A DNA stretch of 64,000 nt from Verrucomicrobiia bacterium (GTDB lineage: Bacteria; Verrucomicrobiota; Verrucomicrobiia; Limisphaerales; UBA8199): assembly GCA_035651635.1 (NCBI GenBank), contig DASRFK010000152.1, positions 19,505 to 83,504 of the forward strand, given 5' to 3'. The position numbers and the translations under genes were made by a program. This document shows, piece after piece, positions 1 through 64,000 of this stretch; positions within the stretch are counted from its first letter, which is position 1, and each line of letters starts with the position of its first letter. The notes beneath the pieces were generated by a model. It saw nothing but the letters and a program-made list of their open reading frames with translations, ran no database searches and had not been told where the DNA came from.

Positions 1-345
1 ATTGCAGCGATAGAAGTCGTCACCTTTGCCCGGCGCGGTCATTTTGACCCATCGGGCAAAATCCTCTTTCTCACCTTTCGGTTTTTGAGTGAAAAGGTTG
101 TATGCGATGCGAAGAGTCATCTCGCCTCTTTTGTGGAGGTCCTCAATCACGGCGTAATCCTCGGGGTAATTCTGAAAGCCGCCCCCCGCGTCAATAATAC
201 TCGTGAGTCCAAGACGATTTAGCTCGCGCATGAAGTGGCGCGTCGAATTCCTCTGGTATTCGGGTGGCAGCTTTGGCCCCTTAGCCAATGTTGAATAAAG
301 GATGTTCGCATTGGGGCGTGCAATCAGAAGTCCTGTAGGATTCCT
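1..345 (-). pseudogene. 5'-truncated amidohydrolase (Amidohydro_3/YtcJ-like) paralog fragment; 3' part runs off the left window edge
   Basis: Minus-strand translation gives NPTGLLIARPNANILYSTLAKGPKLPPEYQRNSTRHFMRELNRLGLTSIIDAGGGFQNYPEDYAVIEDLHKRGEMTLRIAYNLFTQKPKGEKEDF..GKGDDFYRCN. This is colinear with residues ~182-280 of the intact amidohydrolase at 36266..38143. The N-terminal ~180 codons are absent and there is no start codon. Confidence 0.6.
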
Positions 346-784
346 GCGCGGCCGGCGATGTGGCTCCACAGCAGTCTTCCACAACGTAAATGTTGTAGCC
401 TGCCCCGAGCATTTCAATCGTTGGCCAAGTGACGCAAACTTCGGTCCACAGGCCCGTCATGACTATATTCTTGCGCCCGGTGGCCTCAATAGCTTTGCGG
501 AATTCCTGGGAGTCCCAAGAGTTCATTGAGGTACGTTCAACCACGGGTTGGCCGGGGAAAACGTCCAACAACTGCGGCCAGACGTAGCCGCTAAATGACT
601 CGGTTTCCACAGCGGTCAGGACCGCAGGCACGTTGAATTCCTTCGCGACCTTGGCAATAAGCGTGACGTTGTTGATGAGTGTGGCGCGATCCGCATTCGC
701 CACGCCGAAAAGCATCTGCGGCTGATGGTCTATGAATACAACTGCGGAATCAGCAGGGGTGTAGAGTTTATTATATTGATTCAT
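281..784 (-). pseudogene. isochorismatase-family hydrolase, 3'-truncated and fused out of frame to the amidohydrolase fragment
   Basis: 167-aa ORF, by eye roughly 80% identical to the first ~148 aa of the 240-aa paralog at 40918..41640 (MNQY..FIDHQPQMLFGVANADRAT..CCGATSP.AQE). After AQE it diverges into unrelated residues because the reading frame enters the amidohydrolase fragment. Confidence 0.6.
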
Positions 785-1064
785 TTGTATTTTCCTTTTG
801 TTGTTTTGGTTAGGAACTCGAGCAAATCTGTGTTTACCGTCTCCGCTTCAGTCGTGGCATCCCATGTCGAAAGCCCGGATAGCTTTTCAGTCCGCTTTTT
901 GAGCGACTTTCCAGTTAAATAACCGGAATTGAAGTTGTATCAGGCGCGCGGAATTTGAAAATGAACAATGGAAGGAAAGAGTTTTCCTTCTAAAGTAGGA
1001 GGCGAGGCGGAAAACGGACTAAATGATCCGGCTGGAAAAAGGATTTACGTATCGAAATTTGCTT

Positions 1065-1697
1065 TCAGAGACGAAGCAATCCCCGGCGGTTTGCCACGGC
1101 GATTGCTTCGGTGCGGCTCAAAACATTTAACTTCTTGAATACCGCCTGGACGTGGCTTTTCACCGTTACCTCAGAAATATCGAGTGCTGCGCCAATGAGT
1201 TTGTTTGGCTTCCCTTCCGCAAGCAGTTTCAAAACCTCGCTCTCACGCGGCGAGAGTTCTTCCCCCGGAAGTCGTTCAGCAAGTTTTGCGGCGATGGCGG
1301 CCGGAACGAATGTCCGACCGGCATGAACTTCACGAATGCACTGGAATAATTCTTCGCGCCTTACATCTTTTAGGAGATACGACTTTGCGCCAGCTCGCAT
1401 TCCGCGATAAATGTCCTCGTCGCCGTCAAATGTGGTAAGAACAATAACTCGGGCGTTTGGTTCGGCAGCGCGGATTTCGTAAATGGCATTCACGCCGTCC
1501 AGTTCCGGCATCCGCAAATCCATCAGCGTAACATCCGGCCTGTGTTTTTTCCAAAGTTCAACCGCCTTACGGCCGTCACCGGTTTCGGCCACCACGTCCA
1601 TATCTTTCTCTTGTTTGATGATTGCAACCAAGCCATCACGAACGACCGTATGATCGTCGGCGACTAAAACACGGATCGCTTTTTTTGCTCTATTCAA
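1065..1697 (-). CDS. NarL/FixJ-family response regulator (receiver + LuxR-type HTH)
   Basis: 210 aa. Receiver motifs VLVADDH and DVTLMDLRMPELDG. C-terminal GerE/LuxR HTH LSPRESEVLKLLAEGKPNKLIGAALDISEVTVKSHV. Overlaps the upstream kinase gene by 8 nt. Confidence 0.9.
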   Translation of the reverse strand: MNRAKKAIRVLVADDHTVVRDGLVAIIKQEKDMDVVAETGDGRKAVELWKKHRPDVTLMDLRMPELDGVNAIYEIRAAEPNARVIVLTTFDGDEDIYRGMRAGAKSYLLKDVRREELFQCIREVHAGRTFVPAAIAAKLAERLPGEELSPRESEVLKLLAEGKPNKLIGAALDISEVTVKSHVQAVFKKLNVLSRTEAIAVANRRGLLRL

Positions 1698-4593
1698 TTC
1701 CTTTTTCCGGCTTTAGCGCGGATCGTTGTTTCAACACAACGAGAATTTCAGTTCCGACACTTTGCTTTGTGCGAATTATGAACTCTCCGCCCATCCGGTC
1801 AACCCGTTCCTTCATGCCGATCAAACCAAAACCGTCATGCTCTTTCTGCGGATCAAAGCCGCGCCCGTCGTCCACAAGGAGAAGCTGAATCCTATCTGCA
1901 CCAATGTTCAATGTTGCCTTGAAATTCCGGGCGTCCGCGTGTTTGACAGCGTTGGTGAGAGCCTCTTGGGTGATGCGCAACAAATCCTCTTCGTAGTCAG
2001 ACGGCATGGACGCCTCATCGCCTTCTGCTTGGAATTCTGCGTTAAGATTCGTGCCTTCCGCCATGCGTTTGAGCAAATCGTCCAAGGCCAAAAATAATTT
2101 GCCGGCGCGAAGCGAACGAGGGCGCAGCGCCCGAACTGACCGGCGGGCTTCTCCAAGGCTTGACCTTGCAAGGTCGCTTGCCCGCTCAATCCGATTCGCT
2201 GCTTCGGCAAGGTTGCCCTGCACCGTCGCGCCTTTTGCCGCCTCCAGTTGCATGATGACACCGGTGAATCCCTGCGCCAGCGTGTCGTGAATGTCGCGCG
2301 CCATGCGATTTCGCTCCGCGATCACGGCGGATTCGCGGCTCTCCGCTGAAAAACGAGTCAACTGCATTAGCAGCATGGCTTGATTTGCCAGTGCGTGGGC
2401 CAGTTCCAATTCGTCGGCGCTAAACACGCGCTTTTGGGTAAAACGAATGGAGATGACTGCATCAACCCGGCCGGAAATTGACATCGGGACGATAAGGATA
2501 GTTATGACGCCAAGAGAAACCAAACGTTCTTGCCATGAGAAAAATGGTAATTCGCGAATGTCTTCGATCACGCCGGGCTTGCCCGTTCGGACAACCTCAG
2601 GCCATCCCCAGAATTCCTCCATTGGCAAGGTAAGAGGGATCCCGGCAAGAACCAGGTCGGATTTCGTCACGAATCTGCCATCCTCGAAAGAAAACTGAAA
2701 ACCAATCAAGTTGTTGACCTCGCGCTGCCACACGCTACAGCTATGTGCCCCTAACTGTGTAGTGATAGTCCGCAATACATGCTCCACTAGGCGGTCGGGG
2801 GAAGCTTCCATCGCCAATGCGTCCATCGTGCTTTTGAGCGCCTCGACCTGACCTCGGGCAAATTTTTCCGAAGCGCGGAGCGATTCTGCTGCCTGGGTTC
2901 GTTCCGTAACGTCCATCAACGTACCGATATATTCTAAATTGCCCAATTCATCCCTGGCGGCGCGGGCAACCATTTGGACCCATTTAACCGTGCCATCCGG
3001 CAGCAAAAGTCGATGTTCATATTCAAGATCTTTGCCTTCCTGCAGTGGGCTCCGGAGTGTCTCGACTAAGGTTCCGATATCATCCGGATGAATCCGCTGG
3101 CGGGCAAATTCCGACGTCGGCTTGACGCTTGGATCGATTCCATAAATGCGAAACATTTCGGCAGACCAAAGGACTTCGCCACTGGCAGGCTTCCATGAAA
3201 AGCTTCCCGTGCGACTCAGCCTTTGGGCTTCAGTAAGGTAAGCTTCACTTTTCTGTAGTGCTTCTTGGGCCTTCACTCGTTCGGTGACATCCATCACCGT
3301 TCCCATTAGCTTCAACTTCCCCTCGTCATCTCTCACGGGTTGGGAAATTGCTTCTATGTTTTTGCGGGTGCCATCCGGGAGGATGAAAATGTATTTGATC
3401 GGCCGTGGTTCGCCGGTCTCAAAGCTATCACGAAGACCACGCTCGACCGCTTCGCGATCCTCCGGACGCAACAGTTCCCGAAACTCGCTGTATTGCGGAA
3501 AAGGCGGCGGGTCAGGAAATCCAAAGATGCGGCAGGTCTCAACCGAACATTCCGTGTTCCCGGTTAGATAATCCAAAACCCAGCTCCCGGTCTTCGTCAA
3601 CCGCTGACCTTCGGCAAGATTTCTTTCGCTTCGTCGCAAACGCTTTTCGAGAAGTTTCTGCTCCGTGATGTCCATGACGGCGCCGACAAACTCAAGTTGG
3701 CCGTCGGCCAATTTTTCGGGTTTTGCAATCACGTGGACATATTTGATGAAGCCATCGGGCATGATTAGTCGATGCTCGAAATCGAAGCTCTTTTGGCTCA
3801 GGGAAGCCTCGTCCAATTGCTGCTTTACGAAGCTGAGATCGTCTTTGTGAATGCGGGCGAAAACGCTATCGAGGTTTGGCTTGCTCAATTTGTCAAAGCC
3901 AAGAATACAAAAGGTCTCGTCTGACCAGTAGAGCTCACCAGTCGTTACATTCCAACCAAAACTTCCCGTAGCGCTTAGGTGTTGGGCCTCGGCGAGGTAT
4001 GCTTTGCTTCGCCGAAGTTCATCAAGCGCGAGACTTAAGTCCTTTGTCCGCTCCGCAACCTGTCCTTCAAGAAGCGAGTTGTTGTGGCGAAGGGAAACTT
4101 CCGCATTTTTCCTCTCAGTAATATCAACGAGCGTGCCGATGAAACGAACCGCTTCACCGCTCGGCCCCAAAAAAGCTTGCCCACGCGCGGCAACCCACCC
4201 CTCTTTGCCATCATCTGGATTTATGATTCGATACTCGGTCTCGTAGCGTCCGGCGTTTACACCCTTCAGTGCTTCAAGCACCAAATTGTTGACTCTCTCC
4301 CGGTCGTCTGGGTGGACACATCGGAGAAAGATTTCGTGTGTAACTTCGGTTTCAAGGGGTAATCCAAAAATTTCCTTCAAACGGGGAGACCAATCGCCTG
4401 CGTTTTTCAAGTCCGTCGAATTCCAAACCCAGAGACCAACTCGGCCCGCTTCAATAGCGAGCCGCAATCGTTGATCACTCTCAACGAGTTGTTGATTGAG
4501 TCGCTTAAGTTGTTCAGTTTGCGCAACCAGATCGGCATTTAGAGCTTGGGGCTCATTGCTCGCATTGGCAGATTTGTCAGGTGTCCCATTCAT
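1690..4593 (-). CDS. multi-PAS/GAF sensor histidine kinase (HisKA_3 + HATPase_c, NarX-type)
   Basis: Long ORF; likely start MNGTPDKS at 4593 (the ORF track extends to 4650). N-terminal coiled coil. Four PAS-like repeats, each preceded by AEAQ(R/H)LS.TGS(F/W). A GAF-like segment, an H-box ERNRMARDIHDTLAQGFTG, and an ATPase with DDGRGF and GFGLIGMKERV. Confidence 0.9.
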   Translation of the reverse strand: MNGTPDKSANASNEPQALNADLVAQTEQLKRLNQQLVESDQRLRLAIEAGRVGLWVWNSTDLKNAGDWSPRLKEIFGLPLETEVTHEIFLRCVHPDDRERVNNLVLEALKGVNAGRYETEYRIINPDDGKEGWVAARGQAFLGPSGEAVRFIGTLVDITERKNAEVSLRHNNSLLEGQVAERTKDLSLALDELRRSKAYLAEAQHLSATGSFGWNVTTGELYWSDETFCILGFDKLSKPNLDSVFARIHKDDLSFVKQQLDEASLSQKSFDFEHRLIMPDGFIKYVHVIAKPEKLADGQLEFVGAVMDITEQKLLEKRLRRSERNLAEGQRLTKTGSWVLDYLTGNTECSVETCRIFGFPDPPPFPQYSEFRELLRPEDREAVERGLRDSFETGEPRPIKYIFILPDGTRKNIEAISQPVRDDEGKLKLMGTVMDVTERVKAQEALQKSEAYLTEAQRLSRTGSFSWKPASGEVLWSAEMFRIYGIDPSVKPTSEFARQRIHPDDIGTLVETLRSPLQEGKDLEYEHRLLLPDGTVKWVQMVARAARDELGNLEYIGTLMDVTERTQAAESLRASEKFARGQVEALKSTMDALAMEASPDRLVEHVLRTITTQLGAHSCSVWQREVNNLIGFQFSFEDGRFVTKSDLVLAGIPLTLPMEEFWGWPEVVRTGKPGVIEDIRELPFFSWQERLVSLGVITILIVPMSISGRVDAVISIRFTQKRVFSADELELAHALANQAMLLMQLTRFSAESRESAVIAERNRMARDIHDTLAQGFTGVIMQLEAAKGATVQGNLAEAANRIERASDLARSSLGEARRSVRALRPRSLRAGKLFLALDDLLKRMAEGTNLNAEFQAEGDEASMPSDYEEDLLRITQEALTNAVKHADARNFKATLNIGADRIQLLLVDDGRGFDPQKEHDGFGLIGMKERVDRMGGEFIIRTKQSVGTEILVVLKQRSALKPEKGIE

Positions 4594-4743
4594 TTCGAGT
4601 GACCGAGCGAAACTGAATGGAGAATCGCGCTGCAGCCATAAAAAAAGCAAGCGCCTTTATCCAAGAACCAATTACCAACCCAATTTTCAGTTGAAACGAC
4701 ATCCAACATGCGGAGTCAGTTTCGCTGATTAGGGCCGTGATAA

Positions 4744-5186
4744 GCGCGAATTAAAACGTAGAGGGCATGGAATCGAGGAACATGTAGAGCACTGCAATTT
4801 TGCCATCGTGAACGATGATTACATCCAAGCCAGTGTAGTCGGGTGCCTCGCCGCGCGGGCCCGAACCCCAGGCGAGGCGACCGGCGGCATTCTGGAGAGC
4901 CTGAGGCTGGTCGTGGGCAAGAAACCAAATGGGAAATGTCAGATCATTTCGTCTTCGGTTTCGAAACTAGGAAGACTCGCATGCTTGCGAGCTTTCCGTT
5001 TTCGATCGTGAAGATAGCGTCCTGTCGGAGGGATGGATCGCTGAGGTATTCATAATTCTCCCTGAACCGCACCACTTGGTACGCCGGAGGCGAATAAGAA
5101 TGTTCGCTTGAGCTTGTCATGTCCTGAGCCATCACTTGTGTTGCCAATGACATGAAAAGCACAAAGAAGCCTGTCGACAGCTTCAT
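4744..5186 (-). pseudogene. patch of gene fragments: alginate-export-type porin N-terminus followed by NTF2/SnoaL-like C-terminal pieces
   Basis: ORF 4944..5186 has a signal peptide plus YQVVRFRENYEYLSDPSLRQD, matching YKMVRFDEDYSCLTNPANRSD of the porin at 38712..40115. It then switches to AIFTIENGKLASMRVF. A second start-less frame (4744..~4940) reads ..PDYTGLDVIIVHDGKIAVLYMFLDS, which is typical of an NTF2-like C-terminus. Confidence 0.35.
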
Positions 5187-5687
5187 TGGCTTTTAGTGTT
5201 CTAGCCTAGTCGCCGACGAAGCCTTTGTTGAGGCATCGTCGGCGATACTCTTTTATTTGGTGAGTTCCGGCCGACCGATAGCATGCGCGAAGGGTCGGGC
5301 TGAGGCTTCGCAGCCTCGGTAGTTCCACCTTGTATAACCCAACTGGAAATAATCGACCCTCAACCGAAGAGTTCTGGTCTTGGCCGCAAGGATTTACGAA
5401 CACAGCCTGGGTCGCTTCCTCGGCGTCGGGTGGCCGGTTGCCGTCGGGTCGAGTGCCGGAGGTCATAGCTAGTTTGGTTCGTAATGTGAGGGCAGCTGCC
5501 AACACCTTTGCTCACAGCGTTCAGGTGGTTTCAGACGCGAAACATGATTCAATATGAAACCCAATTCACACCCTTGCCGACTGGACGTTCTTTCAGAAAA
5601 TGTCCGGCGAAGAAATGGGCATGGCCCGCCCTCTCCGTGAAATGGAGCGTTATACTAGACTGCAACATGGCCTGAGCTGGCCATGTG

Positions 5688-6344
5688 CTAGTGCTTCTGT
5701 CCGCCAGAAGTGAGGAGCTGCAATTCCCACGCGAGGCTGGTACCGGTTGAACCGCCGTGCACCAAACTGATCTCGGCCACGGCCCCCACCGTCGCTTCCC
5801 GGGCCCAATCACGTTGCCACTCGCTCATGACACCCATCCAAGTGAGGGGCACTGCGCCAGCCTGGACGAGGCGCTGAATTGCACGTTCGTGAGCTTCGAC
5901 GCTGACACCGCCTGATGCGTCCGTAACAACATAAACGTCGTAGCCGTCGCCCAGCGCATGGATCGCCGGAAATGCGAGACAAATCTCCGTCCACAGCGCA
6001 GCGAAAACAATTTTCTTGCGGCCAGTCTTTTTCACAAGATCGACCACGCGTGAATCCTCCCAGGTATTGAGCGTCGTTCGATCAATCGGCACCTGATCGG
6101 GGAACACGGCTTGAAGCGCCTGCGGAAGGTTGCCGCCACGATCCTTGACGACGGTAGTGAGGATCGTGGGCACCTTAAACGCTTTCGCCGCCTTCGCGAG
6201 TCCGATGGTGTTGTTGAGAATCATTGTCGGATCCATGTTTCGCGTGTTGGCGAACTGGAACGGCTGGTGGTCGATCAAGATGAGGACGGAATTCTCTGGA
6301 GTGAGCAGCGCGTCGAGACCAACTTTGCTTTCTTTTGTATTCAT
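5688..6344 (-). CDS. isochorismatase-family hydrolase
   Basis: 218 aa. VLILIDHQPFQF, KKIVFAALWTEICLAFPAIHALGDGYDVYVVTDASGG (conserved Cys). Confidence 0.85.
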   Translation of the reverse strand: MNTKESKVGLDALLTPENSVLILIDHQPFQFANTRNMDPTMILNNTIGLAKAAKAFKVPTILTTVVKDRGGNLPQALQAVFPDQVPIDRTTLNTWEDSRVVDLVKKTGRKKIVFAALWTEICLAFPAIHALGDGYDVYVVTDASGGVSVEAHERAIQRLVQAGAVPLTWMGVMSEWQRDWAREATVGAVAEISLVHGGSTGTSLAWELQLLTSGGQKH

Positions 6345-6409
6345 GAATAGAATTTTGGTTCTTCCTGGGTGAATTTGATCAGGCGATGATGATTCGAAGC
6401 TACGTTTTT

Positions 6410-6868
6410 TTAGAACATTCCGTTTGGATTAGCGCGGGGGATGTTCGGGCCGATTAACGGCGCTGAGTTCTTCGGGTCGCCAACCACTTGCAGCGTGTCC
6501 CAATGCTCGATGGCCTTGCCTTCTGCATCCATTTTGTAGATGTCAACTCCCGCGATACCCGTATCGTTCGGATCATCGTTGAATAGATTCAGAAAATTCA
6601 CGTGCGCCCATACATAGTCGCCGACAGCAATGATGCGATGGACCACAACGCGGGCACGAGGTCGGCTACTGGTAATCTGGGCGAAAAATTTCCCCAGCGC
6701 GTCTGAACCGTCCGCAATAAGCGGGTTGTGCTGGATATAGCCTGGGCTGATGAATTTGCCGACGGATTCCTCAGACTTTTTCTGATTGATCACCAGATCG
6801 TAGAAGCCAAGGACATTGTTCTTGTTGCGAATGGCGCGACTATCGTTGCTATCGATTATTTCAATCAT
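6410..6868 (-). CDS. NTF2-fold SnoaL-like protein (COG4922-type)
   Basis: 152 aa. NKNNVLGFYDLVINQKK..YIQHNP..VVHRIIAVGDYVWAHVNF..GVDIYKMDAEGKAIEHWD. Confidence 0.75.
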   Translation of the reverse strand: MIEIIDSNDSRAIRNKNNVLGFYDLVINQKKSEESVGKFISPGYIQHNPLIADGSDALGKFFAQITSSRPRARVVVHRIIAVGDYVWAHVNFLNLFNDDPNDTGIAGVDIYKMDAEGKAIEHWDTLQVVGDPKNSAPLIGPNIPRANPNGMF

Positions 6869-6885
6869 GACTGAATCCCATTGTT

Positions 6886-7749
6886 TTATTTAAGACCGAC
6901 GAGTTGGAGGCGAATCGAGTCCAATTCGGCATCAGATTTTTCACGGACGAGTTTGAGAATTTCTTCAGAGTCTTGACCCACCGTTGCCCGCGTTGGCGCA
7001 GGCGTTTGTTCAGCTAGATCTATCACCTTGCTGGCGGCGGAGGCTGAGTCAAGACCGCTGTTCTGCATGCCATTGAGAGCGGATGTGAATGACTTAAAAG
7101 ATTGTCCATACAGCTCACGTTGTTCGGGCGTCATTCCAGAGGCGACTCGTGTGAGGGCTGCGGCTGTTTTCTCGGGGCCCCCGGTTTTCATATTGCCCGC
7201 CAGTGCAACCACTACGTCGATGCCGAACTGTTTCAATTCAGCTCGGTAAACAGTTGCAAACACCTCCATCGCGGCCTTCGATGCGCCAGATGGTCCGTTG
7301 AATGGGAGCGGCAAACTGGCTGTCCACGTGCTGATCTGCACGATGCGTCCACGTGCCTTGCGAAGTGCTGGCAAGAACGCGTTAATGACTGACATGGCGC
7401 CGAAGACGTTGACCTCAAATTCGCGCCGGATAGCGGCAAGCGGCAAGATTTCAATCGGCCCTGGGGTGAGAATGCCAGCATTGCTGATGAGAAGGTCGAG
7501 GCCGTCTTCACCCAGAATATCCGACAAGCCGCGCGCCCAGACTTGGACGTTCTTTTCATCAGTAATGTCGCAAATACTCAACGCGACTTTCCCGCCGGAC
7601 GCCTGCCTAAGATCGGCTATCTCACCGTTCGCTATCGCGGTGCCGAAAACCCGATAACCTTTTGCGGCCAGGCCGAGCGCAATGTCCCTACCAAGACCGC
7701 TGCCGGCGCCGGTGATTACCGCTGATCTTTGTTTTTTCGAGCTCCTCAT
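6886..7749 (-). CDS. short-chain dehydrogenase/reductase (SDR)
   Basis: 287 aa. TGAGSGLGRDIAL glycine motif, NAGI, and an S..Y...K-type region GPSGASKAAMEVF. Confidence 0.85.
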   Translation of the reverse strand: MRSSKKQRSAVITGAGSGLGRDIALGLAAKGYRVFGTAIANGEIADLRQASGGKVALSICDITDEKNVQVWARGLSDILGEDGLDLLISNAGILTPGPIEILPLAAIRREFEVNVFGAMSVINAFLPALRKARGRIVQISTWTASLPLPFNGPSGASKAAMEVFATVYRAELKQFGIDVVVALAGNMKTGGPEKTAAALTRVASGMTPEQRELYGQSFKSFTSALNGMQNSGLDSASAASKVIDLAEQTPAPTRATVGQDSEEILKLVREKSDAELDSIRLQLVGLK

Positions 7750-7874
7750 AAATCAGTTTAATTGTTTCAAGGTTTTGTTGGAGTTGCAGATCGCCAACTC
7801 TCCATCCGTCAATTGACACATACGAAAATATCCCTGGCGTAAGAAACTGCCCAATGCTTTATTTTTTACCTCGT

Positions 7875-7891
7875 TCATACTTTTGGTATGA
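7875..7891. promoter_or_regulatory. LysR-type operator palindrome TCATAC-N5-GTATGA
   Basis: Perfect 6-5-6 inverted repeat, 15 nt upstream of the LysR start at 7906, in the divergent intergenic region. A near-identical site lies at 13898..13914 next to the paralogous LysR. Confidence 0.55.
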
Positions 7892-7905
7892 GCTACCTTT
7901 GCGCT

Positions 7906-8805
7906 ATGGAACTTCGCCACCTGCGCTATTTCATCGCCGTTGCAGCGCACGGTTCTTTCAATCGTGCGGCGGAGGTTCTGCACCTGACCCAGCCAGCGCT
8001 CAGTCGCCAGGTGAAGGACCTCGAAGAAGAACTCGGTGTGTCGCTTCTCGTGCGCGGCCAAAACACGGTGAAGCTCACTGAATCAGGCCATCTATTTTGT
8101 GAGGAAGCGCGCGAAGTGATCGCCCGTGCGAATGAGGCCGTTCAACGAGTGCGGGGCGAAGCGCGAAACGAGACGCTACGTTTAGGTTACGCCCCCTCCA
8201 TCATTGCCGGTATCATGTCCGGCGTTTTGGAAAGATTTCTATCGACCACTCCGCGTGTGCGCATCGAGTTGATGGATCTTTCTTCAAGGGAAATTAACGA
8301 ATTGGCTGACGAAGGACGGCTCGACTTGGTAATCAGCCCCGGCATTTCAATAACGAAGGGAATTTCAGAATTCCAATGGACCGAGTTGCACCGCTTGCAG
8401 CCTGTTTTGATCATGCCTGTGACGCACCCGCTTGCAAAGTTAAAGCGAATTCCCCCTATGCGCTTGCGCGATCTTCCCCTCATCGGTCTGGCGAGGGGCA
8501 ATTATCCCGAATACGTGCCGCACGTGCGCGGATTACTTAAATCCTTCGGTGTTTCGCCGCGCTTCGTTTCGCTTGTGAATGATGGCCTCTCAACCTTGTT
8601 CACGGAATTGGAGGCGCACCGTGCAGCGGCAATTTTAACCGAAGGCATCATCAGTATCATGCCACGGACCCTCGTTACCCGACCATTTGCGCCGGTGTTG
8701 CACAGCACTGCAGTGATGATCGGCATTTCGGCGCTACGCCCCAACCGACACGCCGAAACCTTTTCGCGAATGCTGCTCGAAGAAGCGCGGCGCCGGCAAA
8801 AGTGA
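7906..8805 (+). CDS. LysR-family transcriptional regulator
   Basis: Starts MELRHLRYFIAVAAHGSFNRAAEVLHLTQPALSRQVKDLEEELG (the ORF track starts at 7888). Divergent from the SDR/SnoaL/isochorismatase operon. Confidence 0.9.
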   Translation: MELRHLRYFIAVAAHGSFNRAAEVLHLTQPALSRQVKDLEEELGVSLLVRGQNTVKLTESGHLFCEEAREVIARANEAVQRVRGEARNETLRLGYAPSIIAGIMSGVLERFLSTTPRVRIELMDLSSREINELADEGRLDLVISPGISITKGISEFQWTELHRLQPVLIMPVTHPLAKLKRIPPMRLRDLPLIGLARGNYPEYVPHVRGLLKSFGVSPRFVSLVNDGLSTLFTELEAHRAAAILTEGIISIMPRTLVTRPFAPVLHSTAVMIGISALRPNRHAETFSRMLLEEARRRQK

Positions 8806-9091
8806 AACGTGAATGCGAGTCCTGGGTCCGGTTGTTTCAGAAGTCGTGGTAAGACTAAGGCCGGCACCGTGGCTTCCATAATCACCTCCCACTCCGTGGA
8901 GGATATGAAGCTGAAGAAGGCCGATCTAATATTCGTCATGATCAAAGCCACAGGCCCCTCAATACAAAAGTTCCGAGGTCAGGGCCATTAGGCCGAGCTA
9001 TCAAAAGGCTCCACGGTAACTGCTTCCAAACCGTTTACGTGAGTGATCAACTCGACCAATCGCTCGCCGATAACTTGGATCAACTCTCGGG

Positions 9092-10534
9092 TTAGCCGAT
9101 TACCGCTTTGGGTTCAAGGTACTCCTGCAGCCCGAAGATCCCGCCTTCCCGACCGATCCCCGACTGTTTGAACCCACCGAAGGGAGCAAACGGATCGTGG
9201 CTTACTGTGTTGATCAGGACGCGGCCGGCAGCGAGTTTTCGCGCGACCCGGTAGGCCCTTTCAGGGTCTGCCGAGCTTACGTAGGCGATAAGGCCGAATT
9301 CGGTGTCATTGGCGATTTCAATGGCCTCGGCTTCGGTCTTGTACGTCAGTATCGACAAGACGGGGCCGAAGATTTCTTCCTTCGCGATACGCATGTCGCG
9401 GGTGACTTTTGCGAACACGGTGGGCTTGATGAAATTCCCCCGCTCAAGTCCTTGGGGATGACCTTCCCCGCCGATGACGAGCTCCGCACCTTCCTCGACC
9501 CCAGACTTGATGTACTCCTGCACGCGCTGGTACTGCTTTGTGCTGGCCAATGGGCCGAGGGTGACGTCCTTATCCTTTGGATCGCCTATTTTGATTTTTT
9601 CGACGGCCGCCTTGGCCAATCGCTTCACTTCCTCGAGGCGGTCTTCCGGCACAATCAGACGCGAAGCCGCAATGCAGGCCTGCCCGTTATTCAGATAACA
9701 GGCGTTGATGGCCATCGGGATCGCCGTTGAGAGATCGGCGTCGTCCAGGATGATGTTAGGCGACTTGCCTCCGAGCTCAAGCGTGAAGCGTTTCATTGTG
9801 TCCAGTGAGTTCTTGGCGACCAGTTTTCCGATCTGCGTCGAACCGGTGAAAGCGATTTTCTGAATGTCGGGGCTTTTCGTTAACTCCGTCCCGACGACTT
9901 CGCCAAGGCCCGTCACGACATTGATAACGCCGGGAGGCAACCCGGCTTCATGAAAGGCGTCCATCAACACTTCCGTTTGCATCGCACTCATCTCGCTGGG
10001 CTTGATGACGACCGTGCATCCGGCAGCGATTGCCGGTGCCACTTTGATCGCGATCGAGCCGGCGCTCGAATTCCATGGCGTAAATATGCCCACCACGCCG
10101 GCCGGCTCCATCACGACCTTAGATGTGCCGACAGTCTTGACCAGGTCGAAATCCTCGAGGACCTTCTTGAAGTGCAGGAAAATGTTTGCCGCGAGGTTGT
10201 TGGAGCCCTTCGCACGGTCTTGCGGTGCGCCGTATTCCACCACCGTCGCCTCAACGAGTTGATCCATTCTCTTGGCCACGGCGTCGTGCAACCGCTGCAG
10301 GCAGTCCATCCGGTGTTCCTTGCTACTTTGCGAAAAGGCGTTGAAGGCCTCTTTCGCAGCAGCGATGGCTTTTCGGGTGTCGATTTCGTCTGCCATGGTG
10401 ACCTTGCCGATAATCTTGTTGTCGGTCGGGTTCACCAGATCGACGACCTGGGTTCCATGCGGTGTGACGAACTGGCCATTGATATAGGCGCGATCAAATG
10501 CCTTTACTGGAGTCGCGGTTTCATGTGTTTTCAT
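9092..10534 (-). CDS. NAD(P)-dependent aldehyde dehydrogenase
   Basis: 480 aa. FTGST.IG, ELGGKSP, catalytic NNGQACIAASR, and C-terminal EYLEPK. Confidence 0.92.
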   Translation of the reverse strand: MKTHETATPVKAFDRAYINGQFVTPHGTQVVDLVNPTDNKIIGKVTMADEIDTRKAIAAAKEAFNAFSQSSKEHRMDCLQRLHDAVAKRMDQLVEATVVEYGAPQDRAKGSNNLAANIFLHFKKVLEDFDLVKTVGTSKVVMEPAGVVGIFTPWNSSAGSIAIKVAPAIAAGCTVVIKPSEMSAMQTEVLMDAFHEAGLPPGVINVVTGLGEVVGTELTKSPDIQKIAFTGSTQIGKLVAKNSLDTMKRFTLELGGKSPNIILDDADLSTAIPMAINACYLNNGQACIAASRLIVPEDRLEEVKRLAKAAVEKIKIGDPKDKDVTLGPLASTKQYQRVQEYIKSGVEEGAELVIGGEGHPQGLERGNFIKPTVFAKVTRDMRIAKEEIFGPVLSILTYKTEAEAIEIANDTEFGLIAYVSSADPERAYRVARKLAAGRVLINTVSHDPFAPFGGFKQSGIGREGGIFGLQEYLEPKAVIG

Positions 10535-10680
10535 TTGTGTGACCTTTCACGAGGTTTCGGCTTTACTAAGGTCGCTGTGTCTTTCAGCGCCGCAGCTCAC
10601 GATTTCAGTATGGCTCAAAAGCTGGTCGGCGTAACGAGCAAAAGCCGCCACTGCTTCTGCAGAACATGCGAAACGGTTTT

Positions 10681-10832
10681 TCGTGTCTAAATGCCGCCTT
10701 GGCACCGCAACCGGTGACATGTGCCGAAACGCCGTTCTGGTATCTTGGTTAAGTTCTCAGGTGTAGAACGTGTGTCAGAAGAGCCGGATTAAACCGGCTT
10801 TTTTGTTGTACCAATGCAGCCGGCATCAATAC
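10681..10832 (+). repeat. R element copy 1 (about 150 nt, ends in an intrinsic terminator); sRNA or mobile-element candidate
   Basis: Aligns with 20569..20722. The ~93-nt core from GGTGACATG to GTTGTACC has about 5 mismatches. The last ~56 nt (GTTCTCAGGTGTAGAACGTGTGTCAGAAGAGCCGGATTAAACCGGCTTTTTTGTTGTACC) are identical. Same orientation in both copies. Confidence 0.7.
10782..10806 (+). terminator. rho-independent terminator-like hairpin inside R copy 1
   Basis: AGCCGG-ATTAAA-CCGGCT followed by TTTTTT. It is preceded by a second small hairpin, GTTCT-caggtgt-AGAAC. Confidence 0.5.
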
Positions 10833-11187
10833 TGTCCGGCTCAAAGGGCGATGGCCCGACGGGCAAAAGCGCACGTTACTGAAGTGCCTCGCAGCCATAC
10901 CGTCTACGTTTCACAACCAACAGAGGTTGCAGAGTTCATCCGGCAGGCAACCGATGCTTTATTTGAACTGCAATTGGGCCACCGAGACTTGTCCAGCGAC
11001 CGGCGAAGGTTTTGAAGTGCTTCGCCGGTGATTTTCATTTGTTGAGTGATGTGCGAATGCGTCGCTTTAACCTGAATAGTGAGAAAACCACAGCGCTGGT
11101 CCTTTCCCCCGGTATCGATACCTTGAACGACAACTCTCAAGATCCGAGTTTCAGACGCAGTTTCGCGACGCTCTGTGCGAACCTCGA

Positions 11188-12078
11188 TCAGCAAGCTTTC
11201 GTTCGCCTGGCTGAGTCAATAAACGAGTCCGTAGCTGATGATCGGGGTTTCTTGCAATACGCGATGCCGACCACAAGAGGTGGTGGTGCAGGTTGCAATG
11301 GGCGAATTTTCAACCGCGGGCTTCCAAGACCATTAAGCGGCTGTGCAATCACAGCAACTCCTCTGCCCGATTCGACGGCCGCGATGAGGCTGGTGATGCT
11401 GTCGTGTTCCTCGACGATCTGCGGCGAGCGGTTCAGTTGCCCAAACAAGTCGTCGATCCACGCCCGATGCTCTGGATAGTCCGCAACCGTAAACGCGACG
11501 AGATGCTCCTTGGCGACTTGCTCCAGCCCAACTCTATGCGCTCGCGCCAGCGGGTGAGCCGGATGAACGGCCACGCAAACCTGCTGACACTGCAATCCCT
11601 CGAAAACTAATCCCGCCAGAGCCTTCAGCGACACCTGCACCAGCAGAGCCACCTGGAGGTTTCCTTCTCTCAGTCCATCCAACATTTCACGGGTTGATAA
11701 ATCGTGAAGCTGTACGCGCACGCCAGGGTTGGACTCCCGGAAGTACCTCAGCGCACGCGGCAGGAGTTCGACCGTCAATGATGGCGCGTAACCGACGTGG
11801 ATTTCGGCGCGCTTTCCTGCGGCGACGGCCTTGGCCATTTGCACGGCATCCTGCACACCCTGCAAGGCTATGCGAGCTTCAGTGAGCAAAACGCGGCCGG
11901 CTTCGGTGAGCCGCACGGCTTTTGCGCCGCGGTCGAAAAGCACGATACCAAGTTCATCTTCCAAATCCCGAATTTGCCTGCTTAACGTCGGCTGTGACAA
12001 GTGGAGCTTCACCGCCGCGCGCGTGACGTTCTGTTCCTCGGCGACGGCCACGAAGTATCGCAGATGACGGAGTTCCAT
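11188..12078 (-). CDS. LysR-family transcriptional regulator
   Basis: Likely start MELRHLRYFVAVAEEQNVTRAAVKLHLSQPTLSRQIRDLEDELG at 12078 (the ORF track extends to 12198). Confidence 0.9.
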   Translation of the reverse strand: MELRHLRYFVAVAEEQNVTRAAVKLHLSQPTLSRQIRDLEDELGIVLFDRGAKAVRLTEAGRVLLTEARIALQGVQDAVQMAKAVAAGKRAEIHVGYAPSLTVELLPRALRYFRESNPGVRVQLHDLSTREMLDGLREGNLQVALLVQVSLKALAGLVFEGLQCQQVCVAVHPAHPLARAHRVGLEQVAKEHLVAFTVADYPEHRAWIDDLFGQLNRSPQIVEEHDSITSLIAAVESGRGVAVIAQPLNGLGSPRLKIRPLQPAPPPLVVGIAYCKKPRSSATDSFIDSARRTKAC

Positions 12079-12089
12079 TTCCTCCAAGT

Positions 12090-12104
12090 ATGCCCGATGG
12101 GCAT
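12090..12104. promoter_or_regulatory. LysR-type operator palindrome ATGCC-N5-GGCAT
   Basis: Perfect 5-5-5 inverted repeat, 12 nt upstream of the LysR start. The same half-sites occur at 16063..16077. Confidence 0.5.
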
Positions 12105-12242
12105 GGTTAGCCAAGCAACAAGGTATTTCCGCCGCATCTGTGTTGCAGGTAGCGTAAGAGGCGACGACCGTTCCAATTCGAACGGCGTACAAAAGCATAA
12201 AAGCGATCTGCCAATACTGCGATAAACTAAAGGACCGAGTCT

Positions 12243-12872
12243 ATGGAATCCCAGAATACGAAACGATACCAGGAGCGACTTACGCCGGACAACGCCGCTC
12301 TAATTCTCGTCGACCATCAAGTTGGGCTGTTCACTGGAGTCAGAGATATCCCTGTAGCGGAGTTGAAGCATAATGTCGTCGCACTAGCGAAAGCGGCCAA
12401 AGTGTTGGGCGTTCCGACCATCGTGACCGCTACCTCGCCGGAGATGTGGGGTCCAACGATTCCGGAGCTGGCGGAGGCCTTGCCCGGGGTCCAGATCATT
12501 GCGCGAACGACGGTCAATGCATTTGATGAGCCCCGGTTTGCTAAAGCTGTGGAAACTGCCGGTCGCAAGAAGCTCGTTATCGCGGGTGTTTCAACCGAGG
12601 TGTGTTTGGCTCTTCCAGCCATCCATGCGACGGGAATGGGTTACGATGTGTATGGCGTGATTGACGCCTCCGGCACTTTCAGCGAAACCAAGCGCATTAC
12701 GGGGCTGCTGCGCATGGTTCAAGCGGGCGTGATCGTCATCGACTATTGCACCGTCGCCGTAGAAATGCTCAAGGATAACTCGAGTCCAAAGGCCGGCGAT
12801 CTGTATGCGGCCCTCGATATGCCTTTTGCCGGTCTGGTCGGACAATTAGCCGGAGCATTCGCCAAGCATTGA
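12243..12872 (+). CDS. isochorismatase-family hydrolase
   Basis: 209 aa. ALILVDHQVGLF, KKLVIAGVSTEVCLALPAIHATGMGYDVYGVIDASG. Confidence 0.85.
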   Translation: MESQNTKRYQERLTPDNAALILVDHQVGLFTGVRDIPVAELKHNVVALAKAAKVLGVPTIVTATSPEMWGPTIPELAEALPGVQIIARTTVNAFDEPRFAKAVETAGRKKLVIAGVSTEVCLALPAIHATGMGYDVYGVIDASGTFSETKRITGLLRMVQAGVIVIDYCTVAVEMLKDNSSPKAGDLYAALDMPFAGLVGQLAGAFAKH

Positions 12873-12979
12873 ACCACCGCCAAGACATTCGCCATCACAT
12901 CAACTATTCGCGCTGAAACCCATTCAAGCGCCCTCGCCCGACGTAAGGGCCTCCAATGCGTGCAAAGAAATGAGCCTCT

Positions 12980-13882
12980 TCATTTACCGCGCGAGGATTT
13001 GCTAATTTCCTCCAAAAGGAGTTTCAGGAAGGCTTCGGAATGGGGATTGGGCCGAAGGACTGGCATTCCCGCCGCGATCAATAACGAAGCTAATTCAGGA
13101 GAGAAGCGGCGCACTTTCAGAGCGGCGGGAAGCATGGGTAAAACACCTTCTGTGAGAACCGCCATTCCCGCGTTCGCTTCGATGGCGATGAAAAGAGCGG
13201 CTATGTCCTCCGAGGTTTCGTCACGTAAATGCGGTTTCACTCCGAACGTTTTGAGGATGGCTCTAAGCCGCGGAACATATTCTGGGTATTTATCCGCGCC
13301 CGGGCCGAGTAGTTCCTTGTCGCGAAGCTGTTCGGGATGAATCTTACTCATTTTGGCGAGTGGATTCTTGTTCGATAAAACAAGCACCGGCGCAAGCCGT
13401 TGCAATTCCACCCATTGAAATCCTTTGAAATGCGGCTCCAAACTTTTTGGCAAAATAGCCATGTCAATCTGTCCCGCGGCGGCCTTTTGGGGCATTTCAT
13501 TTGTCGTGAGATCGGACAGTTCCAGAAAAACATTCTTGTTGTGAGAACGAAAGCGTTCAACGACTCGCGGCATGATACTGGCGGTCAGCGAGTGAACGTA
13601 GCCAATGCGGAGCTTCTCCCCTTGCGGGCGCGTTTTGATCCTGCGAACCGCTACGTCCACGCGGGCCAGAATGTCCTTCGCTTCCTCATAAAAAGCTTCC
13701 CCTGCCGATGTCAGGGAAATGTTATTCTGGCCTCGAACGATGAGGATGATGCCGATTTCGTCTTCAAGGCTTTTGACCTGTCGGCTCAATGCCGGTTGCG
13801 TCAGGTGCAACTGGTTTGCCGCCCGGCTAAAACTTCCGTGTGCGGCCACGGCCGCAAAATACCTTAAATGGCGGAGTTCCAC
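12980..13882 (-). CDS. LysR-family transcriptional regulator (paralog of 7906..8805)
   Basis: Probable GTG start giving (V/M)ELRHLRYFAAVAAHGSFSRAANQLHLTQPALSRQVKSLEDEIG. The ORF-track extension to 14017 looks non-coding. Confidence 0.85.
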   Translation of the reverse strand: MELRHLRYFAAVAAHGSFSRAANQLHLTQPALSRQVKSLEDEIGIILIVRGQNNISLTSAGEAFYEEAKDILARVDVAVRRIKTRPQGEKLRIGYVHSLTASIMPRVVERFRSHNKNVFLELSDLTTNEMPQKAAAGQIDMAILPKSLEPHFKGFQWVELQRLAPVLVLSNKNPLAKMSKIHPEQLRDKELLGPGADKYPEYVPRLRAILKTFGVKPHLRDETSEDIAALFIAIEANAGMAVLTEGVLPMLPAALKVRRFSPELASLLIAAGMPVLRPNPHSEAFLKLLLEEISKSSRGK

Positions 13883-13897
13883 TTGGCTCACCGTAGG

Positions 13898-13914
13898 TAT
13901 TACCAAAAGTATGA
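13898..13914. promoter_or_regulatory. LysR-type operator TATTAC-N5-GTATGA
   Basis: Matches the reverse complement of the 7875..7891 site at 15 of 17 positions. It sits 16 nt upstream of the LysR GTG start. Confidence 0.5.
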
Positions 13915-14037
13915 GCAACACCAAAAAAATGGCATTAGCCACCAAACGACTCCTGATGAATGTTCCTTGGAAAAATCCGCAGTTTGGACGAAATGTAAAA
14001 AACGTTGTGCCACTCACAACCGGAAAATCTTCAAATT

Positions 14038-14469
14038 ATGAAAACGGCAAAGCAACTGCTCGAAACATACCTCGCAGCCATTTCCGCGGGTGAGATGGAA
14101 AGGGCGATAGCGTTATTCGCAAACGATGGCGGAATTGAATTTCCCTACTTCGGGTCTGTCAACCTTCCGACCCGCTATCAAGGACCGGAGGCTCTGAGGC
14201 GGTTTTTTGCCCCCGTCATGGACGGCGCGGACAATTTTAAGTTTAAGAACATCAAAATTTTCCCAGGTGAAGACGAAAATCACGTCTCAGGTGAATACGA
14301 GGTGGACGCGGTGATTAAAAAGACGGGCCGCCGCTACCGGCAGCTCTACGGAGGCCGGCTCATTGCTGAAAACGGAAAGATAAAGCTATTGCGGGAATTC
14401 TGCGACACGGTGGAAGTCGCACGCGCAATGTTTCCCAATGGCGTGAAAGATTTGGTGCAGACTGATTAA
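14038..14469 (+). CDS. NTF2-like (SnoaL/ketosteroid-isomerase-like) protein
   Basis: Starts MKTAKQLLETYLAAISAGEMERAIALFANDG..; ends ..GRLIAENGKIKLLREFCD. Confidence 0.7.
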   Translation: MKTAKQLLETYLAAISAGEMERAIALFANDGGIEFPYFGSVNLPTRYQGPEALRRFFAPVMDGADNFKFKNIKIFPGEDENHVSGEYEVDAVIKKTGRRYRQLYGGRLIAENGKIKLLREFCDTVEVARAMFPNGVKDLVQTD

Positions 14470-14487
14470 AACAACCGGGAAGGAATC

Positions 14488-15090
14488 ATGACAAAAATAC
14501 TCGTTCTCTATTACTCGATGTATGGCCACATTGAAATCATGGCCAAAGCCGTTGCCGAAGGCGCGCGCTCCGCTGGCGGCACCGAAGTTGTCATCAAACG
14601 GGTGCCCGATTCAATGGCGCCAGAGGTTGCCAGGAAATATGGGGCCAAACTGGATCAGGAGGCCCCGATTGCATCGCCTGACGAACTGCCTCAATACGAT
14701 GCAATCATTTTCGGAACCCCCACTCGTTTTGGTAACATGGCCGGACAGATGCGAAACTTCCTCGACCGGACGGGAGACTTGTGGCTTAAAGGGGCGCTCA
14801 TCGGAAAAGTCGGGAGTGTTTTCACCAGCACCGGCACCGGCGGTGGGAATGAGTCTACTATTCTCACTTTCATTCCTACCTTGCTTCACCAAGGCATGAT
14901 TTACGTGGGTCTCCCTTATGCGATTCCTGAAACAATGGATATTAGCGAAGTGCGTGGTGGCAGTCCCTACGGAGCTGGAACAATTGCAGCTCCTGATGGT
15001 TCTCGCCTGCCTAGCGCCAAGGAACTGACGATGGCCCGCTTTCAGGGCAAGCACGTCGCGGGCATTGCGGCAAAGTTGAGAGCAAACTGA
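14488..15090 (+). CDS. wrbA: NAD(P)H:quinone oxidoreductase WrbA
   Basis: 200 aa. [54 protein letters not shown]. Colinear with E. coli WrbA from memory. Confidence 0.95.
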
Positions 15091-15154
15091 TACAACCCGG
15101 TAAAATAGTGGAGATCAGGATGGTTAACGCACGGATACCGACGCGTGAGGGAGC

Positions 15155-16051
15155 CTAAATTCCCTTTGAAGTCTTTCGCAAGAATTCGCAAAACTTTTCA
15201 CCAGCAGGCGTTACATCTCCGTTCGTCGCGCGAGCGATGCCGACCGGTATCATTTCTTTTGAGCCGGCAATCGGGCGGAAAACCAGCCTGTTTCCGCTCA
15301 CGATTTTGAAAACCGGGATGGTCAGCGCGATGCCCCGTCCCGTTTCAACCGCTGTGATGAGGGAACTGGCGCTGTCGCATTCCACAGCAAGCCGGGGTTT
15401 CACGCCCAGAGGGGAAAAGAGCCGTTCAATAAAAGGAAAATAGTCCGGGTAATCTTTGCGGGCGAAGCCTACGATTGGCTCAGCCCCGATTTTTTCGAGC
15501 TGAATGGCTTTGAACCGAGCCAACGGATGCGTTCGAGCCAGCGCCACAGACAAAGGGTAATTGCGCAACACTTCAAACTCGATGCCCTCGATCTGCAGGT
15601 TTGTGGTTCCAGGGGTAATCGCCAGTTCCAGCGTGCCGTTTTGAAGTCCCTCAGCTAGTTCGCGCTGCGAAGCATCGTGGAGCAGGACGTTGACCTGCGG
15701 AAACGCCTTTTGAAACGCGGCCAGCGCCAGGGGCAGTATTTCAACGGTGGGCGACGGTGAATAGCCGATGTGCAGTTCGCCGTATTGTCCTCGCGCCAAT
15801 GCGCGCACTTGCTCCACGGATTCATCGGCCAGTTTTAAGAGTTGGCGGGTTTTCTCCAGGAACAGGTTTCCCTCCGCAGTGAGGATAACGCCGCGCGGAC
15901 TACGTTTGAGCAGGTCCACACCGATTTCTTCCTCCAAGTCCTGGACTCGCCGGCTTAGCGCTGGTTGGGCAATGCGCAGTTGCGTGGCCGCCTTGGTGAA
16001 ACTCAACGCTTCAGCCACAGCCAGGAAATACCGCAGATGCCGAAGTTCCAT
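15155..16051 (-). CDS. LysR-family transcriptional regulator
   Basis: 298 aa. MELRHLRYFLAVAEALSFTKAATQLRIAQPALSRRVQDLEEEIG. Confidence 0.9.
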   Translation of the reverse strand: MELRHLRYFLAVAEALSFTKAATQLRIAQPALSRRVQDLEEEIGVDLLKRSPRGVILTAEGNLFLEKTRQLLKLADESVEQVRALARGQYGELHIGYSPSPTVEILPLALAAFQKAFPQVNVLLHDASQRELAEGLQNGTLELAITPGTTNLQIEGIEFEVLRNYPLSVALARTHPLARFKAIQLEKIGAEPIVGFARKDYPDYFPFIERLFSPLGVKPRLAVECDSASSLITAVETGRGIALTIPVFKIVSGNRLVFRPIAGSKEMIPVGIARATNGDVTPAGEKFCEFLRKTSKGI

Positions 16052-16062
16052 TGCGAGCCATT

Positions 16063-16077
16063 ATGCCAAAAAGGCAT
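16063..16077. promoter_or_regulatory. LysR-type operator palindrome ATGCC-N5-GGCAT
   Basis: ATGCCAAAAAGGCAT, 12 nt upstream of the LysR start at 16051, in the divergent region. Confidence 0.5.
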
Positions 16078-16181
16078 GGCTGCGCAAGCATCATGGTATT
16101 GGGCGGATTCAAGCACGTGGGGGAAGATGGGATCAGATGATCAACAAGATCACAGCAACGCAAGAACTGGAGAAAAGAATC

Positions 16182-17108
16182 ATGAAAGCGATACGAATTC
16201 ATCAATACGGCGGACCAGAGGTTCTGGCGCAAGTGGAAATGCAGCGTCCCGCACCAGGCGCGAACGAAGTGCTCATCAAGGTTAAGGCAGCTTCGGTCAA
16301 CCCGGTCGACTGGAAAATAAGAGCGGGCTACATGAAGGATTTTCTTCCGCTCACTTTACCGGCCACGCTCGGCTCGGATGTTTCAGGAACGGTCGAAGAG
16401 GTTGGTCCCGGCGCGGCCCGGTTCCAACGGGGCGATGAAGTCTATGCAAGCCTGGGACTGGAAGGTGGCGGCTACGCGGAATACGCCGTGGCCAAGGAAA
16501 CGATCGTGGCCGAGAAACCTGGCACGTTAGATCACGTGCAGGCGGCGTCCGTGCCGGTGGCGGGCCTGACCGCATGGCAGACCTTATTTGAAGTGGCGCA
16601 ACTACGGGCCGGTCAGAAGGTGTTGATCCACGCCGCAGCCGGAGGGGTGGGCAATTTTGCCGTGCAGTTCGCCAAAGCAAAAGGCGCCTATGTCATTGGA
16701 ACCGCTTCCTCCAAGAACCAAGCGTTTCTAGGCGAATTGGGGGTAGACAAAGCGGTCGATTATCAGAAGACGCGCTTTGAAGACGTGGTGCACGATGTGG
16801 ACGTGGTCCTGGATACAATTGGCGGCGACACTCAGGAGCGTTCGTTCAAAGCGCTTAAGAAAGGCGGAATATTGGTTTCGATTGTTCAGCCACCTTTGCA
16901 AGAACTGGCTGTGAAATACGGAGTTCGCGCGCTGTTCTATGGCGGGCATCCCAGTTCATCCAACCTGACTGAAATCGCAAGGCTGATCGATGCCGGCAAG
17001 GTAAAGACGGTGGTGGAAACGGTACTTCCTCTGGCGGAAGCCCGGCGCGCTCACGAATTGAGTCAAAATGGTCATGGGCGTGGCAAAATCGTATTGAAAG
17101 CCGCGTGA
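16182..17108 (+). CDS. NADPH:quinone oxidoreductase / zinc-independent MDR-family oxidoreductase
   Basis: True start MKAIRIHQYGGPEVL (the ORF-track 5' extension is antisense to the LysR gene). VLIHAAAGGVGNFAVQFAK Rossmann motif. Confidence 0.85.
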   Translation: MKAIRIHQYGGPEVLAQVEMQRPAPGANEVLIKVKAASVNPVDWKIRAGYMKDFLPLTLPATLGSDVSGTVEEVGPGAARFQRGDEVYASLGLEGGGYAEYAVAKETIVAEKPGTLDHVQAASVPVAGLTAWQTLFEVAQLRAGQKVLIHAAAGGVGNFAVQFAKAKGAYVIGTASSKNQAFLGELGVDKAVDYQKTRFEDVVHDVDVVLDTIGGDTQERSFKALKKGGILVSIVQPPLQELAVKYGVRALFYGGHPSSSNLTEIARLIDAGKVKTVVETVLPLAEARRAHELSQNGHGRGKIVLKAA

Positions 17109-17152
17109 TTTGGAGTTTTCACCCGAAACATAACAACAAAAGGAGAATTCAT

Positions 17153-17590
17153 ATGAAGATCGCAACAGTTATCGCTCGCAGTCTGCTCGGACTGATCTTC
17201 GTCGTGTTCGGCTCGAACATGTTTCTGCACTTCATTCCGATGCCGCCACCGCCGGAAGGTCCCGCGCGTGATTTCATGACGGCGCTGTTTGTCAGCCGCT
17301 ATCTCTATATTATCGGCGCTTTCCAAGTCGTGGGAGGCCTCCTCCTGTTCACTGGCCGGTGGACGCCTCTGGGCCTGACTCTGGTCGGTCCCGTAATCGT
17401 GAACATCGTCTGCTTTCATGCACTGATGGCGCCAGCCGGCTTGCCGATGGCAATTGTCGTTTCGGCTTTGGCGCTTTTCTTACTATGGAATTACCGCAAG
17501 AACTTTGCCGGAATCCTGGCTGGCGCCCCCGCGCAATTGGATCCACACAGTCAACAAGTCACGACCAGACCCGCGACGGTTCATTCCTGA
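17153..17590 (+). CDS. DoxX-like integral membrane protein
   Basis: Start MKIATVIARSLLGLIFVVFG follows an AAAGGAGA RBS. Four predicted hydrophobic helices. Confidence 0.5.
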   Translation: MKIATVIARSLLGLIFVVFGSNMFLHFIPMPPPPEGPARDFMTALFVSRYLYIIGAFQVVGGLLLFTGRWTPLGLTLVGPVIVNIVCFHALMAPAGLPMAIVVSALALFLLWNYRKNFAGILAGAPAQLDPHSQQVTTRPATVHS

Positions 17591-17644
17591 GTGATGGCCG
17601 TCCTTGCTCAGTTAAACAGCAATTCACTTAACAAGATCAAAACT

Positions 17645-18211
17645 ATGAATGCATTAAGAATCGCGGTCATCATCGGAAGCACACGGCCTGGGCGCAACGG
17701 CGAGGCCGTGGCCAAATGGGTTTATGAAATCGCCCAAAAGCGTGCCGACGCAGAGTTCGAACTCGTGGACATCAAAGATTTCAATCTCCCGCTTCTCGAC
17801 GAGCCAATGCCGCCATCGATGGGACAATACAGTAAGCCTCACACCAAAGCATGGGCCGCCAGGATCGGCTCTTTCGATGGCTACGTCTTCGTTGCGCCCG
17901 AGTACAATCATGGCATCTCCGGTGCACTCAAGAACGCGATCGATTTTCTTTTCGCTGAATGGAACAACAAGGCCGCCGGCTTCGTCAGCTATGGCGGTGC
18001 CGGCGGCGCGCGTGCCGTCGAGCAGTTGCGGCTGGTACTGGCCGAGGTTCAAATCGCCACGGTGCGCAATCAGGTCTTGCTCTCCATGTTTACCGACTTT
18101 GAAAACTTCAGCGTCTTCAAGCCGCTTGCCCGGCACGAGAAGTCGGTCAATGAAATGTTCGACCAGGTCATTGCTTGGGGCGGCGCGTTAAAAGCGCTGC
18201 GGGAGAAATGA
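17645..18211 (+). CDS. NADPH-dependent FMN reductase
   Basis: MNALRIAVIIGSTRPGRNG..PEYNHGISGALKNAIDFL. By eye roughly 85% identical to the paralog at 59926..60486. Confidence 0.85.
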   Translation: MNALRIAVIIGSTRPGRNGEAVAKWVYEIAQKRADAEFELVDIKDFNLPLLDEPMPPSMGQYSKPHTKAWAARIGSFDGYVFVAPEYNHGISGALKNAIDFLFAEWNNKAAGFVSYGGAGGARAVEQLRLVLAEVQIATVRNQVLLSMFTDFENFSVFKPLARHEKSVNEMFDQVIAWGGALKALREK

Positions 18212-18245
18212 GCAAGGCCTGAGAAGAAACTCACCCCTTAACAAA

Positions 18246-19163
18246 GTGAAAATCATGAAAACAAAGAACAATGAGAAACTAATTGCTGTGATCGGCGCAA
18301 CAGGACATCAAGGCGGTGCGGTGGTGCGTGCCCTGCAGGCGAACGGCCAATTCAAGGTGCGCGCTCTGAGCCGTAATCCAGGCAAGCATGGCGAACTTGC
18401 CGACGAAGTCGTCGAAGCAGATTTGAACCGGCCGGAAACACTCAAGACCGCATTTGAAGGGGCACACGGCGTTTTTTTAGTCACCACCTCTGGGCTAGAG
18501 GGCACCGACGAATTCACGCAAGGAACGGCGGCGGTACGCGCAGCCAAAGCTGCGGGGGTTAAACACTTTATCTGGTCCACTCTGCCTGATGTAGAAGTGA
18601 TCAGCGGAGGCAGGTTCGACGTTCCCCACTTTACTGGCAAGGCGAAGGTCGATCGCGTGGTAACGGAAGCGGGGTTTGCTAATCACACGTTCGTGATCGC
18701 GCCGTTCTTCTACCAGAACCTCGCAGGCGCCCTGGCTCCGCAAAAGCAGGCTGACGGATCCAGGCGCTGGTCTCTCCCGCTCGATCCAAGTGTACGTTGC
18801 ATTCACATGGGCGACATCACCGAACTTGGCAATATCGTGGTCGGTGCATTCGAACACCCGGATCAGGCAGGGAATGGCCAGTATCTGCCCCTCGTCGGTG
18901 ATTTCATGAGTTTCAACGAAATCGTCGACACGCTAAATCGACAGGGTCACAACTTCTCCTTCACGCAGGTCCCGGCCGACGCCTTCGCCACTTTCTTTCC
19001 TGGAGCTGCGGAGATCGGTGCGATGTTCAGGTACTTCGAAGCACACACCTATTTGGGTTCAGAGTCCCGCGACCGAATTGAGCTCGCAAACAAGATAGCA
19101 GGCAAGCAACCGACCAGGTTTTCGACATGGGCTCGACTGAATGTCCCGGTCCAGAACCGCTAA
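18246..19163 (+). CDS. NmrA-family NAD(P)-binding protein
   Basis: IAVIGATGHQGGAVVRAL. GTG start at 18246 or ATG at 18255. Confidence 0.8.
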   Translation: MKIMKTKNNEKLIAVIGATGHQGGAVVRALQANGQFKVRALSRNPGKHGELADEVVEADLNRPETLKTAFEGAHGVFLVTTSGLEGTDEFTQGTAAVRAAKAAGVKHFIWSTLPDVEVISGGRFDVPHFTGKAKVDRVVTEAGFANHTFVIAPFFYQNLAGALAPQKQADGSRRWSLPLDPSVRCIHMGDITELGNIVVGAFEHPDQAGNGQYLPLVGDFMSFNEIVDTLNRQGHNFSFTQVPADAFATFFPGAAEIGAMFRYFEAHTYLGSESRDRIELANKIAGKQPTRFSTWARLNVPVQNR

Positions 19164-19352
19164 ATGCGACCATTCACTCAATGCGAATCGAAATTATGGA
19201 AACGCTACTCCACCAAAGTCATCTTAACCGTCCAGGATCTCGATCGATCGATTGCCTTTTATGAGGCGGCTCTCAAGCCGCTCGGCATTATCCATGCCAT
19301 CGATTTCGCCGGCAATAGAGCCCGCACAGGTCCATTGCACTATTTGTTATAG
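19164..19352 (+). pseudogene. VOC/glyoxalase-family N-terminal fragment
   Basis: KVILTVQDLDRSIAFYEAALKPLG is a typical VOC first beta-alpha-beta unit. The ORF stops after 62 aa, where the convergent GHL10-like gene ends (13-nt overlap). Confidence 0.45.
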
Positions 19353-20461
19353 GCTGCGTTGCACTTCTTAATGACGGCCAACTGTGCGTCCTGGAGGGAG
19401 TTGAGGTTGAAGAAGGAAACTCCGACGGCGCCGTTGTCGTGCGCCTGACGGATGGCTTCCTCGAAATCAGCCATGTCGTCTCCGTAATTGCCCACTGATA
19501 ATCCGGTGAAAAGATGCTGGCCGGGCTTTAGATCGCGGACCGCCTGTTTGGTGGCGAAACCCACCCAGTACAGGTTCCCATTATGGTCGTTCTTGTAGTC
19601 CATTGGGAAAACGAGGTCCAGGTCCCAGTGCGGCCAGTCTTGTTTGACGTATTCCCGAGCCAATTCAGGGAAAGGAAAGACGGCGGCCGATGCCAGCGTT
19701 CCATTTTCATGGCAGATCTGCACACACTCATTGACCAGCGACGAGATGGCGTCCATTCGGAACTGTTTCCAGGCGGCATTCTCCGCCGTGTCGGGCATAT
19801 CCATCGGGTCCACGCCGAACTTCGCCTTGAATTCCTGCCGGGCGAGCGGGTGGTAACCAAAGTCATACTCGGGCAGCAGCCGGTCTTGCACCAACGGAAG
19901 CCCGTTTGTATACCGGTAATGCTTCTGCAACTGGGCCCCGAGGATGACATCCACAAAGCGGATGTAGTCGAAATGCACGGAGGCCAGCCCTTTGACTTGC
20001 GCGACCTCTTTGACCCCCTTCGTGATATAATCCCGCGCGCCTGGAGAAAAGGGACTGAGGAAACTGTAATAATTGACGTAAGGGTGAAAATCGAAGCAAC
20101 TCTGCCCGAGCCGGTTGACGGAATACCAATCCGGGTGTTGACGGCACTCCGCGGCGTTGCCCACATTCATCATCCAATGCCAGGCATGAACTCGGATGCC
20201 GACTTGGCTCCCCAAGTCAACCAACACCGTCAATTGCGCAGCGGTCTTATTTTCAGGGAGAATGTCAGTGATGCCCGCCTCCGCCAGCCGCTTCATGCCC
20301 GCCAGTTGGGTCTCGCCGGAACCTCGCGGCACTCCCCAGGCTGCAAAATAGAATTTCTTGTCCGTATAACCGACGCCAGGCGCCTTGTTGGCGGTGTCGG
20401 CCGCCGTCGCCAAAGCCCCGCTCGCGGCGAGAAATAGTGCGATTCTTTTTATTGTCTTCAT
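19340..20461 (-). CDS. secreted TIM-barrel glycoside-hydrolase-like protein (GHL10/DUF187-like)
   Basis: Likely start MKTIKRIALFLAASGALATAA (signal peptide). FLSPFSPGARDYITKGVKEVAQVKGLASVHFDYIRF resembles the GHL10 core. Confidence 0.5.
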   Translation of the reverse strand: MKTIKRIALFLAASGALATAADTANKAPGVGYTDKKFYFAAWGVPRGSGETQLAGMKRLAEAGITDILPENKTAAQLTVLVDLGSQVGIRVHAWHWMMNVGNAAECRQHPDWYSVNRLGQSCFDFHPYVNYYSFLSPFSPGARDYITKGVKEVAQVKGLASVHFDYIRFVDVILGAQLQKHYRYTNGLPLVQDRLLPEYDFGYHPLARQEFKAKFGVDPMDMPDTAENAAWKQFRMDAISSLVNECVQICHENGTLASAAVFPFPELAREYVKQDWPHWDLDLVFPMDYKNDHNGNLYWVGFATKQAVRDLKPGQHLFTGLSVGNYGDDMADFEEAIRQAHDNGAVGVSFFNLNSLQDAQLAVIKKCNAAYNK

Positions 20462-20568
20462 AAGAACAACATAATTGCCTGCGGATCTCGGCTTATAATC
20501 GGCTGGCATCTCCGTGCTCCGGACATTCCGCTCGGGGTGTCCGCGCCGAATCAAAGTGGCAAACTGCA

Positions 20569-20722
20569 TCGTGTCTCAATGCCGGCACTTGTCCCCACAA
20601 CTGGTGACATGCGCCGAAACGACGTTCTGGTATCTTGCTTATGTTCTCAGGTGTAGAACGTGTGTCAGAAGAGCCGGATTAAACCGGCTTTTTTGTTGTA
20701 CCGAACCAGCCAGCATCAACGC
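20569..20722 (+). repeat. R element copy 2
   Basis: See copy 1 (10681..10832). Lies between the 5' end of the GHL10-like gene (minus strand) and the cupin gene (plus strand). Confidence 0.7.
20672..20696 (+). terminator. rho-independent terminator-like hairpin inside R copy 2
   Basis: Identical AGCCGGATTAAACCGGCTTTTTT. Confidence 0.5.
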
Positions 20723-20797
20723 TATCGCCGATTCCTCAACCCAGCAATGCAATTTGGCTGCCGGCGTATATTGGCGTAACTTTTCACAGGAGTCGAA

Positions 20798-21391
20798 ATG
20801 CCTAAAACGGAACCATTACTTAAAGTCAAAGAGCCGGACGTTCTTGCGCAGGAACTGAAGGATGACGGTATCTTTCCCAATAGCAAATTAAAGCTCCTGG
20901 TCTATCGCCAGGCAGTGGAATTACCCGAAAAGGATCCAGCCTCCATTTTCGAGCGAGTCTTCGAATCGAACCAATGGCATGGCAGTTGGCGCAACGGGAT
21001 TTATCCATACCACCATTACCACAGCACTGCCCATGAAGTGTTGGGGATTTACCTCGGTTGGGCAAAAGTGCAGTTGGGTGGCGAGAAAGGCGTGGCTCTG
21101 GAGATTCAGGCAGGGGACGTGATCATCATACCTGCGGGAGTGGCCCACAAGAAACTCCGCTCCAGTGCCGACTTTGGGGTGGTCGGCGCTTATCCGGAGG
21201 GACAGGACTGGGACATGAATTACGGAAAACCAGTCGAGCGACCTAATGCCGACCGAAATATCGAACGAGTTGCCTTGCCAAAGTTGGACCCGATCTATGG
21301 CGCAAGGGGACCGTTGTTGGAGAAATGGACGACGAGGGAAGGTTTCTCTGGGAGTCCAACCAGAACTCAAGCAAACGCCAAGGGTCACTGA
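20798..21391 (+). CDS. cupin-domain protein (YjlB-like)
   Basis: 197 aa. HYHSTAHEVLGIY.G.A.VQLGG..G..LEIQAGDVIIIPAGVAH. Confidence 0.6.
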   Translation: MPKTEPLLKVKEPDVLAQELKDDGIFPNSKLKLLVYRQAVELPEKDPASIFERVFESNQWHGSWRNGIYPYHHYHSTAHEVLGIYLGWAKVQLGGEKGVALEIQAGDVIIIPAGVAHKKLRSSADFGVVGAYPEGQDWDMNYGKPVERPNADRNIERVALPKLDPIYGARGPLLEKWTTREGFSGSPTRTQANAKGH

Positions 21392-21549
21392 CGATAGAAT
21401 TTCAATGCGGGTTGCACGGGTGGCTTCTGTTTACTGCAGGATGAAGACCCCGGCGCCTCCTATTTTCCGGCCACAATTCTGCGATTCCAGGTGTATCCCC
21501 AAAAACGGGGATAAAATTGGGCTACCCCGAAATGGTAGGGTTTGACGAG

Positions 21550-23831
21550 ATGAGAATGAATTCGTTTCCCATTGTCCTTATCCTCCTTTCAATTGCTACC
21601 ACTGCGATGGCCTCTCCAAGCGACGGCAATTCGTTCATTGCCGGGAATGACGTGATTTGGATGACGCTCGGCACCAATGAAAACGATTCGATGCCGATTG
21701 GCAACGGCGATTTAACGGCGAATGTTTGGACCGAGCAAAACGGGAGTATTGTATTGCTGATTGCGAAAACAGATGCTTGGAGTGAAAATGGGCAACTGCT
21801 TAAGCTTGGCCGGGTACGTGTCGATCTGGATCCCAATCCGTTTAGAAGTTCAGCCTCATTTGCCCAGACTTTGAAATTGGAAACCGGTGAGGTGGAACTC
21901 CGAGCAGGGAGCAATCTCGCCCGCATTTGGGTGGATGCGAATAACCCGGTGGTGCACGTGCAAGTTCAAACCGAATCTCCCGGCCTGGTGAAAGCCACAT
22001 CTGAAGTCTGGAGGACAAACGAATTTAGTTTCGATACTCGAGCTATTGATCGAACCGGATTGGGATTCTTTGAATGGGGAGGTTACCCTGACAGTTTAAC
22101 ATTCTATCCGGATACCATTCTCCAGTCAAAAGGCAACCGAGTGTCCTCGTGCCATTTTAATACGCATAGCATTTACCCAATGGTTTTTGAAAAAGAGCAC
22201 TTGGGATCATTGTTGCCTAACTATCCGGATCCACTAATGCACCGCTGCTTCGGCCTCACCATGAAAGGAGACAATCTGGTAAGCAGCGATAATCAGACGT
22301 TAAAATCGTTGAAGGCTTCCAACTCACAACAGGTTGATATTTATGCGCTCACCGAGCAAACGGAATCGCCCGAGGTCTGGCGTGCTGATCTGGACAAGAA
22401 AATTAAGAGGATTGATGCGATTAAAATAAGCAAAGCCTGGACGGCGCATGAGAATTGGTGGAAAGAATTTTGGAATCGTAGTTGGATTAACGTGACGAGT
22501 ACACCGGATACGGGAAAAGTTACCCAGGGCTACGCTGTGCAGCGCTTCATGACCGCGTGCGCGGGTCGGGGGGCGCAGCCGATCAAGTTTAACGAGACCG
22601 CGTTCACGGTGGGCCATGATCTGCCGCCGGGCACGGTTCCGACCGGGGCAAACCATGATCCCGATTACCGAGCATGGGGCGCATGTTTTTGGAACCAAGA
22701 CACCCGCCTTATTTACTACCCTTTGATCGCAGCAGGGGACTATGACTTGCTCGAGCCTTGGTTTGATTTGTATTTGAAAGCGCTGCCGTTGGAGAAGGAT
22801 CGGACACGGGTTTACTACCACCACGATGGGGCGTATTTTCCCGAAACAATGTATTTCTGGGGCTTGCCCAACCTTCATGATTTCGGTTTCAACAATCCCA
22901 CCGTGGAATTGAGAGCCCATGGGTGCGCTACCATATTCAGGGCACGCTCGAAATCATCACGCAAATGCTCGATGTCTACGACAACTCCCAGGACTCGCGC
23001 TATGCCAAGGAACTTGTTCCTTTTGCTGACGCCATTGTCACCTTCTATGCGAGCCACTGGCCGCGCGATTCCAAGGGCAAAATCCACATGGCACCAGTTC
23101 AATCGTTGGAAACGTATGAAGTGGACGCAGTCAATCCCACACCTGATATTGCCGGACTAAAAAGCGTCATTCCGCGACTGTTGGCTTTGCCCAAAAACTT
23201 CACCTCGTCAGAGAAGCGAGACTATTGGGCCAAGACCCTCGAGGATTTGCCGCCGCTTCCAATGGGCAAAACCGCGCGCGGCAAGTTGCCTCCCGATGGC
23301 GTCGGCGATGCCGATGGCCGCCTCACCGTTCTGCCCGCCGAAAAATACGGTGCAACCCACAATAGCGAAAACCCTGAACTCTATGTGGCCTATCCCTATC
23401 GCCTCTATGGTGTGGGCAAAGGTGATCTCAAACTGGCACGGGACACTTACAATGCCCGGCGGTTTCCAATGGATAGAGGCTGGGGGCAGGATGGCACGCA
23501 GGCCGCGATCCTGGGCCTGACCAAGGAGGCTCAGAGGGTCGTCGTGAGAGAGTTTACCGCTTACGGGCGCCAGCGGTTTCGTTGGTTTTGGGATCCTGAG
23601 TGCGGCGGCTCGGGCATGATCACGCTTCAATTGATGTTGATGCAATGCGACGGCAAACGCATCCTGTTGCTGCCCGCTTGGCCGGCTGAGTGGACCGCCG
23701 ATTTCAAACTCCACGCGCCCTATCAAACGACGGTGGAAGGCCACGTCGAAAACGGCAAGATTACACATCTGCAGGTCACGCCGAAATCGAGGGCCAAAGA
23801 CGTAATCATTGAGCCAGTTGGCAGCTCTTAA
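21550..23831 (+). pseudogene. DUF5703_N/GH95-like glycoside-hydrolase-like protein interrupted by a frameshift (or a sequencing error)
   Basis: Signal peptide, then DSMPIGNGDLTANVWTEQNGSIVLLIAKTDAWSENGQLLKLGRVRVDL. Frame 1 becomes Arg/Ser-rich nonsense after ..NNPTVELRA (~22915). The shifted frame, open from ~22888, continues with plausible protein: (W)VRYHIQGTLEIITQMLDVYD... Confidence 0.55.
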
Positions 23832-24030
23832 TGCTGTCGCCCCTGGCCTCGACAAAAAATCACCGCGGGAATGCTTTGCAAATTCGGTATCGGGCCAGTT
23901 TGGTTTGGCGGTTATAGTGGTTCACGAAAACCGCGTTGCCACCAGACCCCAGGAAGCACACAACACTTTGTTCAACTACAGCCGGGCGAGTGAATTATCC
24001 TGAACATCAAGCGATGAGGCTTTTTGAATT

Positions 24031-25605
24031 ATGAAAAATGCGAGTTCTCAAATAACCAGGGGGGCAAAACTCCTTGCCATGGTGGCGGTCGTCTTCTCGG
24101 TGTGTAGTTGCGTAGGAACCATGCAAGGGGCCGAAGCGACCTTCGATGGCGGCAAGAGCACCTGGCATGACGGGTTCGTCCGCTACGACTTCACCATGGA
24201 TGACGAAACCTTGGCCGTGACTCCTTTCACGAGGCCGGAAAAAGAAGGCTTTGCGGTTGGCACTCCGGCCAAGGGTCAGCGGCGCTGCATCGTGGTCGTT
24301 CCAAACAAGCCGGCGCCCGGCAATCCTTGGTCGTGGCGAGGCTGTTATTGGGACCACCAACCCCAGGCCGAGGTGGAATTGCTGCACCGTGGTTTTTACA
24401 TTGCGTTCATTACGCCCGATCCGGGCAGGCAGTATCCGGGCAAGCAGTGGGACGCCTGGTACGCCTACCTCACGGAGAAACACGGGCTTTCCAAGAAACC
24501 GGCCTTCGTTGGCATGAGCAAAGGCGGGGTGAATGAATACACCTGGACAACCTCGAACCCGGACAAAGTCTCGTGCATCTACGCCGACAATCCCGGGATC
24601 TACCCGGAGGATATTTTGAGACTTGGTGAACTGATCAAGCACGACGTGCCCCTGCTGAACGTCTGCGGCACCCTCGATTTTGTCCTGGAGAAAAACACGA
24701 AAGTCATCGAGAACATCTATCATCAGGGCGGCGGCCGGATCAGCATCATGATTAAAGAAGGCACCGGCCATCATCCGCACAGTTTGATCGATCCCAAGCC
24801 CATTGCCGACTTCATTGAACAGCACGTTCAGCCGGACACCACGCCCCGGCCCGAGATCGTGGACGACACGTTTACCAAATCCCATTATTATAGTACCGAG
24901 AATTCTTATATTTACCTCCCCAAAGAAGATACATACGCCGCCTGCCGGGGGCCGCAATTCACGCCGTGCTACGACCGTTACGACAAGGCTGGCAAGTCAT
25001 CGTTTGGAGTCACCGGTATGGCGGTGCTCGTGCCGAAGACTGAGGCGACTGGGAAGCCTTGGGTCTTCCGGGCGGATCGCATCGGACCGGATGCCTCAGC
25101 TCTTGATCTGGCCCTGCTGGCCAAGGGGTACTACATCGTGGCTGCTCCCATTTTGGGGGGAGGGCCGGTTCGAGCGGAGTGGGACGCCGTCTATAAGAAC
25201 ATGACCGACCACGGCTTTTCCAGGAAACCCGCCATGATAGGTGTCGGCGCGGGAGCCGGGGAAGCCTACGCCTGGGCCATCCAGAACCCCGACAAAGTTT
25301 CCTGTATTTACGGGGAGAACCCCGCCCTGCGCAGCATCATGTCGGGCAACCTGCCGCCGTTGGATGATGCAAAAAAGCGGTTGGTGGACAATCTAGCTCC
25401 GCTGGCCAAAGCGGGCGTGCCGATCCTGCACGTTTGCGGGAGCCTCGATCCATGGCTCGACCGCGACACGCGGGTGGCAGAGAAGAAATACAAGGAACTC
25501 GGCGGAAATTTCACGGTGATCATCAGACAGGGCGAGGGCCATTTTGCGATCGGGCAGCAGGATCCGAAGCCGGTGGTGGATTTCATCGACGCGAAAGCTA
25601 ATTGA
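24031..25605 (+). CDS. secreted or lipoprotein tandem alpha/beta-hydrolase (esterase-like), internally duplicated
   Basis: 524 aa. N-terminal AMVAVVFSVCSC. Two homologous halves sharing NPDKVSCIY..NP, CG(T/S)LD and G.GH. Nucleophile motif GMSKG in half 1 versus GVGAG in half 2. Confidence 0.6.
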   Translation: MKNASSQITRGAKLLAMVAVVFSVCSCVGTMQGAEATFDGGKSTWHDGFVRYDFTMDDETLAVTPFTRPEKEGFAVGTPAKGQRRCIVVVPNKPAPGNPWSWRGCYWDHQPQAEVELLHRGFYIAFITPDPGRQYPGKQWDAWYAYLTEKHGLSKKPAFVGMSKGGVNEYTWTTSNPDKVSCIYADNPGIYPEDILRLGELIKHDVPLLNVCGTLDFVLEKNTKVIENIYHQGGGRISIMIKEGTGHHPHSLIDPKPIADFIEQHVQPDTTPRPEIVDDTFTKSHYYSTENSYIYLPKEDTYAACRGPQFTPCYDRYDKAGKSSFGVTGMAVLVPKTEATGKPWVFRADRIGPDASALDLALLAKGYYIVAAPILGGGPVRAEWDAVYKNMTDHGFSRKPAMIGVGAGAGEAYAWAIQNPDKVSCIYGENPALRSIMSGNLPPLDDAKKRLVDNLAPLAKAGVPILHVCGSLDPWLDRDTRVAEKKYKELGGNFTVIIRQGEGHFAIGQQDPKPVVDFIDAKAN

Positions 25606-25612
25606 ATTGATC

Positions 25613-27007
25613 ATGAACAAATTGCGATTCGGAAACTCCTTGGTACTCGTCCTTGGCCTGATCAGCTTCGCGGGTAGAACGCACGGAGCGGGTCAATATT
25701 TGAAGATTGATTATCCCGCCTCGACCGCCGCAAACGAATTGCAGGTGGCCGTTACCTACACGCTCTGGATTCCCGACGGTGTGAGAACGATTCGCGGCAT
25801 CATTGTTCATCAGCACGGCGCGGGAACCACTGCATCCATCGAAGGTTCCACCGCCGCCTTAGATTTGCACTGGCAGGCGCTGGCCAAGAAGTGGGACTGC
25901 GCGCTCTGGGCTTCGAGTTATCATGTACAGAATGAAAAAATCGACACGTCTCCCGGAGCTTCGGAATTATGGTTCGATCCGCGTAATGGTTCGGAGAAAA
26001 CTTTTCTCAAGGCGCTTGGTGAATTCGCCAGCCAGGCCGGTCATCCGGAGATCGACAAGGTGCCGTGGGCGTTGTGGGGCCATTCGGGCGGCGGCATCTG
26101 GGCGGACGTGATGACCGCACTGCACCCGGACCGGGTCGTGGCGGTGTGGATGCGCTCGGGTTCGTCGCTCATGTTCCTCTCCCACCCGGAGTTCACCGAC
26201 CACGAAGTGCCCGCCTCCGTTTACGGAATTCCCATGATGACGAATCCGGGGGTGAAGGAAAAACCCAAGCAACCGCTGCCAGATCCAGACACGCGCACCG
26301 CTGCGGAGAAGATGAAGGGGCCGTGGCTGGGCAACATCGCGACGTTCAAGGCATACCGCGCCCACGGAGGACTCATCGGATTCGCGCCCGACCCGCTCAC
26401 CGGCCATGAGTGCGGCGATTCGCGCTATCTCGCCATCCCATTTCTCGATGCCTGTCTGGCGATGCGATTGCCGGACAAAGGCAGCAAGGACCAAACGCTC
26501 AAGCCGATGGACACGAGCAAGGCGTGGCTGGCGCCGTTGTTCGGCGACGAAGCGAAACCAGCGGCGGATTTCAAAGGTAACCCGGCCGAAGCGGTCTGGT
26601 TGCCGAATGAAGCGGTGGCCAAAGCATGGATGGAATACGTGAAGACCGGCTCGACAAGCGACACAACGCCGCCACCGGCTCCGTTCCACGTGCACGTGTC
26701 GGCGAAGGGTGAGCAAGGAACCGAAATCGTCTGGAGTGCCGAGGCGGATGTCGAGAGCGGCATTGGCGGCTTCATTGTGCTGCGCGACGGACAGGAACTG
26801 GCGAAGCTGCCGGAGAAGCCGGTGGGCAAATTCGGACGCCCGTTGTTCCAGTCCATGACGTATCACGACACACCGAGCCAGCCGTTGCCTCAGATGCGTT
26901 ATGTGGACAAATCGGCCAAGGCGGGCGAAAAACACGGCTATTCCATCGTCAGCGTCAACAGCGTTGGACTGAAATCTCTGCCTTCGGTCGCGGCGTCCGT
27001 GCAGTGA
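25613..27007 (+). CDS. secreted alpha/beta-hydrolase (esterase) with C-terminal Fn3-like domain
   Basis: Start MNKLRFGNSLVLVLGLISFAG. Nucleophile elbow WALWGHSGGGIWA. C-terminal DTTPPPAPFHVHVSAKGEQGTEIVWSAEAD..SIVSVNSVGL. Confidence 0.6.
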   Translation: MNKLRFGNSLVLVLGLISFAGRTHGAGQYLKIDYPASTAANELQVAVTYTLWIPDGVRTIRGIIVHQHGAGTTASIEGSTAALDLHWQALAKKWDCALWASSYHVQNEKIDTSPGASELWFDPRNGSEKTFLKALGEFASQAGHPEIDKVPWALWGHSGGGIWADVMTALHPDRVVAVWMRSGSSLMFLSHPEFTDHEVPASVYGIPMMTNPGVKEKPKQPLPDPDTRTAAEKMKGPWLGNIATFKAYRAHGGLIGFAPDPLTGHECGDSRYLAIPFLDACLAMRLPDKGSKDQTLKPMDTSKAWLAPLFGDEAKPAADFKGNPAEAVWLPNEAVAKAWMEYVKTGSTSDTTPPPAPFHVHVSAKGEQGTEIVWSAEADVESGIGGFIVLRDGQELAKLPEKPVGKFGRPLFQSMTYHDTPSQPLPQMRYVDKSAKAGEKHGYSIVSVNSVGLKSLPSVAASVQ

Positions 27008-27058
27008 CGATGAGGATCGCATATCGGCCAGTACGGCGTTGCCAAGAAGGGAACCGCA

Positions 27059-29365
27059 ATGAGCAGTTTATTAAGATTAGCAAACACGTCGATTCGAGCT
27101 TTTGCCGTCCTGGCATTTGCGCTAAGTACCAGCGCCCAGCAGAACAAAGAGCCGGTAGACTACGTCAACCCTAATATTGGCGGGATCGGTCAATTGCTGT
27201 CGGCGACCTCTCCCAACGTCATAATGCCATACGGCATGATGCGGATCTCTCCGATTACTACGCCGGGAATCACAGACCGGTATCTGGCCGATAAGATCTA
27301 CGGGTTTCCCGCCGGAGGAATGACCCTGATGCCAATGACCGGGTCTGCGGAGACCGATCCGGCTAAGTCCGCTTCGATGTACGACCATGATCTGGAGACG
27401 GTCACGCCTTACTACTATGCAGCGATCCTGGAGAAATACGACACCAGAGTGGAATACACGGTAAGCGCGCACGCCGCTTATTACCGCCTCACGTTCCCTG
27501 CAGGTGCGGTGGCGCATGTGCGGTTCAGCGTGCCGCAGAGCGGAAAGATCGACCTGACGAACAATACCGCGCTGACCGGAAGCAGCGGAGGCGGCAGGGG
27601 TGGCAGGGGCGGCTACTTCTATGCGGAGTTCTCAAGACCTGTTTCCTCTTTCCGGACCTTGACCAACGTGCCGCTTTCGCGGGGGCGCGGACAAGGGGGA
27701 AGCGGTGGCCTCGGAATCATGGTGGACCCTTCGCCGGACCAGGCCAGACAGGTTGGCATACGCATCGGCATCTCCAGTATCAGCCTGGATCAGGCGTGCC
27801 AGAACCTGCATCGCGAGATCCCGGCATGGGACTTCAATCGGGCGCAGGCTCATGCGCGTACGACCTGGAATCGGGCGTTGGGCAAAATCAGAGTGAAGGG
27901 AGGAACCGAAGACCAGCGCACCATCTTCTACACCTCCCTCTACCGGGTGTTGACGAGTGTTTCCGACGTGACTGAGGACGGCAAGTATTACGGTTCTTTT
28001 GACCAGCAGGTACACGCGGCGGACGGCCACGGTTTTTATCCGATTGGCGCCGGCGCCGCAATGTGGGGCAATTATCGTTCGCTCGAGCCGCTGCACTTGC
28101 TCCTGGATCCGCAGGAACAGGTCGATCTGGTACGTTCTTTCCTGACGCTTTACGAACGAACGGGCCGGATGATGGCCATTAATCGCGGGCTGAGCGGCCA
28201 TCACATAATAGCGGTGGCTCTCGATGCTTACATGAAAGGCTACCGCGATTTCGATGTGGCCAAGGCTTATGAGGCATTCAAGAAGATGCAGATGGAAGAG
28301 ACTTTCCTGCCCTGGCGGGATGTCCCGCAAACTTCGCTGGACCGGGTGTATCTGGAAAAGGGGTTTTTTCCCGCGCTGAAGAAGGGCGAGAAGGAGACGG
28401 TCAAAGAGGTCCATCCATTCGAGCGGCGTCAGGCGGTCGCGGTAACGCTGGAAACCGCTTACGACGACTGGTGCATGGCCGAGTGGGCCAAGGCGCTGAA
28501 CAAGCAGGAAGATTATGAGTATTTCTGGAAGCGGGCGCACAATTATGAGAACGTATTCGACAAGCGGGTTGGTTTCATGGCGCCCAAGTCGGAGGACGGT
28601 AATTGGGTGCTCGACGAGAAGGAGTACAGCCCGATCTGGAGCGGAGGCCAAGGAGGACGGGAATATTACACGGAAATGAACGGATGGATTTATACCTTCC
28701 ACGTCCAACAGGATGTGGCTGGCCTGATCAACTTGATAGGTGGAAGAGACAAGTTTGTGGCCAAGCTGGACACCCTGTTTCAAGACCAATTCGAGGGATT
28801 TAGCGGTGCTCCAGAACCGTTCCGGGGAGGCGGTTCTAAATACTTCTTCCAGGCCCAGTTTCCGGACATGACGGGCTTGATCGGGCAGTATGCGCAGGGC
28901 AACGAGCCGGCCTTTCACATTCCCTACCTGTACAACTATGCCGGTGCGCCTTGGATGACGCAGCGCCGGGTGCGCGACATCATGAAGATCTGGTTCGATG
29001 CCGGGCCGCGGGGCATCAGCGGAGACGAAGACAATGGAGAGGAGTCTTCATGGTACGTGTTCAGTGCCATGGGCTTCTTCACGGTCTGCCCGGGCCGTCC
29101 GGTCTATGACATCGGCAGTCCGATCTTCGAGGAAACAAGGCTCACGCTGGCGGGAGGAAAGGTCTTCACGATAACGGCCCGGAATGTCACGGCGGCCAAC
29201 AAGTATATTCAATCTGCTACGATCAACGGCAAACCGCTCAACAAGCCGTGGTTTGAGCACTCGGATATGGTGAACGGAGGCACGCTGGTTCTCAAGATGG
29301 GGCCGCGCCCGAATACCGCGTGGGGGAGCGCGCCAGGGGCCTCGCCGCCCTCGATGTCACATTGA
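27059..29365 (+). CDS. GH92-family alpha-mannosidase
   Basis: 768 aa with signal peptide. VDYVNPNIGGIG..MPYGMMRISP. GNEPAFHIPYLYNYAGAPWMTQRRVRDIM. GISGDEDNGEESSWYVFSAMGFFTVCPGRPVYDIGSPIF. Confidence 0.85.
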   Translation: MSSLLRLANTSIRAFAVLAFALSTSAQQNKEPVDYVNPNIGGIGQLLSATSPNVIMPYGMMRISPITTPGITDRYLADKIYGFPAGGMTLMPMTGSAETDPAKSASMYDHDLETVTPYYYAAILEKYDTRVEYTVSAHAAYYRLTFPAGAVAHVRFSVPQSGKIDLTNNTALTGSSGGGRGGRGGYFYAEFSRPVSSFRTLTNVPLSRGRGQGGSGGLGIMVDPSPDQARQVGIRIGISSISLDQACQNLHREIPAWDFNRAQAHARTTWNRALGKIRVKGGTEDQRTIFYTSLYRVLTSVSDVTEDGKYYGSFDQQVHAADGHGFYPIGAGAAMWGNYRSLEPLHLLLDPQEQVDLVRSFLTLYERTGRMMAINRGLSGHHIIAVALDAYMKGYRDFDVAKAYEAFKKMQMEETFLPWRDVPQTSLDRVYLEKGFFPALKKGEKETVKEVHPFERRQAVAVTLETAYDDWCMAEWAKALNKQEDYEYFWKRAHNYENVFDKRVGFMAPKSEDGNWVLDEKEYSPIWSGGQGGREYYTEMNGWIYTFHVQQDVAGLINLIGGRDKFVAKLDTLFQDQFEGFSGAPEPFRGGGSKYFFQAQFPDMTGLIGQYAQGNEPAFHIPYLYNYAGAPWMTQRRVRDIMKIWFDAGPRGISGDEDNGEESSWYVFSAMGFFTVCPGRPVYDIGSPIFEETRLTLAGGKVFTITARNVTAANKYIQSATINGKPLNKPWFEHSDMVNGGTLVLKMGPRPNTAWGSAPGASPPSMSH

Positions 29366-29407
29366 GGGGAAATCGCCTTACAACCCGCGGTCCATGACGT
29401 ATCGTGA

Positions 29408-29570
29408 AATTCACGTCATCAGAGAAGCGACTTTTGGGCCGAGACGCTCAATGATTTGCCGCCGATTCCAATGGGCAAAACCGCGCGCGGCAAGTTGCCT
29501 CCCAATGGCGTAGGGCTCTTCTCCAACAACCGGGCTAACATTGAACCGCACTTTTCCCCGCAGTCCTGCC
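29408..29570 (+). pseudogene. relic of a second DUF5703-like gene
   Basis: SEKR..WAETLNDLPPIPMGKTARGKLPPNGVG..NNRANIEPHF parallels SEKRDYWAKTLEDLPPLPMGKTARGKLPPDGVG..HNSENPELY encoded at ~23190..23390. It carries indels and has no start. Confidence 0.6.
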
Positions 29571-29578
29571 GCCATAAT

Positions 29579-29773
29579 CTAACCCTTCTTTCCGGAGACC
29601 GGAGCTTCCGCTAACTTGCCCCCGACTTCGTGAATATAACACCACGTCCAGTGCTCGCCCGGCTCAACCGAACGCATCACAGGATGGCGCGTCTCGTGGA
29701 AGTGCTTGGTCGCGTGGCGCCGTGGTGAGGAATCACAACAGCCGACGTGGCCACAAGTCAGGCATTCGCGCAA
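29579..29773 (-). CDS. UBP-type zinc-finger protein, apparently N-terminally truncated
   Basis: WVHLRECLTCGHVGCCDSSPRRHATKHFHETRHPVMRSVEPGEHWTWCY. An in-frame stop lies only 12 codons upstream of the WVHLR motif. The positions expected for the first Cys pair read TEEF. Confidence 0.55.
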   Translation of the reverse strand: MRECLTCGHVGCCDSSPRRHATKHFHETRHPVMRSVEPGEHWTWCYIHEVGGKLAEAPVSGKKG

Positions 29774-29927
29774 GTGTACCCACTGCGTGCCTACACCGAA
29801 CTCCTCAGTGAATCACCGCGGCGCTTTGCGGCTCGTCTCGGCCACGCACGACCAACAACGGGTTTAGGCCAGCCCCATCACGTGACACCACGTGGGTCAT
29901 TTCTTGGGGTTTGGTCTTCGGTTGCCG

Positions 29928-30551
29928 TTACCGCCCGAGCGCATACGTTGCCTGAGACAGACGCCTTTTCCTCCTCACCCTCCAGTCCCAAACCAAGCAC
30001 AGGCTCATTATTAGAATCACGCCGATGACGACACCCAGCCGGTGTTGGTTAAAATCGGCGCCGACTCGCTTCCATTCTCCTCGCAGACAGTATCCCAAGG
30101 TCAAGAACAACGTAGACCAGACCAGGGCTCCGGAGCCGGCGAAAAGGATGAAAACTGGTAACCTTACCTTGGAAGAACCGGCGATCAGAGCTGTAAGATG
30201 GCGCACGCCCGGCACAAAGTACCCGAGCAACAGTCCGCACTTGCCCACGCGGTGAAACCATTCGGTGGTTCGGTTCAGATGTTGCGGCGTGATTCCAACG
30301 TAGTGACCAAACCGATTTACAAACATTAGCCCAGCGGACCGTCCGATCAGATAGCTGATCAAGATCCCGGTCATGCACCCGAAACCCGCAGCCAGCAACG
30401 TGGGGAGCGGGGCCAACTGGCCGCGAGATACGAGATAACCAGCGAACAAAAGCGTGGTGTCTTCGGGCAAGGGAATTATCACACCGCCCGCTAAAACCAC
30501 GAACAAACCGAGATAGCCATGCGAAGTACCCCATTCAACGAAACCATGCAT
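29928..30551 (-). CDS. DedA-family (VTT domain) membrane protein
   Basis: 207 aa. GYLGLFVVLAGGVIIPLPEDTTLLFAGYL, GRSAG..FVNRFG, FVPGVRHLTALIAGSS. Confidence 0.85.
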   Translation of the reverse strand: MHGFVEWGTSHGYLGLFVVLAGGVIIPLPEDTTLLFAGYLVSRGQLAPLPTLLAAGFGCMTGILISYLIGRSAGLMFVNRFGHYVGITPQHLNRTTEWFHRVGKCGLLLGYFVPGVRHLTALIAGSSKVRLPVFILFAGSGALVWSTLFLTLGYCLRGEWKRVGADFNQHRLGVVIGVILIMSLCLVWDWRVRRKRRLSQATYALGR

Positions 30552-30861
30552 TGGCGCCTTTCTTAGCCACGCAAAGCGCTGACGGTTGCTTGGGCGGGTT
30601 GAACCGCCGCGAGCGCCACACTAAAAGATTTGAGCGGAGGAGGAGAATTGTAACAAGCGAAACCGTGTCAGGACGGAGCCGCGACTCCGTCGACTCAATG
30701 CGCTCGGCCTTTTCCACTCGATGATGGTCGTTCAAGGTCTGAATTAACGGCGTTACCTGTCTGTTTTAATGCGGTTGGGTTTACGGCATGTACCACTTGC
30801 CGTGCCGACACCGGCGGAATATCAGAAAACCCTTGTTTAATGGATCGTTCTTCATGCCTTG

Positions 30862-31383
30862 CTATTTAGTCGCCTGGGAGTGGGCTTCGACAAACCACAA
30901 CCACTTATCAATGCCGCGAGAAATCTCGGTGAACATATCGGCCGTGTCGGCGTCGTCCAGTTCGTCTGCCTCATTGATCGTGTTGCGGGCGTCGTGTCCG
31001 AATGTCGAGAGCGCCCGAGCCACCGCCTCGACGTGAGACGCTCCATCCGCGATGTCGAGAGGATACTCTTCTAAGCGGGAGCGGGAGGCCGCCACTCGTG
31101 CAGTTCCCTCGGCGATCCCACCCAATTGCACGATCCGTTCGGCGATCATATCCACATACGACTCTACAGCCTCGTCAATCTGGTCAAACAATTGGTGAAG
31201 GCCTATGAAGTGAGGGCCCTTCACGTTCCAATGGGCCTGTTTCATTTGCGATTGAAGATCCACAGCGTCGGCCAGCCGTTGATTCATGAGTTTGTTCAGT
31301 TCCGCTCGCTTTGTTTGCGGAATGTCGTTCTCAGTCTCGTACATTTTCGGTGCTTCTTGCACGTCCTTATTCAGTGTTTTCAT
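30862..31383 (-). CDS. dps: Dps (DNA starvation/stationary-phase protection ferritin-like protein)
   Basis: LNKLMNQRLADAVDLQSQMKQAHWNVKGPHFIGLHQLFD..AERIVQLGG. Start at 31383 (MKTLNK) or GTG at 31425. Confidence 0.9.
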   Translation of the reverse strand: MKTLNKDVQEAPKMYETENDIPQTKRAELNKLMNQRLADAVDLQSQMKQAHWNVKGPHFIGLHQLFDQIDEAVESYVDMIAERIVQLGGIAEGTARVAASRSRLEEYPLDIADGASHVEAVARALSTFGHDARNTINEADELDDADTADMFTEISRGIDKWLWFVEAHSQATK

Positions 31384-31564
31384 AATTTTGGTTTCAATTA
31401 TCGATTGGTGATTCGGTCGGTTCACTCCACAAGATGGTGCAGCAATCGCCGTATAAGGTCCCTCGTCGGTTCATCCGTGAGGCTGCTCCCCGGTTGAATC
31501 AGCTCGGCGGCGTGGCCAATCATTACTTCCGGCTGGTTGAGGGCAAAAACATCGTCTGCTCTTC

Positions 31565-32257
31565 CTATCTTTGTGTTTCACTCGCCGCATTGTTCGCGGC
31601 TGTCTGGAGCCGCTTCATCGCCGCGGCCACGCCTTGGCTGTCGCAAAAAATCGAGGTTCCAGCCACCAACACGTTGGCACCAGCTGTCACCACCAGTGGA
31701 GCTGTTTCCGGGTCAATGCCCCCGTCGACCTCCAGGTTACACTCCGGCTTGACCTGATTGATCATCTGGCGCACACGCCGAATCTTGGCAAGGGTCGAAC
31801 GAAGGAAATGCTGGTGCCCGAAGCCCGGATTGACCGTCATGACAAGTACCTGGTCTACGTCTTGCAGGATCTCCTCCAGCACCGAAGCCGGCGTGGCTGG
31901 GTTGATTGCCACCCCGGCACCCTTGCCTGCCGCCTTGATGCGTTGCACGGTGCGGTGCAGGTTGAGGTTGCCTTCCCAATGAATCAGAAATGAATCCGAT
32001 CCCGCCGCGCAGAACTCATCCAGAAACAGATCGGGGTCGGTAATCATCATGTGAGTCTCCAACGGCAGGTTCGTGACCTTCCGCAGTGCTTCGACGACAA
32101 CCGAGCCCATCGAGATGTTCGGCACAAAATGGCCGTCCATCACATCGACATGGATGCGGTCCGCTCCAAAGCGTTCAGCCTCGGTAACCTGCTCCACCAG
32201 GCGGGCGAAATTGGCCGCGAGGATTGAAGGGGCGATTCTGATAGCGCCTTGAGGCAT
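31565..32257 (-). CDS. rpe: ribulose-phosphate 3-epimerase
   Basis: IAPSILAANFARL..IHVDVMDGHFVPNISMG..HMMI.DP..VMTVNPGFGHQ. Confidence 0.95.
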   Translation of the reverse strand: MPQGAIRIAPSILAANFARLVEQVTEAERFGADRIHVDVMDGHFVPNISMGSVVVEALRKVTNLPLETHMMITDPDLFLDEFCAAGSDSFLIHWEGNLNLHRTVQRIKAAGKGAGVAINPATPASVLEEILQDVDQVLVMTVNPGFGHQHFLRSTLAKIRRVRQMINQVKPECNLEVDGGIDPETAPLVVTAGANVLVAGTSIFCDSQGVAAAMKRLQTAANNAASETQR

Positions 32258-32339
32258 GGGTTTCTTAGTTCGGTTTTGATGCGAGGAATGTGGCGACCAA
32301 TCCTTCGAACGTGCTCACAATCCGGTCAGGCGGTTGGTT

Positions 32340-33290
32340 TCACTTCGTGCTCGACTGAATGTTCCCCGCCCACTGTCCTGCGGGCTTCTTAACCGTAGAT
32401 GCCTCAAAGATGCTCTGAATGGCGGCATCCAGCAGGGCGTTGAATTCAGCATCGGATTGTTGGGCCGACAACCCCTCAACCAAAGCCCGTGAAAAGCTCG
32501 CGACAACGCCGTGATTTCGGCGCAGCCGTTCGTTCCCTTCTGCTCGCGAATAACCACCCGACAATGCAACCACTCTCACCACCTTCGGATCTTTGACACA
32601 ATCGGCGTAAAAGTCGTCTTGCTCCGGGAGCGTAAGTTTGAGCAGGACCGATTGCCCGGCTGGCAGTTGGCTGAGTTTCTGAAGTATGGCCGCTTTGAGC
32701 AACTCTTCGGCCTTGGCTTTCTCGGGGCAATGAATATCCACTTCCGGTTCGACTATGGGCACGAGGCCCGCTGCAAGGATTTGAGCAGCTACCTCGAACT
32801 GCTGACTGACAACTTCTTTGATCCCAATGGCGTTGGCCTGGTTAATCACCGAGCGCATCTTGGTGCCGAAAATGTGCTTGCCCTTGGCCTTGGTGAGCAG
32901 CGCCGCAAGCTGAGGTATTGGCTTCATCAAATGCACGCCGTTTTTCTCATCCGCAAGGCCCTTGTCCACTTTCAGGAAAGGGACGACGCGCTTCACGTTC
33001 CACAGATAATCCGCCGTGGGCTGCGCCTCGATTTCCCGGTCCATAGTGTTTTCAAACAGGATCGCCGCAAGAATCCGTTCGCCAGTGAAGCTGGGGCTGG
33101 TAATGATGCGCGAGCGCATCTGATGCACAATCGCAAACATCTCAGCGTCGTTGCTCCACGCCCCTTCCTTGATTCCGTAAGCGGCCAAGGCCTTGGGGGT
33201 GCTGCCGCCGCTTTGGTCCAGCGCGGCTATGAAGCCCGGCTCGGCTTTCATTTTCTGCAGTTGTTGTTCGTTTAAGCCAAGAGTATTCAT
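32340..33290 (-). CDS. fda: class I fructose-bisphosphate aldolase (staphylococcal Fda type)
   Basis: Start [77 protein letters not shown]. The ORF-track start at 33404 looks like an upstream extension. Confidence 0.92.
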
Positions 33291-33546
33291 GATGTCTCCT
33301 TCAATTTCCGTTAGCCTCGCTCGCAAATTCAGCATCGGTCGCAATCCCAGGATCGTTAATTGCGAGCGCGGGCCGATTCTTCGCACCCAACACCGTACAG
33401 ACATACCCCTCAGGGGTATAGATTAAAAAAACCGGAAGGCTCATAACCCAACTGGTCCCGAATCTCTCCCTCTTCGAAACGAATCACTGAACTCACGAGT
33501 TGCCAGGTTCTCAAGAGGCGAGTCCGCAATTCTTCCTTAGACATCA

Positions 33547-34335
33547 TCAGAAGCATGCTTGAACCACTCCGCCATCTACCCGGAGGGCGGCACCGTTGGT
33601 CGCGGCGGACAGTGGGCTGCATACGTAAGTCACCAGATTGGCCACCTCTTTGGTCGTCGCAAACCGCCTCAAGAGCGAAGACGGACGAATAGTTTTGAAA
33701 AACTCCGCTTCAAATTCTGCAAAAGGTCTACCACCGCTAAGTTGTCCCGCAAATTCCTCCACACCGGCGGAATGGGTTGGACCCGGCAACACCGCATTCA
33801 CCGTAACTCCTGTGCCGGCACACGATTGGGCAAGGCCGCGCGAAACAGCAAGCTGCGCGGTCTTCGTCATGCCGTAATGGATCATCTCAGTTGGGGTGTT
33901 GATCGCGCTCTCGCTGCTGATGAAAACGATGCGCCCCCAGTTCCGCTCCCTCATGCCGGGCAGATATGCACGGCTCAGGCGCACGCCGCTGAGCACGTTG
34001 ACTTCGAAGAACCGCCGCCAATCTTCATCGGGAATACTCTCAAAGGGCTTTGGCTCGAAAATGCCGAGATTGTTGACCAGAATGTCCAACAGCGGGAACC
34101 GCCGGAGCAGCTCCTCAGTCGCCGCCGCCGTGGAGAGATCCCCCGCGAAGCCTTCGGTCCTGGCATCCGGCACAGTTTGATGAATTTGCTCTTTCGCCTT
34201 AGCAACCGCGCTCTCCAAACGGCCGTTCACGATTACGCGTGCGCCTTCGCGTGCCAGCCCGGTGGCAATGGCAAATCCAATCCCTTTGGTGGAGCCCGAT
34301 ACGAGGGCTGTCTTGTCAGTTAGTTCCAGGTTCAT
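33547..34335 (-). CDS. SDR-family oxidoreductase
   Basis: 262 aa. ALVSGSTKGIGFAIA, NNLGI, YGMTKTAQLAVSR, VTVNAVLPGPT. Confidence 0.88.
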   Translation of the reverse strand: MNLELTDKTALVSGSTKGIGFAIATGLAREGARVIVNGRLESAVAKAKEQIHQTVPDARTEGFAGDLSTAAATEELLRRFPLLDILVNNLGIFEPKPFESIPDEDWRRFFEVNVLSGVRLSRAYLPGMRERNWGRIVFISSESAINTPTEMIHYGMTKTAQLAVSRGLAQSCAGTGVTVNAVLPGPTHSAGVEEFAGQLSGGRPFAEFEAEFFKTIRPSSLLRRFATTKEVANLVTYVCSPLSAATNGAALRVDGGVVQACF

Positions 34336-34539
34336 AGATTAAATGGCAGTGCGGCTACCGACGTCTAACATCCGTGCTTAATTAGTCCGTCGCGCCAATT
34401 CCAGAGGCGCAGTACCAGCCCGGGCGCATGACGATGCTATCTCCTCGGTCAGCGAAAACTCGATCGGAGCGCTCGTAGATTTGGACGTCTAAGCCGGCTT
34501 GAACCAATTCCATCCCGGTCGACAACCGTGACTATTCGG

Positions 34540-35097
34540 TCATCGCGCATTGGGTTGGACGAGCGCGGCGAGCAACGCGTCGAAACTTGGCGCGCCGTCA
34601 TGGCGCACACCATTAATAAAAAATGAGGGGGTTCCGTTGACGCCGCCCCGCGCTCCACTTTGAAAATCCTCACGCACTCGCACCATGTGCGCGCCGCTCA
34701 ATACTTCGCCAATCAAGCGCCGGGCATCCAGACCCAGAGCCTCGGCGTATTGAGCGAGACTTTCGTCATCAAGCGCCACTTGATTCTCGTATAGCATATC
34801 GTGCATCTCCCAGAATTTTCCTTGTGCGCTTGCTGCTTCGGCGGCCTCTGCCGCGTGTTCAGCATGCGGGTGAGAGTTGGCCAAAGGGAAGTTGCGAAAG
34901 GCAAAGCAAAGGCGATCACCCAACTGCTCTTGAATAGCTCTGACGATGGGATAAGCCTGTCCGCAGTAAGGACATTCGTAATCGCCATACTCGACCAGCG
35001 CGATGGGCGCGTCTATTGGCCCTTGAATATGATCGTGCTTGGCTCGTGGGAAAAGCAGTTTTGATTTGGAAACGACGTTGGTGGGATCATTTTTCAT
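34540..35097 (-). CDS. DsbA-family thiol:disulfide oxidoreductase
   Basis: Start MKNDPTNV overlaps the stop of the upstream peroxiredoxin gene. LVEYGDYECPYCGQAYP..GVNGTPSFFINGV. Confidence 0.8.
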   Translation of the reverse strand: MKNDPTNVVSKSKLLFPRAKHDHIQGPIDAPIALVEYGDYECPYCGQAYPIVRAIQEQLGDRLCFAFRNFPLANSHPHAEHAAEAAEAASAQGKFWEMHDMLYENQVALDDESLAQYAEALGLDARRLIGEVLSGAHMVRVREDFQSGARGGVNGTPSFFINGVRHDGAPSFDALLAALVQPNAR

Positions 35098-35611
35098 TTT
35101 GGTCCTTATTAAGTTCTTCCAGTGCTGTGAGAATTCCGTTCGCGCCGGGGTTGATCCCCACGGGAGAAACGTAACTCCAATAGATAACACCCGACTCATT
35201 GATCACGAATAGCGCCCGCTCGGTGGTTCCGTCAGGTTCACGATACACACCATAAAGACGCGCCACCGCGCCCTTCGGTTCGAAGTCGGCGAGCAGCGGG
35301 AAATGCAACTTGCGATCCCGGCTGAAGGCCGTATGACACCAGGCACCGTCAACGGAGATGCCAAGCAGTTCCGCTCCCAACTTCTTGAACTCCGGGAGAA
35401 TTTCATTGTAGAGCCCCATCTGGTCACCGCAAACAGGACTCCAATCGGCCGGGTAAAACGCGAGCACGACCGGTTGTCCACGGAAATCGCTCAATTTGAC
35501 CGCTTGATCCGGCGTGCTCTTCAGGCTGAAATCTGGAGCCACAGCCCCAGCTGGTAGCGCCGCAGATTTGAGGCTTCCCGGCTGTTGTCGTGGTGTGGTT
35601 TCATTATTCAT
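35087..35611 (-). CDS. peroxiredoxin (AhpC/TSA family)
   Basis: APDFSLKSTPDQAVKLSDFRGQPVVLAFYPADWSPVCGDQ. AGGAGG RBS upstream. Confidence 0.85.
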   Translation of the reverse strand: MNNETTPRQQPGSLKSAALPAGAVAPDFSLKSTPDQAVKLSDFRGQPVVLAFYPADWSPVCGDQMGLYNEILPEFKKLGAELLGISVDGAWCHTAFSRDRKLHFPLLADFEPKGAVARLYGVYREPDGTTERALFVINESGVIYWSYVSPVGINPGANGILTALEELNKDQNEK

Positions 35612-35740
35612 AACGGTCCTCCTACTTCAGTTTCATAAATCTTGGGCTGAGGTCTGGCTTTGTTAATCGTGGATTTCATCCCTGTTTAGCTTTTTGCCGG
35701 GTTATTTTGGTTTCGGGCTCTTGTTCGGTTGGATTCGCTT

Positions 35741-36238
35741 TCAGGCTGACCTCAACTCGCTTCCCATTCCGGCATTTCGCGAGGTTGATTGCTCCGCTTT
35801 TGCAAATAACTTGGCATCGAGGGATATTCTGCCGCCACCCATGAACGCGAGCGTCAAGACCACGAGCGTATACAAAATCGCAAGTTGCGGATCGCGGCCT
35901 GCCAGAAGGTTTTGAAGAATGGCGCCACTCAGCGCGCCAAATAGCAATATTGCGTTAATCCGCGTGAACAATCCAATGATGATGAACAAGGAGCAGATGA
36001 ACTGCACCAGCGTTGCCGCAACTGCCGAAGCGAGGGGTGCGGGGAAATGCATTCCAGCAACTTCCTCGGCCAATTTCCACGGTGTTCCGTTCTGGAGATA
36101 GGCAATCCATCCCTCCAATTTGTGCCAGCCGTGAATGTAGAAAATCATCAAGCCCGCCGACACACGAAGCAGAAAATGTCCCCACGTTTCGAGCTTATTG
36201 CCCGGTTCCACGCTAAGCGATTTTCTGAAGAGATCCAT
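35741..36238 (-). CDS. DoxX-family membrane protein
   Basis: 165 aa. FLLRVSAGLMIFYIHGWHKL..FICSLFIIIGLFTR..GGGRISLD. Starts 28 nt downstream of the amidohydrolase stop. Confidence 0.75.
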   Translation of the reverse strand: MDLFRKSLSVEPGNKLETWGHFLLRVSAGLMIFYIHGWHKLEGWIAYLQNGTPWKLAEEVAGMHFPAPLASAVAATLVQFICSLFIIIGLFTRINAILLFGALSGAILQNLLAGRDPQLAILYTLVVLTLAFMGGGRISLDAKLFAKAEQSTSRNAGMGSELRSA

Positions 36239-36265
36239 AATTGGTGCGCGAATGTTTCGCGGTGC

Positions 36266-38143
36266 TCAGAAAGCGAAGCAGTCGCAGCCCGATCCGAAGA
36301 AGCCGGCATAGCGATTGCGAGCGGCCTCGATGCCCGCGAGAAGTTGATGGCCCGCATGGACGCAGCCATGATGATGGCATTTGGCATCGTGCTGATGCTG
36401 CGGCATCGGTACACCTGCTCGCGCAGCCTTGCGAACGTCCAACGGCGCGCCGTAACCGCCGAACACCTTCACCGGCGACCATTCCGGCAAAACCGGAATT
36501 GGGGGTGGCGTGTGCGAAGCGAATTCCTCGGTCGCGTGAACGATCTTTCCATCAACAATCGTAAGCACGGACTCAATGCTCTTGATCTGCTCCTCGGGCA
36601 CTGACAGATAGTCGTCAGTGAGCACAACCAGGTCCGCCAATTGCCCCGGAGCAAGCGCGCCTTTCTTGCCGCTTTCGCCGGAAAACCAACTGCTGCCTTT
36701 GGTGTAAAGCATCAACGCTTCTTCCCGGCTCAGACAATTTGCCTCGGAATAGAGCGCAGCGCCGCCAACGGTTTTCCCGGCCACGAGCCAGAACAGGGAA
36801 AGCCAGGGGTTGTAGCTGGCCACGCGTGTTGCATCTGTGCCCGCCCCCACGGGAATGCCCAAATCGAGCATTCTCCGAACTGGCGGCGTCCGTTCCGCAG
36901 CCTTACTGCCATAGCGATCCAGAAAGTACTCTCCTTGGAAGGCCATGCGGTCCTGGATCGCAATCCCGCCTCCCAACGCTTTGACTCGTTCGAGGCTGCG
37001 GTCCGAGATGGTTTCGCAATGATCGAAGAACCAATTGGTTCCTTTGAAAGGGATTTCACGATTGACCTCCTCGAACACGTTTAACATCCGGGAGATGCTT
37101 TCGTCATAGGTGGCGTGAATACGGAACGGCCATCTATTTGTAGCCAAGAGCGAAACGACCTCCTTCAAGTCCTTTTCCAGGTTGGACGGAAGGTCGGGCC
37201 GGGGTTCCAGGAAATCCTCGAAATCTGCCGCCGAATAAACCAGCATTTCTCCCGCCCCATTGCAGCGATAGAAATCGTCGCCCTTGCCCGGCTTCGTCAG
37301 TTTCATGCAACGCAGGAAATCATCCTTCTCCTGGTTGGGTTTTTGCGTGAAAATATTATAAGCCATGCGAACGGTCATCTCTCCTCGCTCGTGCAGTTCT
37401 TCGATGATCGCATAGTCGTCCGGGTAGATTTGAGAGCCGCCGCCCGCGTCCACCAAGCTGGTGAGGCCAAGGCGGTTGAGCTCGCGCATGAAATGGCGGG
37501 AAGAGTTCATCTGCTGTTCAGGCGGCAGCTTGGGTTGCTTGCCGACGGTAGCGTAAAGAATTCCGGCATTGGGGCGGGCGATGAGGAGTCCGGTGGGGTT
37601 GCCTTTTCCGTCGCGCTGGATTTCACCCGCCGGTGGATTGGGAGTGTCTTTGGTGTAGCCGCAGGCCCGCAGCGCGGCTTTGTTCAACATGCCGCGGCAA
37701 TACAAGTGCAGGATGAAGACAGGCGTTTCGGGGGAGACGGCGTTGATTTCATCAAGCGTGGGCATACGCCGTTCGGCGAATTGGAACTCGCTCCAACCGC
37801 CGATGACGCGGACCCATTGGCCGGGCGGTGTCCGCTGCGCCTGCTCTTTGAGCATGCGCAAACCGTCCGCGAGGGAGGGAACACCGTCCCAGCGAAGCTC
37901 GAGGTTGTAGCTAAGGCCCCCGCGGATGATATGCATGTGGGAATCGTTGAGTCCGGGAATCACGCGCCGACCTTGTAAATCGATGACCTTCGTGTTCGGT
38001 CCTCGTTGATATTCCTCAGCGTCGTCCACGCCAACGATACGTCCGTCTTTGATGGCAAGATTACTTGCTTCGCGGTTTTTCGCATCTAGCGTGGTGATGC
38101 GTCCGTTGCGGAGTATGAGATCGGGAACAAGTGATGTATTCAT
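36266..38143 (-). CDS. metal-dependent amidohydrolase (Amidohydro_3/YtcJ-like) with Cys/His-rich C-terminal tail
   Basis: Start MNTSLVPDLILRNGRITTLD (ATGA overlap with the upstream gene). PGLNDSHMHIIRGG, IHATYDESI, GAGTDATRV. Tail HQHDAKCHHHGCVHAGH..GSGCDCFAF. Confidence 0.8.
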   Translation of the reverse strand: MNTSLVPDLILRNGRITTLDAKNREASNLAIKDGRIVGVDDAEEYQRGPNTKVIDLQGRRVIPGLNDSHMHIIRGGLSYNLELRWDGVPSLADGLRMLKEQAQRTPPGQWVRVIGGWSEFQFAERRMPTLDEINAVSPETPVFILHLYCRGMLNKAALRACGYTKDTPNPPAGEIQRDGKGNPTGLLIARPNAGILYATVGKQPKLPPEQQMNSSRHFMRELNRLGLTSLVDAGGGSQIYPDDYAIIEELHERGEMTVRMAYNIFTQKPNQEKDDFLRCMKLTKPGKGDDFYRCNGAGEMLVYSAADFEDFLEPRPDLPSNLEKDLKEVVSLLATNRWPFRIHATYDESISRMLNVFEEVNREIPFKGTNWFFDHCETISDRSLERVKALGGGIAIQDRMAFQGEYFLDRYGSKAAERTPPVRRMLDLGIPVGAGTDATRVASYNPWLSLFWLVAGKTVGGAALYSEANCLSREEALMLYTKGSSWFSGESGKKGALAPGQLADLVVLTDDYLSVPEEQIKSIESVLTIVDGKIVHATEEFASHTPPPIPVLPEWSPVKVFGGYGAPLDVRKAARAGVPMPQHQHDAKCHHHGCVHAGHQLLAGIEAARNRYAGFFGSGCDCFAF

Positions 38144-38709
38144 ATAGATGTCCTTTCTTTTTCGGAATGTAACCAACCTTGGAGGGCTCTCGTGATAAGT
38201 GGCATGACGACCCACGTCAGGAGCGCCACCACGAAGGCGTTGAAGACAATGTTGTTCAGGAGAAAATTCCAATTGTGAAGCAAGCGACCGAGCGTCAATG
38301 CCAGGAGCATGACCACTGGAACTACTCCGAGGTAAGTTGCGATTGCCATTTTCCACCGGGGTGGAGGCGCATGGTTGTTCTGGCGAAAGAACGCTTCGAG
38401 GCCGTGGAGTTCGCGAGCCTCAGGCTCGCCGTCCGAGAGCGGGGCCACTCGCTTTTTCCAGTCGAGGTATAATGGCGAAGCATAGAAGGCATCCCGCTCA
38501 GCCGCATTGGCAAACGAGCGAAGGATTCCATATTCCGTCGAGCTTGAGCCAGGTGGCGGAACCAGCATGGCCGCGCCCTGCACGCCACGGCGAGTCAGGG
38601 AGTGGGCAAAAAATTCCTTTAACGCGGCTTGGAACTCCTGCTCGTAGCCAGGCTTGATACGCCGGGTTATGGCAACGTGAATGGGTTGTGGACCAGCGCT
38701 CGCAATCAT
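38140..38709 (-). CDS. ABM-like (antibiotic biosynthesis monooxygenase fold) domain fused to two C-terminal TM helices
   Basis: Start MIASAGPQPIHVAITRRIKPGYEQEFQ. ..PPPRWKMAIATYLGVVPVV... Paralog at 50780..51301. Confidence 0.6.
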   Translation of the reverse strand: MIASAGPQPIHVAITRRIKPGYEQEFQAALKEFFAHSLTRRGVQGAAMLVPPPGSSSTEYGILRSFANAAERDAFYASPLYLDWKKRVAPLSDGEPEARELHGLEAFFRQNNHAPPPRWKMAIATYLGVVPVVMLLALTLGRLLHNWNFLLNNIVFNAFVVALLTWVVMPLITRALQGWLHSEKERTSI

Positions 38710-38711
38710 AT

Positions 38712-40115
38712 TCAGAACAGAAAACTGATTGTTGCTGAGACGTAATCGACGTCCTTGCCGCCGGCTTCGTGAACATAGGTCCCGGTGAGGAAATGGACGT
38801 AAGAGGCCTGGACAGTAATATGGCGTTGAAGCTGCCACGTTACGTTCGCGTCCAGGGCTGTGCCGACATAACTAGGCGAGTCGCTCCGCGCCGGGATCGC
38901 CACGAACCCAGGCACCCCATAAACCGCATCGTGTCGGGAATACCTCCAAAACCAGTTAGCGCCTCCGTCAATCGTCAGGGTCTTGGTCGGCTTAACGCTG
39001 AGGTTCGGATGGACGCCAATAATGTTCTGTGGTCGGATGAGGCTGGCGTCGTTGAAATACCCCGATTTGAAGTAGAGCGCGTCGAAAGTTTCCAGTTGTC
39101 CATCCTTTTGGTCATGGTCGCCGCTGGTGATTCCCGTCTTGAGCCCTAGTCTTGGCTGCCAGGTTGCATCGAACGTGTAACCACCATCAATTGCCGCTGT
39201 CCACGCCAGAATCGAATCACGTCCGAAGCTTCCCACCTGCAGGACTTGCTCCGCGTCCCAATCCCAATGATGCCAGGCGCCGAACTCTCGTGCGCCAAAC
39301 GAATGCCTAAGTTCGTCCCCCGAACCGGAGGCGTAAGTGGCATGTTCGTTGCGAATGCCGAAGTAGTAGAGATCCAAACCCGCGCTGTGCGGGGCGTCAA
39401 AGTAATGCGTAGCGTAAAGCCCCCAAAACGTGGTTGAATGATCCTCCGCGTCAATATGGCCCGAATCCTTAACGGGCCGCGTCAGAAAAGCGGTGAAATT
39501 CCAAAATGGCCGCGAGTAAAGCGCCTCAAGTCCGTCAAATCGGAATGGAATGTTTGGAGCGGAGCGTGTTGCAACGAGTCGTCCTGCGCCGAAACTCATG
39601 CCGAAGCGTCCCACCCGCAACGTAAGACGCTCGTCGTCCGTCAGGTAGGGGACGACATCAACAAACGCGAACTGCAGATCGATGGGGTTCTGCTGAACGG
39701 GGGGAGGTGGATGGGACTCGCCTGCAACGATCCCGGAGATACCCTCGGCGAAGAAGCGGACTCGCTCCCCTAAATGCACATCGGTCAGCAGCGTGACGCG
39801 TTGCAACAAATAGGAGTCGGGGCCCAAGCCATGGATTCCAAAATTAGGATCGTAATTACCCTCGAAGCGTTCCCGTAACTCACCCCCAAGGCTCACATAC
39901 CATAAAGGGTCGTCCTCTCGAAGAGGGATATATTTGGCGAGGTCAAACCAATCCGAGCGGTTGGCCGGGTTCGTCAAACAGGAATAATCCTCGTCAAATC
40001 GCACCATTTTGTAAGTAGGGGATTGCAAGGGAATTTCCGCGCCCGGCTTCAATTCCTGAGCCGATAGAACCACCGGCATCACGGCGAATACGGAAATGAG
40101 CAGGGCGGGACGCAT
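38712..40115 (-). CDS. alginate-export-family (AlgE-like) outer-membrane beta-barrel porin
   Basis: 467 aa. Signal peptide, SLGGELRERFEGNYD, alternating aromatic/hydrophilic strands, C-terminal ..ATISFLF. Confidence 0.7.
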   Translation of the reverse strand: MRPALLISVFAVMPVVLSAQELKPGAEIPLQSPTYKMVRFDEDYSCLTNPANRSDWFDLAKYIPLREDDPLWYVSLGGELRERFEGNYDPNFGIHGLGPDSYLLQRVTLLTDVHLGERVRFFAEGISGIVAGESHPPPPVQQNPIDLQFAFVDVVPYLTDDERLTLRVGRFGMSFGAGRLVATRSAPNIPFRFDGLEALYSRPFWNFTAFLTRPVKDSGHIDAEDHSTTFWGLYATHYFDAPHSAGLDLYYFGIRNEHATYASGSGDELRHSFGAREFGAWHHWDWDAEQVLQVGSFGRDSILAWTAAIDGGYTFDATWQPRLGLKTGITSGDHDQKDGQLETFDALYFKSGYFNDASLIRPQNIIGVHPNLSVKPTKTLTIDGGANWFWRYSRHDAVYGVPGFVAIPARSDSPSYVGTALDANVTWQLQRHITVQASYVHFLTGTYVHEAGGKDVDYVSATISFLF

Positions 40116-40118
40116 CGT

Positions 40119-40850
40119 TCATTTTGCGAGAGATGCGAAAGGGGTTGTGTCCCTTTTCTGCAGTTCTACGGTTGCCGAATCAATGCCTTGGCCCACCTGC
40201 TTCACGGCCTCATCGAAAAAGGACGGTCCAGCTTCAATCACCACTGATTCGATGCTGAATTTTGGGGCAAGGCCCTGCGCCTGGAGACGTTTCTCGGTGT
40301 CGTAGGCTTCAAGCATCTCCTCGGCAAAGGCGCGATCGCCCTCTCCCACATCAATCGCAGTGTTGCCTTCGTCCCGGATGACCGGTGCCCAGGCAACGTG
40401 CTTTGCTTTGAGCCGGACGGCTTCGCGTGCCGCAATGCGTCCGACGATTCGCAGCGTGTCGAGCGACAAGTCATTTTCCTCGCCCAGGCCAATCACCATG
40501 AACTGCCTCGCGGGGATTGAACCCTTGGGAGGGTTCAATAGGAATGTTTCGCCCGTTTCACCTGCAAACTCTCCGCGATTGCGCAACGAGGAGAGAATGC
40601 CGCCAAGCTTTTCGTCCGTTTCCTTGGCAGCGCCCTGGTAGGTGTCGCCGGTCTGTTTATGTTTGAAAAGGCAGATGATTTGGAGGTCTGTTGGCTCCAT
40701 ATATGGGCCGACCATTTTGATGGAAAGCGTGATGCCAAGTGGTTTGGCGGGAAAAACGTTTTCCTTTGGCGTGGTCGTGGTGTCGGCAGCCGAGGCGTTG
40801 ATCACCAGTCCGGCGCAGACGACGCTGAAAAAATGAAATTTGTTTTTCAT
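40119..40850 (-). CDS. secreted protein of unknown function (possible peptidase-M17 N-terminal-like fold)
   Basis: 243 aa. Signal peptide MKNKFHFFSVVCAGLVINASA. FMVIGLGEENDLSLDTLRIVGRIAAREAVRLKAKHVAWAP loosely recalls the LAP N-terminal domain. Confidence 0.3.
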   Translation of the reverse strand: MKNKFHFFSVVCAGLVINASAADTTTTPKENVFPAKPLGITLSIKMVGPYMEPTDLQIICLFKHKQTGDTYQGAAKETDEKLGGILSSLRNRGEFAGETGETFLLNPPKGSIPARQFMVIGLGEENDLSLDTLRIVGRIAAREAVRLKAKHVAWAPVIRDEGNTAIDVGEGDRAFAEEMLEAYDTEKRLQAQGLAPKFSIESVVIEAGPSFFDEAVKQVGQGIDSATVELQKRDTTPFASLAK

Positions 40851-40917
40851 ACGAAAAATGAAAGCAACAGGAGTTACGAAGACTTAACTCCGTTAACTCC
40901 TGTTTAACTTGGTGGTT

Positions 40918-41640
40918 TCAGTGAGCGGCGACAGGAGTCATGCCGCGATTCGAAGTGTGTCCGTCGCCGGTAACTTTCTTTGGCACGATCTGTGGCTTTT
41001 GAGCGGTTTGGGGTGCGTGGTGGACCATCGTATAGGCGTATTCAACGCCAACGCCGTAAGCGCCCGCTTGGGGTCGGAGGAGTTTCATAAGCGCGTCGTA
41101 ATGCTCCTTGTTCTTCCAATCGCGCTGCCATTCAAGTAAGGCGCCAATCGTGGTCAACCGCACTGCGCCGGCTTGCACCATGCGCGAAAGGGCCGCCTCT
41201 TGTGCGTCAGGTGAAGTCGCACCACAGCAATCCTGAACGACATAAACGTTATAACCTGCTCCGAGCATTTCGATCGTAGGCCAGGTGACGCAAACCTCGG
41301 TCCAGAGGCCGGTCATGATGATGTTCTTGCGCCCGGTGGCCTCGATGGCTTTGCGGAACTCCATTGAGTCCCACGAGTTCATCGAGCTGCGTTCAATCAC
41401 AGGTTGGCCCGGAAAAATGTCCAACAACTGCGGCCAGACATAACCGCTGAAGGATTCGGTCTCCACAGAAGTGAGCACTGTGGGCACCTTGAATTCCTTG
41501 GCGACTTTAGCCAACAAGGTTACGTTGTTGATCATCGTGGCGCGATCTGCGTTGGCAACGCCGAAGAGCATCTGCGGCTGAAAGTCGATGAATACAATTG
41601 CAGAATCTTCGGGCGTGTAGGGTCTGTGGTATTGATTCAT
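40918..41640 (-). CDS. isochorismatase-family hydrolase (full-length paralog of 281..784)
   Basis: 240 aa. IVFIDFQPQM, IIMTGLWTEVCVTWPTIEMLGAGYNVYVVQDCCGA. Confidence 0.85.
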   Translation of the reverse strand: MNQYHRPYTPEDSAIVFIDFQPQMLFGVANADRATMINNVTLLAKVAKEFKVPTVLTSVETESFSGYVWPQLLDIFPGQPVIERSSMNSWDSMEFRKAIEATGRKNIIMTGLWTEVCVTWPTIEMLGAGYNVYVVQDCCGATSPDAQEAALSRMVQAGAVRLTTIGALLEWQRDWKNKEHYDALMKLLRPQAGAYGVGVEYAYTMVHHAPQTAQKPQIVPKKVTGDGHTSNRGMTPVAAH

Positions 41641-41641
41641 A

Positions 41642-41833
41642 TTACGTTTCCTTTCTTTTTGTTTTTATTTGTTTGAATGTTAGTTGAGGTCGAACAACAG
41701 AAAATGCGCGTCCCTTTCGGACGCAAAATGAGGCTTCCTTTACTTCATCGGTTGACACTCCGTCGCCGGGGGAAAGCTTTTCGCCATTCACGTCCAAATC
41801 TCCTTCGATGAGTTGAATCCATGCGTGTTCCAT
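41642..41833 (-). pseudogene. pirin-family C-terminal stub
   Basis: MEHAWIQLIEGDLDVNGEKLSPGDGVSTDEV matches the pirin/YhhW C-terminal pattern (R.AW.Q...G...vNG..L..GDG). The ORF-track N-terminus (41834..41884) is a translation of the conserved promoter-cassette leader, so it is unlikely to be coding. Confidence 0.4.
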
Positions 41834-41888
41834 TGTTTTACTGAGGCTTGTCGGCAATTCTCCAACGCCCCTAGGTCTGATCACCGAA

Positions 41889-42016
41889 TGCTAGAGCCAT
41901 GCCACAGCGTGGAATGGCCGCAATTAGCGCGATTCACCCAGAAAGCCTCGTGCCTGAGAGGTTTTTTACGAACCATTAACTCGCGACTCTTCAAGAATTC
42001 GCGAAGTTTCACGAAA
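41889..42016 (-). promoter_or_regulatory. type I sigma-54 promoter cassette (upstream TCGCGA boxes + -24/-12) facing the isochorismatase-porin-amidohydrolase operon
   Basis: Minus-strand TGGCATggctcTAGCA at 41889..41904 (GG-N10-GC). TCGCGA/TCACGA boxes at 41981..42014, ~90 bp upstream. The whole segment is colinear with the cassettes at 42923.., 61561.. and 62651... Confidence 0.7.
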
Positions 42017-42086
42017 TTGGGGGCGGTCATGCCGCGTGCTTTCAACTCCGGCAGCGTCGCTTGCAGGGTTGGTGCTGTGGGCAAGT

Positions 42087-42102
42087 TGGTACAACTCTAG
42101 CG
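42087..42102 (+). promoter_or_regulatory. sigma-54-like promoter facing the opposite way from the same upstream boxes
   Basis: TGGTACaactcTAGCG; 15 of 17 identical to the cassette promoter TTGGCACAACTCTAGCA at 62651..62666. GG-N10-GC is preserved, but the -24 C is changed to T. Confidence 0.45.
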
Positions 42103-42117
42103 AGGGGATGGTCTATT

Positions 42118-42873
42118 ATGAGCACTTCATCTAATGGTATTGATCAGCCACCTGAAATGCGTGATAACGATTTTTTCACAGACATCCCGAGTGGTCACAA
42201 GTTGCCCTTGGGTTGGGTAGAGTGCGCTTGGCAGCCCGAGGTCACCACCAAACAGCAAGCGCTCTGCAACGAACCAGGCCGCCTCGTGGCGACAAACGGA
42301 GGAACCCCTGCGATGGCCTACAAGAAAGGATTTACTCGTCGGCGTGGAACCATGAAGGCGATTATTTTCTACGACGATGTCGCCTCCGCAGCCAGAGCGG
42401 TCGTTATACTACGCCGTTGCATGTCTTTGGCCAGAGGCGGTGCCCGATGGGATATCAAGCCATGGTGTGTCGGGGTTCTGAAATTGCCCTTGGCCGCCGA
42501 CGAGGCGCTTATTGAATCGATTGATGCCGACGTAATCGTGTTTGCAGCTCTTCGTGCGCCTACACTCCCCAAATCTCTCAAGGAATGGCTGCAATGGTGG
42601 AATCTTCGCCGTCAGTCAAGGGAACCGGCCGTTGTGATTACTCGCGCATATTATGATGCCAGGCGCAGCGGATTTGATCATGAATTGCTGAGTTTTGCCG
42701 CACAAAATGAGCTGGACTTGATCGTTGAAGCGAACCCGCCAGTTGGGGATCGTCTGGCCGATGAGCTCGTCCAACCCAAAATGTCGCTTCCGCAGGCCGC
42801 CATGGATGAAGCAACGATGGGTGCGGCCGTTACGCCCCATTATTCATATCGAAATTGGGGCATTAACGAGTGA
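42118..42873 (+). CDS. hypothetical protein
   Basis: ORF with GAGGGGA 9 nt before the ATG at 42118. Alternative start MKAIIFYDDVASAARAV at 42352. I recognise no domain. Confidence 0.5.
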   Translation: MSTSSNGIDQPPEMRDNDFFTDIPSGHKLPLGWVECAWQPEVTTKQQALCNEPGRLVATNGGTPAMAYKKGFTRRRGTMKAIIFYDDVASAARAVVILRRCMSLARGGARWDIKPWCVGVLKLPLAADEALIESIDADVIVFAALRAPTLPKSLKEWLQWWNLRRQSREPAVVITRAYYDARRSGFDHELLSFAAQNELDLIVEANPPVGDRLADELVQPKMSLPQAAMDEATMGAAVTPHYSYRNWGINE

Positions 42874-42922
42874 CGTTTCACGACCTCCTTAGGAATTCTG
42901 TGTGAGGGGATTCGCTAGGAAC

Positions 42923-43049
42923 TTTTTCGCGAAAGTCGCGAATTCTCGAAGGTTCGAGAGTGATCTCGCCAACGTTCGTTTCAGGCATTGGGCGTTTTTG
43001 GCTGAATTTAGCCGATTTCCTGCAACTCCATGTTGGCACAGCTCTAGCA
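42923..43049 (+). promoter_or_regulatory. type I sigma-54 promoter cassette
   Basis: TTTTTCGCGAAAGTCGCGAATTCTCGAAGG at 42923..42952. TGGCACagctcTAGCA at 43034..43049. The conserved leader CCCAGAGGCGTTGGGAGAGTTCAACAGGCCTTAAAGAAG follows. Confidence 0.75.
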
Positions 43050-43146
43050 TTAGGGAGCTGCACCCAGAGGCGTTGGGAGAGTTCAACAGGCCTTAAAGAA
43101 GTGAAAAGACGAGCACCAAAACTCGGGCACCGCGACCGGTACCAAA

Positions 43147-43353
43147 ATGAAAATGGCAAAAGTGCTCCTGGTTTGCTTGGAAATAGTAGCCGCGTTTGTT
43201 ACGCCGCTAGATGTTCGAGGCGACGATCTGCTGTTGCAGTCGCTAAGTCCTTGCGGTTGGTTTATCAAAGCCAACCACCTGCGGTCCTGCTCTGGCAACC
43301 AAATTGCCGAAAAAAGTCGATTTGCTAACCCGGCCACAAAAGCAGCGAAATGA
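43147..43353 (+). CDS. small hypothetical protein (68 aa)
   Basis: First ORF after the cassette leader. Its TGA overlaps the ATG of the next gene (ATGA), which suggests translational coupling. Confidence 0.4.
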   Translation: MKMAKVLLVCLEIVAAFVTPLDVRGDDLLLQSLSPCGWFIKANHLRSCSGNQIAEKSRFANPATKAAK

Positions 43354-43658
43354 AAGGGATCACTAAGACCACAATGCGAACAAAAATCGTAAAAACTGCA
43401 ACGATAATTGATCTGGATGGGGGCGCCCAACTCGAATTAAGAAGGCGTATTGAACAACGCGCCTACGATCTCTGGGTCGAAGGCGGTCGGCCCGATGGCT
43501 TGGCACTAAGCCATTGGCTTCAAGCTGAGCGGGAGCTCTCTGCCCAGGCAGCTCCTTCCGCTACACGGGAGAGTCCGCGCGCTAATGGTGCAACGAAGGC
43601 AAAAATTAATACCAAGCCGTCCGCGAATTCTCTCCTGGAGCAGGGACCCGCCATTTGA
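43350..43658 (+). CDS. DUF2934-family protein
   Basis: RRRIEQRAYDLWVEGGRPDGLALSHWLQAEREL is the DUF2934 signature. Confidence 0.75.
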   Translation: MKGITKTTMRTKIVKTATIIDLDGGAQLELRRRIEQRAYDLWVEGGRPDGLALSHWLQAERELSAQAAPSATRESPRANGATKAKINTKPSANSLLEQGPAI

Positions 43659-43739
43659 TCGAAAAGCGCCAAAGCTCCTGGATCGAGGCCCACATCAGAA
43701 TTGTTCCAGAACCAATTATGGTTCCGGGCATGTGATTGG

Positions 43740-44000
43740 ATGTTAAAAATCACGCTAACCATTCAGGGAGACTATGCCGTTTTCCTTTTGAGTGGTCGGA
43801 TTGAAGACAACAATATATCCGACTTAGAAAGCCTGATAAGGGCTGAAAAACGGCGAGTCGCCCTGGACTTGGCAGAAGTGACCATTGCGGGGCGGTCTGG
43901 GGTCCGATTCCTGGCGCAATGCGAGGAATCGGGCATAAGAATCCAAAACTGCCCGGCTTACATTCGCGAGTGGATTTCTCGAGAACGGGGTGCTTCGTGA
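43740..44000 (+). CDS. small STAS-like (anti-sigma-antagonist-fold) protein
   Basis: MLKITLTIQGDYAVFLLSGRIEDNNISDLESLI..RVALDLAEVTIAGRSGVRFLAQCEESGIRIQNCPAYIREWI. The assignment is by pattern only. Confidence 0.4.
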   Translation: MLKITLTIQGDYAVFLLSGRIEDNNISDLESLIRAEKRRVALDLAEVTIAGRSGVRFLAQCEESGIRIQNCPAYIREWISRERGAS

Positions 44001-44534
44001 GCCCTGAAATCTCGACCAACATCTGAACTTCTTGGGCGAGTAATCTGACATGGGCAGTTAAATAGCGGCCTCCACGGGCTGGTCATTTCGATTCGTTTGG
44101 GCCACCAATTTTCGCATCCTCCAGAAATCCTCGACAAAACGTCAATGCGGTATGAATGTGTACCCTGATCCCCTACCGGCAAACGCTGCCACGCACCTAA
44201 TGTGACAGGTCGCAGGTCTTCTCGCCAGCCGCCGCTATCCACCTGAACCAGGTTCCTTAAACTGGGATAAAAGCCTGAAGAGGAATCCCATTTTCTCTTG
44301 ACCATTTTTCGGCTGAATTCTGGCAGTTAGATCTAGATCGCTTTTCCTCATGCCCGAGCATTGGCCTATTTTATTAAAAATATCGCACTACTGAGGTGAC
44401 AAGAGAGGACACGAATGAAAGAAACAGCGCGCCCTTCAGGGTGATGGTTACGGGCTGTCGCTCGAAGGTGCGTCGGCAGCCGATCTGATCGGCCGCTGCC
44501 GGAAAGCAAAAAACTGAATATTTGATGAAAAGGA

Positions 44535-46619
44535 ATGGACAAGGATACTTCATTTAAACACAAAGTGGCCCTTGTGACGAGTGGCACTTGCGGAATTGGC
44601 GCAGCCGCAGCCCTGGCGCTGGGCCGGGTGGGAGCGAAAGTGGTTGTAGCCGGCCGGGGCGAAAGCGAGGGCCAGGCGGTGCTGGATGCCATCAAAAAGT
44701 CCGGCGGCGAAGGGACGTTAGTCAAAAAGGATGTCGGCCGTGAGGTCGATGTGAAGGCGATGGTGGACCGGACCGTGGCGGCGTTCAGTCGTTTCGATTT
44801 TGGCTTTAAGCAAGGAATCCGCGTGAACGCCGTGGCCTTCGGCACGGTAGAAATGGGGGTTCTCATCTGGAATTTCGAAGGTGAGATTGTCGAGGCCAAT
44901 GATTCGTTTCTGAAAATGGTGCAATACGACCGTGAAGACCTCGTCAAAGGTCGCGTGCGTTGGACAGATCTGACACCTGCCGAATGGCGTGATCGCGATG
45001 CACGCGCCTTAAACGACTTAAAGAAGGCGGGCACCGCCCAGCCGTATGAGAAAGAGTTCTTGGGGAAACAAGGCAACCGGGTACCGGTGCTAGTCGGTGG
45101 CGCATTGTTCCAGAAAGGAGGAAACGAGGGTGTAGCTTTCGTGTTCGATCTCACAGAACAAAAGTGCGCCGAGAAGGCCTTGCGGCGAAGCGAAGCCTAT
45201 TTGGCTGAATCACAAAAATTGAGCCACACGGGAAGCTGTGGCTGGAATGTTTCCAACGGAGAACTTTTCTGGTCGGAGGAAACTTACCGAATTGTGGGTA
45301 TCGCTCCAACCACCAAGCCGACGCTCGAGTTGGTATGGCAAATCGTCCATCCAGAAGACCGCGACATAGTGCAGCGGGCAATAGATGACGCCGCGAGAAT
45401 CAGTGCAGACATAGATTCAGAGCACCGTATTGTGATGTCTGATGGGTCATTTAAGGATGTCCACCTTGTCATGCACGCAGTCAAGAACCAAAACGGCAAT
45501 CTCGAGTACATCGGTGCGCTGACGGACGTGACCGCGACGAAAAATGCGTTCCGGCAGATTGAAGGATTGAAAGATCAGCTCCAAAGAGAGAATGTGGCGC
45601 TCCGCGAAGAGGTTGATGCAGCGTCCATGTTCGAGGAAATTATCGGCACTTCGGCTCCGTTAAGGGCGGTGTTGTCTCGCATCTCCAAGGTCGCCCCCAC
45701 CGATTCCACCGTTTTGATCACTGGCGAGACCGGCACGGGTAAGGAGCTAATCGCCCGGGCCATCCATAAACGGTCCGCGCGTGCGGGGCAGGCCTTTGTC
45801 AGCGTGAATTGCGCAGCTATACCACCTTCTCTAATCCATTCGGAATTGTTCGGCCACGAAAGGGGTGCTTTCACCGGAGCAATGCAACGGAAACTTGGCC
45901 GCTTCGAACTGGCGCGGGGAGGCACCTTTTTTCTCGACGAGGTCGGTGAGCTCACAGCGGAGACGCAAGTCGCGTTATTACGGGTATTGCAGGAAAATGA
46001 ATTCGAGCGGGTAGGCGGAACACAGCCTATCCGAGCGGACGTGCGGCTGATCGCAGCGACAAATCGCGACCTCAAGGAGGCAATTGCGTCCGGCGCATTT
46101 CGCAGCGACTTGTTCTACCGGCTGAACGTTTTTCCGATCGAAGTGCCGCCCCTGCGCGAGCGCAAAGAAGATATCCCGATTTTAACCGAGTATTTTATTC
46201 ACCGTTTCGCCGGCCGCATGGGGAAGAGACTCTCGGGTATCGGCCGGAAGACATTGGAGTTATTTCAATCCTACCGTTGGCCCGGCAACATTAGGGAACT
46301 GCAAAACGTCGTGGAGAGATCCGTCATCGTTTGCGAGACCGAAACGTTCTCAGTAGATGAAAGCTGGCTCGCGCGACAAGGCCCGCCGACCGAAACCACT
46401 GTCCGTCCGCTGTCTCAGAGGCTTGCGACAGACGAAAGGGCATTGATCGAAGGCGCCATGGCTGAAACACACGGCAGAGTTTCCGGCCCAGCCGGCGCGG
46501 CGGTAAAGCTCGGCATACCAGCCTCCACACTGGAATCGAAAATCCGAGCGCTCAGAATTAACAAACACCAGTTCAAGCTCGCGGCATATCCCGGACCGCT
46601 TTCATATCCTCTCACCTGA
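44535..46619 (+). CDS. sigma-54-dependent enhancer-binding protein (2 PAS + AAA+ + Fis-type HTH) with an in-frame SDR remnant at the N-terminus
   Basis: AAA+ core VLITGETGTGKELIARAIH, GAFTGA (GAFTGA loop), FLDEVGEL, RVGG, RLIAATNRDL, FRSDLFYRLNVFPI, WPGNIRELQN. C-terminal HTH AAVKLGIPASTLESKIRAL. Residues 1-106 look like an SDR with its catalytic core deleted. Alternative start at 44853. Confidence 0.9.
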   Translation: MDKDTSFKHKVALVTSGTCGIGAAAALALGRVGAKVVVAGRGESEGQAVLDAIKKSGGEGTLVKKDVGREVDVKAMVDRTVAAFSRFDFGFKQGIRVNAVAFGTVEMGVLIWNFEGEIVEANDSFLKMVQYDREDLVKGRVRWTDLTPAEWRDRDARALNDLKKAGTAQPYEKEFLGKQGNRVPVLVGGALFQKGGNEGVAFVFDLTEQKCAEKALRRSEAYLAESQKLSHTGSCGWNVSNGELFWSEETYRIVGIAPTTKPTLELVWQIVHPEDRDIVQRAIDDAARISADIDSEHRIVMSDGSFKDVHLVMHAVKNQNGNLEYIGALTDVTATKNAFRQIEGLKDQLQRENVALREEVDAASMFEEIIGTSAPLRAVLSRISKVAPTDSTVLITGETGTGKELIARAIHKRSARAGQAFVSVNCAAIPPSLIHSELFGHERGAFTGAMQRKLGRFELARGGTFFLDEVGELTAETQVALLRVLQENEFERVGGTQPIRADVRLIAATNRDLKEAIASGAFRSDLFYRLNVFPIEVPPLRERKEDIPILTEYFIHRFAGRMGKRLSGIGRKTLELFQSYRWPGNIRELQNVVERSVIVCETETFSVDESWLARQGPPTETTVRPLSQRLATDERALIEGAMAETHGRVSGPAGAAVKLGIPASTLESKIRALRINKHQFKLAAYPGPLSYPLT

Positions 46620-46636
46620 GGCAAGGGGCAAGCTTG

Positions 46637-46838
46637 ATTCGCGAAGTTTCGCGATTTAACGATTTTCGCGATTTTAATTCCGTCGCTTCGAGATAATTCG
46701 CGCCAGTTCCCAGCACCGCTCTTGTGGCTGTCTTCCAAAATCATAGTGAAATCGCAGGAAAAAAGGCCAGCTCCATTGAATTAACGGAACAATTCCAAGG
46801 CGAAGGCTCTCTTCGACCAGATTGGCACTGTTCTAGCA
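46637..46838 (+). promoter_or_regulatory. type II sigma-54 promoter region (three TCGCGA boxes + -24/-12)
   Basis: ATTCGCGAAGTTTCGCGATTTAACGATTTTCGCGATTTT at 46637..46675. TGGCACtgttcTAGCA at 46823..46838. About 140 nt upstream of the 2Fe-2S subunit gene. Confidence 0.75.
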
Positions 46839-46979
46839 ATAGTGACATCGTCGGGCACGTGAAAGGCTCCGGGGTCCACTGAAGCTGGATTTTAGTGTGG
46901 TGTATTTATTTGTGCAGTCTCTCGGCTGCATAGGTGGAACCAAAAACTTTCACGCCGAAGTCGAGCTTCGGCCCACGAT

Positions 46980-47534
46980 ATGAACGAGAGCAAAACAGAA
47001 GAAAGGCAAGGCGACTGGCGCGTGCATTTGAGCATGATGGTCAACGGTGCGCTTCGCTCATTAAAAGTCGAGCCGCGTATGACACTGCTGGATGCATTAC
47101 GTGAGGAATTGGGTCTGACTGGTCCAAAGAAATCATGCGACCGCGGCGAGTGCGGAGCATGTACGGTGCACATCGAAGGCCGGCGCATTCTTTCTTGTAT
47201 GACTCTGGCGGTGATGCACGAAGGAAAGCAGATCACCACTATAGAAGGGTTGGAGAGGGAAGGTCGGCTCCACCCGCTTCAGGAGGCATTCATCGAGCAT
47301 GATGGATTTCAATGTGGCTTCTGCACCTCGGGCCAAATCATGTCGGGGGTGGCGATGATCCAAGAGGCAAAAGCAGGTTGGCCGAGTGCTGCCACACCGG
47401 ACGTTACCAAGCCCTTCACGACGGCCGATCTTTCCGAAGCCGAAATTCGTGAGCGCATGAGCGGTAATCTTTGTCGCTGCTCTTGCTATCCCAACATCGT
47501 TGATGCCGTGGTTGACGCGACGCGAGGGAGTTGA
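46980..47534 (+). CDS. molybdenum hydroxylase small subunit, (2Fe-2S)-binding (PaoA/CoxS/YagT-like)
   Basis: CDRGECGACTV, GFQCGFCTSGQIMS, LCRCSCYPNI. No Tat signal seen. Confidence 0.9.
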   Translation: MNESKTEERQGDWRVHLSMMVNGALRSLKVEPRMTLLDALREELGLTGPKKSCDRGECGACTVHIEGRRILSCMTLAVMHEGKQITTIEGLEREGRLHPLQEAFIEHDGFQCGFCTSGQIMSGVAMIQEAKAGWPSAATPDVTKPFTTADLSEAEIRERMSGNLCRCSCYPNIVDAVVDATRGS

Positions 47535-47537
47535 ACG

Positions 47538-48533
47538 ATGCATCCTTTTACCTATTCCAGAGCGGCGGATCCGGCCGCAGCAATTGCTGCGCACGCTCAA
47601 GATCCTCGCCTCGCATTCATTGCGGGCGGAACCGATCTGCTCGGCCTGATGAAAGACCGCGAGGCGATTCCCGATCGCCTCTTGGACATCAATGGTTTGC
47701 CTCATATGGCGCGCATCGAAGTATTACGCGATGGCGGCGTGCGGATCGGAGCATTGGCTCGAATGAGTGATGTGGCCGCTGATGAAGAGATTCGCCGTCG
47801 ATTCCCGGTGATCGCCGAAAGCTTGTTGTTCGCCGCATCCGGCCAGCTTCGAAACATGGCGTCAATGGGCGGCAACATCATGCAGCGCACGCGTTGTGCC
47901 TACTTCCGCGACGAAGATGACCTTCCTTGCAACAAAAGGAAACCGGGTTCCGGCTGCGCCGCCCGGTATGGTCTCAATCGGCTTCACGCGATCTTTGGAT
48001 GGTCTGACGAATGCGTCGCTACACATCCGTCGGACTTGGCAGTAGCACTTTCGGCCCTGGACGCAGAAGTCGTGGTTCGCGGGCGGAACGGCGATCGGAC
48101 GATTTCGTTCACTGAATTTCATCGCTTGCCGGGGAACACACCGAACCGTGACAACGTGCTTGATCGCGGAGATCTAATTGTGGCGATTGAAGTGCCCCAT
48201 AGGATCGAGGGTCGCGCATCGCATTACCTCAAGCTTCGTGATCGGGAGTCCTACGAGTTCGCTCTGGTATCTGCCGCGGTCGCAGTCGCCACCAATGGTT
48301 CGCGGATCGGATCGGTGCGGCTCGCGATGGGCGGTGTCGCACATAAACCTTGGCGGCTGACCGCGGCCGAATCGGCCCTGCGGGGTGTATCGCTCGATGA
48401 TGTCCAGGCACTCAGAACAGCGATCGCCACGTCGTTTGTAGACGCTCGCCCGCTCGCACACAATTCCTTTAAGATTGAGCTTGCTCAGCGCGTCGCACTC
48501 CGCGCGGTGCAAATCGCAGGAGCACGCGCATGA
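47538..48533 (+). CDS. molybdenum hydroxylase FAD-binding subunit (PaoB/CoxM/YagS-like)
   Basis: 331 aa. FIAGGTDLLGLMK, ASMGGNIMQRTRC, CxxxxC insert typical of the YagS type. Confidence 0.85.
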   Translation: MHPFTYSRAADPAAAIAAHAQDPRLAFIAGGTDLLGLMKDREAIPDRLLDINGLPHMARIEVLRDGGVRIGALARMSDVAADEEIRRRFPVIAESLLFAASGQLRNMASMGGNIMQRTRCAYFRDEDDLPCNKRKPGSGCAARYGLNRLHAIFGWSDECVATHPSDLAVALSALDAEVVVRGRNGDRTISFTEFHRLPGNTPNRDNVLDRGDLIVAIEVPHRIEGRASHYLKLRDRESYEFALVSAAVAVATNGSRIGSVRLAMGGVAHKPWRLTAAESALRGVSLDDVQALRTAIATSFVDARPLAHNSFKIELAQRVALRAVQIAGARA

Positions 48534-50737
48534 ATGCAGTCGGACAACCTCTCTCACGTTTCGACGGACGCCTTAAGGTGACTGGCGCAGCACGCTATAC
48601 AGCAGACATTTCGATTCAAGGCGCGGTTCACGCCTCGTTTGTCTCAAGTTCGATAGCTCACGGCCGGACAACTGCGATCGACACCACTGCCGCCGAAAAA
48701 GCTCCTGGCGTGCTCGCCGTATTCACGCATCGCAATATGCTGCTCATGAATCCGACACCAAAACCTTGGAGTCACCTACATCCGCACGGGCAGTCGTATC
48801 TGCCCCTTCAGGACGACAAAATCCTATACGCTGACCAGCCGATTGCTTTGGTTGTCGCCGGAACGCTTGCCCAGGCAGCCTATGCCGGCACGTTGGTCAG
48901 GACTGATTACGAAGTTCAGCCCCCAGTGGTGTTCGGTTCGCAGACGCTGAAGGACGCCGTTCAGCCTCCGCAATTCCTGTGGCCCGTCTCCTCGTCAGTC
49001 GGAAATGCCGATGCCGCAATTTCGGCGAGCCCTGTTAGAATGAAGCAGACTTACAGCACTTCAGATCGCCACCACAATCAAATGGAACCGCACGCAACGA
49101 CTGCGATTTGGGATGGCGACGGCACATTGACGCTGTATGAAACGACCCAGCACATCTTTGGTTGTCGGGATCTGGTGTCGATCGTGCTCGGCATACCACC
49201 GGAAAAGATTAATGTCGTGTCGCAGTTCCTCGGCGGAGGTTTCGGCGGCAAGGCTTACGTGTGGCCGCACACCCTGCTGACGATTCTCGCCGCAAAGGTG
49301 CTTAGGCGGCCGGTGCGCTTCCAGCTCACACGCGCGCAAATGTATTCAATGGCGGGCCACCAGGCCGCGAGTGTGCAGACAATCGCGCTGGGCGCCACTA
49401 TCGAAGGCAGGCTGAACGGCATCCGCCACGACAGCATTTCGCCGACCGCCGTGTCCGACAACTACATCGAGTATGCGGCCCTTTGCGCGCGCTCCCTGTG
49501 GAGCGCCACTGGCGGCATCGCCACAAATCATAAAATCGTCCACGTCAACCGAAACACTCCGACAGCGCTCCGGGCCCCGCATGAGGCGCTCGGACATTTT
49601 GCGCTCGAAAGCGCGATGGACGAACTCGCGTATGCCACTGGTGTCGATCCGGTTCAGTTGCGCATGCTCAACGATACTGAGGTCGATCCAGACACCGGTC
49701 GTCCTTTCTCTTCGCGTGCTATGCGTAGGTGTCTGATAGATGGAGCGGCGAGATTCGGCTGGGAAAAGCGGACACCCGAGCCGGGCTCAATGCGCCGCGG
49801 TCGTTACCTTCTTGGGCAAGGCATGGCAGGCGCAATCTACACCCATTGGCGCTGGCCTGGACGTGCGCGAGTCACGCTGAACAGAGATGGTTCAGCGTTG
49901 GTTGAGTTGGGGACGCATGAGATAGGTACCGGCACCTACACCGTAATGCAGCAAGTCGCTGCTGACGCGCTTGGACTGCCGTCGCAAAAAGTGACCGTGC
50001 GGATTGGTGACGCCAGGTTACCACAGTCGCACGCAAGTATCGGCTCAGCTACAATGGCTAACGCCGGCGCGTCCGTTATGCTGGCGGCAAAGGCCGCGCG
50101 TGACAAAGCAATCGAGCTGGCTTGCTCCGGGCGTGGCGCGCTTTTCGGTGACGCCAATATTGACGACGTAATCGTTAGAGATGGCAGGCTTGTGCATGCG
50201 AAAAAGAACCTGGAAGTCACCTATGTCGATCTGCTGGCGCGGAACAACCTTCCTTCACTGACGGGCGATGGAAACTACGAGCCAAGCCCCGAAGGAGCGA
50301 AGGCGGTTTTTAGCTTTTCTGCGGTGTTCGCCGAAGTAATCGTCGATCCCGACTTCGGTGTCGTGCGCCTGAGCAGATTTGTCGGAGCTTACGACTGCGG
50401 CCAGGTCATCAATCCAAAGACAGCGCGCAGCCAAGCCATCGGAGGAATAATTTGGGGTATCGGACAAGCCCTGCTTGAACAGTCCGAAACTGACCCCGCG
50501 CTGGGTCGATTTCTTCACCGAAACTATTCCGGCTACCTCGTGCCGACTTCGGCAGATGTTCCAAAGCTCGACGTTGTCTTCGTTGGACAGTTCGACGAGG
50601 AAGCAAGCCCAATAGGGGCCAAGGGCTTGGGCGAACTTACTGCGGTATCAGTTGCGCCAGCAATCGCTAATGCCGTCTATCATGCCACCGGCAAGCGCGT
50701 GCGCGATCTGCCGATCACGATCGAGAAGCTACTGTGA
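48530..50737 (+). CDS. molybdenum hydroxylase large subunit, molybdopterin-binding (PaoC/CoxL/YagR-like)
   Basis: 735 aa. GKARYTAD-type start (VTGAARYTADI), QMEPH, GGGFGGK, HEIGTGTYT, IGAKGLGE. Overlaps the upstream gene by 4 nt. Confidence 0.9.
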   Translation: MNAVGQPLSRFDGRLKVTGAARYTADISIQGAVHASFVSSSIAHGRTTAIDTTAAEKAPGVLAVFTHRNMLLMNPTPKPWSHLHPHGQSYLPLQDDKILYADQPIALVVAGTLAQAAYAGTLVRTDYEVQPPVVFGSQTLKDAVQPPQFLWPVSSSVGNADAAISASPVRMKQTYSTSDRHHNQMEPHATTAIWDGDGTLTLYETTQHIFGCRDLVSIVLGIPPEKINVVSQFLGGGFGGKAYVWPHTLLTILAAKVLRRPVRFQLTRAQMYSMAGHQAASVQTIALGATIEGRLNGIRHDSISPTAVSDNYIEYAALCARSLWSATGGIATNHKIVHVNRNTPTALRAPHEALGHFALESAMDELAYATGVDPVQLRMLNDTEVDPDTGRPFSSRAMRRCLIDGAARFGWEKRTPEPGSMRRGRYLLGQGMAGAIYTHWRWPGRARVTLNRDGSALVELGTHEIGTGTYTVMQQVAADALGLPSQKVTVRIGDARLPQSHASIGSATMANAGASVMLAAKAARDKAIELACSGRGALFGDANIDDVIVRDGRLVHAKKNLEVTYVDLLARNNLPSLTGDGNYEPSPEGAKAVFSFSAVFAEVIVDPDFGVVRLSRFVGAYDCGQVINPKTARSQAIGGIIWGIGQALLEQSETDPALGRFLHRNYSGYLVPTSADVPKLDVVFVGQFDEEASPIGAKGLGELTAVSVAPAIANAVYHATGKRVRDLPITIEKLL

Positions 50738-50779
50738 GTCAGTTACGTTATTAAGGTCCTTAACGGGAGAAGCCGATTT

Positions 50780-51301
50780 ATGCCAATTCACGTCGTGATC
50801 ACTCGTCGTGTTAAAATTGGTCGCGAAGGCGAGTTCCAAGCGGCTTTGCTGGATTTTTTCCAAAAGTCGTTTTCCCAGGACGGCGTTTTGGGGGCCGACA
50901 TGCTCACACCGCCGCCAGGCTCAAACTCTCGCGAATTCGGCCTCCTGCGGACGTTCGCCGACGAGAAAGCACGTGACGCATTTTTCGAGTCCGAAATGTT
51001 CAAAGCTTGGGAGGCGAAGGTGAGAACGTTGACAGAAGGTGAACCGATCCATCGGGAATTGCATGGACTCGAAGCGTGGTTTCGTTCCTCGAGTCCACCA
51101 CCCCGATGGAAAATGTTCATCGCTACATTCTTGGGGGTCTTGCCGGTCGTCACAGTTCTGAATGTGACTCTTGGCCCGGTAATTTTGCCGTGGAATTTTC
51201 TTCTGAGGACTGCGGTCTTTAATGGCTGCATGATCGCGCTCCTGACCTGGGCCATCATGCCAATCATGACGCGGGTCCTTCACAATTGGTTGCGCTCCTA
51301 A
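50780..51301 (+). CDS. ABM-like domain + 2-TM protein (paralog of 38140..38709)
   Basis: MPIHVVITRRVKIGREGEFQ..PPPRWKMFIATFLGVLPVV. Confidence 0.6.
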   Translation: MPIHVVITRRVKIGREGEFQAALLDFFQKSFSQDGVLGADMLTPPPGSNSREFGLLRTFADEKARDAFFESEMFKAWEAKVRTLTEGEPIHRELHGLEAWFRSSSPPPRWKMFIATFLGVLPVVTVLNVTLGPVILPWNFLLRTAVFNGCMIALLTWAIMPIMTRVLHNWLRS

Positions 51302-51545
51302 CAAAGGAAAATGTCATGAGCTTAAAAACTTCTCCTGACTCCCTATTGCCCGAAAAGACCAGTTTTCAGGTTTCGGGCGAAAAATGTAAACGGGCGTTAG
51401 AACCACAAGGAAATCGCATCTCCTATGAAAGGAACAGCTTCGCAACCAGAGCACGGCCTCGTGCTGGGCAGCGGAGCCGCCGGCGCTCGATGCCGCCGGC
51501 GCCGGATGGACTGAACGTCTAGCGCAAAGGCATCGGGAACTGTCC

Positions 51546-52670
51546 GTGAAAGAACTCGCCGCTATTCTCAGCATTTGCTCGCTCCACCCGGAGAACGCGC
51601 TGGCGCTGGCAACATTGGTCAAGGCTTCCGGTTCCACTTACCGCCGTCCGGGCGCGCGGATGTTGATATTGGAAGATGGCGGGTCGGCTGGCTCCGTCAG
51701 CGGCGGCTGTCTGGAGCGCGATTTAATCGAGAAGGGGCAGGTTGCCGCCCGGAAGGGGGAAAGCATCCTGGTGACGTACGACACTTCGGCGGAGGAGGAC
51801 ATCATTTTTGGCGTGGGCCTGGGATGCAAGGGGGCGGTGCATATTCTGGTGGAACCGCTGCGGCCCGGTTCGGCGGCGGAGGAATTGATTTGCTTCATCG
51901 GAAATATTTTCCACCGACGGCATTCCGGCGCGGTAGCGACGATCTTTCAAATCCGAGGCCATGTTCAAGTCCGGTTGGGTGACCGATGGATGTTGGACTC
52001 GGATGGCAAAGTGTCGGGACGCGTGGATGACGAAGTTCTGCGTGCCAAAATAAACGCCGCCACGGTTGAAGCACTTTCGTCGAACCGTTCAAGGACAATG
52101 GAATTCGAACTGCCCGGCGGCGAGGTCGAAGTATTTGTGGAGGTGATGCACCCTCCGGCACCAATGGTGGTTTTTGGGGCTGGATACGACGCGCATCCCC
52201 TGGTTCGCCTAGCCAAGGAGGTTGGCTTTCATGTGACCGTGGCGGATGCCCGTCCGGCTTATGCGCAGGCTGTTCGGTTTCCGGAGGCAGACTCCGTGGT
52301 GGTGGTCCGGCCGGAGGAAATTGCCACGCTCGGGCTAAACCAGCGCACTGCGGTCGTCATCATGTCGCACAATTTTTTGACGGATTTGGGTTTTCTCCAA
52401 GCCGTGCTGCCGCTGAATTTGCGCTACCTGGGTTTGATGGGGCCAAGGGAGCGCACCCTCAAAATGTTGCAGGAATTGCAAGAGGCGGGATTGGAGACGA
52501 GCGAGGATCTGCTGCGAAAAATTCACAATCCGGTCGGTCTGGACATCGGGGCGGAGAACCCGGAACAAATCGCGCTGTCGATTCTCGCGGAAATCCAGGC
52601 TGTTATCACTGGTCGCCCCGGGGGTTTGCTGCGGGAAAAAAAGGGGCCGATCCATGCGCCAACCCACTAA
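51546..52670 (+). CDS. XdhC/CoxI-family molybdenum-hydroxylase maturation factor
   Basis: GTG start. ALATLVKASGSTYRRPGARMLI..GSVSGGCLE..VVFGAGYDAHPL. Confidence 0.85.
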   Translation: MKELAAILSICSLHPENALALATLVKASGSTYRRPGARMLILEDGGSAGSVSGGCLERDLIEKGQVAARKGESILVTYDTSAEEDIIFGVGLGCKGAVHILVEPLRPGSAAEELICFIGNIFHRRHSGAVATIFQIRGHVQVRLGDRWMLDSDGKVSGRVDDEVLRAKINAATVEALSSNRSRTMEFELPGGEVEVFVEVMHPPAPMVVFGAGYDAHPLVRLAKEVGFHVTVADARPAYAQAVRFPEADSVVVVRPEEIATLGLNQRTAVVIMSHNFLTDLGFLQAVLPLNLRYLGLMGPRERTLKMLQELQEAGLETSEDLLRKIHNPVGLDIGAENPEQIALSILAEIQAVITGRPGGLLREKKGPIHAPTH

Positions 52671-53358
52671 AAACTCGAACCCGCCAAGCCCTGCGGGAAC
52701 CGCTCTCATCATTCTCGCTGCAGGCACATCAACCCGCCTGGGCAAGCCCAAACAATTGCTGCCGTTCCGCGGACGAAGCCTGCTGCGTCACGCCGCCGAG
52801 ACTGCTCTGGCGTCGGTTTGTCGTCCGGCGGTGGTGGTTCTGGGCGCGGGCGAACAGCAGCTTAGAACCGAGTTATCGGGGCTGCCCGTCACCGTCACCT
52901 TGAATCCGGCGTGGGCCGAGGGCATGGCTTCGTCCATCCGTGCCGGGCTTGGCACGGTGACATCGGAGGCAAACGACCCGGACTGCGTAGTCATCATGCT
53001 TTGCGATCAACCTTTGATCACCGCCGAGACGCTGGACGAACTGGTCAAAGTCCACCGCAAGGAGAACCAAGGCATCGTCGCCTGCGAGTATGAGGACACG
53101 CTCGGAGTCCCCGCTCTCTTCAGCCGAGAATATTTCTCCGAATTGGCCGGGTTGGCGGGAGACGAGGGCGCCCGCAAAATCATTCTCAAACATAACAAGA
53201 ACCTGTCACGCATTCCTGCGCCGGAAGCCGCCTTCGATGTGGACCGTCTGGAACAGGCTGCGCGGCTGGAAGCTTTGGGCCAGGCCGGATGGTCAAATCA
53301 GACTGTCGAAGGTGAAGGAATGGATTTGCCTCGCCGGAGCACATTCAAAGACATTTGA
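52654..53358 (+). CDS. MobA/MocA-like nucleotidyltransferase (molybdenum cofactor cytidylyl/guanylyl-transferase family)
   Basis: ALIILAAGTSTRLGKPKQLLPFRGRSLL..MLCDQPLI. Overlaps the XdhC-like gene by 17 nt. Confidence 0.8.
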   Translation: MRQPTKNSNPPSPAGTALIILAAGTSTRLGKPKQLLPFRGRSLLRHAAETALASVCRPAVVVLGAGEQQLRTELSGLPVTVTLNPAWAEGMASSIRAGLGTVTSEANDPDCVVIMLCDQPLITAETLDELVKVHRKENQGIVACEYEDTLGVPALFSREYFSELAGLAGDEGARKIILKHNKNLSRIPAPEAAFDVDRLEQAARLEALGQAGWSNQTVEGEGMDLPRRSTFKDI

Positions 53359-53454
53359 GTTCACGATACGACCGTTCAAACCAAAAAGGATTGCTTCGAC
53401 TCCTCGAAGCGCGGGATCAGCGCGACGCGAACCGATTCGGTCTGATTTTGGAAT

Positions 53455-53515
53455 AATGTTTGGCTTGCCAGCCTCGACGCTCGAGTCGAAGATCCGAGGA
53501 CTTAAAAATCGCTAA
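53455..53515 (+). pseudogene. relic of the last ~20 codons of an EBP gene
   Basis: FGLPASTLESKIRGLKNR* parallels LGIPASTLESKIRALRINKHQFK at the end of 44535..46619. Nucleotide similarity continues into the downstream intergenic region. Confidence 0.6.
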
Positions 53516-53597
53516 ACATCAAGTCAAGGCTCCGAGGGACAATTCTTGAAGCCGTCTCCATTCCGTTCTACCCCCGCTTCGACTTGATTTGCGGTTC

Positions 53598-53789
53598 TTC
53601 GCGATTTCGCGATTTTCGCGATTTTAATTTCAGCGCTTCGAGATCAATTCACGTCGGTTCCAGCACCGCTGTTGCGAGCTTTCTTTCAAAATGCCCTTGA
53701 ATTGGCGGAGAAAACTCCCAGTTCCATTAGGTTAACGGGCGAATTTCAAGGCGAAAACTTCCTTCGATCAGGTTGGCATGGGTCTAGCA
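53598..53789 (+). promoter_or_regulatory. type II sigma-54 promoter region
   Basis: TTCGCGATTTCGCGATTTTCGCGATTTT at 53598..53625. TGGCATgggtcTAGCA at 53774..53789. Colinear with 46637..46838. Confidence 0.7.
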
Positions 53790-53909
53790 ATGCTCAAACT
53801 GTCGGGGCGTGTGATAGGTTCCGGGTCCCGCTGGCCTGAGGAACATGTTTTACACACACGAACTAATGAAGATGTCGGTTTTATTTCGAACAAAGAAAGG
53901 AAAAACGCA

Positions 53910-54677
53910 ATGCAAGCACATCAAGAAGATTATTTCGCTTCCTACGGTAATTTGAAGCTGACACGTGACCCTAAAGGCATACTGGTCGCCCAATTCCACA
54001 GCGACGGCGGGCCGTTCGTCATGACCGCGCAATCTCACACGGAATTTGTTGATGCCTTCTACCGGATTTCGCAAGACCGAGCCAACAAGATCGTAATCCT
54101 CTCGGGCGCCGGTGGGCAGTTCATTACTGATGTTGATTGGTCCTCCTTCGGCGATGCCTCCGATCCTGGCGTTTGGAGCCAAGTTCACGACGAAGGTGTT
54201 CAGGTTTTGGAGAATATAGCCAACATACGCGTGCCGGTCATCGCGGCTATCGAGGGACGTGCCCATGTTCACTCAGACTACGCACTGCTGGCCAGCGTCA
54301 TCGTGGCCGCGGAAGGTGCGACCTTCCAAGACGTGGCCCACTTTGTCGCAGGCATTGCGCCCGGTGATGGAGTCTTTACCACTTGGAGTTATCGCGGGGG
54401 GCCGGGACGCGCGGAGGCTTTCCTGATGAATCCTCAGCCATTGCCCGCGCGGATCGCGCAAGAATGGGGAGTGGTTGCTGAGGTTGTTCAAAACGGAAAG
54501 GCTCTCAGTCGGGCGCGGGAGTTGGCTGAATTATACTTGAAAGCTCCTGAAGTGACGCGCCGCAATACGCGTGTCCATTTCATTCAGCCTTTGAAAGAGC
54601 GCATCGTACGAGAGGTTGGCTACGGTCTGTCGCTCGAAGGAGCATCGGCAGCCGATCTTGTGAAATCGAAAAAATGA
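53910..54677 (+). CDS. enoyl-CoA hydratase/isomerase (crotonase) family protein
   Basis: Likely start MQAHQEDYFASYGNLKLTRDPKGILVAQF. ..IVILSGAGGQFI..VPVIAAIEGRA. The ORF-track start at 53778 lies inside the promoter. Confidence 0.65.
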   Translation: MQAHQEDYFASYGNLKLTRDPKGILVAQFHSDGGPFVMTAQSHTEFVDAFYRISQDRANKIVILSGAGGQFITDVDWSSFGDASDPGVWSQVHDEGVQVLENIANIRVPVIAAIEGRAHVHSDYALLASVIVAAEGATFQDVAHFVAGIAPGDGVFTTWSYRGGPGRAEAFLMNPQPLPARIAQEWGVVAEVVQNGKALSRARELAELYLKAPEVTRRNTRVHFIQPLKERIVREVGYGLSLEGASAADLVKSKK

Positions 54678-54984
54678 CTACCGGAAACATAGAAAGAAAA
54701 AATCAAGTTGCGGGCTGCAGGGGAAACACAGGCGGAGCCACTCAGCTTGCCGATTCTGCGGTCGGGTTTTCGTTGGACCTGGATTTGATCTTTTTGTTCT
54801 TGTCCTCATTTCCGGCATTGGCGGCGCGGACTTTAAGCCGATAGCAAAGCAGTCGAGTTCCGTTCCTTAATCCCCAGCAACGGTGGGAGAAGTGCTACCC
54901 ACCGACTGCGGAATCTTGGTGATAGAATGCAAATTGTCGCTCTCCGTATTCAGAAGGCACTCTCCGTGGCAAACGGGTTTAAAG

Positions 54985-56097
54985 ATGATGGAAGGGATTA
55001 CCACACAAACCGAGAAGACCGCCAACCAGCCTGCCGACGTTGGAGCCCCACCGGCCAAACCGGGTTTACCGCCGCCCAGCAAACGCAGGCGCCGGCTGCA
55101 GATTCTCCTTGGCGTGGGCGCCACCATTCTGGTCGCGGGCGCCATCGTCTACTATTTGCTGTTTATCGCTCCTTACGAGAACACCGATGACGCGTTTATT
55201 GAAGGCCACGTCACGTTCGTGAGTCCGCGGGTGTCGGGGCAGGTGGTTCGCTTGCTGGTCCGCGACAACCAGCGGGTTAAGGAGGGTGACCTCCTGGTGG
55301 AGATCGATCCGAGCGATTTCCGGGCGAGAGTGGAACAAGCACGTGCCAATTTGGCGTCTGCGCAAAGCCAGTCGGAGCAGGCCAAGGCCCAGGTGGTGGT
55401 GGATGAGGCCAAGGTAGAACAGCAAAAGGCCGCTGCGACGGCCCTCGAAGCCGAGGCTCTCCGGGCGGAAGCAGACCGGAAACGTTACCTGGACGTGCAA
55501 GGCCTGGCGGTTTCGCAGAGTCAGCGTGATCTCGCGCAAGCGCAAGCCCGTTCTAGTGGCGCCAACGTTGAGGCCGCTCGCCAACAGGTGAAAGCCGCGC
55601 AAGCGCAGGTCTCGCTCAGCCGCGCGAGCGTCGAGACGGCCGCCGCCGGGATCAAACAGGCTGAGGCCAGTCTGGAGTTGGCCGAACTCAATCTTTTCTG
55701 GACGAAAATCGTGGCCCCTGCGGCTGGCCGTGTGGGCCGCCGCACGGTCGAGCAAGGCGCATACCTGCAGACTGGGCAGTCTATGTTAGCCATTGTGCCG
55801 GAGGATGTATGGATACTGGCCAATTTCAAGGAAACCCAATTGACCCACATGCGTCCGGGCCAGCCAGTCAGGATCCACATCGATGCCTATCCCCAGCGGG
55901 AGTATAAAGGCAAGGTGGACAGCTTGCAGCCCGGGACCGGAGCCCGCTTCAGCCTTCTGCCGCCGGAAAACGCGGTAGGCAACTATGTGAAAGTGGTGCA
56001 GCGAGTTCCGGTCAAGATCGTATTCGATGAACCGTTGGATCCGCAGCTTGACATCGAGCCCGGCCTGTCGGTCGAGCCGAAGGTGAGGGTAAAATGA
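54985..56097 (+). CDS. HlyD/EmrA-family periplasmic adaptor of a tripartite MFS efflux pump
   Basis: TM anchor ILLGVGATILVAGAIVYY, then TDDAFIEGHV..ISPRVSGQV, a long coiled coil, and NYVKVVQRVPVKI. Confidence 0.85.
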   Translation: MMEGITTQTEKTANQPADVGAPPAKPGLPPPSKRRRRLQILLGVGATILVAGAIVYYLLFIAPYENTDDAFIEGHVTFVSPRVSGQVVRLLVRDNQRVKEGDLLVEIDPSDFRARVEQARANLASAQSQSEQAKAQVVVDEAKVEQQKAAATALEAEALRAEADRKRYLDVQGLAVSQSQRDLAQAQARSSGANVEAARQQVKAAQAQVSLSRASVETAAAGIKQAEASLELAELNLFWTKIVAPAAGRVGRRTVEQGAYLQTGQSMLAIVPEDVWILANFKETQLTHMRPGQPVRIHIDAYPQREYKGKVDSLQPGTGARFSLLPPENAVGNYVKVVQRVPVKIVFDEPLDPQLDIEPGLSVEPKVRVK

Positions 56098-57680
56098 GCC
56101 CTGCCGGAGATCCAGGGCAAGCGTCTGCTGCGGAGATGTGGCGGCCGCGCGCCAATCCGTGGCTCATCGCGCTGGCGGTGATGCTGGCCACGTTCATGGA
56201 GGTGCTCGACACGTCAATCGCTTCAGTGGCTCTGCCTTACATTGCGGGCAACCTGGGAGCCACCCGGGAAGAAGCCACGTGGGTGCTGACAAGCTATCTC
56301 GTGTCGAACGCGATTGTGTTGCCGGCGAGCGCCTGGTTTTCGAGCGTCTTCGGGCGCAAACGATTTTTGATCACCTGCATCATTATCTTCACCTGTTCCT
56401 CCTTTATTTGCGGGGCCGCCACCAGTTTAGGAATGCTGATCGTGGCTCGGATAGCGCAGGGCGCCGGGGGCGGGGCGCTTCAACCCCTCTCGCAGGCAAT
56501 CCTGCTCGAGAGCTTTCCGCCAGAGCGGCGCGGTGTGGCCACGGCGGTTTTCGGGGTCGGTGTCATATTCGCTCCAATCATCGGCCCGACGCTGGGGGGT
56601 TGGCTCACGGACAGTTATTCATGGCGCTGGGCTTTTTACATCAACATCCCGGTCGGGGCGCTGGCGGTGTTCCTCATTTCTCTGCTCGTCGAAGATCCCC
56701 CTTATATTCGCGCTGCTCGGCGCGGCCGGCTCGACTTGATCGGTTTTGGCCTGGTGAGTTTATGGTTGGCCACGCTGCAGATCACCCTGGACAAAGGCCA
56801 GGAGGTGGATTGGTTTGGCGCGGTCTGGTTGCGCTGGTTCACCGGCATTTCGCTTGTCTCGATGATAGGCTTCATTGCCTGGGAACTCTGGACGCCCGCG
56901 CCGATTGTGAATTTGCGGGTCCTCAAGAACCGCAACTTCGCCGTGGGCTGCGGATTGTACGCCTGCTTCGGCGCCGTGCTCTACGCCATGATCACGTTGC
57001 AGCCATTATTCCTGCAGACCCTTTTGGGTTATAGCGCCTTGGACGCCGGATTGACCGTCAGCCCGCGAGGCCTGGGCTCGCTCCCGGCCCTTTTCCTTGT
57101 GGGGTTACTGATTCGCCGGATCAGCCCCCGCTTCCTTGTGGGGTTCGGTTTCCTGGTGTTCGGATTTTCCAGCCTGCTATTCAGCCGGTTCGACCTCCAG
57201 GTGGCCATGAGCAACATCCTGGCGCCGAACATCCTGAACGGGTTTGGAATAGGGTTAATTTTTGTACCTTTGACCACCATGGCCCTGGGCACGTTGCCCA
57301 ACGACCAAATCGGCAGCGCCACTGGAATTCAAAACCTTCTGCGCAATATCGGCGGCAGCATAGGCATTTCCTTCGTGACGACCATGCTCTCCCGTTACTC
57401 CCAGGCGCACCAGGTCTTCCTGGTGGGGCATGTATCCGAGCTGAACCCGGTGTTCCAGCAGCGATTAGGAGTCCTGCAGGGCGTGTTCCAAGGGAACTTC
57501 GGCCCGCCGGACGCTTTGCTGCGGGCGCAGGCTTCAATCAACAACACTGTGGTCCAGCAGGTAAATTACTGGGCTTTTGTTCAACTATTCTATGTCATCG
57601 CGTGGGTTTGTGCGATCTGCATCCTGGGCGTGCTGCTATTCCGCAGCGTAAAATCCGCCGGCCCCGTCGTGGTGCATTAA
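56094..57680 (+). CDS. DHA2-family (EmrB/QacA-type, 14-TMS) MFS efflux transporter
   Basis: FMEVLDTSIASVALPYIAGNLGA, GRKRFL, RIAQGAGGGAL. ATGA overlap with the adaptor gene. Confidence 0.9.
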   Translation: MSPAGDPGQASAAEMWRPRANPWLIALAVMLATFMEVLDTSIASVALPYIAGNLGATREEATWVLTSYLVSNAIVLPASAWFSSVFGRKRFLITCIIIFTCSSFICGAATSLGMLIVARIAQGAGGGALQPLSQAILLESFPPERRGVATAVFGVGVIFAPIIGPTLGGWLTDSYSWRWAFYINIPVGALAVFLISLLVEDPPYIRAARRGRLDLIGFGLVSLWLATLQITLDKGQEVDWFGAVWLRWFTGISLVSMIGFIAWELWTPAPIVNLRVLKNRNFAVGCGLYACFGAVLYAMITLQPLFLQTLLGYSALDAGLTVSPRGLGSLPALFLVGLLIRRISPRFLVGFGFLVFGFSSLLFSRFDLQVAMSNILAPNILNGFGIGLIFVPLTTMALGTLPNDQIGSATGIQNLLRNIGGSIGISFVTTMLSRYSQAHQVFLVGHVSELNPVFQQRLGVLQGVFQGNFGPPDALLRAQASINNTVVQQVNYWAFVQLFYVIAWVCAICILGVLLFRSVKSAGPVVVH

Positions 57681-57716
57681 GGATGGGGGTAAATGCATTT
57701 AAAGACGCGGGGAGCC

Positions 57717-58355
57717 ATGAAACGAGTTTTGGTCATCGAACGCGAATACGGCGCGGGGGCCAGCGAGATCGCCGAAAAAGTGGCGCAACAGCTCGGCTGG
57801 AAGCTGCTCGACCACGCGCTGACCGAGGAGATCGCCCGTATAGCAAAAGTTCATCCCGAGGTCTGCAAACGCCGAGAGGAGCGCAAGGACTCGACGCTTT
57901 ATCGGCTGGCCAAGGTGTTCTGGCGCGGCAGTTCCGAGCGCAGCGCCCGTTTCGAGGATGAAGATCTGCTGGATGCCGACCGGCTGGTTTGTCTGTCGCA
58001 ACAGGTGATCGAGCAATCGGCCGCGGTCGGCCAGTGTGTCATTGTGGGACGCGCCGCGGCCTGGTTCCTGCGCAACCGTGCCGATACCTTCTGTGTGTTC
58101 CTGTACGCTCCGCGCGACGTCAGGTTCCATCGCGTGCTGCAAGTCGTCAAGGACAAGGCCAAAGCCATTGACCTAGTTGACACTGTGGACCGGGAGCGCA
58201 GGGAATTTATCAGGCATTATTTCGACGCAGAATGGCCTGGCCGCCAATTCTATCACGCCATGCTCAACACCGCGGTCGGCATCGATGCCACAGTGGACAA
58301 CATCCTGAATTTGCTCGGTGCCGCAAATAGGCGCGGGGAGGACAGCAAATCGTGA
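57717..58355 (+). CDS. cytidylate-kinase-like family protein (Cytidylate_kin2-type)
   Basis: MKRVLVIEREYGAGASEIAEKVAQQLGWKLLDHAL..VIVGRAA..FCVFLYAP...R. Sits between the pump and outer-membrane-factor genes. Its stop overlaps the next start. Confidence 0.5.
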   Translation: MKRVLVIEREYGAGASEIAEKVAQQLGWKLLDHALTEEIARIAKVHPEVCKRREERKDSTLYRLAKVFWRGSSERSARFEDEDLLDADRLVCLSQQVIEQSAAVGQCVIVGRAAAWFLRNRADTFCVFLYAPRDVRFHRVLQVVKDKAKAIDLVDTVDRERREFIRHYFDAEWPGRQFYHAMLNTAVGIDATVDNILNLLGAANRRGEDSKS

Positions 58356-59821
58356 AGCAAGGATTTCAATCGTTTGCATTTATCTGTCTTGTGGCCCTGG
58401 CCGGCTGCAAAGTCGGACCTGATTACCACCCACCCCGGGCCGCTGTTCCTGCTCAATGGGCCTCGGCGCTGGCCGGGGGTGAGACTAATCAGCCGGCCGC
58501 AGAAGCGGAGTGGTGGAAGAACTTTCGCGACGCCGAGTTGGATTCGTTAATAGCGCGCTCGGTAAGGTCAAACCTTGATCTCCGGGTGGTTGCAGCGCGG
58601 GTGCGGGAGGCCCGGGCCGCGCGGGGCGTCGTAGCCGCGGACCTATGGCCCTCCCTAAACGCTTCCGCCTCATACGCGAACCAGAGGGTTAGTAAGAACA
58701 GCCCGCAACTCAGCTCATTGCCGTTGCCCCCGAATTTTCCCTTCGTAAACAACGTTTATCAGGCTGGCTTCGACGCGGCATGGGAACTTGACGTCTTTGG
58801 CGGCACACGTCGCGCCGTCGAGGCGGCCAATGCGGACATTGCCAGCGCGGAGTATGGCCGGCGCAATGTGCTACTGTCGCTGCTGAGCGAGGTGGCCCGC
58901 AATTACGTGCAAACCCGGGGCTTTCAACGTCGGCTCGCCATCGCCGACTTGAACATTCGAGCTCAGCGGGATGTGCTGGCCCTCACTCGAGACCGTTTCC
59001 GGGTAGGCCTCAGCAGCCAACTCGATATTGACCAGGCCGCCGCGCTCCTTGCCACCACCGAGGCGCAAGTCCCTGTTCTCGAGAGCGGCTTCAAAGCTTC
59101 CGCCTACCATCTTGGTGTCCTGCTCGGTCAACCTCCAGGCGCGGTACTGGAAGAATTGTCGAAGGAGGCACCCATCCCCGCCTCTCCGCCGGAAGTGCCG
59201 GTTGGGCTACCTTCCGATTTGCTGCGGCGGCGGCCCGACATCCGGCAGGCCGAGCGCGCGTTGGCCGCCGGTACCGCCCGCATCGGCGTGGCCGTAGCCG
59301 ATCTTTTCCCAAAATTCTCGCTCACCGGCAACATTGGCGCCCAAAGCGTCAGTGCGGCGACATGGTTCACCGGCGCGAGTTCGTTCTGGTCCGTCGGCCC
59401 CACCGTACAATGGCGCATTTTTGCTGCCGGCCGCATCCGGTCAAATATCCGGGTTCAAAACGCGCGCCAGGAACAGGCACTGGCCAATTACGAACAGACA
59501 GTGCTCGTTTCATTCGAGGATGTGGAAAATGCGCTGACTAGTTATGCAAAGGAACAGATTCGCCGCCAATCTCTGATGGCCGCGGTGCAATCCAATCAGC
59601 AGGCATTGGAAATATCACGGCAGAGTTATGGCAGCGGTCTGGCCGATTTCATCAACGTGCTGGACTCCGAACGTTCCCTCTATCAAACCCAGGACGCACT
59701 GGTGCAAAGCGATCTCGCTGTCAGCCTTGACGTCGTCGCTCTCTACAAGGCCCTTGCCGGCGGGTGGGAAGATGGGGGGAAAGAAGCGGCGAAAGGGGCT
59801 CCTCCCCTCCCCAAGCAATGA
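58352..59821 (+). CDS. NodT-family outer-membrane efflux lipoprotein
   Basis: GTG start. Lipobox LVALAGC. Two OEP repeats. WW..F.D..L, LFPKFSLTG, ALYKALGGGW-type end (ALYKALAGGW). Confidence 0.9.
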   Translation: MKQGFQSFAFICLVALAGCKVGPDYHPPRAAVPAQWASALAGGETNQPAAEAEWWKNFRDAELDSLIARSVRSNLDLRVVAARVREARAARGVVAADLWPSLNASASYANQRVSKNSPQLSSLPLPPNFPFVNNVYQAGFDAAWELDVFGGTRRAVEAANADIASAEYGRRNVLLSLLSEVARNYVQTRGFQRRLAIADLNIRAQRDVLALTRDRFRVGLSSQLDIDQAAALLATTEAQVPVLESGFKASAYHLGVLLGQPPGAVLEELSKEAPIPASPPEVPVGLPSDLLRRRPDIRQAERALAAGTARIGVAVADLFPKFSLTGNIGAQSVSAATWFTGASSFWSVGPTVQWRIFAAGRIRSNIRVQNARQEQALANYEQTVLVSFEDVENALTSYAKEQIRRQSLMAAVQSNQQALEISRQSYGSGLADFINVLDSERSLYQTQDALVQSDLAVSLDVVALYKALAGGWEDGGKEAAKGAPPLPKQ

Positions 59822-59925
59822 GCACAAATTTGTTGTGGGCTCTCCCAAAGCTGTTGGTAACTGGTTTTTGGTGTTTCCCGCTGCGCACGATCCCTTGAAG
59901 GAGTTGACTGTAAAGCACCTTGTGC

Positions 59926-60486
59926 TCATTTCTCGCGCATCGTTTTCAACGCGCCGCCCCAAGCGATGACCTGATCAAATACCTCGTTAACCGATTTCTC
60001 GTGCTGTGGAGCCGGCTTGAAGACGCTGAAATTTTCAAAGTCGGTAAACATGGAGAGCAGCACTTGGTTGCGCACCGTAGCAATTCGGACCTCGGCCAAC
60101 ACCAACCGTAGCTGCTCGACCCCGCGTGCTCCGCCGGCCCCGCCGTAGCTGATGAAGCCAGCCGCCTTGTCGTTCCACTCGCGGAATAGAAAATCAATCG
60201 CATTCTTGAGCGCGCCAGAGATGCCATGGTTATACTCGGGCGTGACGAAGACATAGCCGTCAAAAGAGCCGATCTTAGCGGCCCATACCTTGGTGTGCGG
60301 TTTGGAATACTGGCCCATTATGGATGGAATTGGCTCGTCCAGCAGGGGCAGGTTGTAGTCTTTGATGTCCACCAGTTCGAACTCGGCGTCGGTGCGCTTT
60401 TTGGCGATTTCGTGGACCCACCTGGCCACGGCTTCCCCGTTGCGACCAGGGCGTGTACTTCCGATGATTATGGCAATTTTAAGCAT
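59926..60486 (-). CDS. NADPH-dependent FMN reductase (paralog of 17645..18211)
   Basis: MLKIAIIIGSTRPGRNG..PEYNHGISGALKNAIDFL. GGAGG RBS upstream. Confidence 0.85.
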   Translation of the reverse strand: MLKIAIIIGSTRPGRNGEAVARWVHEIAKKRTDAEFELVDIKDYNLPLLDEPIPSIMGQYSKPHTKVWAAKIGSFDGYVFVTPEYNHGISGALKNAIDFLFREWNDKAAGFISYGGAGGARGVEQLRLVLAEVRIATVRNQVLLSMFTDFENFSVFKPAPQHEKSVNEVFDQVIAWGGALKTMREK

Positions 60487-60603
60487 ATATTCCTCCTATC
60501 AGGATGTTAATTCCGCGTTGATCACCACGAACGAACTCGGACAAGAGCCAGCTTGCAATGAAACAACGAGGATTGACGCATAGTCTTTGCTCGTAACGGC
60601 GTT

Positions 60604-61413
60604 TCAAAAGAAGAACGTTATACCCAGCAACCCTGTTACGCCGTTGAGACCGAGGTTCGGGTTGCTGATTCCAGCGCAGGACCAATGGACATAACGCGCC
60701 TCCAGGCTGATGGCCATGTTGTCTTTCACGAACCATTGGACTCCCGCTCCCGCCTGGAGGTTGAACTCGAACGTCCCGCTCAAATCAGGAGGCCCGATGC
60801 TCGTGGCTGTCACACCAGCTCCGCCGTCAACAAATGGGATCCACCGTGTTCCCGTTGCAAAGTCGTAGCGCAGGTGCGGCGTCAGACCCACGAGCCATTC
60901 CCTGCTGGGGGAGAATTGGGCGCCGGTGAATAATTCGAGCCGGAATTCCAGGTTGCCCCGATACCAATGGCCCTCACCCCAAACATGGCTCAACATGTGA
61001 CCATACGAGAGAGTGATGAGCGCCAAGTCGTGAGCTTGCACGCTGCCAAAGCTTGAAAAGCCATAGGTGGCCCCGGCGCTTAGACCAAACGAATGCGTCG
61101 TGGACCGAAAGCCTTCGCCAATGCTATGCTCCCATATGCTTGCCTTCTCGGATCCAAGATTGAACTCCTCCGTCGATACACTGTTGGTGAGCGGTAGCAT
61201 TGGGTGTGCGCGGGCCTCCAACGGGGCCGCCGCCCCGGCGCACAAAACCGAGTCGTTGAAGAAGTTTATTAATCCCGAATCGGCACTTGTGAGAGCCGTA
61301 CTTGCCTGCTGTTGTTCCGTCCGAAGGTCACCGCCGGCTATGGCACTCAGTGATGGATTGACCGCGGCTAGCAAGAGGGCGGCTGATATTGTTCTACAAA
61401 TTGTTTGTTTCAC
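60604..61413 (-). CDS. PagL-like acyloxyacyl hydrolase / outer-membrane beta-barrel protein carrying a borrowed N-terminus
   Basis: GTG start. C-terminal two thirds have alternating beta-strand pattern, H.S motif VHWSCAG, and C-terminal GITFFF. The first ~53 aa are near-identical to the SYLF gene at 61976..62506. Confidence 0.5.
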   Translation of the reverse strand: MKQTICRTISAALLLAAVNPSLSAIAGGDLRTEQQQASTALTSADSGLINFFNDSVLCAGAAAPLEARAHPMLPLTNSVSTEEFNLGSEKASIWEHSIGEGFRSTTHSFGLSAGATYGFSSFGSVQAHDLALITLSYGHMLSHVWGEGHWYRGNLEFRLELFTGAQFSPSREWLVGLTPHLRYDFATGTRWIPFVDGGAGVTATSIGPPDLSGTFEFNLQAGAGVQWFVKDNMAISLEARYVHWSCAGISNPNLGLNGVTGLLGITFFF

Positions 61414-61560
61414 ACTCTGGTTTTCCAGTTTTTTGGTTTAATTACATCCGTGAACACATTCTGTTTGAACTATTCCGTCCACTGTTGTTTTGAACGATTC
61501 GTCTTTTTGCTTCTTTAAGCCTTTGTGAATTTCCCGACGCCTCTGGGTCTAGTTCGCTGA

Positions 61561-61687
61561 TGCTAGACCCGTGCCAAAGCGGAGCTGCAGGGAATCAGAT
61601 GGATCAGCCTGAAAAATCCAATGCCTGAGAAGCGCTTCGTGAGTCAACTTGCGATACTTCGAGGATTCGCGACGTTTCGCAAAAAAG
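61561..61687 (-). promoter_or_regulatory. type I sigma-54 promoter cassette
   Basis: Minus-strand TGGCACgggtcTAGCA at 61561..61576. Boxes (minus strand) TTTTTGCGAAACGTCGCGAATCCTCGAAG at 61657..61686. Confidence 0.75.
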
Positions 61688-61975
61688 TTATCGAACGAGC
61701 CTCATCTCGGCCATACCGTTCCCGGTGAGACACGAATGACTCGGCCAGCAATGGCCAGAGTCGATTGAGTTTTAAGGGAAGCGCGGCCAAGGGCTCTTCC
61801 CAGGCCGCGCTCCATTGCGCGAGTCTGTTATCCCGGCGTCCTTGGCGACAGGCAACGGATAAGGGATCTTGAACTCAACTGTCTCCTCGAGAAATTGGGC
61901 ACCTCGTTGGAACGAAAAAGTCTCACAAACTCTTGGACATCAATTTCGCGTGTCCTGCGAGCGACCGGAAGCAGA

Positions 61976-62506
61976 TCAGTCTAACGGCTTATATTTGAAC
62001 TTTTGGCCACCGATTGTCGCCTGGACCATCAGCCCTGTTCTTGGAAGGGTGAACACCGTCACACCGCTCTTATACCTGGTATTTGCCGCTGCACCGTCCG
62101 CAGCGGCAACGGCACTCACTTCCGCGCTCATTTCAAAATTGCTTTGTTTGAAGTTTGACAACGCCTCGGGGGTCTCGAAGAAAATAACTTCGTAGAAGGA
62201 TTGGCCTCCGGCCTGCGGTCCAACGTTGACCTCTGTGAGTGTGGCTTCCCCTATAGGCTTTCCTTTTTCGTAGAGGACCCCTTTCCCACGCTCACTAATA
62301 AGGCCTCCCTTGCCGACGCTAGGGAATACGACGAAACCAACCGAGCCGTTGAAGAAGTTTGTTAATCCCGAATCGGCACTCGTGAGAGCCTTAATTGCCC
62401 GCTCTGCTTCCATCCGAAGATCGTCGCCGGCTATCGCGGTCAGTGCGGGATTGACCGCAGCTAGCAAGAGGGCGGCTGATACTGTGCTGCGAATTGTTTG
62501 TTTCAT
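61976..62506 (-). CDS. SYLF-domain (Ysc84-like, COG2930-type) secreted protein
   Basis: Signal peptide. GFVVFPSVGKGGLI..GKGVLYEKGKPIG..VGPQAGGQSFYEVIFFETPEALSNFK..NFEMSAEVSAVAA..GGQKFKYKPL. Confidence 0.6.
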   Translation of the reverse strand: MKQTIRSTVSAALLLAAVNPALTAIAGDDLRMEAERAIKALTSADSGLTNFFNGSVGFVVFPSVGKGGLISERGKGVLYEKGKPIGEATLTEVNVGPQAGGQSFYEVIFFETPEALSNFKQSNFEMSAEVSAVAAADGAAANTRYKSGVTVFTLPRTGLMVQATIGGQKFKYKPLD

Positions 62507-62650
62507 ACCTCGTTTTCAAGTTTTTGGCTTTAGTTACATCAGTCAACACATGTTTTCTAAACTGTTTCGTCGATTATTGTTTTGCACCATTCGTCTCTTC
62601 CCTTCTGAGGCTTTGTGAATTTACCAACGCCTCTGGGTTTAGTTCGCTGA

Positions 62651-62778
62651 TGCTAGAGTTGTGCCAAGTGGAGTTGCAGAAAATCTGCCATATCAGCCTG
62701 AAAAAAACCAAATGCCTGAGACGAGCTTCGTAAGTTAACTTGCGAAGCTTCGAGAATTCGCGACGTTTCGCGAAAAAG
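62651..62778 (-). promoter_or_regulatory. type I sigma-54 promoter cassette
   Basis: Minus-strand TGGCACaactcTAGCA at 62651..62666. Boxes (minus strand) CTTTTTCGCGAAACGTCGCGAATTCTCGAAG at 62748..62778. Confidence 0.75.
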
Positions 62779-62923
62779 TCCATCAAGCTAAATGCTGACA
62801 CAGGCGCATCAAATGAATGATTCGCCTGAAGACGAAACCATTCCTGAAGGTTTGTCCCCCGAGGGTTTGTGTGGCACTTATAATTGTAGTTTGTCGAAGC
62901 ACGGAATCACGCCGAAATGCAAA

Positions 62924-63340
62924 ATGTATATGAAGAGCAATCCTTTAAAGAAGGGTGAAGTAATGATCAACTCCGCCGGCATTGGCACAGTAACCAGGAA
63001 GATGGTGCGGAAGCGTGCCGCGGAACTGGCCAGACTCGCTGGTCGTTCGGCTCGGGAAGTGTCTAAATCCGATTTGGCGACGGCCAGAAGGGAATTAACC
63101 GGCGAGGCAGAATTGGACCCTAAGCAAGCCGCCCTGGAAGCCGCACCAGAATCTGAACGCTGGGATCCGGTGCCTGGATCACAAGGCCGCAAAGTTCCGG
63201 TCAGTCCTGGCGAGGATGAGGACGACGAGGGGCGAAGCGACAATGAAAGGCTCGTTGAAGAAGGTGTCGAGGAGGCCGAGCTCGATCAGATGGATCAAGC
63301 CACCCGGCCCGCGGCCACGAAGGGCAAAGCAAAACACTGA
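62924..63340 (+). CDS. hypothetical acidic protein
   Basis: MYMKSNPLKKGEVMINSAGIGTVTRKMVRKRAAELARLAGRSAREVSKSDLATARRELTGE.., then an Asp/Glu-rich tail. The start is uncertain (ORF open from 62792; other ATGs at 62930 and 62963). Confidence 0.4.
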   Translation: MYMKSNPLKKGEVMINSAGIGTVTRKMVRKRAAELARLAGRSAREVSKSDLATARRELTGEAELDPKQAALEAAPESERWDPVPGSQGRKVPVSPGEDEDDEGRSDNERLVEEGVEEAELDQMDQATRPAATKGKAKH

Positions 63341-63612
63341 GTCAGGATCGAGGAAAACGCTAACTTGTTCCTCGTCGAATCGTGGCTGGAACACTTGCGG
63401 CAGCACGACCGTGTAACTCGGGCCGACCGTAAGCTGGAGGAGCGAGTCCATCAATTCGTTCTCGAAGAACCAAGAGTCACGCACTTGATTACAGCCGAGC
63501 CAGGCCACGAACTGAAAAAATGGTCTAGTCTTCGTGGTTCCGATACCTCAACCAAATGAAAATCAAAGCTTCATAGCCGTCGAGAGGGGGAGCGTGCGGT
63601 TTAACTCGCTAA

Positions 63613-64000
<388 letters not shown>

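Follow-up and report, generated by a model that had tools for sequence, protein, structure and literature searches.

The window, by which we mean the whole 64,000-nucleotide stretch of contig DASRFK010000152.1 analyzed here, begins inside a damaged copy of a verrucomicrobial operon, in which an isochorismatase-family gene runs out of frame into a YtcJ-type amidohydrolase gene. The features of this left locus are listed below; negative coordinates refer to sequence left of the window.

-994 to -1419, minus strand: DoxX gene, which follows the amidohydrolase remnant as it follows the amidohydrolase gene at the intact locus
1 to 342, continuing left to -987, minus strand: 5'-truncated gene for a YtcJ-type amidohydrolase (Amidohydro_3), codons 182-624 only
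342 to 345, minus strand: fusion joint, a 4-nt microhomology (GGAA in gene sense, TTCC on the plus strand) common to both pre-deletion sequences
281 to 784, minus strand: isochorismatase-family gene truncated at its 3' end; 148 native codons (784..341) are followed by 19 out-of-frame codons and a stop at 281-283
811 to 930, minus strand: alpha/beta-hydrolase remnant, the last ~41 codons, with a frameshift near 855 (tblastn, tblastx, and nucleotide matches)
954 to 1064, minus strand: intergenic sequence that follows the stop codon of the response regulator; many relatives conserve 954-1004 downstream of their regulator gene
1065 to 1697, minus strand: intact gene for a NarL/LuxR-type response regulator
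1690 to 4650, minus strand: intact gene for a PAS-GAF-HisKA_3 histidine kinase, which forms with the regulator a pair found before the operon in relatives
5016 to 5198, minus strand: stranded fragment upstream of the kinase, comprising the last 12 nt of a secreted-protein gene and porin codons 1-57
5537 to 5677, minus strand: ~47 codons from the C-terminal end of a second porin type, interrupted by a stop codon (tblastx E 3e-6)
5688 to 6344, minus strand: separate isochorismatase-family gene

Farther along the window lies a second copy of the operon with an intact core.

35741 to 41640, minus strand: intact operon core, six genes
35741 to 36238, minus strand: DoxX gene (Pfam DoxX)
36266 to 38143, minus strand: amidohydrolase gene, 625 aa (Pfam Amidohydro_3)
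38140 to 38838, minus strand: ABM membrane-protein gene (Pfam ABM; PF27539 Y2318_C in relatives)
38712 to 40115, minus strand: porin gene (Pfam Alginate_exp)
40119 to 40850, minus strand: secreted-protein gene (Pfam Peptidase_M17_N-like)
40918 to 41640, minus strand: isochorismatase-like gene, 240 aa (Pfam Isochorismatase)
41683 to 41839, minus strand: decayed C-terminal remnant of a pirin gene, upstream of the intact copy (E 3e-13; frameshift near 41730)

This operon is widespread in soil Verrucomicrobiota and is conserved yet plastic. A search covering one genome per species yielded 80 loci, the best of them in soil Verrucomicrobiota MAGs; these and other related loci are designated by L numbers. 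L109 shows the fullest gene order, which L100 and L096 share as far as their contigs extend or with gaps: histidine kinase, NarL-type regulator, alpha/beta hydrolase, pirin, isochorismatase-like protein, secreted protein, porin, ABM, amidohydrolase, and DoxX; other loci lack the hydrolase, pirin, secreted-protein, or porin gene. Compared with this arrangement, the left locus of the window keeps the regulator pair, the gene order, and the orientation but lacks 3.5 kb of the core as well as the alpha/beta-hydrolase gene, whereas the 36-41 kb locus keeps the whole structural core but has no adjacent regulator pair and a decayed pirin gene. We found no paper in the literature that mentions this gene combination.

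The joint was located by blastn of window positions 1-1100 against positions 35500-42500. Window 342..807 aligned with 41198..41665 at 80.2% identity (E 1e-119), window 1..342 aligned without gaps with 37259..37600 at 72.5% identity (E 2.5e-52), and the two alignments, one on the isochorismatase side and one on the amidohydrolase side, meet at nt 342. On the minus strand, codon 148 of the isochorismatase-family gene meets codon 182 of the amidohydrolase gene there, in a different reading frame. The original prediction had placed a minus-strand junction at about nt 340, between an isochorismatase-like frame (ORF 281..784) that tracks the paralog at 40918..41640 up to ..CCGATSPAAQE and a second frame (NPTGLLIARPN...) that is colinear with the amidohydrolase at 36266..38143 from residue ~182 onward. 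Our alignments reproduce both frames and show colinearity on both sides of the joint, and the predicted positions, ~340 at the joint and ~41197 and ~37600 at the intact locus, are right to within two bases. The missing segment measures ~3.5 kb on the related locus L175, and the matching points at the 36-41 kb locus lie ~3.6 kb apart, as predicted. By comparison with the many relatives that keep the intact order, the isochorismatase 3' end, the secreted protein, the porin, the ABM/Y2318_C membrane protein, and the amidohydrolase 5' end are absent.

The two sides of the joint share the tetranucleotide GGAA. In the amidohydrolase genes of the closest relatives, the sequence at this position is ..GCTG[GGAA]TCCTACAGG, the part after the repeat beginning TCC, and on the isochorismatase side it is ..GCGCA[GGAA]GCC, as read from orthologs only 78-80% identical in DNA rather than from the true ancestor. 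The window has ..GCGCA[GGAA]TCCTACAGG, with one copy of the repeat retained. The homology of the closest amidohydrolase relatives to the window (L083, L084, L085, and L175; 93.4-93.5% nucleotide identity over 1.73-1.76 kb with at most one gap) begins exactly at nt 344. By our own calculation, a microhomology of at least 4 nt is expected at ~1.5% of random joints. Gene sequence runs up to both edges of the joint, where we found no extra bases, transposon end, integrase gene, or long repeat. A retained GGAA copy, no extra bases, and no element ends form the signature of a homology-independent deletion. With no extended homology between the two sides, the intervening DNA absent, a short repeat of which one copy is kept, and no mobile-element end, the joint is a true deletion-type fusion of a 3'-truncated isochorismatase-family gene and a 5'-truncated amidohydrolase gene.

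We give scarcely any credence to an assembly chimera, in which the contig would join reads from two places or strains. The 167-aa product of the fused frame is found on contig k141_1075983 of ENA assembly ERZ27279688 (91 kb, built with k=141, and the source of 9.7 kb of sequence left of the window) and on Logan contig SRR5581483_1353, both 100% identical to the window, and the gene sets of JGI/IMG, ENA, and Logan all list exactly the fused 167-aa and 406-aa products. A chimera would be compatible with the fact that all assemblies carrying the joint are identical in DNA and trace to one sample lineage, and with the absence of the junction 24-mer from the JGI metagenome contigs in an exact scan, but it does not fit what the assembler needs: the two sides share only 4 nt, far below the k-1 overlap (140 nt for the k=141 contig) on which de Bruijn assembly depends, so reads that span the joint must exist, and no repeat that could mislead an assembler lies at the joint. 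A regulator-guided protein scan, aimed at further carriers of the joint, yielded relatives of at most 88% identity. The regulator proteins P0241 and P0242, nearly identical to that of the window and considered as independent carriers, proved to come from the window's gene itself in further assemblies of that sample. A JGI contig from another sample (3300067032) encodes a regulator 99% identical in protein and likewise has a gap of ~282 nt to the next gene, so at least the neighboring hydrolase scar has been seen independently, which also argues against a chimera.

Both genes at the joint are truncated relative to full-length orthologs, and the amidohydrolase gene has lost residues needed for activity. 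The isochorismatase stub retains 148 codons, corresponding to positions 1-157 of the 175 in the PF00857 profile, and is 92-94% identical in amino acids to orthologs of 224-240 aa; the last 19 codons of its 167-aa ORF are read from amidohydrolase sequence and are unrelated to the isochorismatase paralog. The amidohydrolase remnant retains 443 of 624 codons (PF07969 profile positions 134-472 of 472) in a frame that stays open to a normal stop at -987 on the source contig, and it aligns with the full-length genes of L083 and L084 at 93.5% nucleotide identity without gaps. The rest of the amidohydrolase paralog that the original prediction had suggested looking for left of the window is thus recovered, followed by DoxX. 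The HxH metal motif, NDSHMHI in the intact copy, falls in the missing N-terminal third. HxH metal ligands are required for activity in the amidohydrolase superfamily, and a stub without them is predicted to be inactive, as it cannot be an active member of the superfamily. The isochorismatase stub lacks only the last part of the fold and has probably lost activity as well.

Several measures indicate that the deletion is recent. The two stubs contain no stop or frameshift in 443 + 148 codons and show no sign of relaxed selection. Between the amidohydrolase remnant and L083, dN is 0.015, dS is 0.34, and omega is 0.044, compared with an omega of 0.065 between the L083 and L084 amidohydrolases; against close metagenomic relatives, dN/dS of the remnant is 0.04-0.07. 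With L086 as the reference for polarity, 10 nonsynonymous and 25 synonymous changes fall on the window's branch, the corresponding ratios are 2:29 for L083 and 8:27 for L084, and neutral evolution would give ~3.4:1. The isochorismatase stub and the regulator show no excess of amino-acid change. Nearly all of the divergence thus accrued under selection, which, together with the absence of stops and frameshifts, points to a young deletion. The unaccelerated isochorismatase stub fits a recent event but may also reflect residual function. The 2- to 3-fold faster evolution of the amidohydrolase relative to GTDB orthologs, a candidate sign of relaxed selection, reflects a long branch common to the full-length genes of L083, L084, and L086, and dN/dS against GTDB relatives is uninformative as a test because synonymous sites are saturated.

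The intact 36-41 kb locus had been proposed as the parental arrangement, and the joint as a product of segmental duplication followed by a clean internal deletion. The deletion stands, but the duplication within the genome and the single clean event do not. If the 36-41 kb locus had been duplicated within this genome and one daughter copy had then lost 3.6 kb in a single internal deletion, the colinearity of the loci at both ends of the joint and the presence of DoxX after both would be explained, but multiple observations make this history highly unlikely. First, divergence at synonymous sites between the two in-genome copies has reached saturation (pS 0.75 for the amidohydrolase and 0.64 for the isochorismatase). 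Second, each copy has nearer relatives in other genomes than its counterpart in this one. The left amidohydrolase protein is 76-77% identical to the in-genome copy, 82-84% to proteins of several GTDB genomes, 91-97% to metagenomic proteins P0001-P0006, and 95-97% to the products of L083-type genes; in a neighbor-joining tree, the left copy clusters with L083/L084 and then L086 (200/200 bootstraps each), the 36-41 kb copy clusters with L024 (200/200 bootstraps), and the two copies are sisters in 0/200 bootstraps. Third, homology between the loci covers DoxX, the 3' two-thirds of the amidohydrolase gene, the 5' two-thirds of the isochorismatase gene, and 23 nt upstream, and nothing beyond. Fourth, only the left copy adjoins the kinase-regulator pair that is typical of the operon in relatives; the 36-41 kb copy has no adjacent pair. 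Mutual closest relatives, low synonymous divergence, and homologous flanks, by which a recent segmental duplication would be recognized, were all absent from this pair of loci. The 36-41 kb copy is an old separate lineage, a useful template for reading the scar and not its ancestor; either the copies parted well before the sampled lineages did, or one may have been acquired by transfer. The pair is a worked case showing that a similar copy elsewhere in a genome is not necessarily the parent.

The sequences upstream of the two isochorismatase genes also speak against an in-genome duplication. Window 811-930 matches residues 232-272 of the L003 hydrolase (tblastn E 1e-6), and the matching hydrolase precedes the isochorismatase gene in L003 and L027. 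With the frameshift near 855 taken into account (two-frame tblastx), LKSYPGFRHGMP and TTEAETVNTDLLEFL in the window correspond to LKTYKGFPHGMP and TTEAETINSDLLKFI in the hydrolase, and nucleotide-level similarity links window 812-910 to the 3' ends of the L109 and L096 hydrolase genes. The spacing between regulator and isochorismatase genes is 280 nt in the window compared to ~1.05 kb in L027, a loss of ~780 bp of hydrolase sequence. The original prediction had assigned the stretch at ~785-960 to a decayed pirin-like gene and had taken it as a sign that the duplication also covered the upstream gene. The pirin proteins of four relatives had no match in window 700-1100 (best E above 1); it is the alpha/beta-hydrolase C-terminus that matches, and a genuine pirin remnant occurs only at the 36-41 kb locus. 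The argument that the duplication extended upstream fails, as the upstream remnants derive from different, non-homologous genes, an alpha/beta hydrolase at the left locus and a pirin at the other.

The joint also does not stand alone. At least three further stumps lie within a 6-kb stretch of the left locus, and the joint is probably one step in a multi-step decay rather than a clean single event. The fragment at 5016-5198 is 83% identical in nucleotides to L083 1101-1283 and 84% identical in amino acids to residues 1-57 of the L083 porin, with a dN/dS of 0.10; it is of the alginate-export type, as is the porin in the closest relatives of the amidohydrolase remnant. The stump at 5537-5677, which begins 11 nt after the stop of the separate isochorismatase-family gene, matches the porin C-termini of L015, L016, L029, L007, L021, and L022. 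The stretches at 4651-5015 and 5199-5536 had no homolog among 175 loci and no Pfam match. In the sequence after the regulator gene, the predicted RNA fold was no better than those of shuffled sequences (z 0.11). A 37-nt piece at window 1025-1061, 3 nt after the regulator stop, recurs inverted at L175 1583-1619, the exact start of the truncated isochorismatase remnant (codons ~197-222) of that locus. Third-position GC content (GC3) in the left block is 48-56%, compared with 61-67% in neighboring genes; as a sign of horizontal transfer, base composition is no more than suggestive.

Stranded upstream of the kinase, porin codons 1-57 count against a simple deletion in one canonical operon.

A single deletion within one canonical operon leaves this porin 5' fragment unexplained. 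The fragment may be left over from another copy, or it may reflect a complex rearrangement in place of a simple internal deletion, of which we considered two versions. In the first, a segment extending from upstream of the kinase as far as porin codon 57 was duplicated in tandem before deletions occurred. In the second, a block containing the kinase, regulator, hydrolase stub, and isochorismatase codons 1-148 was inserted into an L083-type locus (secreted protein, porin, ABM, amidohydrolase, and DoxX), where it replaced the sequence from porin codon 58 to amidohydrolase codon 181, and the joint at 342-345 is one border of the insertion. The stranded porin fragment has the same orientation as the kinase and sits immediately upstream of it; both the fragment and the amidohydrolase-DoxX segment are nearest to the L083 clade, whereas the kinase-regulator pair has different nearest relatives; and at this locus neither the kinase and regulator genes nor the 5' part of the isochorismatase gene is present in the L083 clade. 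The 37-nt piece shared with the L175 junction and the low GC3 of the left block fit such a history as well. However, the gene order and orientation of the left locus are canonical, which comes free with deletions in cis but would be a matter of chance with an insertion, and both versions need as many events as independent deletions, or more. No relatives were detected, moreover, for the 365 nt that separate the porin fragment from the kinase. Divergence varies unevenly along the amidohydrolase-DoxX segment, with 2-22 mismatches per 150 nt, which points to homologous recombination among strains and weakens the argument from different nearest relatives, and all close relatives lie on short contigs of 5-7 kb. 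Overall, we regard a rearrangement of either version as unlikely.

L083, L084, L085, and L175 have the secreted protein, the porin, ABM, and a full 624-aa amidohydrolase, but their isochorismatase gene is not intact at the locus, where only codons ~197-222 are kept, so the exact pre-deletion state is seen in no genome examined.

The joint probably arose through ordinary pseudogene formation, by illegitimate recombination within an operon copy that bears several scars. We propose that homology-independent recombination at GGAA joined hydrolase codon 148 to amidohydrolase codon 182, that one copy of the repeat was kept, and that the ~3.5 kb between the two points was lost, probably by replication slippage or microhomology-mediated end joining. 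The out-of-frame joint would have left two dead stubs, a hydrolase without its last third and an amidohydrolase without its N-terminal HxH domain. The second, complete copy, from an anciently separate lineage, plausibly made the left copy dispensable, and the joint would then be one step in the stepwise decay of a left copy that carries several other truncation scars.

This reading has precedents. RecA-independent illegitimate recombination deletes DNA between short direct repeats in the manner of replication slippage, and such deletions were classically mapped in E. coli lacI. The joint in the window resembles them in that unrelated coding sequences meet at a 4-nt repeat, with one copy kept and several kilobases lost; it differs in that the isochorismatase-side repeat comes from orthologs and the mechanism is an inferred one. 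Pseudogene formation and the deletional decay of redundant genes have been described for host-restricted pathogens and for bacterial genomes generally. Here, too, genes are truncated, a catalytic motif is lost, an intact second copy is present in the genome, and further stumps lie nearby. By contrast, the host is a free-living soil verrucomicrobium rather than an organism with a reduced genome, and the remnants show no relaxed selection so far (omega 0.04-0.07).

A more far-reaching possibility is that an operon replacement is in progress, with the kinase-regulator pair controlling the distant copy in trans, or that the scars are those of a single complex rearrangement; we consider either quite unlikely. 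If replacement were true, the native structural genes would have been erased piecemeal after a foreign-lineage copy arrived and the native kinase-regulator pair would have been kept. If a single rearrangement were true, its trace would be the 37-nt piece, which occurs at junctions in two lineages.

Taken alone, the joint matters little: it is a well-resolved case of gene death at a 4-nt repeat, caught before the remnants decayed. Annotation pipelines call both stubs ordinary genes, a 167-aa 'isochorismatase' and a 406-aa 'amidohydrolase', and stubs called in this way inflate the functional inventories of metagenome-assembled genomes. The more interesting by-product is the operon itself, which is undescribed and strikingly plastic: it varies in its pirin, alpha/beta-hydrolase, porin, and secreted-protein genes, and several lineages have truncated copies.

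In the four metagenome contigs closest to the left amidohydrolase remnant (L083, L084, L085, and L175), the isochorismatase gene was mostly gone, with codons ~197-222 left adjoining a MarR gene and a SnoaL_4-like fragment. These contigs carry the nearest kin of the left copy, the decayed operon copy at the left edge of the window, and the same operon copy has therefore been truncated independently in sister lineages. Added evidence for frequent gene loss in the operon is provided by another related locus, L095, in which a pirin remnant comprising only residues 157-231 lies upstream of the isochorismatase gene, and the amidohydrolase gene directly follows the secreted-protein gene, without a porin or ABM gene between them.

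Divergence along the left copy was patchy. From -1386 (in the contig left of the window) to 344, comparison with L083 and L084 gave 2-22 mismatches per 150 nt, and the dense mismatch patch fell where L083 also differs from L084. This overlap suggests homologous recombination tracts among strains. Third-position GC was 48-56% across the kinase, regulator, amidohydrolase-remnant, and DoxX genes that make up the left block (within 1-4650 and leftward) and 61-67% in the intact operon copy (35741-41640) and the window's other genes. Should one of the two copies be a newcomer, the left block is by composition a likelier candidate than the intact copy.

Additional pieces lie in the spacer after the response-regulator gene and upstream of the histidine-kinase gene.

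Spacer pieces and porin fragments
954-1004, minus strand: conserved piece of ~47 nt downstream of the regulator gene, 79-90% in many relatives
1025-1061: 37-nt stretch, 3 nt past the regulator stop
5016-5198, minus strand: alginate-export-type porin fragment upstream of the histidine kinase, first 57 codons plus 12 nt of the 3' end of the preceding gene
5537-5677, minus strand: second porin type, C-terminal ~47 codons, internal stop

The 37-nt stretch has an inverted counterpart (89%) at L175 1583-1619, the exact junction at which the truncated isochorismatase remnant of L175 starts, and no further copies were found elsewhere in the contig; the pair may have been left by an ancient inversion or may represent a small repeat element. 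The 954-1004 piece, which contains a small hairpin (GAAGGAAAA..UUUCCUUC), is kept in many relatives irrespective of the identity of the next gene. The regulator spacer as a whole did not fold better than shuffled sequences.

The frame of the first porin fragment runs on as an 80-residue ORF ending at 4944, and the L083 clade contains the nearest relatives of both this fragment and the amidohydrolase remnant. The flanking stretches, 4651-5015 and 5199-5536, had no notable ORF, Pfam match, or relative among the 175 fetched loci. The second-type porin remnant starts 11 nt past the stop codon of a distinct isochorismatase-family gene, one of three solitary paralogs of operon genes.

Solitary paralogs
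5688-6344, minus strand: isochorismatase-family gene
12261-12842, plus strand: isochorismatase-family gene
50780-51316, plus strand: third ABM membrane-protein gene (56%)

Both solitary isochorismatase-family genes matched those of the operon at 35-40%.

Follow-up and report, generated by a model that had tools for sequence, protein, structure and literature searches.

The window, a 64,000-nt stretch of a 91-kb ENA metagenome contig from a bacterium whose proteins (HZR18735-HZR18778) carry the database label 'MAG TPA: Verrucomicrobiae bacterium' (contig position = window position + 19504), contains two copies of a short element that are direct repeats on the plus strand: copy A (10681-10836) and copy B (20569-20726), with 9.9 kb between them. 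Both are found in regions upstream of minus-strand genes. Copy A is the neighbour of an aldehyde dehydrogenase gene (9092-10534, minus strand) and copy B that of a GHL10-like gene (19340-20569, minus strand), the start of which is more probably the in-frame ATG at 20461, as judged from the signal-peptide-like sequence after it. The surrounding genes encode LysR regulators, redox enzymes, glycoside hydrolases, a sigma-54 activator and efflux systems; this is the gene content of ordinary chromosomal metabolism and regulation and not of a mobile island.

Both stretches were read and aligned. The similarity between them starts at TCGTGTCT (10681 in copy A, 20569 in copy B) and fades out at about 10836 and 20726, respectively, and a repeat search joined 10698-10836 to 20588-20726 (139 nt, 89% identity, same strand). 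This bears out the first-pass annotation, made from the letters only, which had described a twice-occurring, same-orientation element with unrelated flanks next to the two minus-strand genes named above. The annotation had given the identical 3' part as ~56 nt; the identical block exists, and it is slightly longer, a run of 60 nt (10753-10812 = 20643-20702) that includes all the parts listed there, namely the small hairpin GTTCT-CAGGTGT-AGAAC, the linker GTGTGTCAGAAGA, AGCCGG-ATTAAA-CCGGCT and T6 (10799-10804 in copy A, 20689-20694 in copy B), followed by GTTGTACC. A 35-nt core of the element has two occurrences in the window, against 0.00 expected from 100 dinucleotide shuffles. With the family profile, nhmmer revealed no copy beyond these two, either in the window or in the ~13 kb of contig sequence read past its two ends, and no target-site duplications flanking copies A and B were evident by eye. 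Upstream of the part common to other loci, the two copies have an extension of their own (10681-10699 in copy A, TCGTGTCTAAATGCCGCC; 20569-20589 in copy B, both on the plus strand), which is generally absent in the wider family. The other loci are variable at this place. We read the extension as what a recent event in this genome, a duplication or a gene conversion, has left behind.

The search for further copies that had been proposed with the first description led to ~50 more of them in metagenomes from soil, peat and wetland. When JGI metagenome contigs were scanned for exact matches to the loop and linker, with no demand on the 3' stem (CAGGTGTNNNNNGTGTGTCAGAAGA), 55 contigs were returned, about 50 of which, from soil, peat, wetland and sediment assemblies, hold clear homologues. 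A second pattern, which required the upstream operator and the hairpin loop and left the linker free, identified a single true copy, on a Verrucomicrobiota MAG contig, among 185,579 species genomes (two other matches were due to chance), implying that the carriers are poorly represented or poorly binned. In the viral contigs of IMG/VR a degenerate linker-plus-terminator pattern had no match. The flanks of the homologues fall into 35 upstream and 19 downstream groups, so that the unit does not belong to any gene next to it, and the orientation of the neighbouring genes is inconsistent between loci. The unit is intergenic, whatever genes flank it and whichever way they point. One homologous locus, L037, is orthologous to that of copy B and has the same downstream cupin gene.

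An alignment of 48 distinct copies, extending from -60 to +68, was used to follow conservation along the unit (column statistics on 47 copies). The information content was 0.19 bits per column in the unrelated upstream flank, 1.84 bits in a palindrome, 0.99 bits in the variable, A-rich spacer that comes after it and 0.92 bits in the six variable bases of the discriminator. It then rose to 1.9-2.0 bits in a block that starts with a G (46/47 copies) and continues through the terminator stem and the T-run, an invariance that is in part ascertainment, since the search pattern itself prescribed 20 of the RNA positions; two copies that came to light in other ways had one linker difference each (GAAGA to GAAAA in L057, GTGTGTCAG to GTGTGACAG in L065). 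Within this block only the terminator loop is variable (1.07 bits), and the 30 nt from the start to the terminator are the best-conserved part of the unit. The GTTGTAC after the T-run is nearly invariant in all copies (1.86 bits), and the similarity decays afterwards. Among loci with the same downstream gene, identity was 94% in the RNA, 75% in the promoter region and 55% in the downstream 300 nt, a gradient that we count as selection on the predicted RNA. Conservation is thus strongly position-specific and not repeat-like.

Immediately before the conserved block, both window copies contain the sequence TGgTATCTT on the plus strand, at 10738-10746 in copy A (TG at 10738-10739, hexamer at 10741-10746) and at 20628-20636 in copy B. 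In the alignment, the columns of this TGnTATnnT element were T 46/47, G 47/47, a free n (G43/A2/C1/T1), T 47/47, A 47/47, T 43/47, N, Y and T 47/47. Six variable bases separate the hexamer from the conserved G, and the block begins 7 nt past the hexamer. A TGnTAnnnT motif with a free n, located 6 nt before conservation sets in again, is what marks an extended -10 promoter together with its start site, and on this ground we place +1 at 10753 in copy A and at 20643 in copy B, which would give an RNA of ~52 nt from a promoter of its own directly upstream of the conserved block. We know of no promoter rules for Verrucomicrobia that have been established by experiment. A primary transcript of this size (10753-10804) would be shorter than the 60-110 nt anticipated in the first-pass annotation, as the upstream ~70 nt of the repeat would be promoter and operator DNA.

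That annotation had also failed to find a convincing -35/-10 pair, correctly giving the distance between GTGACA and TATCTT as 21 nt. GTGACA is located within the right half of the palindrome, and the remaining -35 candidate, aTGcag with a 16-nt spacer, is poor. A standard sigma-70 scan likewise listed no promoter; such a scan demands both hexamers and is uninformative for a promoter without a -35. The lack of a pair is accounted for by an extended -10 promoter that has no good -35 and seems to require a regulator sitting on the palindrome, at about -43.5. On inspection of the alignment we rejected a reading of the conserved upstream DNA as a sigma-54 or ECF promoter, as neither the GG/GC spacing nor the GAAAC...CGTT spacing fits.

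The family palindrome comprises 20 bp, TGTC(C/A)CCA-CAAC-TGGTGACA, and is followed by TGC. It extends from about -53 to -34 relative to the proposed start, with its centre at -43.5. In copy B (20590-20609, plus strand; TGTCCCCACAACTGGTGACA) it matches the family consensus exactly, and in copy A (10700-10719, plus strand; TGGCACCG-CAAC-CGGTGACA) it differs from it at 3 positions, a symmetric change from CCA/TGG to CCG/CGG (2 positions) and a T-to-G change, in view of which copy A may be regulated differently than copy B. The possibility that the palindrome is an RNA hairpin of a longer transcript was discarded, since its fifth pair is unpaired in 39/48 copies and single changes are uncompensated, the symmetric change in copy A being the sole compensated one. 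A protein-binding site is more likely, and the absence of a usable -35 makes an activator a more likely ligand than a repressor. The palindrome was also used as a search pattern. In 333 kb of retrieved sequence all occurrences with up to 2 mismatches but one were at the putative sRNA genes; the lone match away from them, in locus L038, looks like chance. In the window, allowing up to 3 mismatches, only two chance-like sites with 3 mismatches were found beyond the two copies. No palindrome regulon was definable from the 333 kb of retrieved sequence and the window, and no regulator gene was consistently adjacent across the loci.

The predicted sRNA of copy A (10753-10804, plus strand) consists of a weak 5' hairpin, GUUCU-CAGGUGU-AGAAC (10753-10769), the linker GUGUGUCAGAAGA (10770-10782), and the terminator AGCCGG-AUUAAA-CCGGCU (10782-10799) with its U6 (10799-10804); that of copy B (20643-20694, plus strand) is identical in sequence. 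The 52-mer folds with an MFE of -18.5 kcal/mol (z = -3.5), the terminator hairpin being the main feature. Its first 30 nt alone gave -3.8 kcal/mol (z = 0.03), no better than shuffles, and the 5' hairpin is therefore marginal. When the whole unit was folded, the plus strand was better than shuffles (z about -3), and the minus strand was less consistent (z = -0.9 for copy A and -2.4 for copy B). In the 48 copies the 3' end has the features of an intrinsic terminator, a GC-rich stem of 6-7 bp with a variable loop of 6-9 nt and T6, in which stem and T-run are invariant. A consensus terminator scan did not list this hairpin, though hairpin and T6 are plain in the sequence; we think that a stem extension (GAAGAGCCGG / CCGGCTTTTTT) uses up the T-run. 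Within the two RNA helices, 2 and 5 pairs never vary, and single changes are only from U-A to U-G or from G-C to G-U; the loop-closing pair of the terminator is AU in 14 copies, GC in 2, UA in 2 and unpaired in 30, with both sides changed in 4 sequences. As the stems hardly vary there is no covariation to draw on, and the proposed RNA structure is consequently a thermodynamic one.

The window had no matches to Rfam 15 at gathering thresholds, and in 5 homologous loci that were scanned a tRNA was the only match. A permissive search returned sroD, an HtrA thermometer and a flavivirus hairpin, all with E > 1. The match to sroD (RF00370; cmscan, 10717-10806, 16.1 bits, E = 1.6) is due mainly to the GCCGG-UUAA-CCGGC terminator and its U-run. 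We rejected membership in that family, as the score is far below the 50 bits set as the gathering threshold, the model's 40-nt core has no aligned counterpart, and the aligned 5' part would here be promoter DNA. A small protein was also contemplated, starting at the GTG at 10770, which has AGGTG before it; this frame is an ORF of 81 aa in copy A and, by hand translation, one of ~39 codons in copy B. It was dismissed, since the differences between A and B after the terminator are all non-synonymous and the two frames end differently. Across the loci, the ORFs overlapping the unit are short, and what makes them similar is the element that they run across.

The sequences downstream of the element bear on how the copies arose. 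In 16 copies the common downstream sequence comes from a convergent UPF0045 / PF01910 (MTH1187-like) gene, of which it is the 3' end; the gene is of full length in some loci and reduced to C-terminal fragments or frameshifted pieces in others. In the window the GTTGTAC is followed by a decaying tail, ~25 nt in copy A (10805-10836 together with GTTGTAC, plus strand), where CTGTCC is a mutated CTATCG, and of similar kind in copy B (20695-20726, plus strand; CCGAACCAGCCAGCATCAACGCTATCGCC), where the CTATCG of the UPF0045 stop-codon region is recognisable. We read the 25-30 nt after GTTGTAC in A and B as the likely relic of the UPF0045 spacer and 3' end. The family thus seems to have started from an ancestral sRNA-UPF0045 locus and to have spread by small segmental duplications that occurred repeatedly and had variable end points, with selection on the core; the differing boundaries of similarity, relics of a neighbouring gene included, favour this process over transposition of a fixed unit. 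Among 13 loci reached through three close UPF0045 homologues there was one copy only, which did not adjoin the UPF0045 gene; homologues of the aldehyde dehydrogenase with >90% identity were in unrelated contexts from which the element was absent.

Some contigs hold more than one version of the unit. Profile and palindrome searches uncovered, in three loci (L010, L032 and L053), a diverged paralogue at a distance of 1.8 kb from the first copy. Its operator is the same and equally spaced; it also has TGTTATCTT, a 5' part that is longer and different (GUCGAUACGAUUUGAAUUUG...), the same type of terminator, and GTTGTAC; UUCUCAG and GUGUGUCAAAGAG are common to the paralogue and the main type, and the CAGGUGU loop is not. 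The presence of the same operator at a diverged paralogue so close by suggests that the copies are sibling sRNAs. In another locus (L013) a second similar copy, which lacks the operator, follows a stop codon directly, at ~570 nt from the first.

Taken together, the results support the view that the repeats are copies of an undescribed, very strongly conserved sRNA gene family of ~52 nt and not a mobile element. The independently transcribed plus-strand sRNA gene that had been put forward as one of two possibilities gains support from the ~50 homologues with unrelated flanks and from the way in which promoter, transcript and terminator are conserved. We consider it probable that the two repeats are complete genes, each encoding a small regulatory RNA that probably acts in trans, and that the family is present as several siblings per genome in uncultured soil and peat Verrucomicrobiae. 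In the mechanism that we infer, from the transcription start and the control by a palindrome-binding protein to the base-pairing mode and the use of a chaperone, a dimeric transcription factor, likelier an activator though possibly a repressor, would bind the 20-bp palindrome. RNA polymerase would then use the extended -10 TGnTATnnT and start at the G of GTTCT, and transcription would end at the AGCCGG-loop-CCGGCT-U6 terminator. The first ~30 nt of the resulting RNA, which are nearly invariant and weakly structured and include UUCUCAG and GUGUGUCA, would serve for seed pairing with target mRNAs; these two motifs, being common to both subtypes, are the best seed candidates. The AGAAGA that fits (ARN)2, together with the terminator hairpin and the U-tail, resembles a binding module for an Hfq-type chaperone. 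An RNAduplex scan of the window for targets gave a best non-self duplex of -30.4 kcal/mol, inside the LysR-family gene starting at 7888, which is within the range of shuffled sRNAs (-28.6 to -35.6).

Three other explanations, each of them less likely than a regulator-controlled trans-acting sRNA, were weighed against these data. In the one closest to it, the RNA would be made as described but would bind and titrate a protein, for instance a regulator recognising the CAGGUGU hairpin, and would not pair with mRNAs. Nearly all of the 52 nt are invariant, more than a short seed would call for, a 5-bp stem closed by a 7-nt loop is typical of hairpins that bind proteins, and the window offered no convincing mRNA complementarity. 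However, the hairpin is thermodynamically marginal, and neither it nor its GG-containing loop is retained in the diverged paralogue, which has only UUCUCAG and GUGUGUCA(A/G)AGAG in common with the main type; moreover, there is one GG motif per RNA and no GGA, unlike the CsrB/Rsm-type sponges as we know them. We therefore hold protein titration to be unlikely. It is very unlikely that the unit acts as a cassette at the DNA level, with the palindrome and promoter serving the neighbouring genes, the hairpin acting as a bidirectional terminator or insulator, and the transcript being incidental. The 16 loci in which the hairpin lies ~30-45 nt past the stop of the convergent UPF0045 gene or its relic are in line with such a role, as the hairpin could terminate that gene and is preceded on the minus strand by an A-run, and so is the position of both window copies upstream of minus-strand genes. 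Yet no convergent gene ends at the hairpin in the window copies or in many of the others, the sequence that comes after the hairpin on the minus strand, CUCUUCUGAC, makes a poor U-tract, and the orientation of the neighbouring genes varies. An insulator would also not need the 30 nt between start and terminator, which are the best conserved.

The second possibility entertained in the first-pass annotation, a miniature mobile element, belongs with the idea of a dispersed non-coding repeat (MITE-, REP- or BIME-like) with an incidental terminator hairpin and no RNA product, which we regard as the least probable of these explanations. Like MITE and REP/BIME units, the element is short, intergenic and palindrome-containing, and there is more than one per genome; several copies are in unrelated contexts, three contigs have copies within a few kb of each other, some contigs (L021, L039 and L045) break off close to the element, as is seen at repeats, and IS elements are present in some related loci. 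The 48-copy alignment speaks against this idea: there are no terminal inverted repeats, the ends TGTCCCC... and ...GTTGTAC being unrelated and the only palindrome internal, and no fixed ends, as the limits of similarity vary between copies and take in relics of a neighbouring gene, which fits segmental duplication. Divergence does not decay uniformly along the unit but follows the pattern of promoter spacer, -10, discriminator and transcript, that is, a promoter logic. The local copy number is low, with two copies only in ~77 kb of this contig, and no copies were found in viral contigs.

The preferred reading, a family of sibling regulatory sRNAs, has parallels in other bacteria. Sibling sRNAs with a shared regulator-dependent promoter are represented by csRNA1-5 (CiaR) of streptococci, OmrA/OmrB (OmpR) of enterobacteria and Qrr1-5 (LuxO/sigma-54) of Vibrio. 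As in these systems, there are several short paralogous RNA genes per genome, often close together, each seems to have its own promoter with the same regulator site and its own intrinsic terminator, and the putative seed motifs are kept while the remainder has diverged between paralogues. The likeness extends, in the case of the csRNA promoters, to a regulator site upstream of the -10 without a good -35. In contrast to them, the family described here belongs to a different phylum (Verrucomicrobiota) and has no sequence or Rfam relationship with any of the three; its site is a 20-bp inverted repeat and not the direct repeat of CiaR or a sigma-54 promoter, and its RNA of ~52 nt would be shorter than any csRNA, OmrA/OmrB or Qrr. 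With Hfq-dependent sRNAs the likeness is one of sequence: an (ARN)2-like AGAAGA directly before the GC-rich terminator, and U6 with a GUUGU tail.

Full-text literature searches on Verrucomicrobia sRNAs and on the half-sites of the palindrome found nothing relevant. A survey of 2022 counted 8 distinct annotated sRNAs in the PVC group, against 345 in Proteobacteria (PMC9029176). In our assessment this is a new, well-delimited and abundant family of putative sRNAs of a familiar kind, which adds no new principle. A more far-reaching statement, which we make tentatively and consider possible rather than expected, is that it represents the first multi-copy regulatory sRNA family in free-living soil Verrucomicrobiae, with near-invariant siblings of ~52 nt under one palindrome-binding master regulator, a logic like that of Qrr and csRNA, and an expansion by micro-duplication from a UPF0045-adjacent locus. 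If this is true, the operator and the seed would open a direct route to a global regulon, responsive to stress or density, of a soil lineage that is abundant and yet nearly uncultured.

In summary, the family is conserved nearly to the base, and for a phylum with poorly characterised promoters it offers a candidate motif for a transcription factor as well as an extended -10 promoter to refer to; it also supplies a seed sequence for target prediction across MAGs and a simple probe for metatranscriptomes. Regulatory RNAs are almost unknown in the Planctomycetes-Verrucomicrobia-Chlamydiae group. The family is a well-defined point from which to approach post-transcriptional regulation in a major soil lineage that is uncultured.

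The consensus terminator scan of the window did not report the textbook hairpin-plus-T6 terminators of copy A (10782-10804) and copy B (20672-20694), the two putative sRNA-gene repeats. This omission is an artefact of the tool, caused in all likelihood by extension of the stem into the T-run via A-U and G-U pairs. Beside copy B, the start of the GHL10-like gene was called at the ATG at 20569, giving a protein of 409 aa. A second ATG, in frame at 20461, precedes MKTIKRIALFLAASGALATAAA, which is typical of a signal peptide; this ATG is probably the true start and would leave a 336-nt intergenic region surrounding copy B.

In some members of the sRNA family, the operator (the 20-bp palindrome upstream of the extended -10 element) is closely preceded by another palindrome, perfect and GC-rich, with the sequence TCGTGCTACAG|CTGTAGCACGA or a similar one. 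The related loci L037 (183-205), L035 and L009 have it at a distance of about 5-30 nt from the operator; in copies A and B, it is reduced to TCGTG...GCC(G)GC remnants. This GC-rich palindrome could act as an upstream terminator or insulator hairpin. Diverged paralogues of the sRNA gene (type 2) were also identified on the minus strand of L010 (2165-2303; the same in L032 and L053) and of L013 (1010-1084). The type 2 paralogues have the operator, the -10 element and the terminator as in the sRNA gene, together with a longer and different 5' part. The copy of L013 is located directly 3' of a stop codon and has no operator; it may therefore be 3' UTR-derived or decaying.

Many soil contigs without the sRNA harbor IS-type transposase genes (rve_3/HTH_32; DDE_Tnp_1) near the genes for UPF0045 and the beta-propeller protein. 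In L068-L077 these transposase genes lie downstream of the UPF0045 gene, at a distance of about 1.1 kb, and in L065 they are at 2640-6162; the region seems to be prone to rearrangement. Within the window, the repeat search revealed paralogous segments at 1-641 versus 37259-37558 and 41198-41497, and an inverted paralogous pair (17659-18214 and 59923-60478) overlapping flavodoxin-like/FMN-reductase genes; the paralogous segments of families D1, D2 and I1 span 300-556 nt with 73-81% identity. A direct repeat of 86 nt (D6, 91% identity) has one copy, 23220-23305, within the ORF 22923-23831 and the other, 29429-29514, just 3' of the GH92 gene.

Clusters of TTCGCGA/TTTCGCGATTT repeats were observed in two paralogous intergenic regions, one cluster per region, with sigma-54-type promoters (TGGCACtgttcTAGCA; TGGCATgggtcTAGCA) ~170 nt downstream. 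The first region (46633-46694 and 46821-46838) is immediately 3' of a PAS/sigma-54-activator gene (44535-46619), before a xanthine-dehydrogenase-type operon, and the second (53583-53644 and 53772-53790) precedes an enoyl-CoA hydratase and efflux operon. Additional sigma-54-like promoters (TGGCAC...TAGCA) and TTCGCGA motifs are contained in a ~1.09-kb tandem duplication at 61246-62779 (78-88% identity; D3, D5, D7 and D10), which has relatives near 41.8 kb (41846-41905) and, inverted, near 43.0 kb (43014-43096; I2, I3 and I6). The TTCGCGA clusters and the sigma-54-type promoters of the two intergenic regions are probably the enhancer sites and promoters of a single sigma-54 regulon.

Follow-up and report, generated by a model that had tools for sequence, protein, structure and literature searches.

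Sigma-54 regulatory regions have a standard layout, with enhancer boxes at -100 to -200, a -24/-12 promoter and an adjoining gene for the enhancer-binding protein (EBP). In Cereibacter sphaeroides, RpoN paralogues act with cognate activators and differ in the recognition of position -11 (PMC11999139). Homologous promoters that are reused before non-homologous genes have also been catalogued, as putative mobile promoters (PMC3488235). Here we analyzed a 64,000-nucleotide stretch of a Verrucomicrobiia contig (the window, Table 1). Seven sites in it are probably sigma-54 (-24/-12) promoters, and together they would form a local regulon of the FhlA-like PAS/AAA+/HTH EBP encoded at 44535-46619. From the sequence, we infer that they depend on sigma-54 as well as on this EBP. 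The initial annotation had taken the architecture to be undescribed, a view that we do not share: the layout is the standard one, related EBPs of Acidobacteriota show it with TTGC as the -12 element, and promoter re-use is already on record (PMC3488235).

Table 1. Predicted promoters, modules, genes and gene remnants of the cluster (window coordinates)
Feature	Position	Strand	Details
Predicted sigma-54 promoter TGGCATggctcTAGCA	41889..41904	-	start ~41878, 45-nt leader to ATG 41833
Predicted sigma-54 promoter TGGTACaactcTAGCG	42087..42102	+	start ~42113, ATG 42118
Predicted promoter TGGCACagctcTAGCA	43034-43049	+	family A, copy 2
Predicted promoter TGGCACtgttcTAGCA	46823-46838	+	family B, copy 1
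Predicted promoter TGGCATgggtcTAGCA	53774-53789	+	family B, copy 2
Predicted promoter TGGCACgggtcTAGCA	61561-61576	-	family A, copy 3
Predicted promoter TGGCACaactcTAGCA	62651-62666	-	family A, copy 4
Family A module, copy 1	41835..42020	-	box array, spacer, promoter, ~45 nt leader (alignment, segment identity)
Family A module, copy 2	42915..43110	+	boxes 42926-42933, 42935-42942, 42943-42950, 42953-42960
Family A module, copy 3, with duplicated leader and 56 codons	61246..61690	-	boxes 61666-61683
Family A module, copy 4, with leader and first 56 codons of its own gene	62339..62780	-	boxes 62749-62774
Family B module, copy 1	46633..46885	+	boxes TTCGCGAA 46638, TTCGCGAT 46648 and 46665; weaker near 46687 and 46697
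Family B module, copy 2	53583..53835	+	boxes TTCGCGAT 53598, 53606, 53615
Divergent-promoter box array	41976..42016		CTCGCGAC 41980-41987, TTCGCGAA 41998-42005, TTCACGAA 42008-42015
Operon behind promoter 41889-41904	36266..41833	-	pirin C-terminal remnant (41642-41833), isochorismatase-family, M17_N-like, alginate-export-type porin, ABM, amidohydrolase_3 (gene tables, Pfam)
Genes behind promoter 43034	43350..44000	+	DUF2934 protein 43350-43658; small 'NCPAYIREWI' protein 43740-44000 (Pfam)
EBP ORF	44535..46619	+	degenerate SDR 5' piece 44535-44852; PAS_9, PAS_3, sigma-54 AAA+, HTH 44853-46619 (Pfam)
Xanthine-dehydrogenase-family operon	46980..53358	+	2Fe-2S, FAD and Mo subunits; ABM; XdhC; MobA/MocA-like
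ECH-like gene and efflux set	53910..59821	+	HlyD-type adaptor, MFS pump, cytidylate-kinase-like gene, outer-membrane factor
PagL-like gene	60604-61413	-	behind predicted promoter 61561-61576
SYLF-domain gene	61976-62506	-	behind predicted promoter 62651-62666
ECH 3' end remnant	44422..44490	+	97.6% over 41 nt to L098 ECH 3' end; ECH residues 229-251 (tblastn)
EBP 3' end remnant (HTH, '...GLPASTLESKIRGLK')	53441..53515	+	18 residues of a second activator gene; absent from the initial annotation

The pattern TGGYAY-N4-CTAGC matches the whole window exactly seven times (41890(-), 42087(+), 43034(+), 46823(+), 53774(+), 61562(-) and 62652(-)), compared with a mean of 0.05 and a maximum of one match in shuffled sequences. 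The scan thus recovered all seven promoters proposed earlier, each with its CTAGC-type -12 element. All of them are intergenic, and each faces a gene start with no ORF in between. The canonical TGGCAY-N5-TTGCW has no match in the window, and a further ~18 kb of this contig contained no additional TGGYAY-N4-CTAGC site. As had been proposed, the cluster surrounds the only EBP gene in the window, which is also the sole intact sigma-54 activator gene on the ~82 kb of contig covered; no rpoN gene was found there. Motif statistics and placement therefore support promoters that look and lie like those of sigma-54 with upstream arrays of activator sites. The weakest of the seven is 42087. Its predicted leader of only 5 nt counts against the sigma-54/EBP reading, and the 251-aa protein behind it has no family match in Pfam; its core matches that of 62651-62666 at 14 of 16 positions.

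TCGCGA as such is not enriched in the window (35 observed, 34 expected). What stands out is its arrangement: allowing at most one mismatch, TTCGCGAA forms nine pairs of neighbouring boxes at distances of 7-12 bp, all of them located upstream of the seven promoters, where 0.245 pairs are expected and 200 shuffles gave three at most. A tight TTCGCGAA-like array precedes each of the seven promoters by 76-184 bp, with box centres at about -148 to -207 for 46823 and 53774 and about -100 to -135 for the others. The initial annotation had described two or three TCGCGA hexamers 8-11 bp apart at six promoters. The tight arrays exist throughout, but the exact hexamers fail at two sites: 61562 has a single exact TCGCGA with TTTGCGAA 10 bp off, and at 41890 the exact hexamers are 18 bp apart, with an TTCACGAA box 10 bp from one of them. 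Promoter 42087 does share the array of the divergent 41890, as suggested, the box centres being at -101 to -130 and -105 to -134, respectively.

It is conceivable, though highly improbable, that these arrays are sites of another regulator, or hairpin terminators of the upstream genes, rather than EBP enhancers. Several LysR genes lie nearby, the family B arrays directly follow the EBP stop codon or the EBP remnant, a terminator scan picks the array at 53607-53621 plus a T-run, and the arrays are assigned to the EBP by co-occurrence only. However, terminator stems would be only 6 bp long, and terminator-like hits overall are at chance level. Arrays are also found between divergent promoters, a position that requires no terminator, both at 41976-42016 and at the related locus L007, which carries an analogous array of three TCGCGA between divergent sigma-54-like promoters beside a related EBP. 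Their distance to the -24 element is fixed and enhancer-like, and L092, L007 and L096 have them too, together with related EBP genes and with a box spelling that varies by EBP. L096, for example, has TTCGTGAA three times and then TGGTGTccaaaTTGCT.

By alignment, the predicted modules fall into two unrelated colinear families (A with four copies, B with two) plus the singleton core of 42087, and not into one cassette as first proposed. The four family A copies, which had been given as colinear over about 190 bp including some 70 nt of leader, share about 200 colinear columns, but four-way conservation of the leader fades after about 45 nt. For the pair 61562/62652 it extends over the entire leader of 135 nt and a further 56 codons. 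Family B (46823 and 53774), colinear over about 330 bp, had been missed. Upstream site, promoter and leader are all part of the alignments, in agreement with the copied unit that was postulated; the copies are, however, not discrete cassettes. The window has no match to Rfam families.

We considered whether recent segmental duplications left the repeats as passive debris, with some or all copies inactive and promoter and box strings conserved through youth only. The copies do sit at rearrangement junctions with gene fragments, 61562/62652 still share ~85% identity over 445 bp that include coding sequence, and the family B leader is not conserved in L092. Yet in the old copy pairs the core (78-89% identity) and the boxes (65-80%) exceed the spacer (46-69%), every copy points to a gene start with no ORF between, and the singleton 42087 has only the core in common. 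In the relative L092, whose EBP is 87-88% identical, the EBP stop codon is followed by the same boxes (the array of 46633..46885 is almost identical), TTGGCACgaattTAGCAAT and ECH. Conservation there is limited to the box array and the promoter core (TTGGCAC-N5-TAGCAAT); the leader has diverged, and the spacer has done so past blastn detection. Box array and core are what purifying selection keeps in L092, and the debris reading is very unlikely.

The modules also differ from a MITE-like or integron-like miniature mobile element that carries a promoter. Homologous upstream modules of ~190-450 bp before unrelated genes might suggest one, but neither consistent terminal inverted repeats nor target duplications accompany the copies, the cluster contains no transposase, and no copies were found elsewhere on the contig or in the scanned genome and metagenome collections. 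Moreover, the copies have no common ends, and these contain coding pieces of the genes next to them: the activator 3' remnant, 56 codons of the SYLF gene now on the PagL-like gene, and the ECH 3' remnant with the SDR 5' piece fused to the activator. A mobile element is extremely unlikely. Since the copies carry such fragments and sit at junctions, they are by-products of segmental duplication and rearrangement.

What the alignments show is a putative regulon that grew by these processes, through which box array, promoter and leader were moved to new genes. Relatives with the same genes, but without the modules, are L093-L095, L098 and L099. The operon at 36266..41833, which may extend as far as 34540 through DoxX, AhpC and DsbA-like genes, aligns colinearly with L098 4783-10233, with identities of 74-87%. 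Its L098 counterpart follows ECH-SDR without a sigma-54 module, and the homology starts at about window position 41830, the edge of the module. The operon at 46980..53358 separates the EBP and ECH genes, which adjoin in L092, and L097 retains the second family B module (53583..53835) at 93% identity. The 'NCPAYIREWI' protein matches, with 50% identity (E 4e-27), the L096 gene directly downstream of EBP, box array and sigma-54 promoter. It also resembles a sigma-54-driven ORF of L007, where one divergent promoter drives a small NCPAYxREWI protein and the other an isochorismatase homologue. We also observed that in relatives the same genes form one operon or follow another promoter.

The unusual part of the system is the regulon-wide A at -14 (TAGC). 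This position departs from the TTGC consensus in all seven sites, which counts against the sigma-54/EBP reading. A compilation of 720 validated sigma-54 promoters contains TAGC[A/T/G] only 19 times at any position, compared with 376 for TTGC[A/T], and CTAGC once, outside the -12 element. CTAG is scarce in the window, with 39 occurrences where base composition predicts 244 (a depletion of about 6-fold), and seven of the 39 are the -12 elements in question. One could imagine a separate class of sigma-54 promoters with altered specificity, read by a sigma-54 that prefers A at -14 or by a second RpoN paralogue dedicated to this EBP and its regulon. The rarity of TAGC among validated promoters and the avoidance of CTAG elsewhere in the window agree with this, as do the use of TAGC by all seven sites, L092 and L097 across at least three sequence families and the precedent of RpoN paralogues paired with specific EBPs (PMC11999139). 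Nevertheless, we regard it as unlikely. Common descent of the modules explains the shared spelling without any change of sigma factor, and position -14 looks tolerant rather than re-specified because same-family EBPs of related Acidobacteriota, including a 'Ca. Acidiferrales' MAG, go with TTGC (TGGC in L007). In L003, L018, L020, L024, L057, L064 and L069, the EBP stop codon is followed by dyad repeats particular to each locus and TGGCAY-N5-TTGC. Distant same-family activators of Acidobacteriota thus share the predicted order of stop codon, box array and -24/-12 element, but with canonical TTGC. The TCTAGCA region would most simply be a signature inherited from the ancestral target promoter of the EBP, kept because it is functional as a -12 region in a lineage tolerant at -14.

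Under the preferred reading of a sigma-54 regulon, EBP dimers would bind short dyad boxes (TTCGCGAA or degenerate versions of it) that lie 8-10 bp apart in arrays of 3-5, assemble into an active AAA+ ring and reach, by looping, the closed Esigma54 complex on TGGCAY-N5-TAGCA, where the ring would drive open-complex formation. The AAA+ domain is intact and contains GAFTGA. The HTH reaches a Pfam score of 19.6 against a family cutoff of 22 bits, a point against this reading, and the best NCBIfam match, the C-terminal half of FhlA, is below cutoff. In the EBP, residues 107-686 align with residues 364-943 of P0002 at 88% identity, and P0002 carries GAF domains before residue 364. Residues 4-93 of the EBP share 60% identity with the SDR of L098. 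With the N-terminal GAF region lost and a dead SDR fragment at its start, the EBP is of uncertain expression and control, which also counts against this reading.

The target genes (isochorismatase-like hydrolase, amidohydrolase, porin, molybdo-hydroxylase, ECH, tripartite MFS efflux pump, PagL-like and SYLF) suggest an envelope, redox or xenobiotic response. This is a case of regulatory rewiring and not a new kind of system: seven neighbouring gene sets for detoxification, efflux and envelope functions would have been wired to one activator by repeated copying of a module.

All seven promoters of the initial annotation were recovered at the same places when we searched the window with TGGYAY-N4-CTAGC, a pattern with seven matches in 64 kb, compared with 0.05 expected from dinucleotide-preserving shuffles. 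Each site shows the GG-N10-GC spacing and a TGGCAY -24 element (spelled TGGTAC in one case), is intergenic and points, at a plausible leader distance, to a downstream gene. The canonical pattern TGGCAY-N5-TTGCW had no match in the window, and no other well-placed sigma-54-like promoter was found there, even with two mismatches permitted. The window belongs to a metagenome contig of 91 kb (ENA ERZ27279688 k141_1075983); about 18 kb of further sequence of this contig held no additional site, and the ~82 kb of contig read held no rpoN gene. Sigma-70-like promoter matches were at chance level only. Site 42087 is the least secure, because its predicted start lies only 5 nt ahead of the called ATG. 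It has just the 16-bp core in common with the other sites (14 of 16 positions with 62652) and relies on the box array of 41890.

The -12 element reads TAGC(A/G) in all seven sites, versus TTGC(A/T) in the sigma-54 consensus. It had been described as unusual, and a collection of 720 validated sigma-54 promoter sequences bears this out (PMC12316311 supplement): TTGCA or TTGCT occurs 376 times and TAGCA, TAGCT or TAGCG 19 times, anywhere in the sequences, while CTAGC is present once, outside the -12 element. A spelling that is found in seven of seven sites while rare among validated promoters is therefore not due to chance. Base composition predicts 244 CTAG in the window, but 39 are present, a depletion of about six-fold; seven of those 39 form the -12 elements described here. 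Literature searches returned nothing on sigma-54 promoters in Acidobacteria, nor on a TAGC -12 class.

The window held no further sigma-54 activator domain, so that the enhancer-binding protein (EBP) gene in the middle of the cluster is the only one there, as had been claimed. It encodes PAS_9 and PAS_3 domains, a full sigma-54 AAA+ domain (PF00158, E 3.6e-71 over the full profile, with 'ERGAFTGA' in the translation) and a C-terminal HTH (HTH_8, 19.6 bits, just below the cutoff of 22). Both the GAFTGA AAA+ domain and the DNA-binding HTH expected of a sigma-54 activator are thus predicted from the translation. The closest solved relatives are ZraR, NifA and NtrC1. The C-terminus aligns to FhlA positions 348-690 and shares 50–67% identity with the C-termini of many acidobacterial EBPs. 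In NCBIfam, FhlA gave the best match, limited to its C-terminal half (AAA+ and HTH) and with 379 bits against a cutoff of 830; because of this score and its restriction to one half, FhlA equivalog identity was rejected. Many homologues are labelled 'formate hydrogenlyase transcriptional activator' at JGI, and the nearest full-length relative, P0002, resembles FhlA-type EBPs in its GAF domains. The window copy, unlike FhlA, has two PAS domains and has lost the GAF region, and no formate-hydrogenlyase genes lie near it.

Residues 107-686 of the EBP are 88% identical to residues 364-943 of P0002, whose GAF domains lie within the first 363 residues. Residues 4-106 derive from a short-chain dehydrogenase (SDR); this fragment is degenerate and has an internal deletion. 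Just upstream of the ORF, 70 nt remain of an ECH gene's 3' end. Since ECH is followed by SDR in L098, a locus from a relative, the ECH remnant, the SDR piece and the truncated EBP mark a rearrangement junction, which plausibly arose from a tandem duplication. Without its GAF region, the EBP may now be controlled differently. A PAS/GAF/HisKA_3 histidine kinase with a GerE-type response regulator is encoded elsewhere in the window, and its PAS domains are 30–46% identical to those of the EBP.

Four promoters (family A) are indeed colinear, with an alignment that spans about 200 columns. At about +3 to +17, all four leaders contain a 15-nt block, ACC(C/T)AG(A/G)GGCGT(T/C)GG, whose conservation comes close to that of the promoter core; no RNA structure or known motif accounts for it. 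No Rfam family matched the window at the gathering threshold, and the four leaders could form only a 5-bp stem without compensatory change, less than is expected of a structured RNA or riboswitch. A second family had been missed: the promoters 46823(+) and 53774(+) (family B) are colinear over about 330 bp, beginning within the EBP gene's 3' end, and a remnant of a second EBP HTH, 'GLPASTLESKIRGLK', lies upstream of 53774. Family B was duplicated along with the EBP 3' end.

Features of the promoter cluster and of its surroundings (window positions unless a related locus is named)
Feature	Position	Strand	Leader length or pairwise identity
Promoter 41890 (family A)	41890	-	45 nt, predicted
Promoter 42087 (singleton core)	42087	+	5 nt, predicted
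Promoter 43034 (family A)	43034	+	87 (or 290) nt, predicted
Promoter 46823 (family B)	46823	+	131 nt, predicted
Promoter 53774 (family B)	53774	+	110 nt, predicted
Promoter 61562 (family A)	61562	-	137 nt, predicted
Promoter 62652 (family A)	62652	-	134 nt, predicted
Family A, box array			65–82%
Family A, spacer			46–76%
Family A, promoter core			78–89%
Family A, first 45 nt of leader			58–88%
Family A, further downstream			31–74%
Family A 15-nt leader block	41860-41874, 43062-43076, 61534-61548, 62624-62638	that of each promoter	
Palindrome in a family A array	62724-62749	-	
Family B box arrays	46649-46680, 53607-53630		
EBP ORF	44535-46619		
ECH-gene 3' remnant	44422-44490		
Remnant of second EBP HTH	53441-53515		
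Xanthine-dehydrogenase-family operon	46980-53358		
NCPAYxREWI-type small protein	43740-44000		
NCPAYxREWI-type small protein	L096 13562-13843		
NCPAYxREWI-type small protein	L007 5763-6083	-	
Alternative ECH upstream block	L093 ~9920-9990		
Alternative ECH upstream block	L095 ~9870-9950		
Alternative ECH upstream block	L098 ~2850-2930		
ECF-sigma and kinase pair past the right end	L085 2216-5139		
Isochorismatase-family paralogues	281-784, 5688-6344, 12243-12872, 40918-41640		
LysR-type regulators	7888-8805, 11188-12198, 12980-14017, 15155-16051		
Isochorismatase/amidohydrolase_3 pair	2-798		
Histidine kinase and response regulator	1065-4650		
SnoaL-SDR-LysR block	6409-8791		
Glycan-utilisation-like block	21517-29365		

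The total count of TCGCGA in the window is not enriched. The sequence TTCGCGAA, with at most one mismatch, forms nine adjacent pairs 7–12 bp apart, and all nine lie upstream of these promoters; 0.245 pairs were expected, and the maximum in 200 shuffles was three. The description of the boxes needs some correction: two or three exact hexamers per promoter had been reported, but 61562 carries one exact TCGCGA, and the reported spacing of 8–11 bp does not hold for 41890, whose two exact hexamers stand 18 bp apart. With the C of GC set as -12, the box centres fall at about -102 to -134 in family A (four promoters) and at the divergent 42087, and at about -148 to -207 at 46823 and 53774. Clustering, position, conservation in the related loci L092 and L097, and analogous arrays at related EBPs mark the arrays as candidate enhancers. 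Intrinsic-terminator-like matches were at chance level overall. The family B arrays come just after the EBP stop codon or its remnant and are followed by TTTTAATT; one of them scored as a terminator-like hairpin, and the boxes could also serve to terminate the EBP gene weakly. A near-perfect palindrome of 26 bp, AGCTTCGCAAGTTAACTTACGAAGCT, lies in one family A array besides its TCGCGA boxes; its counterparts in the other copies are degenerate, and it may represent a classical inverted-repeat EBP site.

The proposal that upstream site, promoter and leader were copied as a unit finds support in the 61562/62652 pair, where a duplication of 445 bp (~85% identity) covers the box array, the promoter, a 135-nt leader and 56 codons. 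The N-terminus common to both genes is native to the SYLF-domain gene, so the PagL-like gene must be a chimera that gained promoter, leader and signal peptide together. The xanthine-dehydrogenase-family operon separates the EBP gene from the ECH gene; L092 has these two genes side by side. In L098, one strand carries ECH, SDR, a pirin remnant, isochorismatase, an M17_N-like gene, porin, ABM and amidohydrolase with no sigma-54 module (box array, spacer, promoter and leader) in this stretch, and its homology to the minus-strand operon of the window starts at the boundary of family A copy 1 (~41830). ECH orthologues with 90–93% identity (L093, L094, L095, L098) have no module and are preceded by another, non-sigma-54 upstream region common to them. 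Likewise, a SYLF orthologue in L099 (73%) is located inside an operon and has no module. Such module-less orthologues are informative with regard to a putative recent rewiring.

We also considered a MITE or an IS-derived repeat as the source of the copies. No terminal inverted repeats were consistent across the copy ends, and no copies occur outside the 21-kb cluster on the contig read, and on these grounds a repeat of this kind was rejected. When metagenome DNA was scanned for the family A boxes, five matches were returned, all of them chance occurrences within CDS, and the source contig was not among them. Together with the scars and the module-less relatives, the lack of consistent inverted repeats and of copies elsewhere on the contig indicates that the modules spread by local segmental duplication and rearrangement, not transposition.

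The module-less ECH genes are preceded by a conserved block, TTGG(C/T)..TTTTT..GAAATCTCGCACTTG.AGGTG..AC. In L095 it adjoins a divergent gene pair for an ECF sigma factor (PF07638) and a Ser/Thr-kinase-TPR protein, in L093 the kinase-TPR gene alone adjoins ECH, and an ECF-sigma and kinase pair is also found just past the right end of the window. This block may be an ECF-dependent promoter that was replaced by the sigma-54 module. In L097 (93% identical), ECH is followed by positions 2799-5550, which correspond to the SnoaL-SDR-LysR block and then to window 29101-29385. The block directly follows ECH there and sits 46 kb from it in the window, which reflects either a chimeric assembly or rearrangement on a large scale between strains.

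Among reference genomes, those of Acidobacteriota encode the closest EBPs, and the ECH-like protein has orthologues at 85–98%, one of them from NCBI 'Candidatus Acidoferrum sp.'. A genome-collection scan with the EBP yielded only relatives with 35–70% identity, none of which had TGGYAY-N4-CTAGC. In L092 (EBP 87–88% identical), the EBP stop is followed by TTCGCGAAgtTTCGCGAtttaaCGAAtTTCGCGAA, TTGGCACgaattTAGCAAT and ECH. Compared with the family B copies, box array and promoter core are conserved while spacer and leader have diverged, which is the footprint that would be expected of a functional enhancer and promoter. It follows from this footprint that TAGCA, without the preceding C, is older than the duplications in the window. 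In L097, module B is retained together with the EBP remnant (93% identity). In L096 ('Ca. Acidiferrales' MAG), three copies of TTCGTGAA precede TGGTGTccaaaTTGCT and a small protein, and L007 has three TCGCGA between the divergent sigma-54-like promoters TGGCACgtatcTGGCt and GGGTACgacgcTTGCA, which are predicted to face the small protein and an isochorismatase homologue. In L003, L018, L020, L024, L057, L064 and L069, the EBP stop precedes dyad repeats particular to each locus, and TGGCAY-N5-TTGC comes next. Position -14 is T, G or A across the group. Judging from these comparisons, the pairing of boxes with the EBP and the overall architecture are traits of the EBP family, and the TAGC spelling is restricted to the window and its nearest relatives.

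The window homologue of the small protein is located downstream of promoter 43034 and is 50% identical to that of L096 (E 4e-27). These proteins of ~86–106 aa end in a C-terminal 'NCP(A/P)Y(I/L)REWI' and have no Pfam or NCBIfam match. In several Acidobacteriota, they recur as the first gene behind a sigma-54-like promoter beside this EBP family, and they could act with the activator as a partner or modulate it.

The initial annotation knew of no described counterpart to this architecture. However, the layout is the standard sigma-54 enhancer-promoter arrangement beside an activator gene. As in glnAp2/NtrC, nifH/NifA and norV/NorR, GG and GC are exactly 10 bp apart within TGGCAY...GCA, several predicted activator sites lie ~100–200 bp upstream on one DNA face, and a GAFTGA AAA+ activator is encoded beside the targets. 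Several activator sites are required for ring assembly, for example three NorR sites. Unlike these systems, the window has T-A-G-C at -12 (A at -14) with a conserved TC ahead in all copies, its boxes are tandem 6–8 bp dyads and not one or two 17-bp inverted repeats, and no IHF-consensus site was found in its spacers. In Desulfovibrio vulgaris and Clostridiales, EBP-specific upstream motifs reportedly accompany -24/-12 promoters, mostly of operons adjoining the EBP gene, and the -12 element is said to be canonical, unlike that of the window. EBP-centred sigma-54 regulons were reconstructed for D. vulgaris in one paper (PMC4641369) and for Clostridiales in another (PMC6615313); literature searches found no such reconstruction for Acidobacteriota.

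Homologous upstream regions before non-homologous genes of one genome have been described as putative mobile promoters and read as regulatory rewiring (PMC3488235; PMC3575422). They were defined as stretches before CDSs of at least 50 nt with at least 80% identity, where the CDSs align on neither the upstream nor the downstream side (Matus-Garcia et al. 2012, PMC3488235). The window differs in that 190–450 bp were copied, comprising a whole predicted enhancer, sigma-54 promoter and leader, that all copies lie within 21 kb around the activator gene, that flanking coding fragments expose the duplication junctions, and that several copy pairs fall below 80% identity. The family B core (84% over 62 nt) precedes unrelated genes, and its upstream sides align (EBP 3' end versus remnant). 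The pair 61562/62652 reaches ~85%, but its first 56 codons align, and the older family A pairs range from 46 to 80% by segment.

The isochorismatase-family paralogues (four) and LysR-type regulators (four) of the window are accompanied by FMN reductase, NmrA, DoxX, SnoaL, SDR and aldehyde dehydrogenase genes, and its whole left half looks like a redox/quinone detoxification neighbourhood. This is broken by a glycan-utilisation-like block with a DUF5703 protein, three proteins without a family match and a GH92 mannosidase. A second isochorismatase and amidohydrolase_3 pair at the left end has 74–81% DNA identity to L098. It resembles the pair in the minus-strand operon behind a predicted sigma-54 promoter and is an older duplication of part of that operon.

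We consider it likely that the seven sites constitute a sigma-54/EBP regulon. EBP dimers would bind the phased boxes, which lie on one helix face because of their 8–10 bp spacing, and, once assembled into the AAA+ ring, would activate the closed complex that Esigma54 forms at TGGCAY-N5-TAGCA. The target genes suggest an envelope, redox or xenobiotic response. Read-through from promoter 43034 into the EBP gene may conceivably occur, since no terminator is predicted between them.

As for the -12 spelling, the most economical explanation is that all modules descend from the ancestral target promoter of the EBP and that the core was held by selection. Alternatively, T-C-T-A-G-C-A could define a separate sigma-54 promoter class, served by a re-specified or paralogous RpoN together with this activator, with the module as a portable unit that recruits genes into an insulated regulon. 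An RpoN of this kind would have a precedent by analogy in Cereibacter (Rhodobacter) sphaeroides, where a cognate bEBP and the base beside the -12 GC distinguish the promoter subset that RpoN paralogues use (PMC11999139). However, the discriminating base is -11 in that organism and the paralogues are demonstrated, whereas the window base is -14 and an RpoN paralogue would be hypothetical. We regard such a separate class as improbable and favour descent from one ancestral promoter.

The sigma-54 enhancer-promoter layout and the reuse of homologous promoters before unrelated genes (PMC3488235) are already known. New are the regulon-wide A at -14, the copying of a whole enhancer-promoter-leader unit with legible scars, and the setting in uncultured Acidobacteriota, a phylum rich in such activators. 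The understanding of sigma-54 transcription itself is unchanged by this finding. The seven sites and their TTGC and TGGC relatives are natural test cases for the role of position -14 of the -12 element, a question that bears on closed-complex stability and activator dependence. If true, the cluster would be a clear natural example of a sigma-54 regulon that grew by duplication of a module onto neighbouring genes, with the scars still legible and, as a contrast, relatives in which the same genes form one operon behind a different promoter.

Follow-up and report, generated by a model that had tools for sequence, protein, structure and literature searches.

The 182 bp between positions 41905 and 42086 of the window, the whole 64,000-nucleotide stretch of DNA analysed here, probably act as a bidirectional sigma-54 control region in which one array of short boxes serves two outward-facing promoters. 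On the left, a sigma-54-type promoter on the minus strand (41889-41904, TGGCATGGCTCTAGCA; predicted transcription start site (TSS) approximately 41878) belongs to a repeated cassette and faces a series of hydrolase and porin genes. On the right, a sigma-54-type promoter on the plus strand (42087-42101, TGGTACAACTCTAGC, with G as the next base; predicted TSS approximately 42113) faces a gene at 42118-42873, called the plus gene below. The sole array between them, at 41978-42017, is a putative enhancer (UAS) made up of four TTCGCGAA-like boxes. A sequence-only reading of this DNA had proposed a divergent pair of sigma-54 promoters around a single shared site; the elements of such a pair are present around one array, and the same layout recurs in two related metagenome contigs, L011 and L022.

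Promoters of the divergent pair

Generic sigma-54 promoters have the form TGGCAC-N5-TTGCW, with sites for enhancer-binding proteins (EBPs) at about -80 to -150. Shared with this class are the GG and GC elements, 10 nt apart at both sites (minus, TGGCATGGCTCTAGC; plus, TGGTACAACTCTAGC), a TGGCAC-like -24 element, palindromic sites approximately 115-120 nt before the predicted TSS, and an EBP with a GAFTGA motif encoded nearby. The -12 region is different: the approximately 25 promoters of this lineage that we have seen all have CTCTAGCA in place of TTTGCA, and TAGC replaces the TTGC of the reference consensus in every one of them. Set against that consensus, the minus site reads TGGCAT..TAGCA and the plus site TGGTAC..TAGCG, the plus site having TGGTAC where the generic promoter has TGGCAC. 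We infer that both promoters depend on sigma-54 and an EBP; rpoN is absent from the 64-kb window.

The window contains 8 matches to the degenerate pattern TGGYAYN5TWGC where 0.73 would be expected, a count that was reached in 0 of 100 shuffles. For a position weight matrix, we used 20 distinct promoters of this type, drawn from related contigs and the remaining sites of the window; the plus site was excluded from training. On this matrix, the seven intergenic promoters of the window score 21.0-30.9 bits (27.4 bits for the minus site), and the best other site in 128 kb, i.e., both strands, reaches 12.9 bits. The plus site, at 21.0 bits, is the lowest of the seven and departs from the lineage consensus in having T for C after GG and G for A after GC. 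It had been said to match the cassette promoter at 15 of 17 positions, a figure that we could not reproduce: 11/15 positions are identical to the neighbouring minus promoter, and 14/15 to the closest cassette promoter (62652-62666, TGGCACAACTCTAGC).

The minus promoter is part of what we call a type-A cassette, an array-promoter-leader module of approximately 190 nt whose homologous parts follow in the order four-box array, T-rich spacer, promoter, and leader of approximately 45 nt. Copies are present in the window at 41904 (minus strand), 43034 (plus), 61576 (minus), and 62666 (minus), as well as in L002, L011, L014, L018, and L022. The minus promoter can be aligned with 8 other cassettes from the array through to the leader, with a mean column identity of 71%, and together with the sequence itself this alignment bears out the earlier assignment of a complete minus-strand cassette promoter at 41889-41904. 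The leader (5' UTR) at 41834-41888 contains the motif ..ggcgttgg.a.aatt.c...agcct.., which is conserved between copies. The four-box architecture is present in every type-A cassette, and in single cassettes of this type the distance from the GAATTC dyad to TGG is 88-93 nt. In the type-B cassettes, at 46823 and 53774 on the plus strand, the boxes are instead direct repeats located 160-185 nt upstream.

The first open reading frame after the minus promoter (41642-41833) encodes a 63-residue remnant of a pirin C-terminal cupin domain, which matches Pirin_C_2 with E=2.4e-7 over profile positions 37-72 of 86 only. Downstream of it on the same strand are genes for an isochorismatase-family hydrolase (40918-41640), a Peptidase_M17_N-like protein (40119-40850), an Alginate_exp porin (38712-40115), and an Amidohydro_3 enzyme (36266-38356). 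From orientation and short gaps only, we infer that the minus-strand genes between 36266 and 41640 form one operon. A terminator-like hairpin in the pirin stub (41725-41707, minus strand) was considered and rejected, as its folding z-score of -0.32 makes it indistinguishable from chance.

To place the plus promoter in a wider context, we gathered homologues of the plus gene, using the protein database as well as metagenome contigs. The sequence TGGCA[CT]GACT[CT]TAGC precedes the homologue in L001, L002/3, L006, L007, L011-L014, L019, L021, and L022, the last with the variant GAGTT, and no exact match to the promoter pattern was found upstream of the homologues in L008 and L020. Most of the loci with sufficient upstream DNA have this promoter type in flanks that have otherwise diverged, and the promoter-bearing loci have a box array 140-210 nt upstream. 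A scan of genome contigs with the protein alignment returned one partial match, in L004 (Candidatus Angelobacter), which lacks the upstream region, and an Rfam search of 41500-43700 gave only a chance-level match (E=0.93). With 21.0 bits versus a background of 12.9 bits, and with conservation of the promoter before homologues of the gene, the plus-strand promoter that had been proposed to face 42118-42873 holds up well.

The central array and its geometry

The interval between the two promoters includes attaaCTCGCGActcTTCAAGAATTCGCGAAgtTTCACGAAattgg, and within it the four boxes start at 41981 (TCGCGA), 41990 (TTCAAGAA), 41998 (TTCGCGAA), and 42008 (TTCACGAA), at a spacing of 9-10 bp, and extend over 41981-42015. 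There are two perfect TCGCGA sites, at 41981 and 41999. The array as a whole is palindromic: arms of 20 nt (41981-42000 and 41995-42014) are 75% complementary around a GAATTC dyad at 41995-42000. The shared element had been described as one central TCGCGA site, and we indeed find one array only, but it is a four-box palindrome rather than a single hexamer. Likewise, the box string GAATTCGCGAAGTTTCACGAAA is present as reported, but its coordinates were off by one; it is 22 nt long and occupies 41995-42016 and not 41996-42016. A search for the IHF consensus on both sides of the array, as far as the promoters, found none and gave only a T6 tract (41962-41967).

Box clusters, defined as two or more boxes within 20 nt, number 6 in the window versus 0.76 in shuffles, where the maximum was 3. 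They are found only upstream of sigma-54-type promoters: each precedes one of the seven by 90-190 nt. Single boxes with at most one mismatch are not enriched (60 matches versus 54 expected). The array at 41981-42015 is the one cluster that has a promoter on each side, and since there are seven promoters but six arrays in the window, both promoters of the pair would have to share one array.

The distances on the two sides are similar. The first T of the minus-side TGG is 93.5 nt from the dyad centre at 41997.5 and that of the plus-side TGG 89.5 nt, corresponding to approximately 119.5 and 115.5 nt to the respective predicted TSSs. The earlier figures, with the boxes approximately 90 and 80 bp from the promoters, are corrected accordingly. 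The array has no intrinsic direction because it is palindromic, and because it is dyad-symmetric and lies at the canonical cassette distance from each promoter, it could serve both directions.

Exactly one box cluster is also found between the divergent promoters of L011 and L022. In L011, the minus promoter is at 1958-1972, the dyad at 2064.5, and the plus promoter at 2209, giving distances of 92.5 and 144.5 nt; in L022, the corresponding positions are 217-231, 320.5, and 531, with distances of 89.5 and 210.5 nt. The L011 array is nearly identical to that of the window (34/37 positions around GAATTC). Alignment of the two loci reveals three conserved islands: one at each promoter, that of the plus promoter including the upstream flank TGTG(G/A)GCA, and one at the array. 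The plus-side spacer is approximately 50 nt shorter in the window than in L011. On the minus side, the window has the pirin stub and hydrolases, L022 a membrane protein, and L011 a conserved 40-aa open reading frame followed by a Zn-dependent ADH-like gene. Given that the minus-side genes differ among the three loci, the plus gene is the constant partner, and the cassette beside it is, judging from these comparisons, modular. Because most loci with a plus-gene homologue have an array of their own, the sharing proposed here could be a by-product of deletion and not a selected design.

The plus gene and its predicted short leader

The plus gene encodes a protein of 251 residues without a Pfam or NCBIfam match, and a profile search of PDB sequences gave nothing below E=0.7. 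The protein has a fast-evolving N-terminal extension with the motif LPLxWxECxWxPEV and a C-terminal motif, SYRNWGINE. The AlphaFold model is poor, with a mean pLDDT of 51.6, and shows no more than a core at residues 79-204, in a (beta-alpha)5 arrangement. Foldseek against the PDB returned flavodoxin-like matches (TM 0.3-0.37, best E=9e-4), consistent with a predicted flavodoxin-like (beta-alpha)5 core; these matches are too weak to assign a function to the protein.

Three start codons have to be considered: the ATG at 42118, an ATG at 42157 (Met14), and 42352, which had been offered as the possible real start. Eight loci keep the reading frame open ahead of 42352, where it encodes LPLxW(T/V)(D/E)CxWxPEV, and nucleotide variation within the motif falls mostly on the third position of codons (with summed entropies of 8.8, 6.4, and 14.3 for the three positions). 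With a coding N-terminal extension, the window gene does not start at 42352, and that proposal fails. The start is, on these comparisons, either 42118 or 42157. The window, L001, L021, L022, and L002 share a homologous MST start, which in the window is at 42118; at this position, L006 has MPT and L007 has VRT. A 1-nt insertion disrupts the MST frame of L022, where the Met14 frame is intact, and L002 has Ile at the Met14 position. L011 and L019 carry the LPLxW(T/V)(D/E)CxWxPEV motif in a separate small open reading frame. Outside its motif the extension evolves fast, and the differences between the window and L001 in the first 78 codons (20, 21, and 22 at the three codon positions) are uninformative.

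The plus promoter and the ATG at 42118 are separated by 16 nt (gaggggatggtctatt), and the potential ribosome-binding site GAGGGGA, at 42102-42108, is 9 nt before this ATG. With the rule used in PMC4591121, which places the TSS 12 nt after the C of GC, the leader to 42118 would be approximately 5 nt and would exclude GAGGGGA; the leader to 42157 would be 44 nt and has no Shine-Dalgarno (SD) motif. It had been cautioned that a transcript from this promoter would lack GAGGGGA unless translation begins at 42352. The first part is right, as GAGGGGA is upstream of the predicted TSS, and the escape via 42352 fails; because a start at that codon is unsupported, the caution stands. The lack of an SD motif is no strong objection in itself, since such motifs are infrequent in the window: a core of at least 4 nt is found before 19 of 45 genes. 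The distance from GC to the MST start codon is 16 nt in the window, L001, and L022 and 15 nt in L021, in spacers that have diverged. In the table of E. coli sigma-54 ChIP-seq sites, the shortest predicted distance from TSS to start codon is 20-21 nt, and in the literature on leaderless sigma-54 transcripts and on sigma-54 in Verrucomicrobia, we found no directly relevant precedent. The possibly leaderless sigma-54 transcript, or at least the conserved, very short distance between promoter and ATG, is the least ordinary feature of the region.

Proposed activation and known divergent systems

One EBP gene is present in the window, at 44535-46619 on the plus strand (Pfam Sigma54_activat, 3.6e-71, and HTH_8); a tblastn search with this EBP as query found no second one. 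At its N-terminus, the protein has a truncated SDR-like part, and its other domains are PAS domains, an AAA+ domain that carries GAFTGA, and an HTH of the Fis type. Among NCBIfam families, FhlA matches best, with 379 bits over residues 337-679 (AAA+ and HTH). We rejected assignment as an FhlA orthologue, the N-terminus being PAS domains plus an SDR remnant and not a formate-sensing domain, and since the score is below the family cutoff of 830, the protein is best described as FhlA-like. The orthologue in L001 is 69% identical over residues 366-686, HTH included, and in both L001 and L021 the array and promoter that precede the plus-gene orthologue follow directly after the end of the EBP orthologue. 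The FhlA site is CATTTCGTACGAAATG (PMC4987338), and its TTTCG half-site is also present in the boxes TTTCGCGAAA and TTTCACGAAA, a likeness that is suggestive only. From sequence context, the EBP at 44535-46619 is likely to be the activator of both promoters. EBPs from other parts of the genome could instead be what actually binds the boxes.

We propose that dimers of an EBP, for which 44535-46619 is our candidate, would occupy the four boxes at 41981-42015 and assemble into the hexameric ATPase ring. Via DNA looping, the ring would then remodel closed complexes of RNA polymerase and sigma-54 at either promoter, whichever it contacts, and the two promoters may use the array simultaneously or compete for one ring. 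This would co-induce the hydrolases and porin leftwards and the plus gene rightwards, with the plus transcript predicted to start approximately 5 nt before the ATG at 42118, so that translation would be nearly leaderless or would begin at the ATG at 42157.

Several other explanations need to be weighed against this one. Both promoters may be real while the central array is used only by the minus promoter; the plus promoter would then be activated from elsewhere, e.g., from the next array at 42926-42950, approximately 0.8 kb downstream, or by an EBP in solution, or it would be all but silent in this genome. In keeping with this, an array at a fixed spacing of 88-93 nt is integral to every minus-type cassette copy, homologues of the plus gene usually have their own direct-repeat array 140-190 nt upstream, and none of the seven promoters scores lower than the plus site. 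We nevertheless consider it rather unlikely, given that the palindromic array is directionless, that the plus promoter is at the cassette-like distance of 89.5 nt, that L011 and L022 are also without a second array between their divergent promoters, and that the plus promoter was kept in the window/L011 alignment despite the loss of 50 nt of spacer. It is unlikely, too, that the plus site is a decaying relic and that the plus gene is driven by an unrecognised upstream promoter, giving an mRNA that includes GAGGGGA. The changes from C to T after GG and from A to G after GC could be read as decay, GAGGGGA is 9 nt before the ATG yet upstream of the predicted sigma-54 TSS, and sigma-54 promoters do not usually give a leader of 5 nt. 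However, no sigma-70-like site was found in 41600-43200, where 1.2 would be expected, and some of the sites to which sigma-54 binds in E. coli ChIP-seq have GGT at -24. The 15-16-nt spacing from GC to ATG is retained in L001, L021, and L022 in diverged spacers that have no SD-like motif, and the weak use of SD sequences in the window makes the exclusion of GAGGGGA less troubling.

A different objection concerns the boxes themselves, which may bind a repressor or nucleoid protein, or may have merely spread with the cassette, with the EBP binding elsewhere. Single boxes are indeed not enriched, and since the boxes travel with a repeated module of approximately 190 nt, their conservation could partly reflect common descent. 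Even so, this is improbable: the clusters occur only upstream of sigma-54-type promoters (6 versus 0.76 expected), at 90-190 nt, which is the usual enhancer range; arrays are found with three otherwise unrelated promoter families, i.e., type-A, type-B (46823 and 53774), and plus-gene promoters; and the half-site resembles that of FhlA, the nearest named relative of the EBP. Finally, the plus-strand match would be a chance GG-N10-GC motif. Short promoter-like motifs do arise randomly, and we treat the pattern match at 39338 (plus strand), within the porin gene, as one such case because no array accompanies it and its score on the lineage matrix is below 8 bits. For the plus site, chance is a highly improbable explanation, as the site is conserved at orthologous positions in more than 10 contigs and nothing besides the seven intergenic sites reaches 13 bits in 128 kb of two-strand sequence.

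The layout had been called uncommon, and this claim has to be toned down, as E. coli has two such regions, hycA/hypA and zraP/zraS. The architecture is known from enterobacteria; the window adds a further example, from a lineage that has received little study and has a -12 element and an enhancer motif of its own. The value of the finding therefore lies in annotation and regulon reconstruction and not in a new principle. With the CTCTAGCA -12 element, the TTCGCGAA-like arrays, and a candidate activator, it provides a testable map of sigma-54 control for uncultured soil Verrucomicrobia, including one symmetric enhancer that is positioned to fire both ways. On a more tentative reading, the bidirectional unit would belong as a single node to a lineage-specific regulon that uses and reuses the cassette of approximately 190 nt (array, promoter, and leader) in front of unrelated genes. 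For the protein family of the plus gene, the regulon link is the sole functional handle so far.

In E. coli and Salmonella, hycA-hypA is described as a pair of FhlA-dependent divergent sigma-54 promoters (Lutz et al. 1990, as cited in PMC3844500), and both promoters are listed as activated by one EBP, FhlA, in a table of PMC4987338. The window shares with this system the outward-facing sigma-54 pair (in E. coli, the motif centres at 2848502 on the minus strand and 2848630 on the plus strand are 128 bp apart), an EBP for which FhlA is the best NCBIfam match, and the TTTCG half-site of CATTTCGTACGAAATG. The hyc/hyp region has separate FhlA sites for each direction and an IHF site. The window, by contrast, has four boxes in one symmetric array, with a core (TTTCGCGAAA) that is 2 bp shorter between half-sites than the FhlA site. 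The sensor part of the window EBP is PAS domains plus an SDR remnant, and the targets are hydrolases, a porin, and an unassigned protein, compared to hydrogenase genes for hyc and hyp.

The second system, zraP-zraSR of E. coli and Salmonella, has ZraR-dependent divergent sigma-54 promoters (Leonhartsberger et al. 2001, as cited in PMC4987338). Its layout is similar, with motif centres at 4199755 (minus) and 4199909 (plus), 154 bp apart compared to approximately 197 bp in the window. One arm encodes ZraP, a modulator of the EBP system, which parallels a speculative role for the plus gene: by analogy with HycA acting on FhlA and ZraP on ZraSR, the plus gene product might feed back on the EBP. 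The full combination, in which a nearly leaderless sigma-54 mRNA has been kept over divergence, the plus gene product acts as a feedback modulator of the EBP, and the region is a node of a lineage regulon, is at present a tentative and rather doubtful proposal. Unlike the window EBP, ZraR is a two-component response regulator encoded on one of the two arms, whereas the gene for the window EBP is found on the plus side at a distance of 1.7 kb, with another cassette in between. The stretch between the plus gene and the EBP gene contains the cassette promoter at 43034 and small open reading frames, one of which encodes a DUF2934 protein.

Cassette leaders and a second cassette type

The transcribed leader of the type-A cassette, the array-promoter-leader repeat of about 190 nt, is approximately 45 nt long and occurs at 41834-41888(-), 43049-43100(+), 61510-61561(-) and 62600-62651(-). 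These copies and those on other contigs share the conserved pattern ..a.cccagaggcgttgg.a.aattcacaaagcct.a.., and the leader has no match among Rfam families.

A second type of sigma-54 cassette, with its own conserved upstream sequence, is present in two plus-strand copies, with promoters at 46823-46837 and 53774-53788 and box arrays at 46638-46672 and 53598-53622, respectively. The array of this type is a direct repeat (TTCGCGATTT x3) located 160-185 nt upstream of the promoter. Behind the first copy lies a xanthine-dehydrogenase-like operon (Fer2/FAD/MoCo, 46980-50737), accompanied by XdhC at 51546-52670, while the second copy precedes enoyl-CoA hydratase and HlyD-type efflux genes, annotated from 53778 onward. 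Since the annotated ATG at 53778 falls within the promoter motif itself, the true start of this gene is probably further downstream.

A match to the generic sigma-54 consensus, TGGCATGTTCGTTGC, is also found antisense inside the porin gene (39338-39352(+)). No box array lies upstream of this match, its score on the lineage matrix, the position weight matrix built from 20 promoters, is under 8 bits, and it is therefore probably due to chance.

Stub hairpin and read-through across a cassette

Within the stub ORF (41642-41833(-)), the C-terminal pirin remnant downstream of the minus promoter, a terminator-like hairpin at 41707-41725(-) consists of a 7-bp stem followed by CATTTTCTGT. It is located directly behind the pirin-homologous part of the stub, ahead of the isochorismatase gene. 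A functional hairpin at this place would attenuate transcription running on from the minus promoter; in folding energy, it does no better than shuffled sequences (z = -0.32).

In the related contig L011, a conserved ORF of approximately 40 residues (1783-1905(-); MQVFIP(G/S)GGF(A/S)ASPRPE..ALLTQEQVQIT(L/F)ANRQNYFR) lies behind a cassette promoter. The same sequence recurs as an apparent C-terminal "extension" of the protein P0008 (contig L019, approximately 4800-4930). Given that a promoter is present at L019 4739, this extension seems to result from gene-calling read-through across the cassette.

Plus-gene family and remnants of neighbouring genes

In the family of the plus gene (42118-42873(+)), the last residues before the stop codon form the motif (S/F)YRNWGINE, which is strongly conserved at the C-terminus both in the window (42847-42873) and in all homologues of alignments A1 and A2. 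Among the window ORFs, the plus gene alone ends in G[IVL][NDE]E, and the motif could serve as a tag or in an interaction. At the other end of the gene, comparison with the window, L001 and L021 shows that L022 (562-606) has gained 1 nt between the MST start and Met14, placing the MST codon out of frame; either an error in the assembly or a genuine move of the start to Met14 could account for this. In the same L022 locus, the conserved motif of the N-terminal extension is degenerate (LPLSRTKCAWEPEV).

In the EBP, the sole sigma-54 enhancer-binding protein of the window, the first 90 or so residues (N-terminal region 44535-44850) match only positions 1-79 of the 195-position adh_short profile, and this part is followed by an SDR motif resembling IRVNAVAFG and then by the PAS domain. 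The N-terminus has the look of an SDR gene remnant that has become fused with the EBP or, alternatively, of a start called in the wrong place. SDR-like sequence with 49-56% identity to EBP residues 4-93 is found just downstream of the plus-gene homologue in L012, L014, L004 and L008.

Two further contigs, L002 (7383-7532(+)) and L003 (4408-4557(+)), contain an isolated stretch with 64% identity to the EBP HTH region (residues 632-681). No AAA+ domain adjoins this stretch, and the plus-gene homologue lies approximately 0.5 kb upstream of it; the stretch may be an EBP gene remnant or a stand-alone HTH protein.
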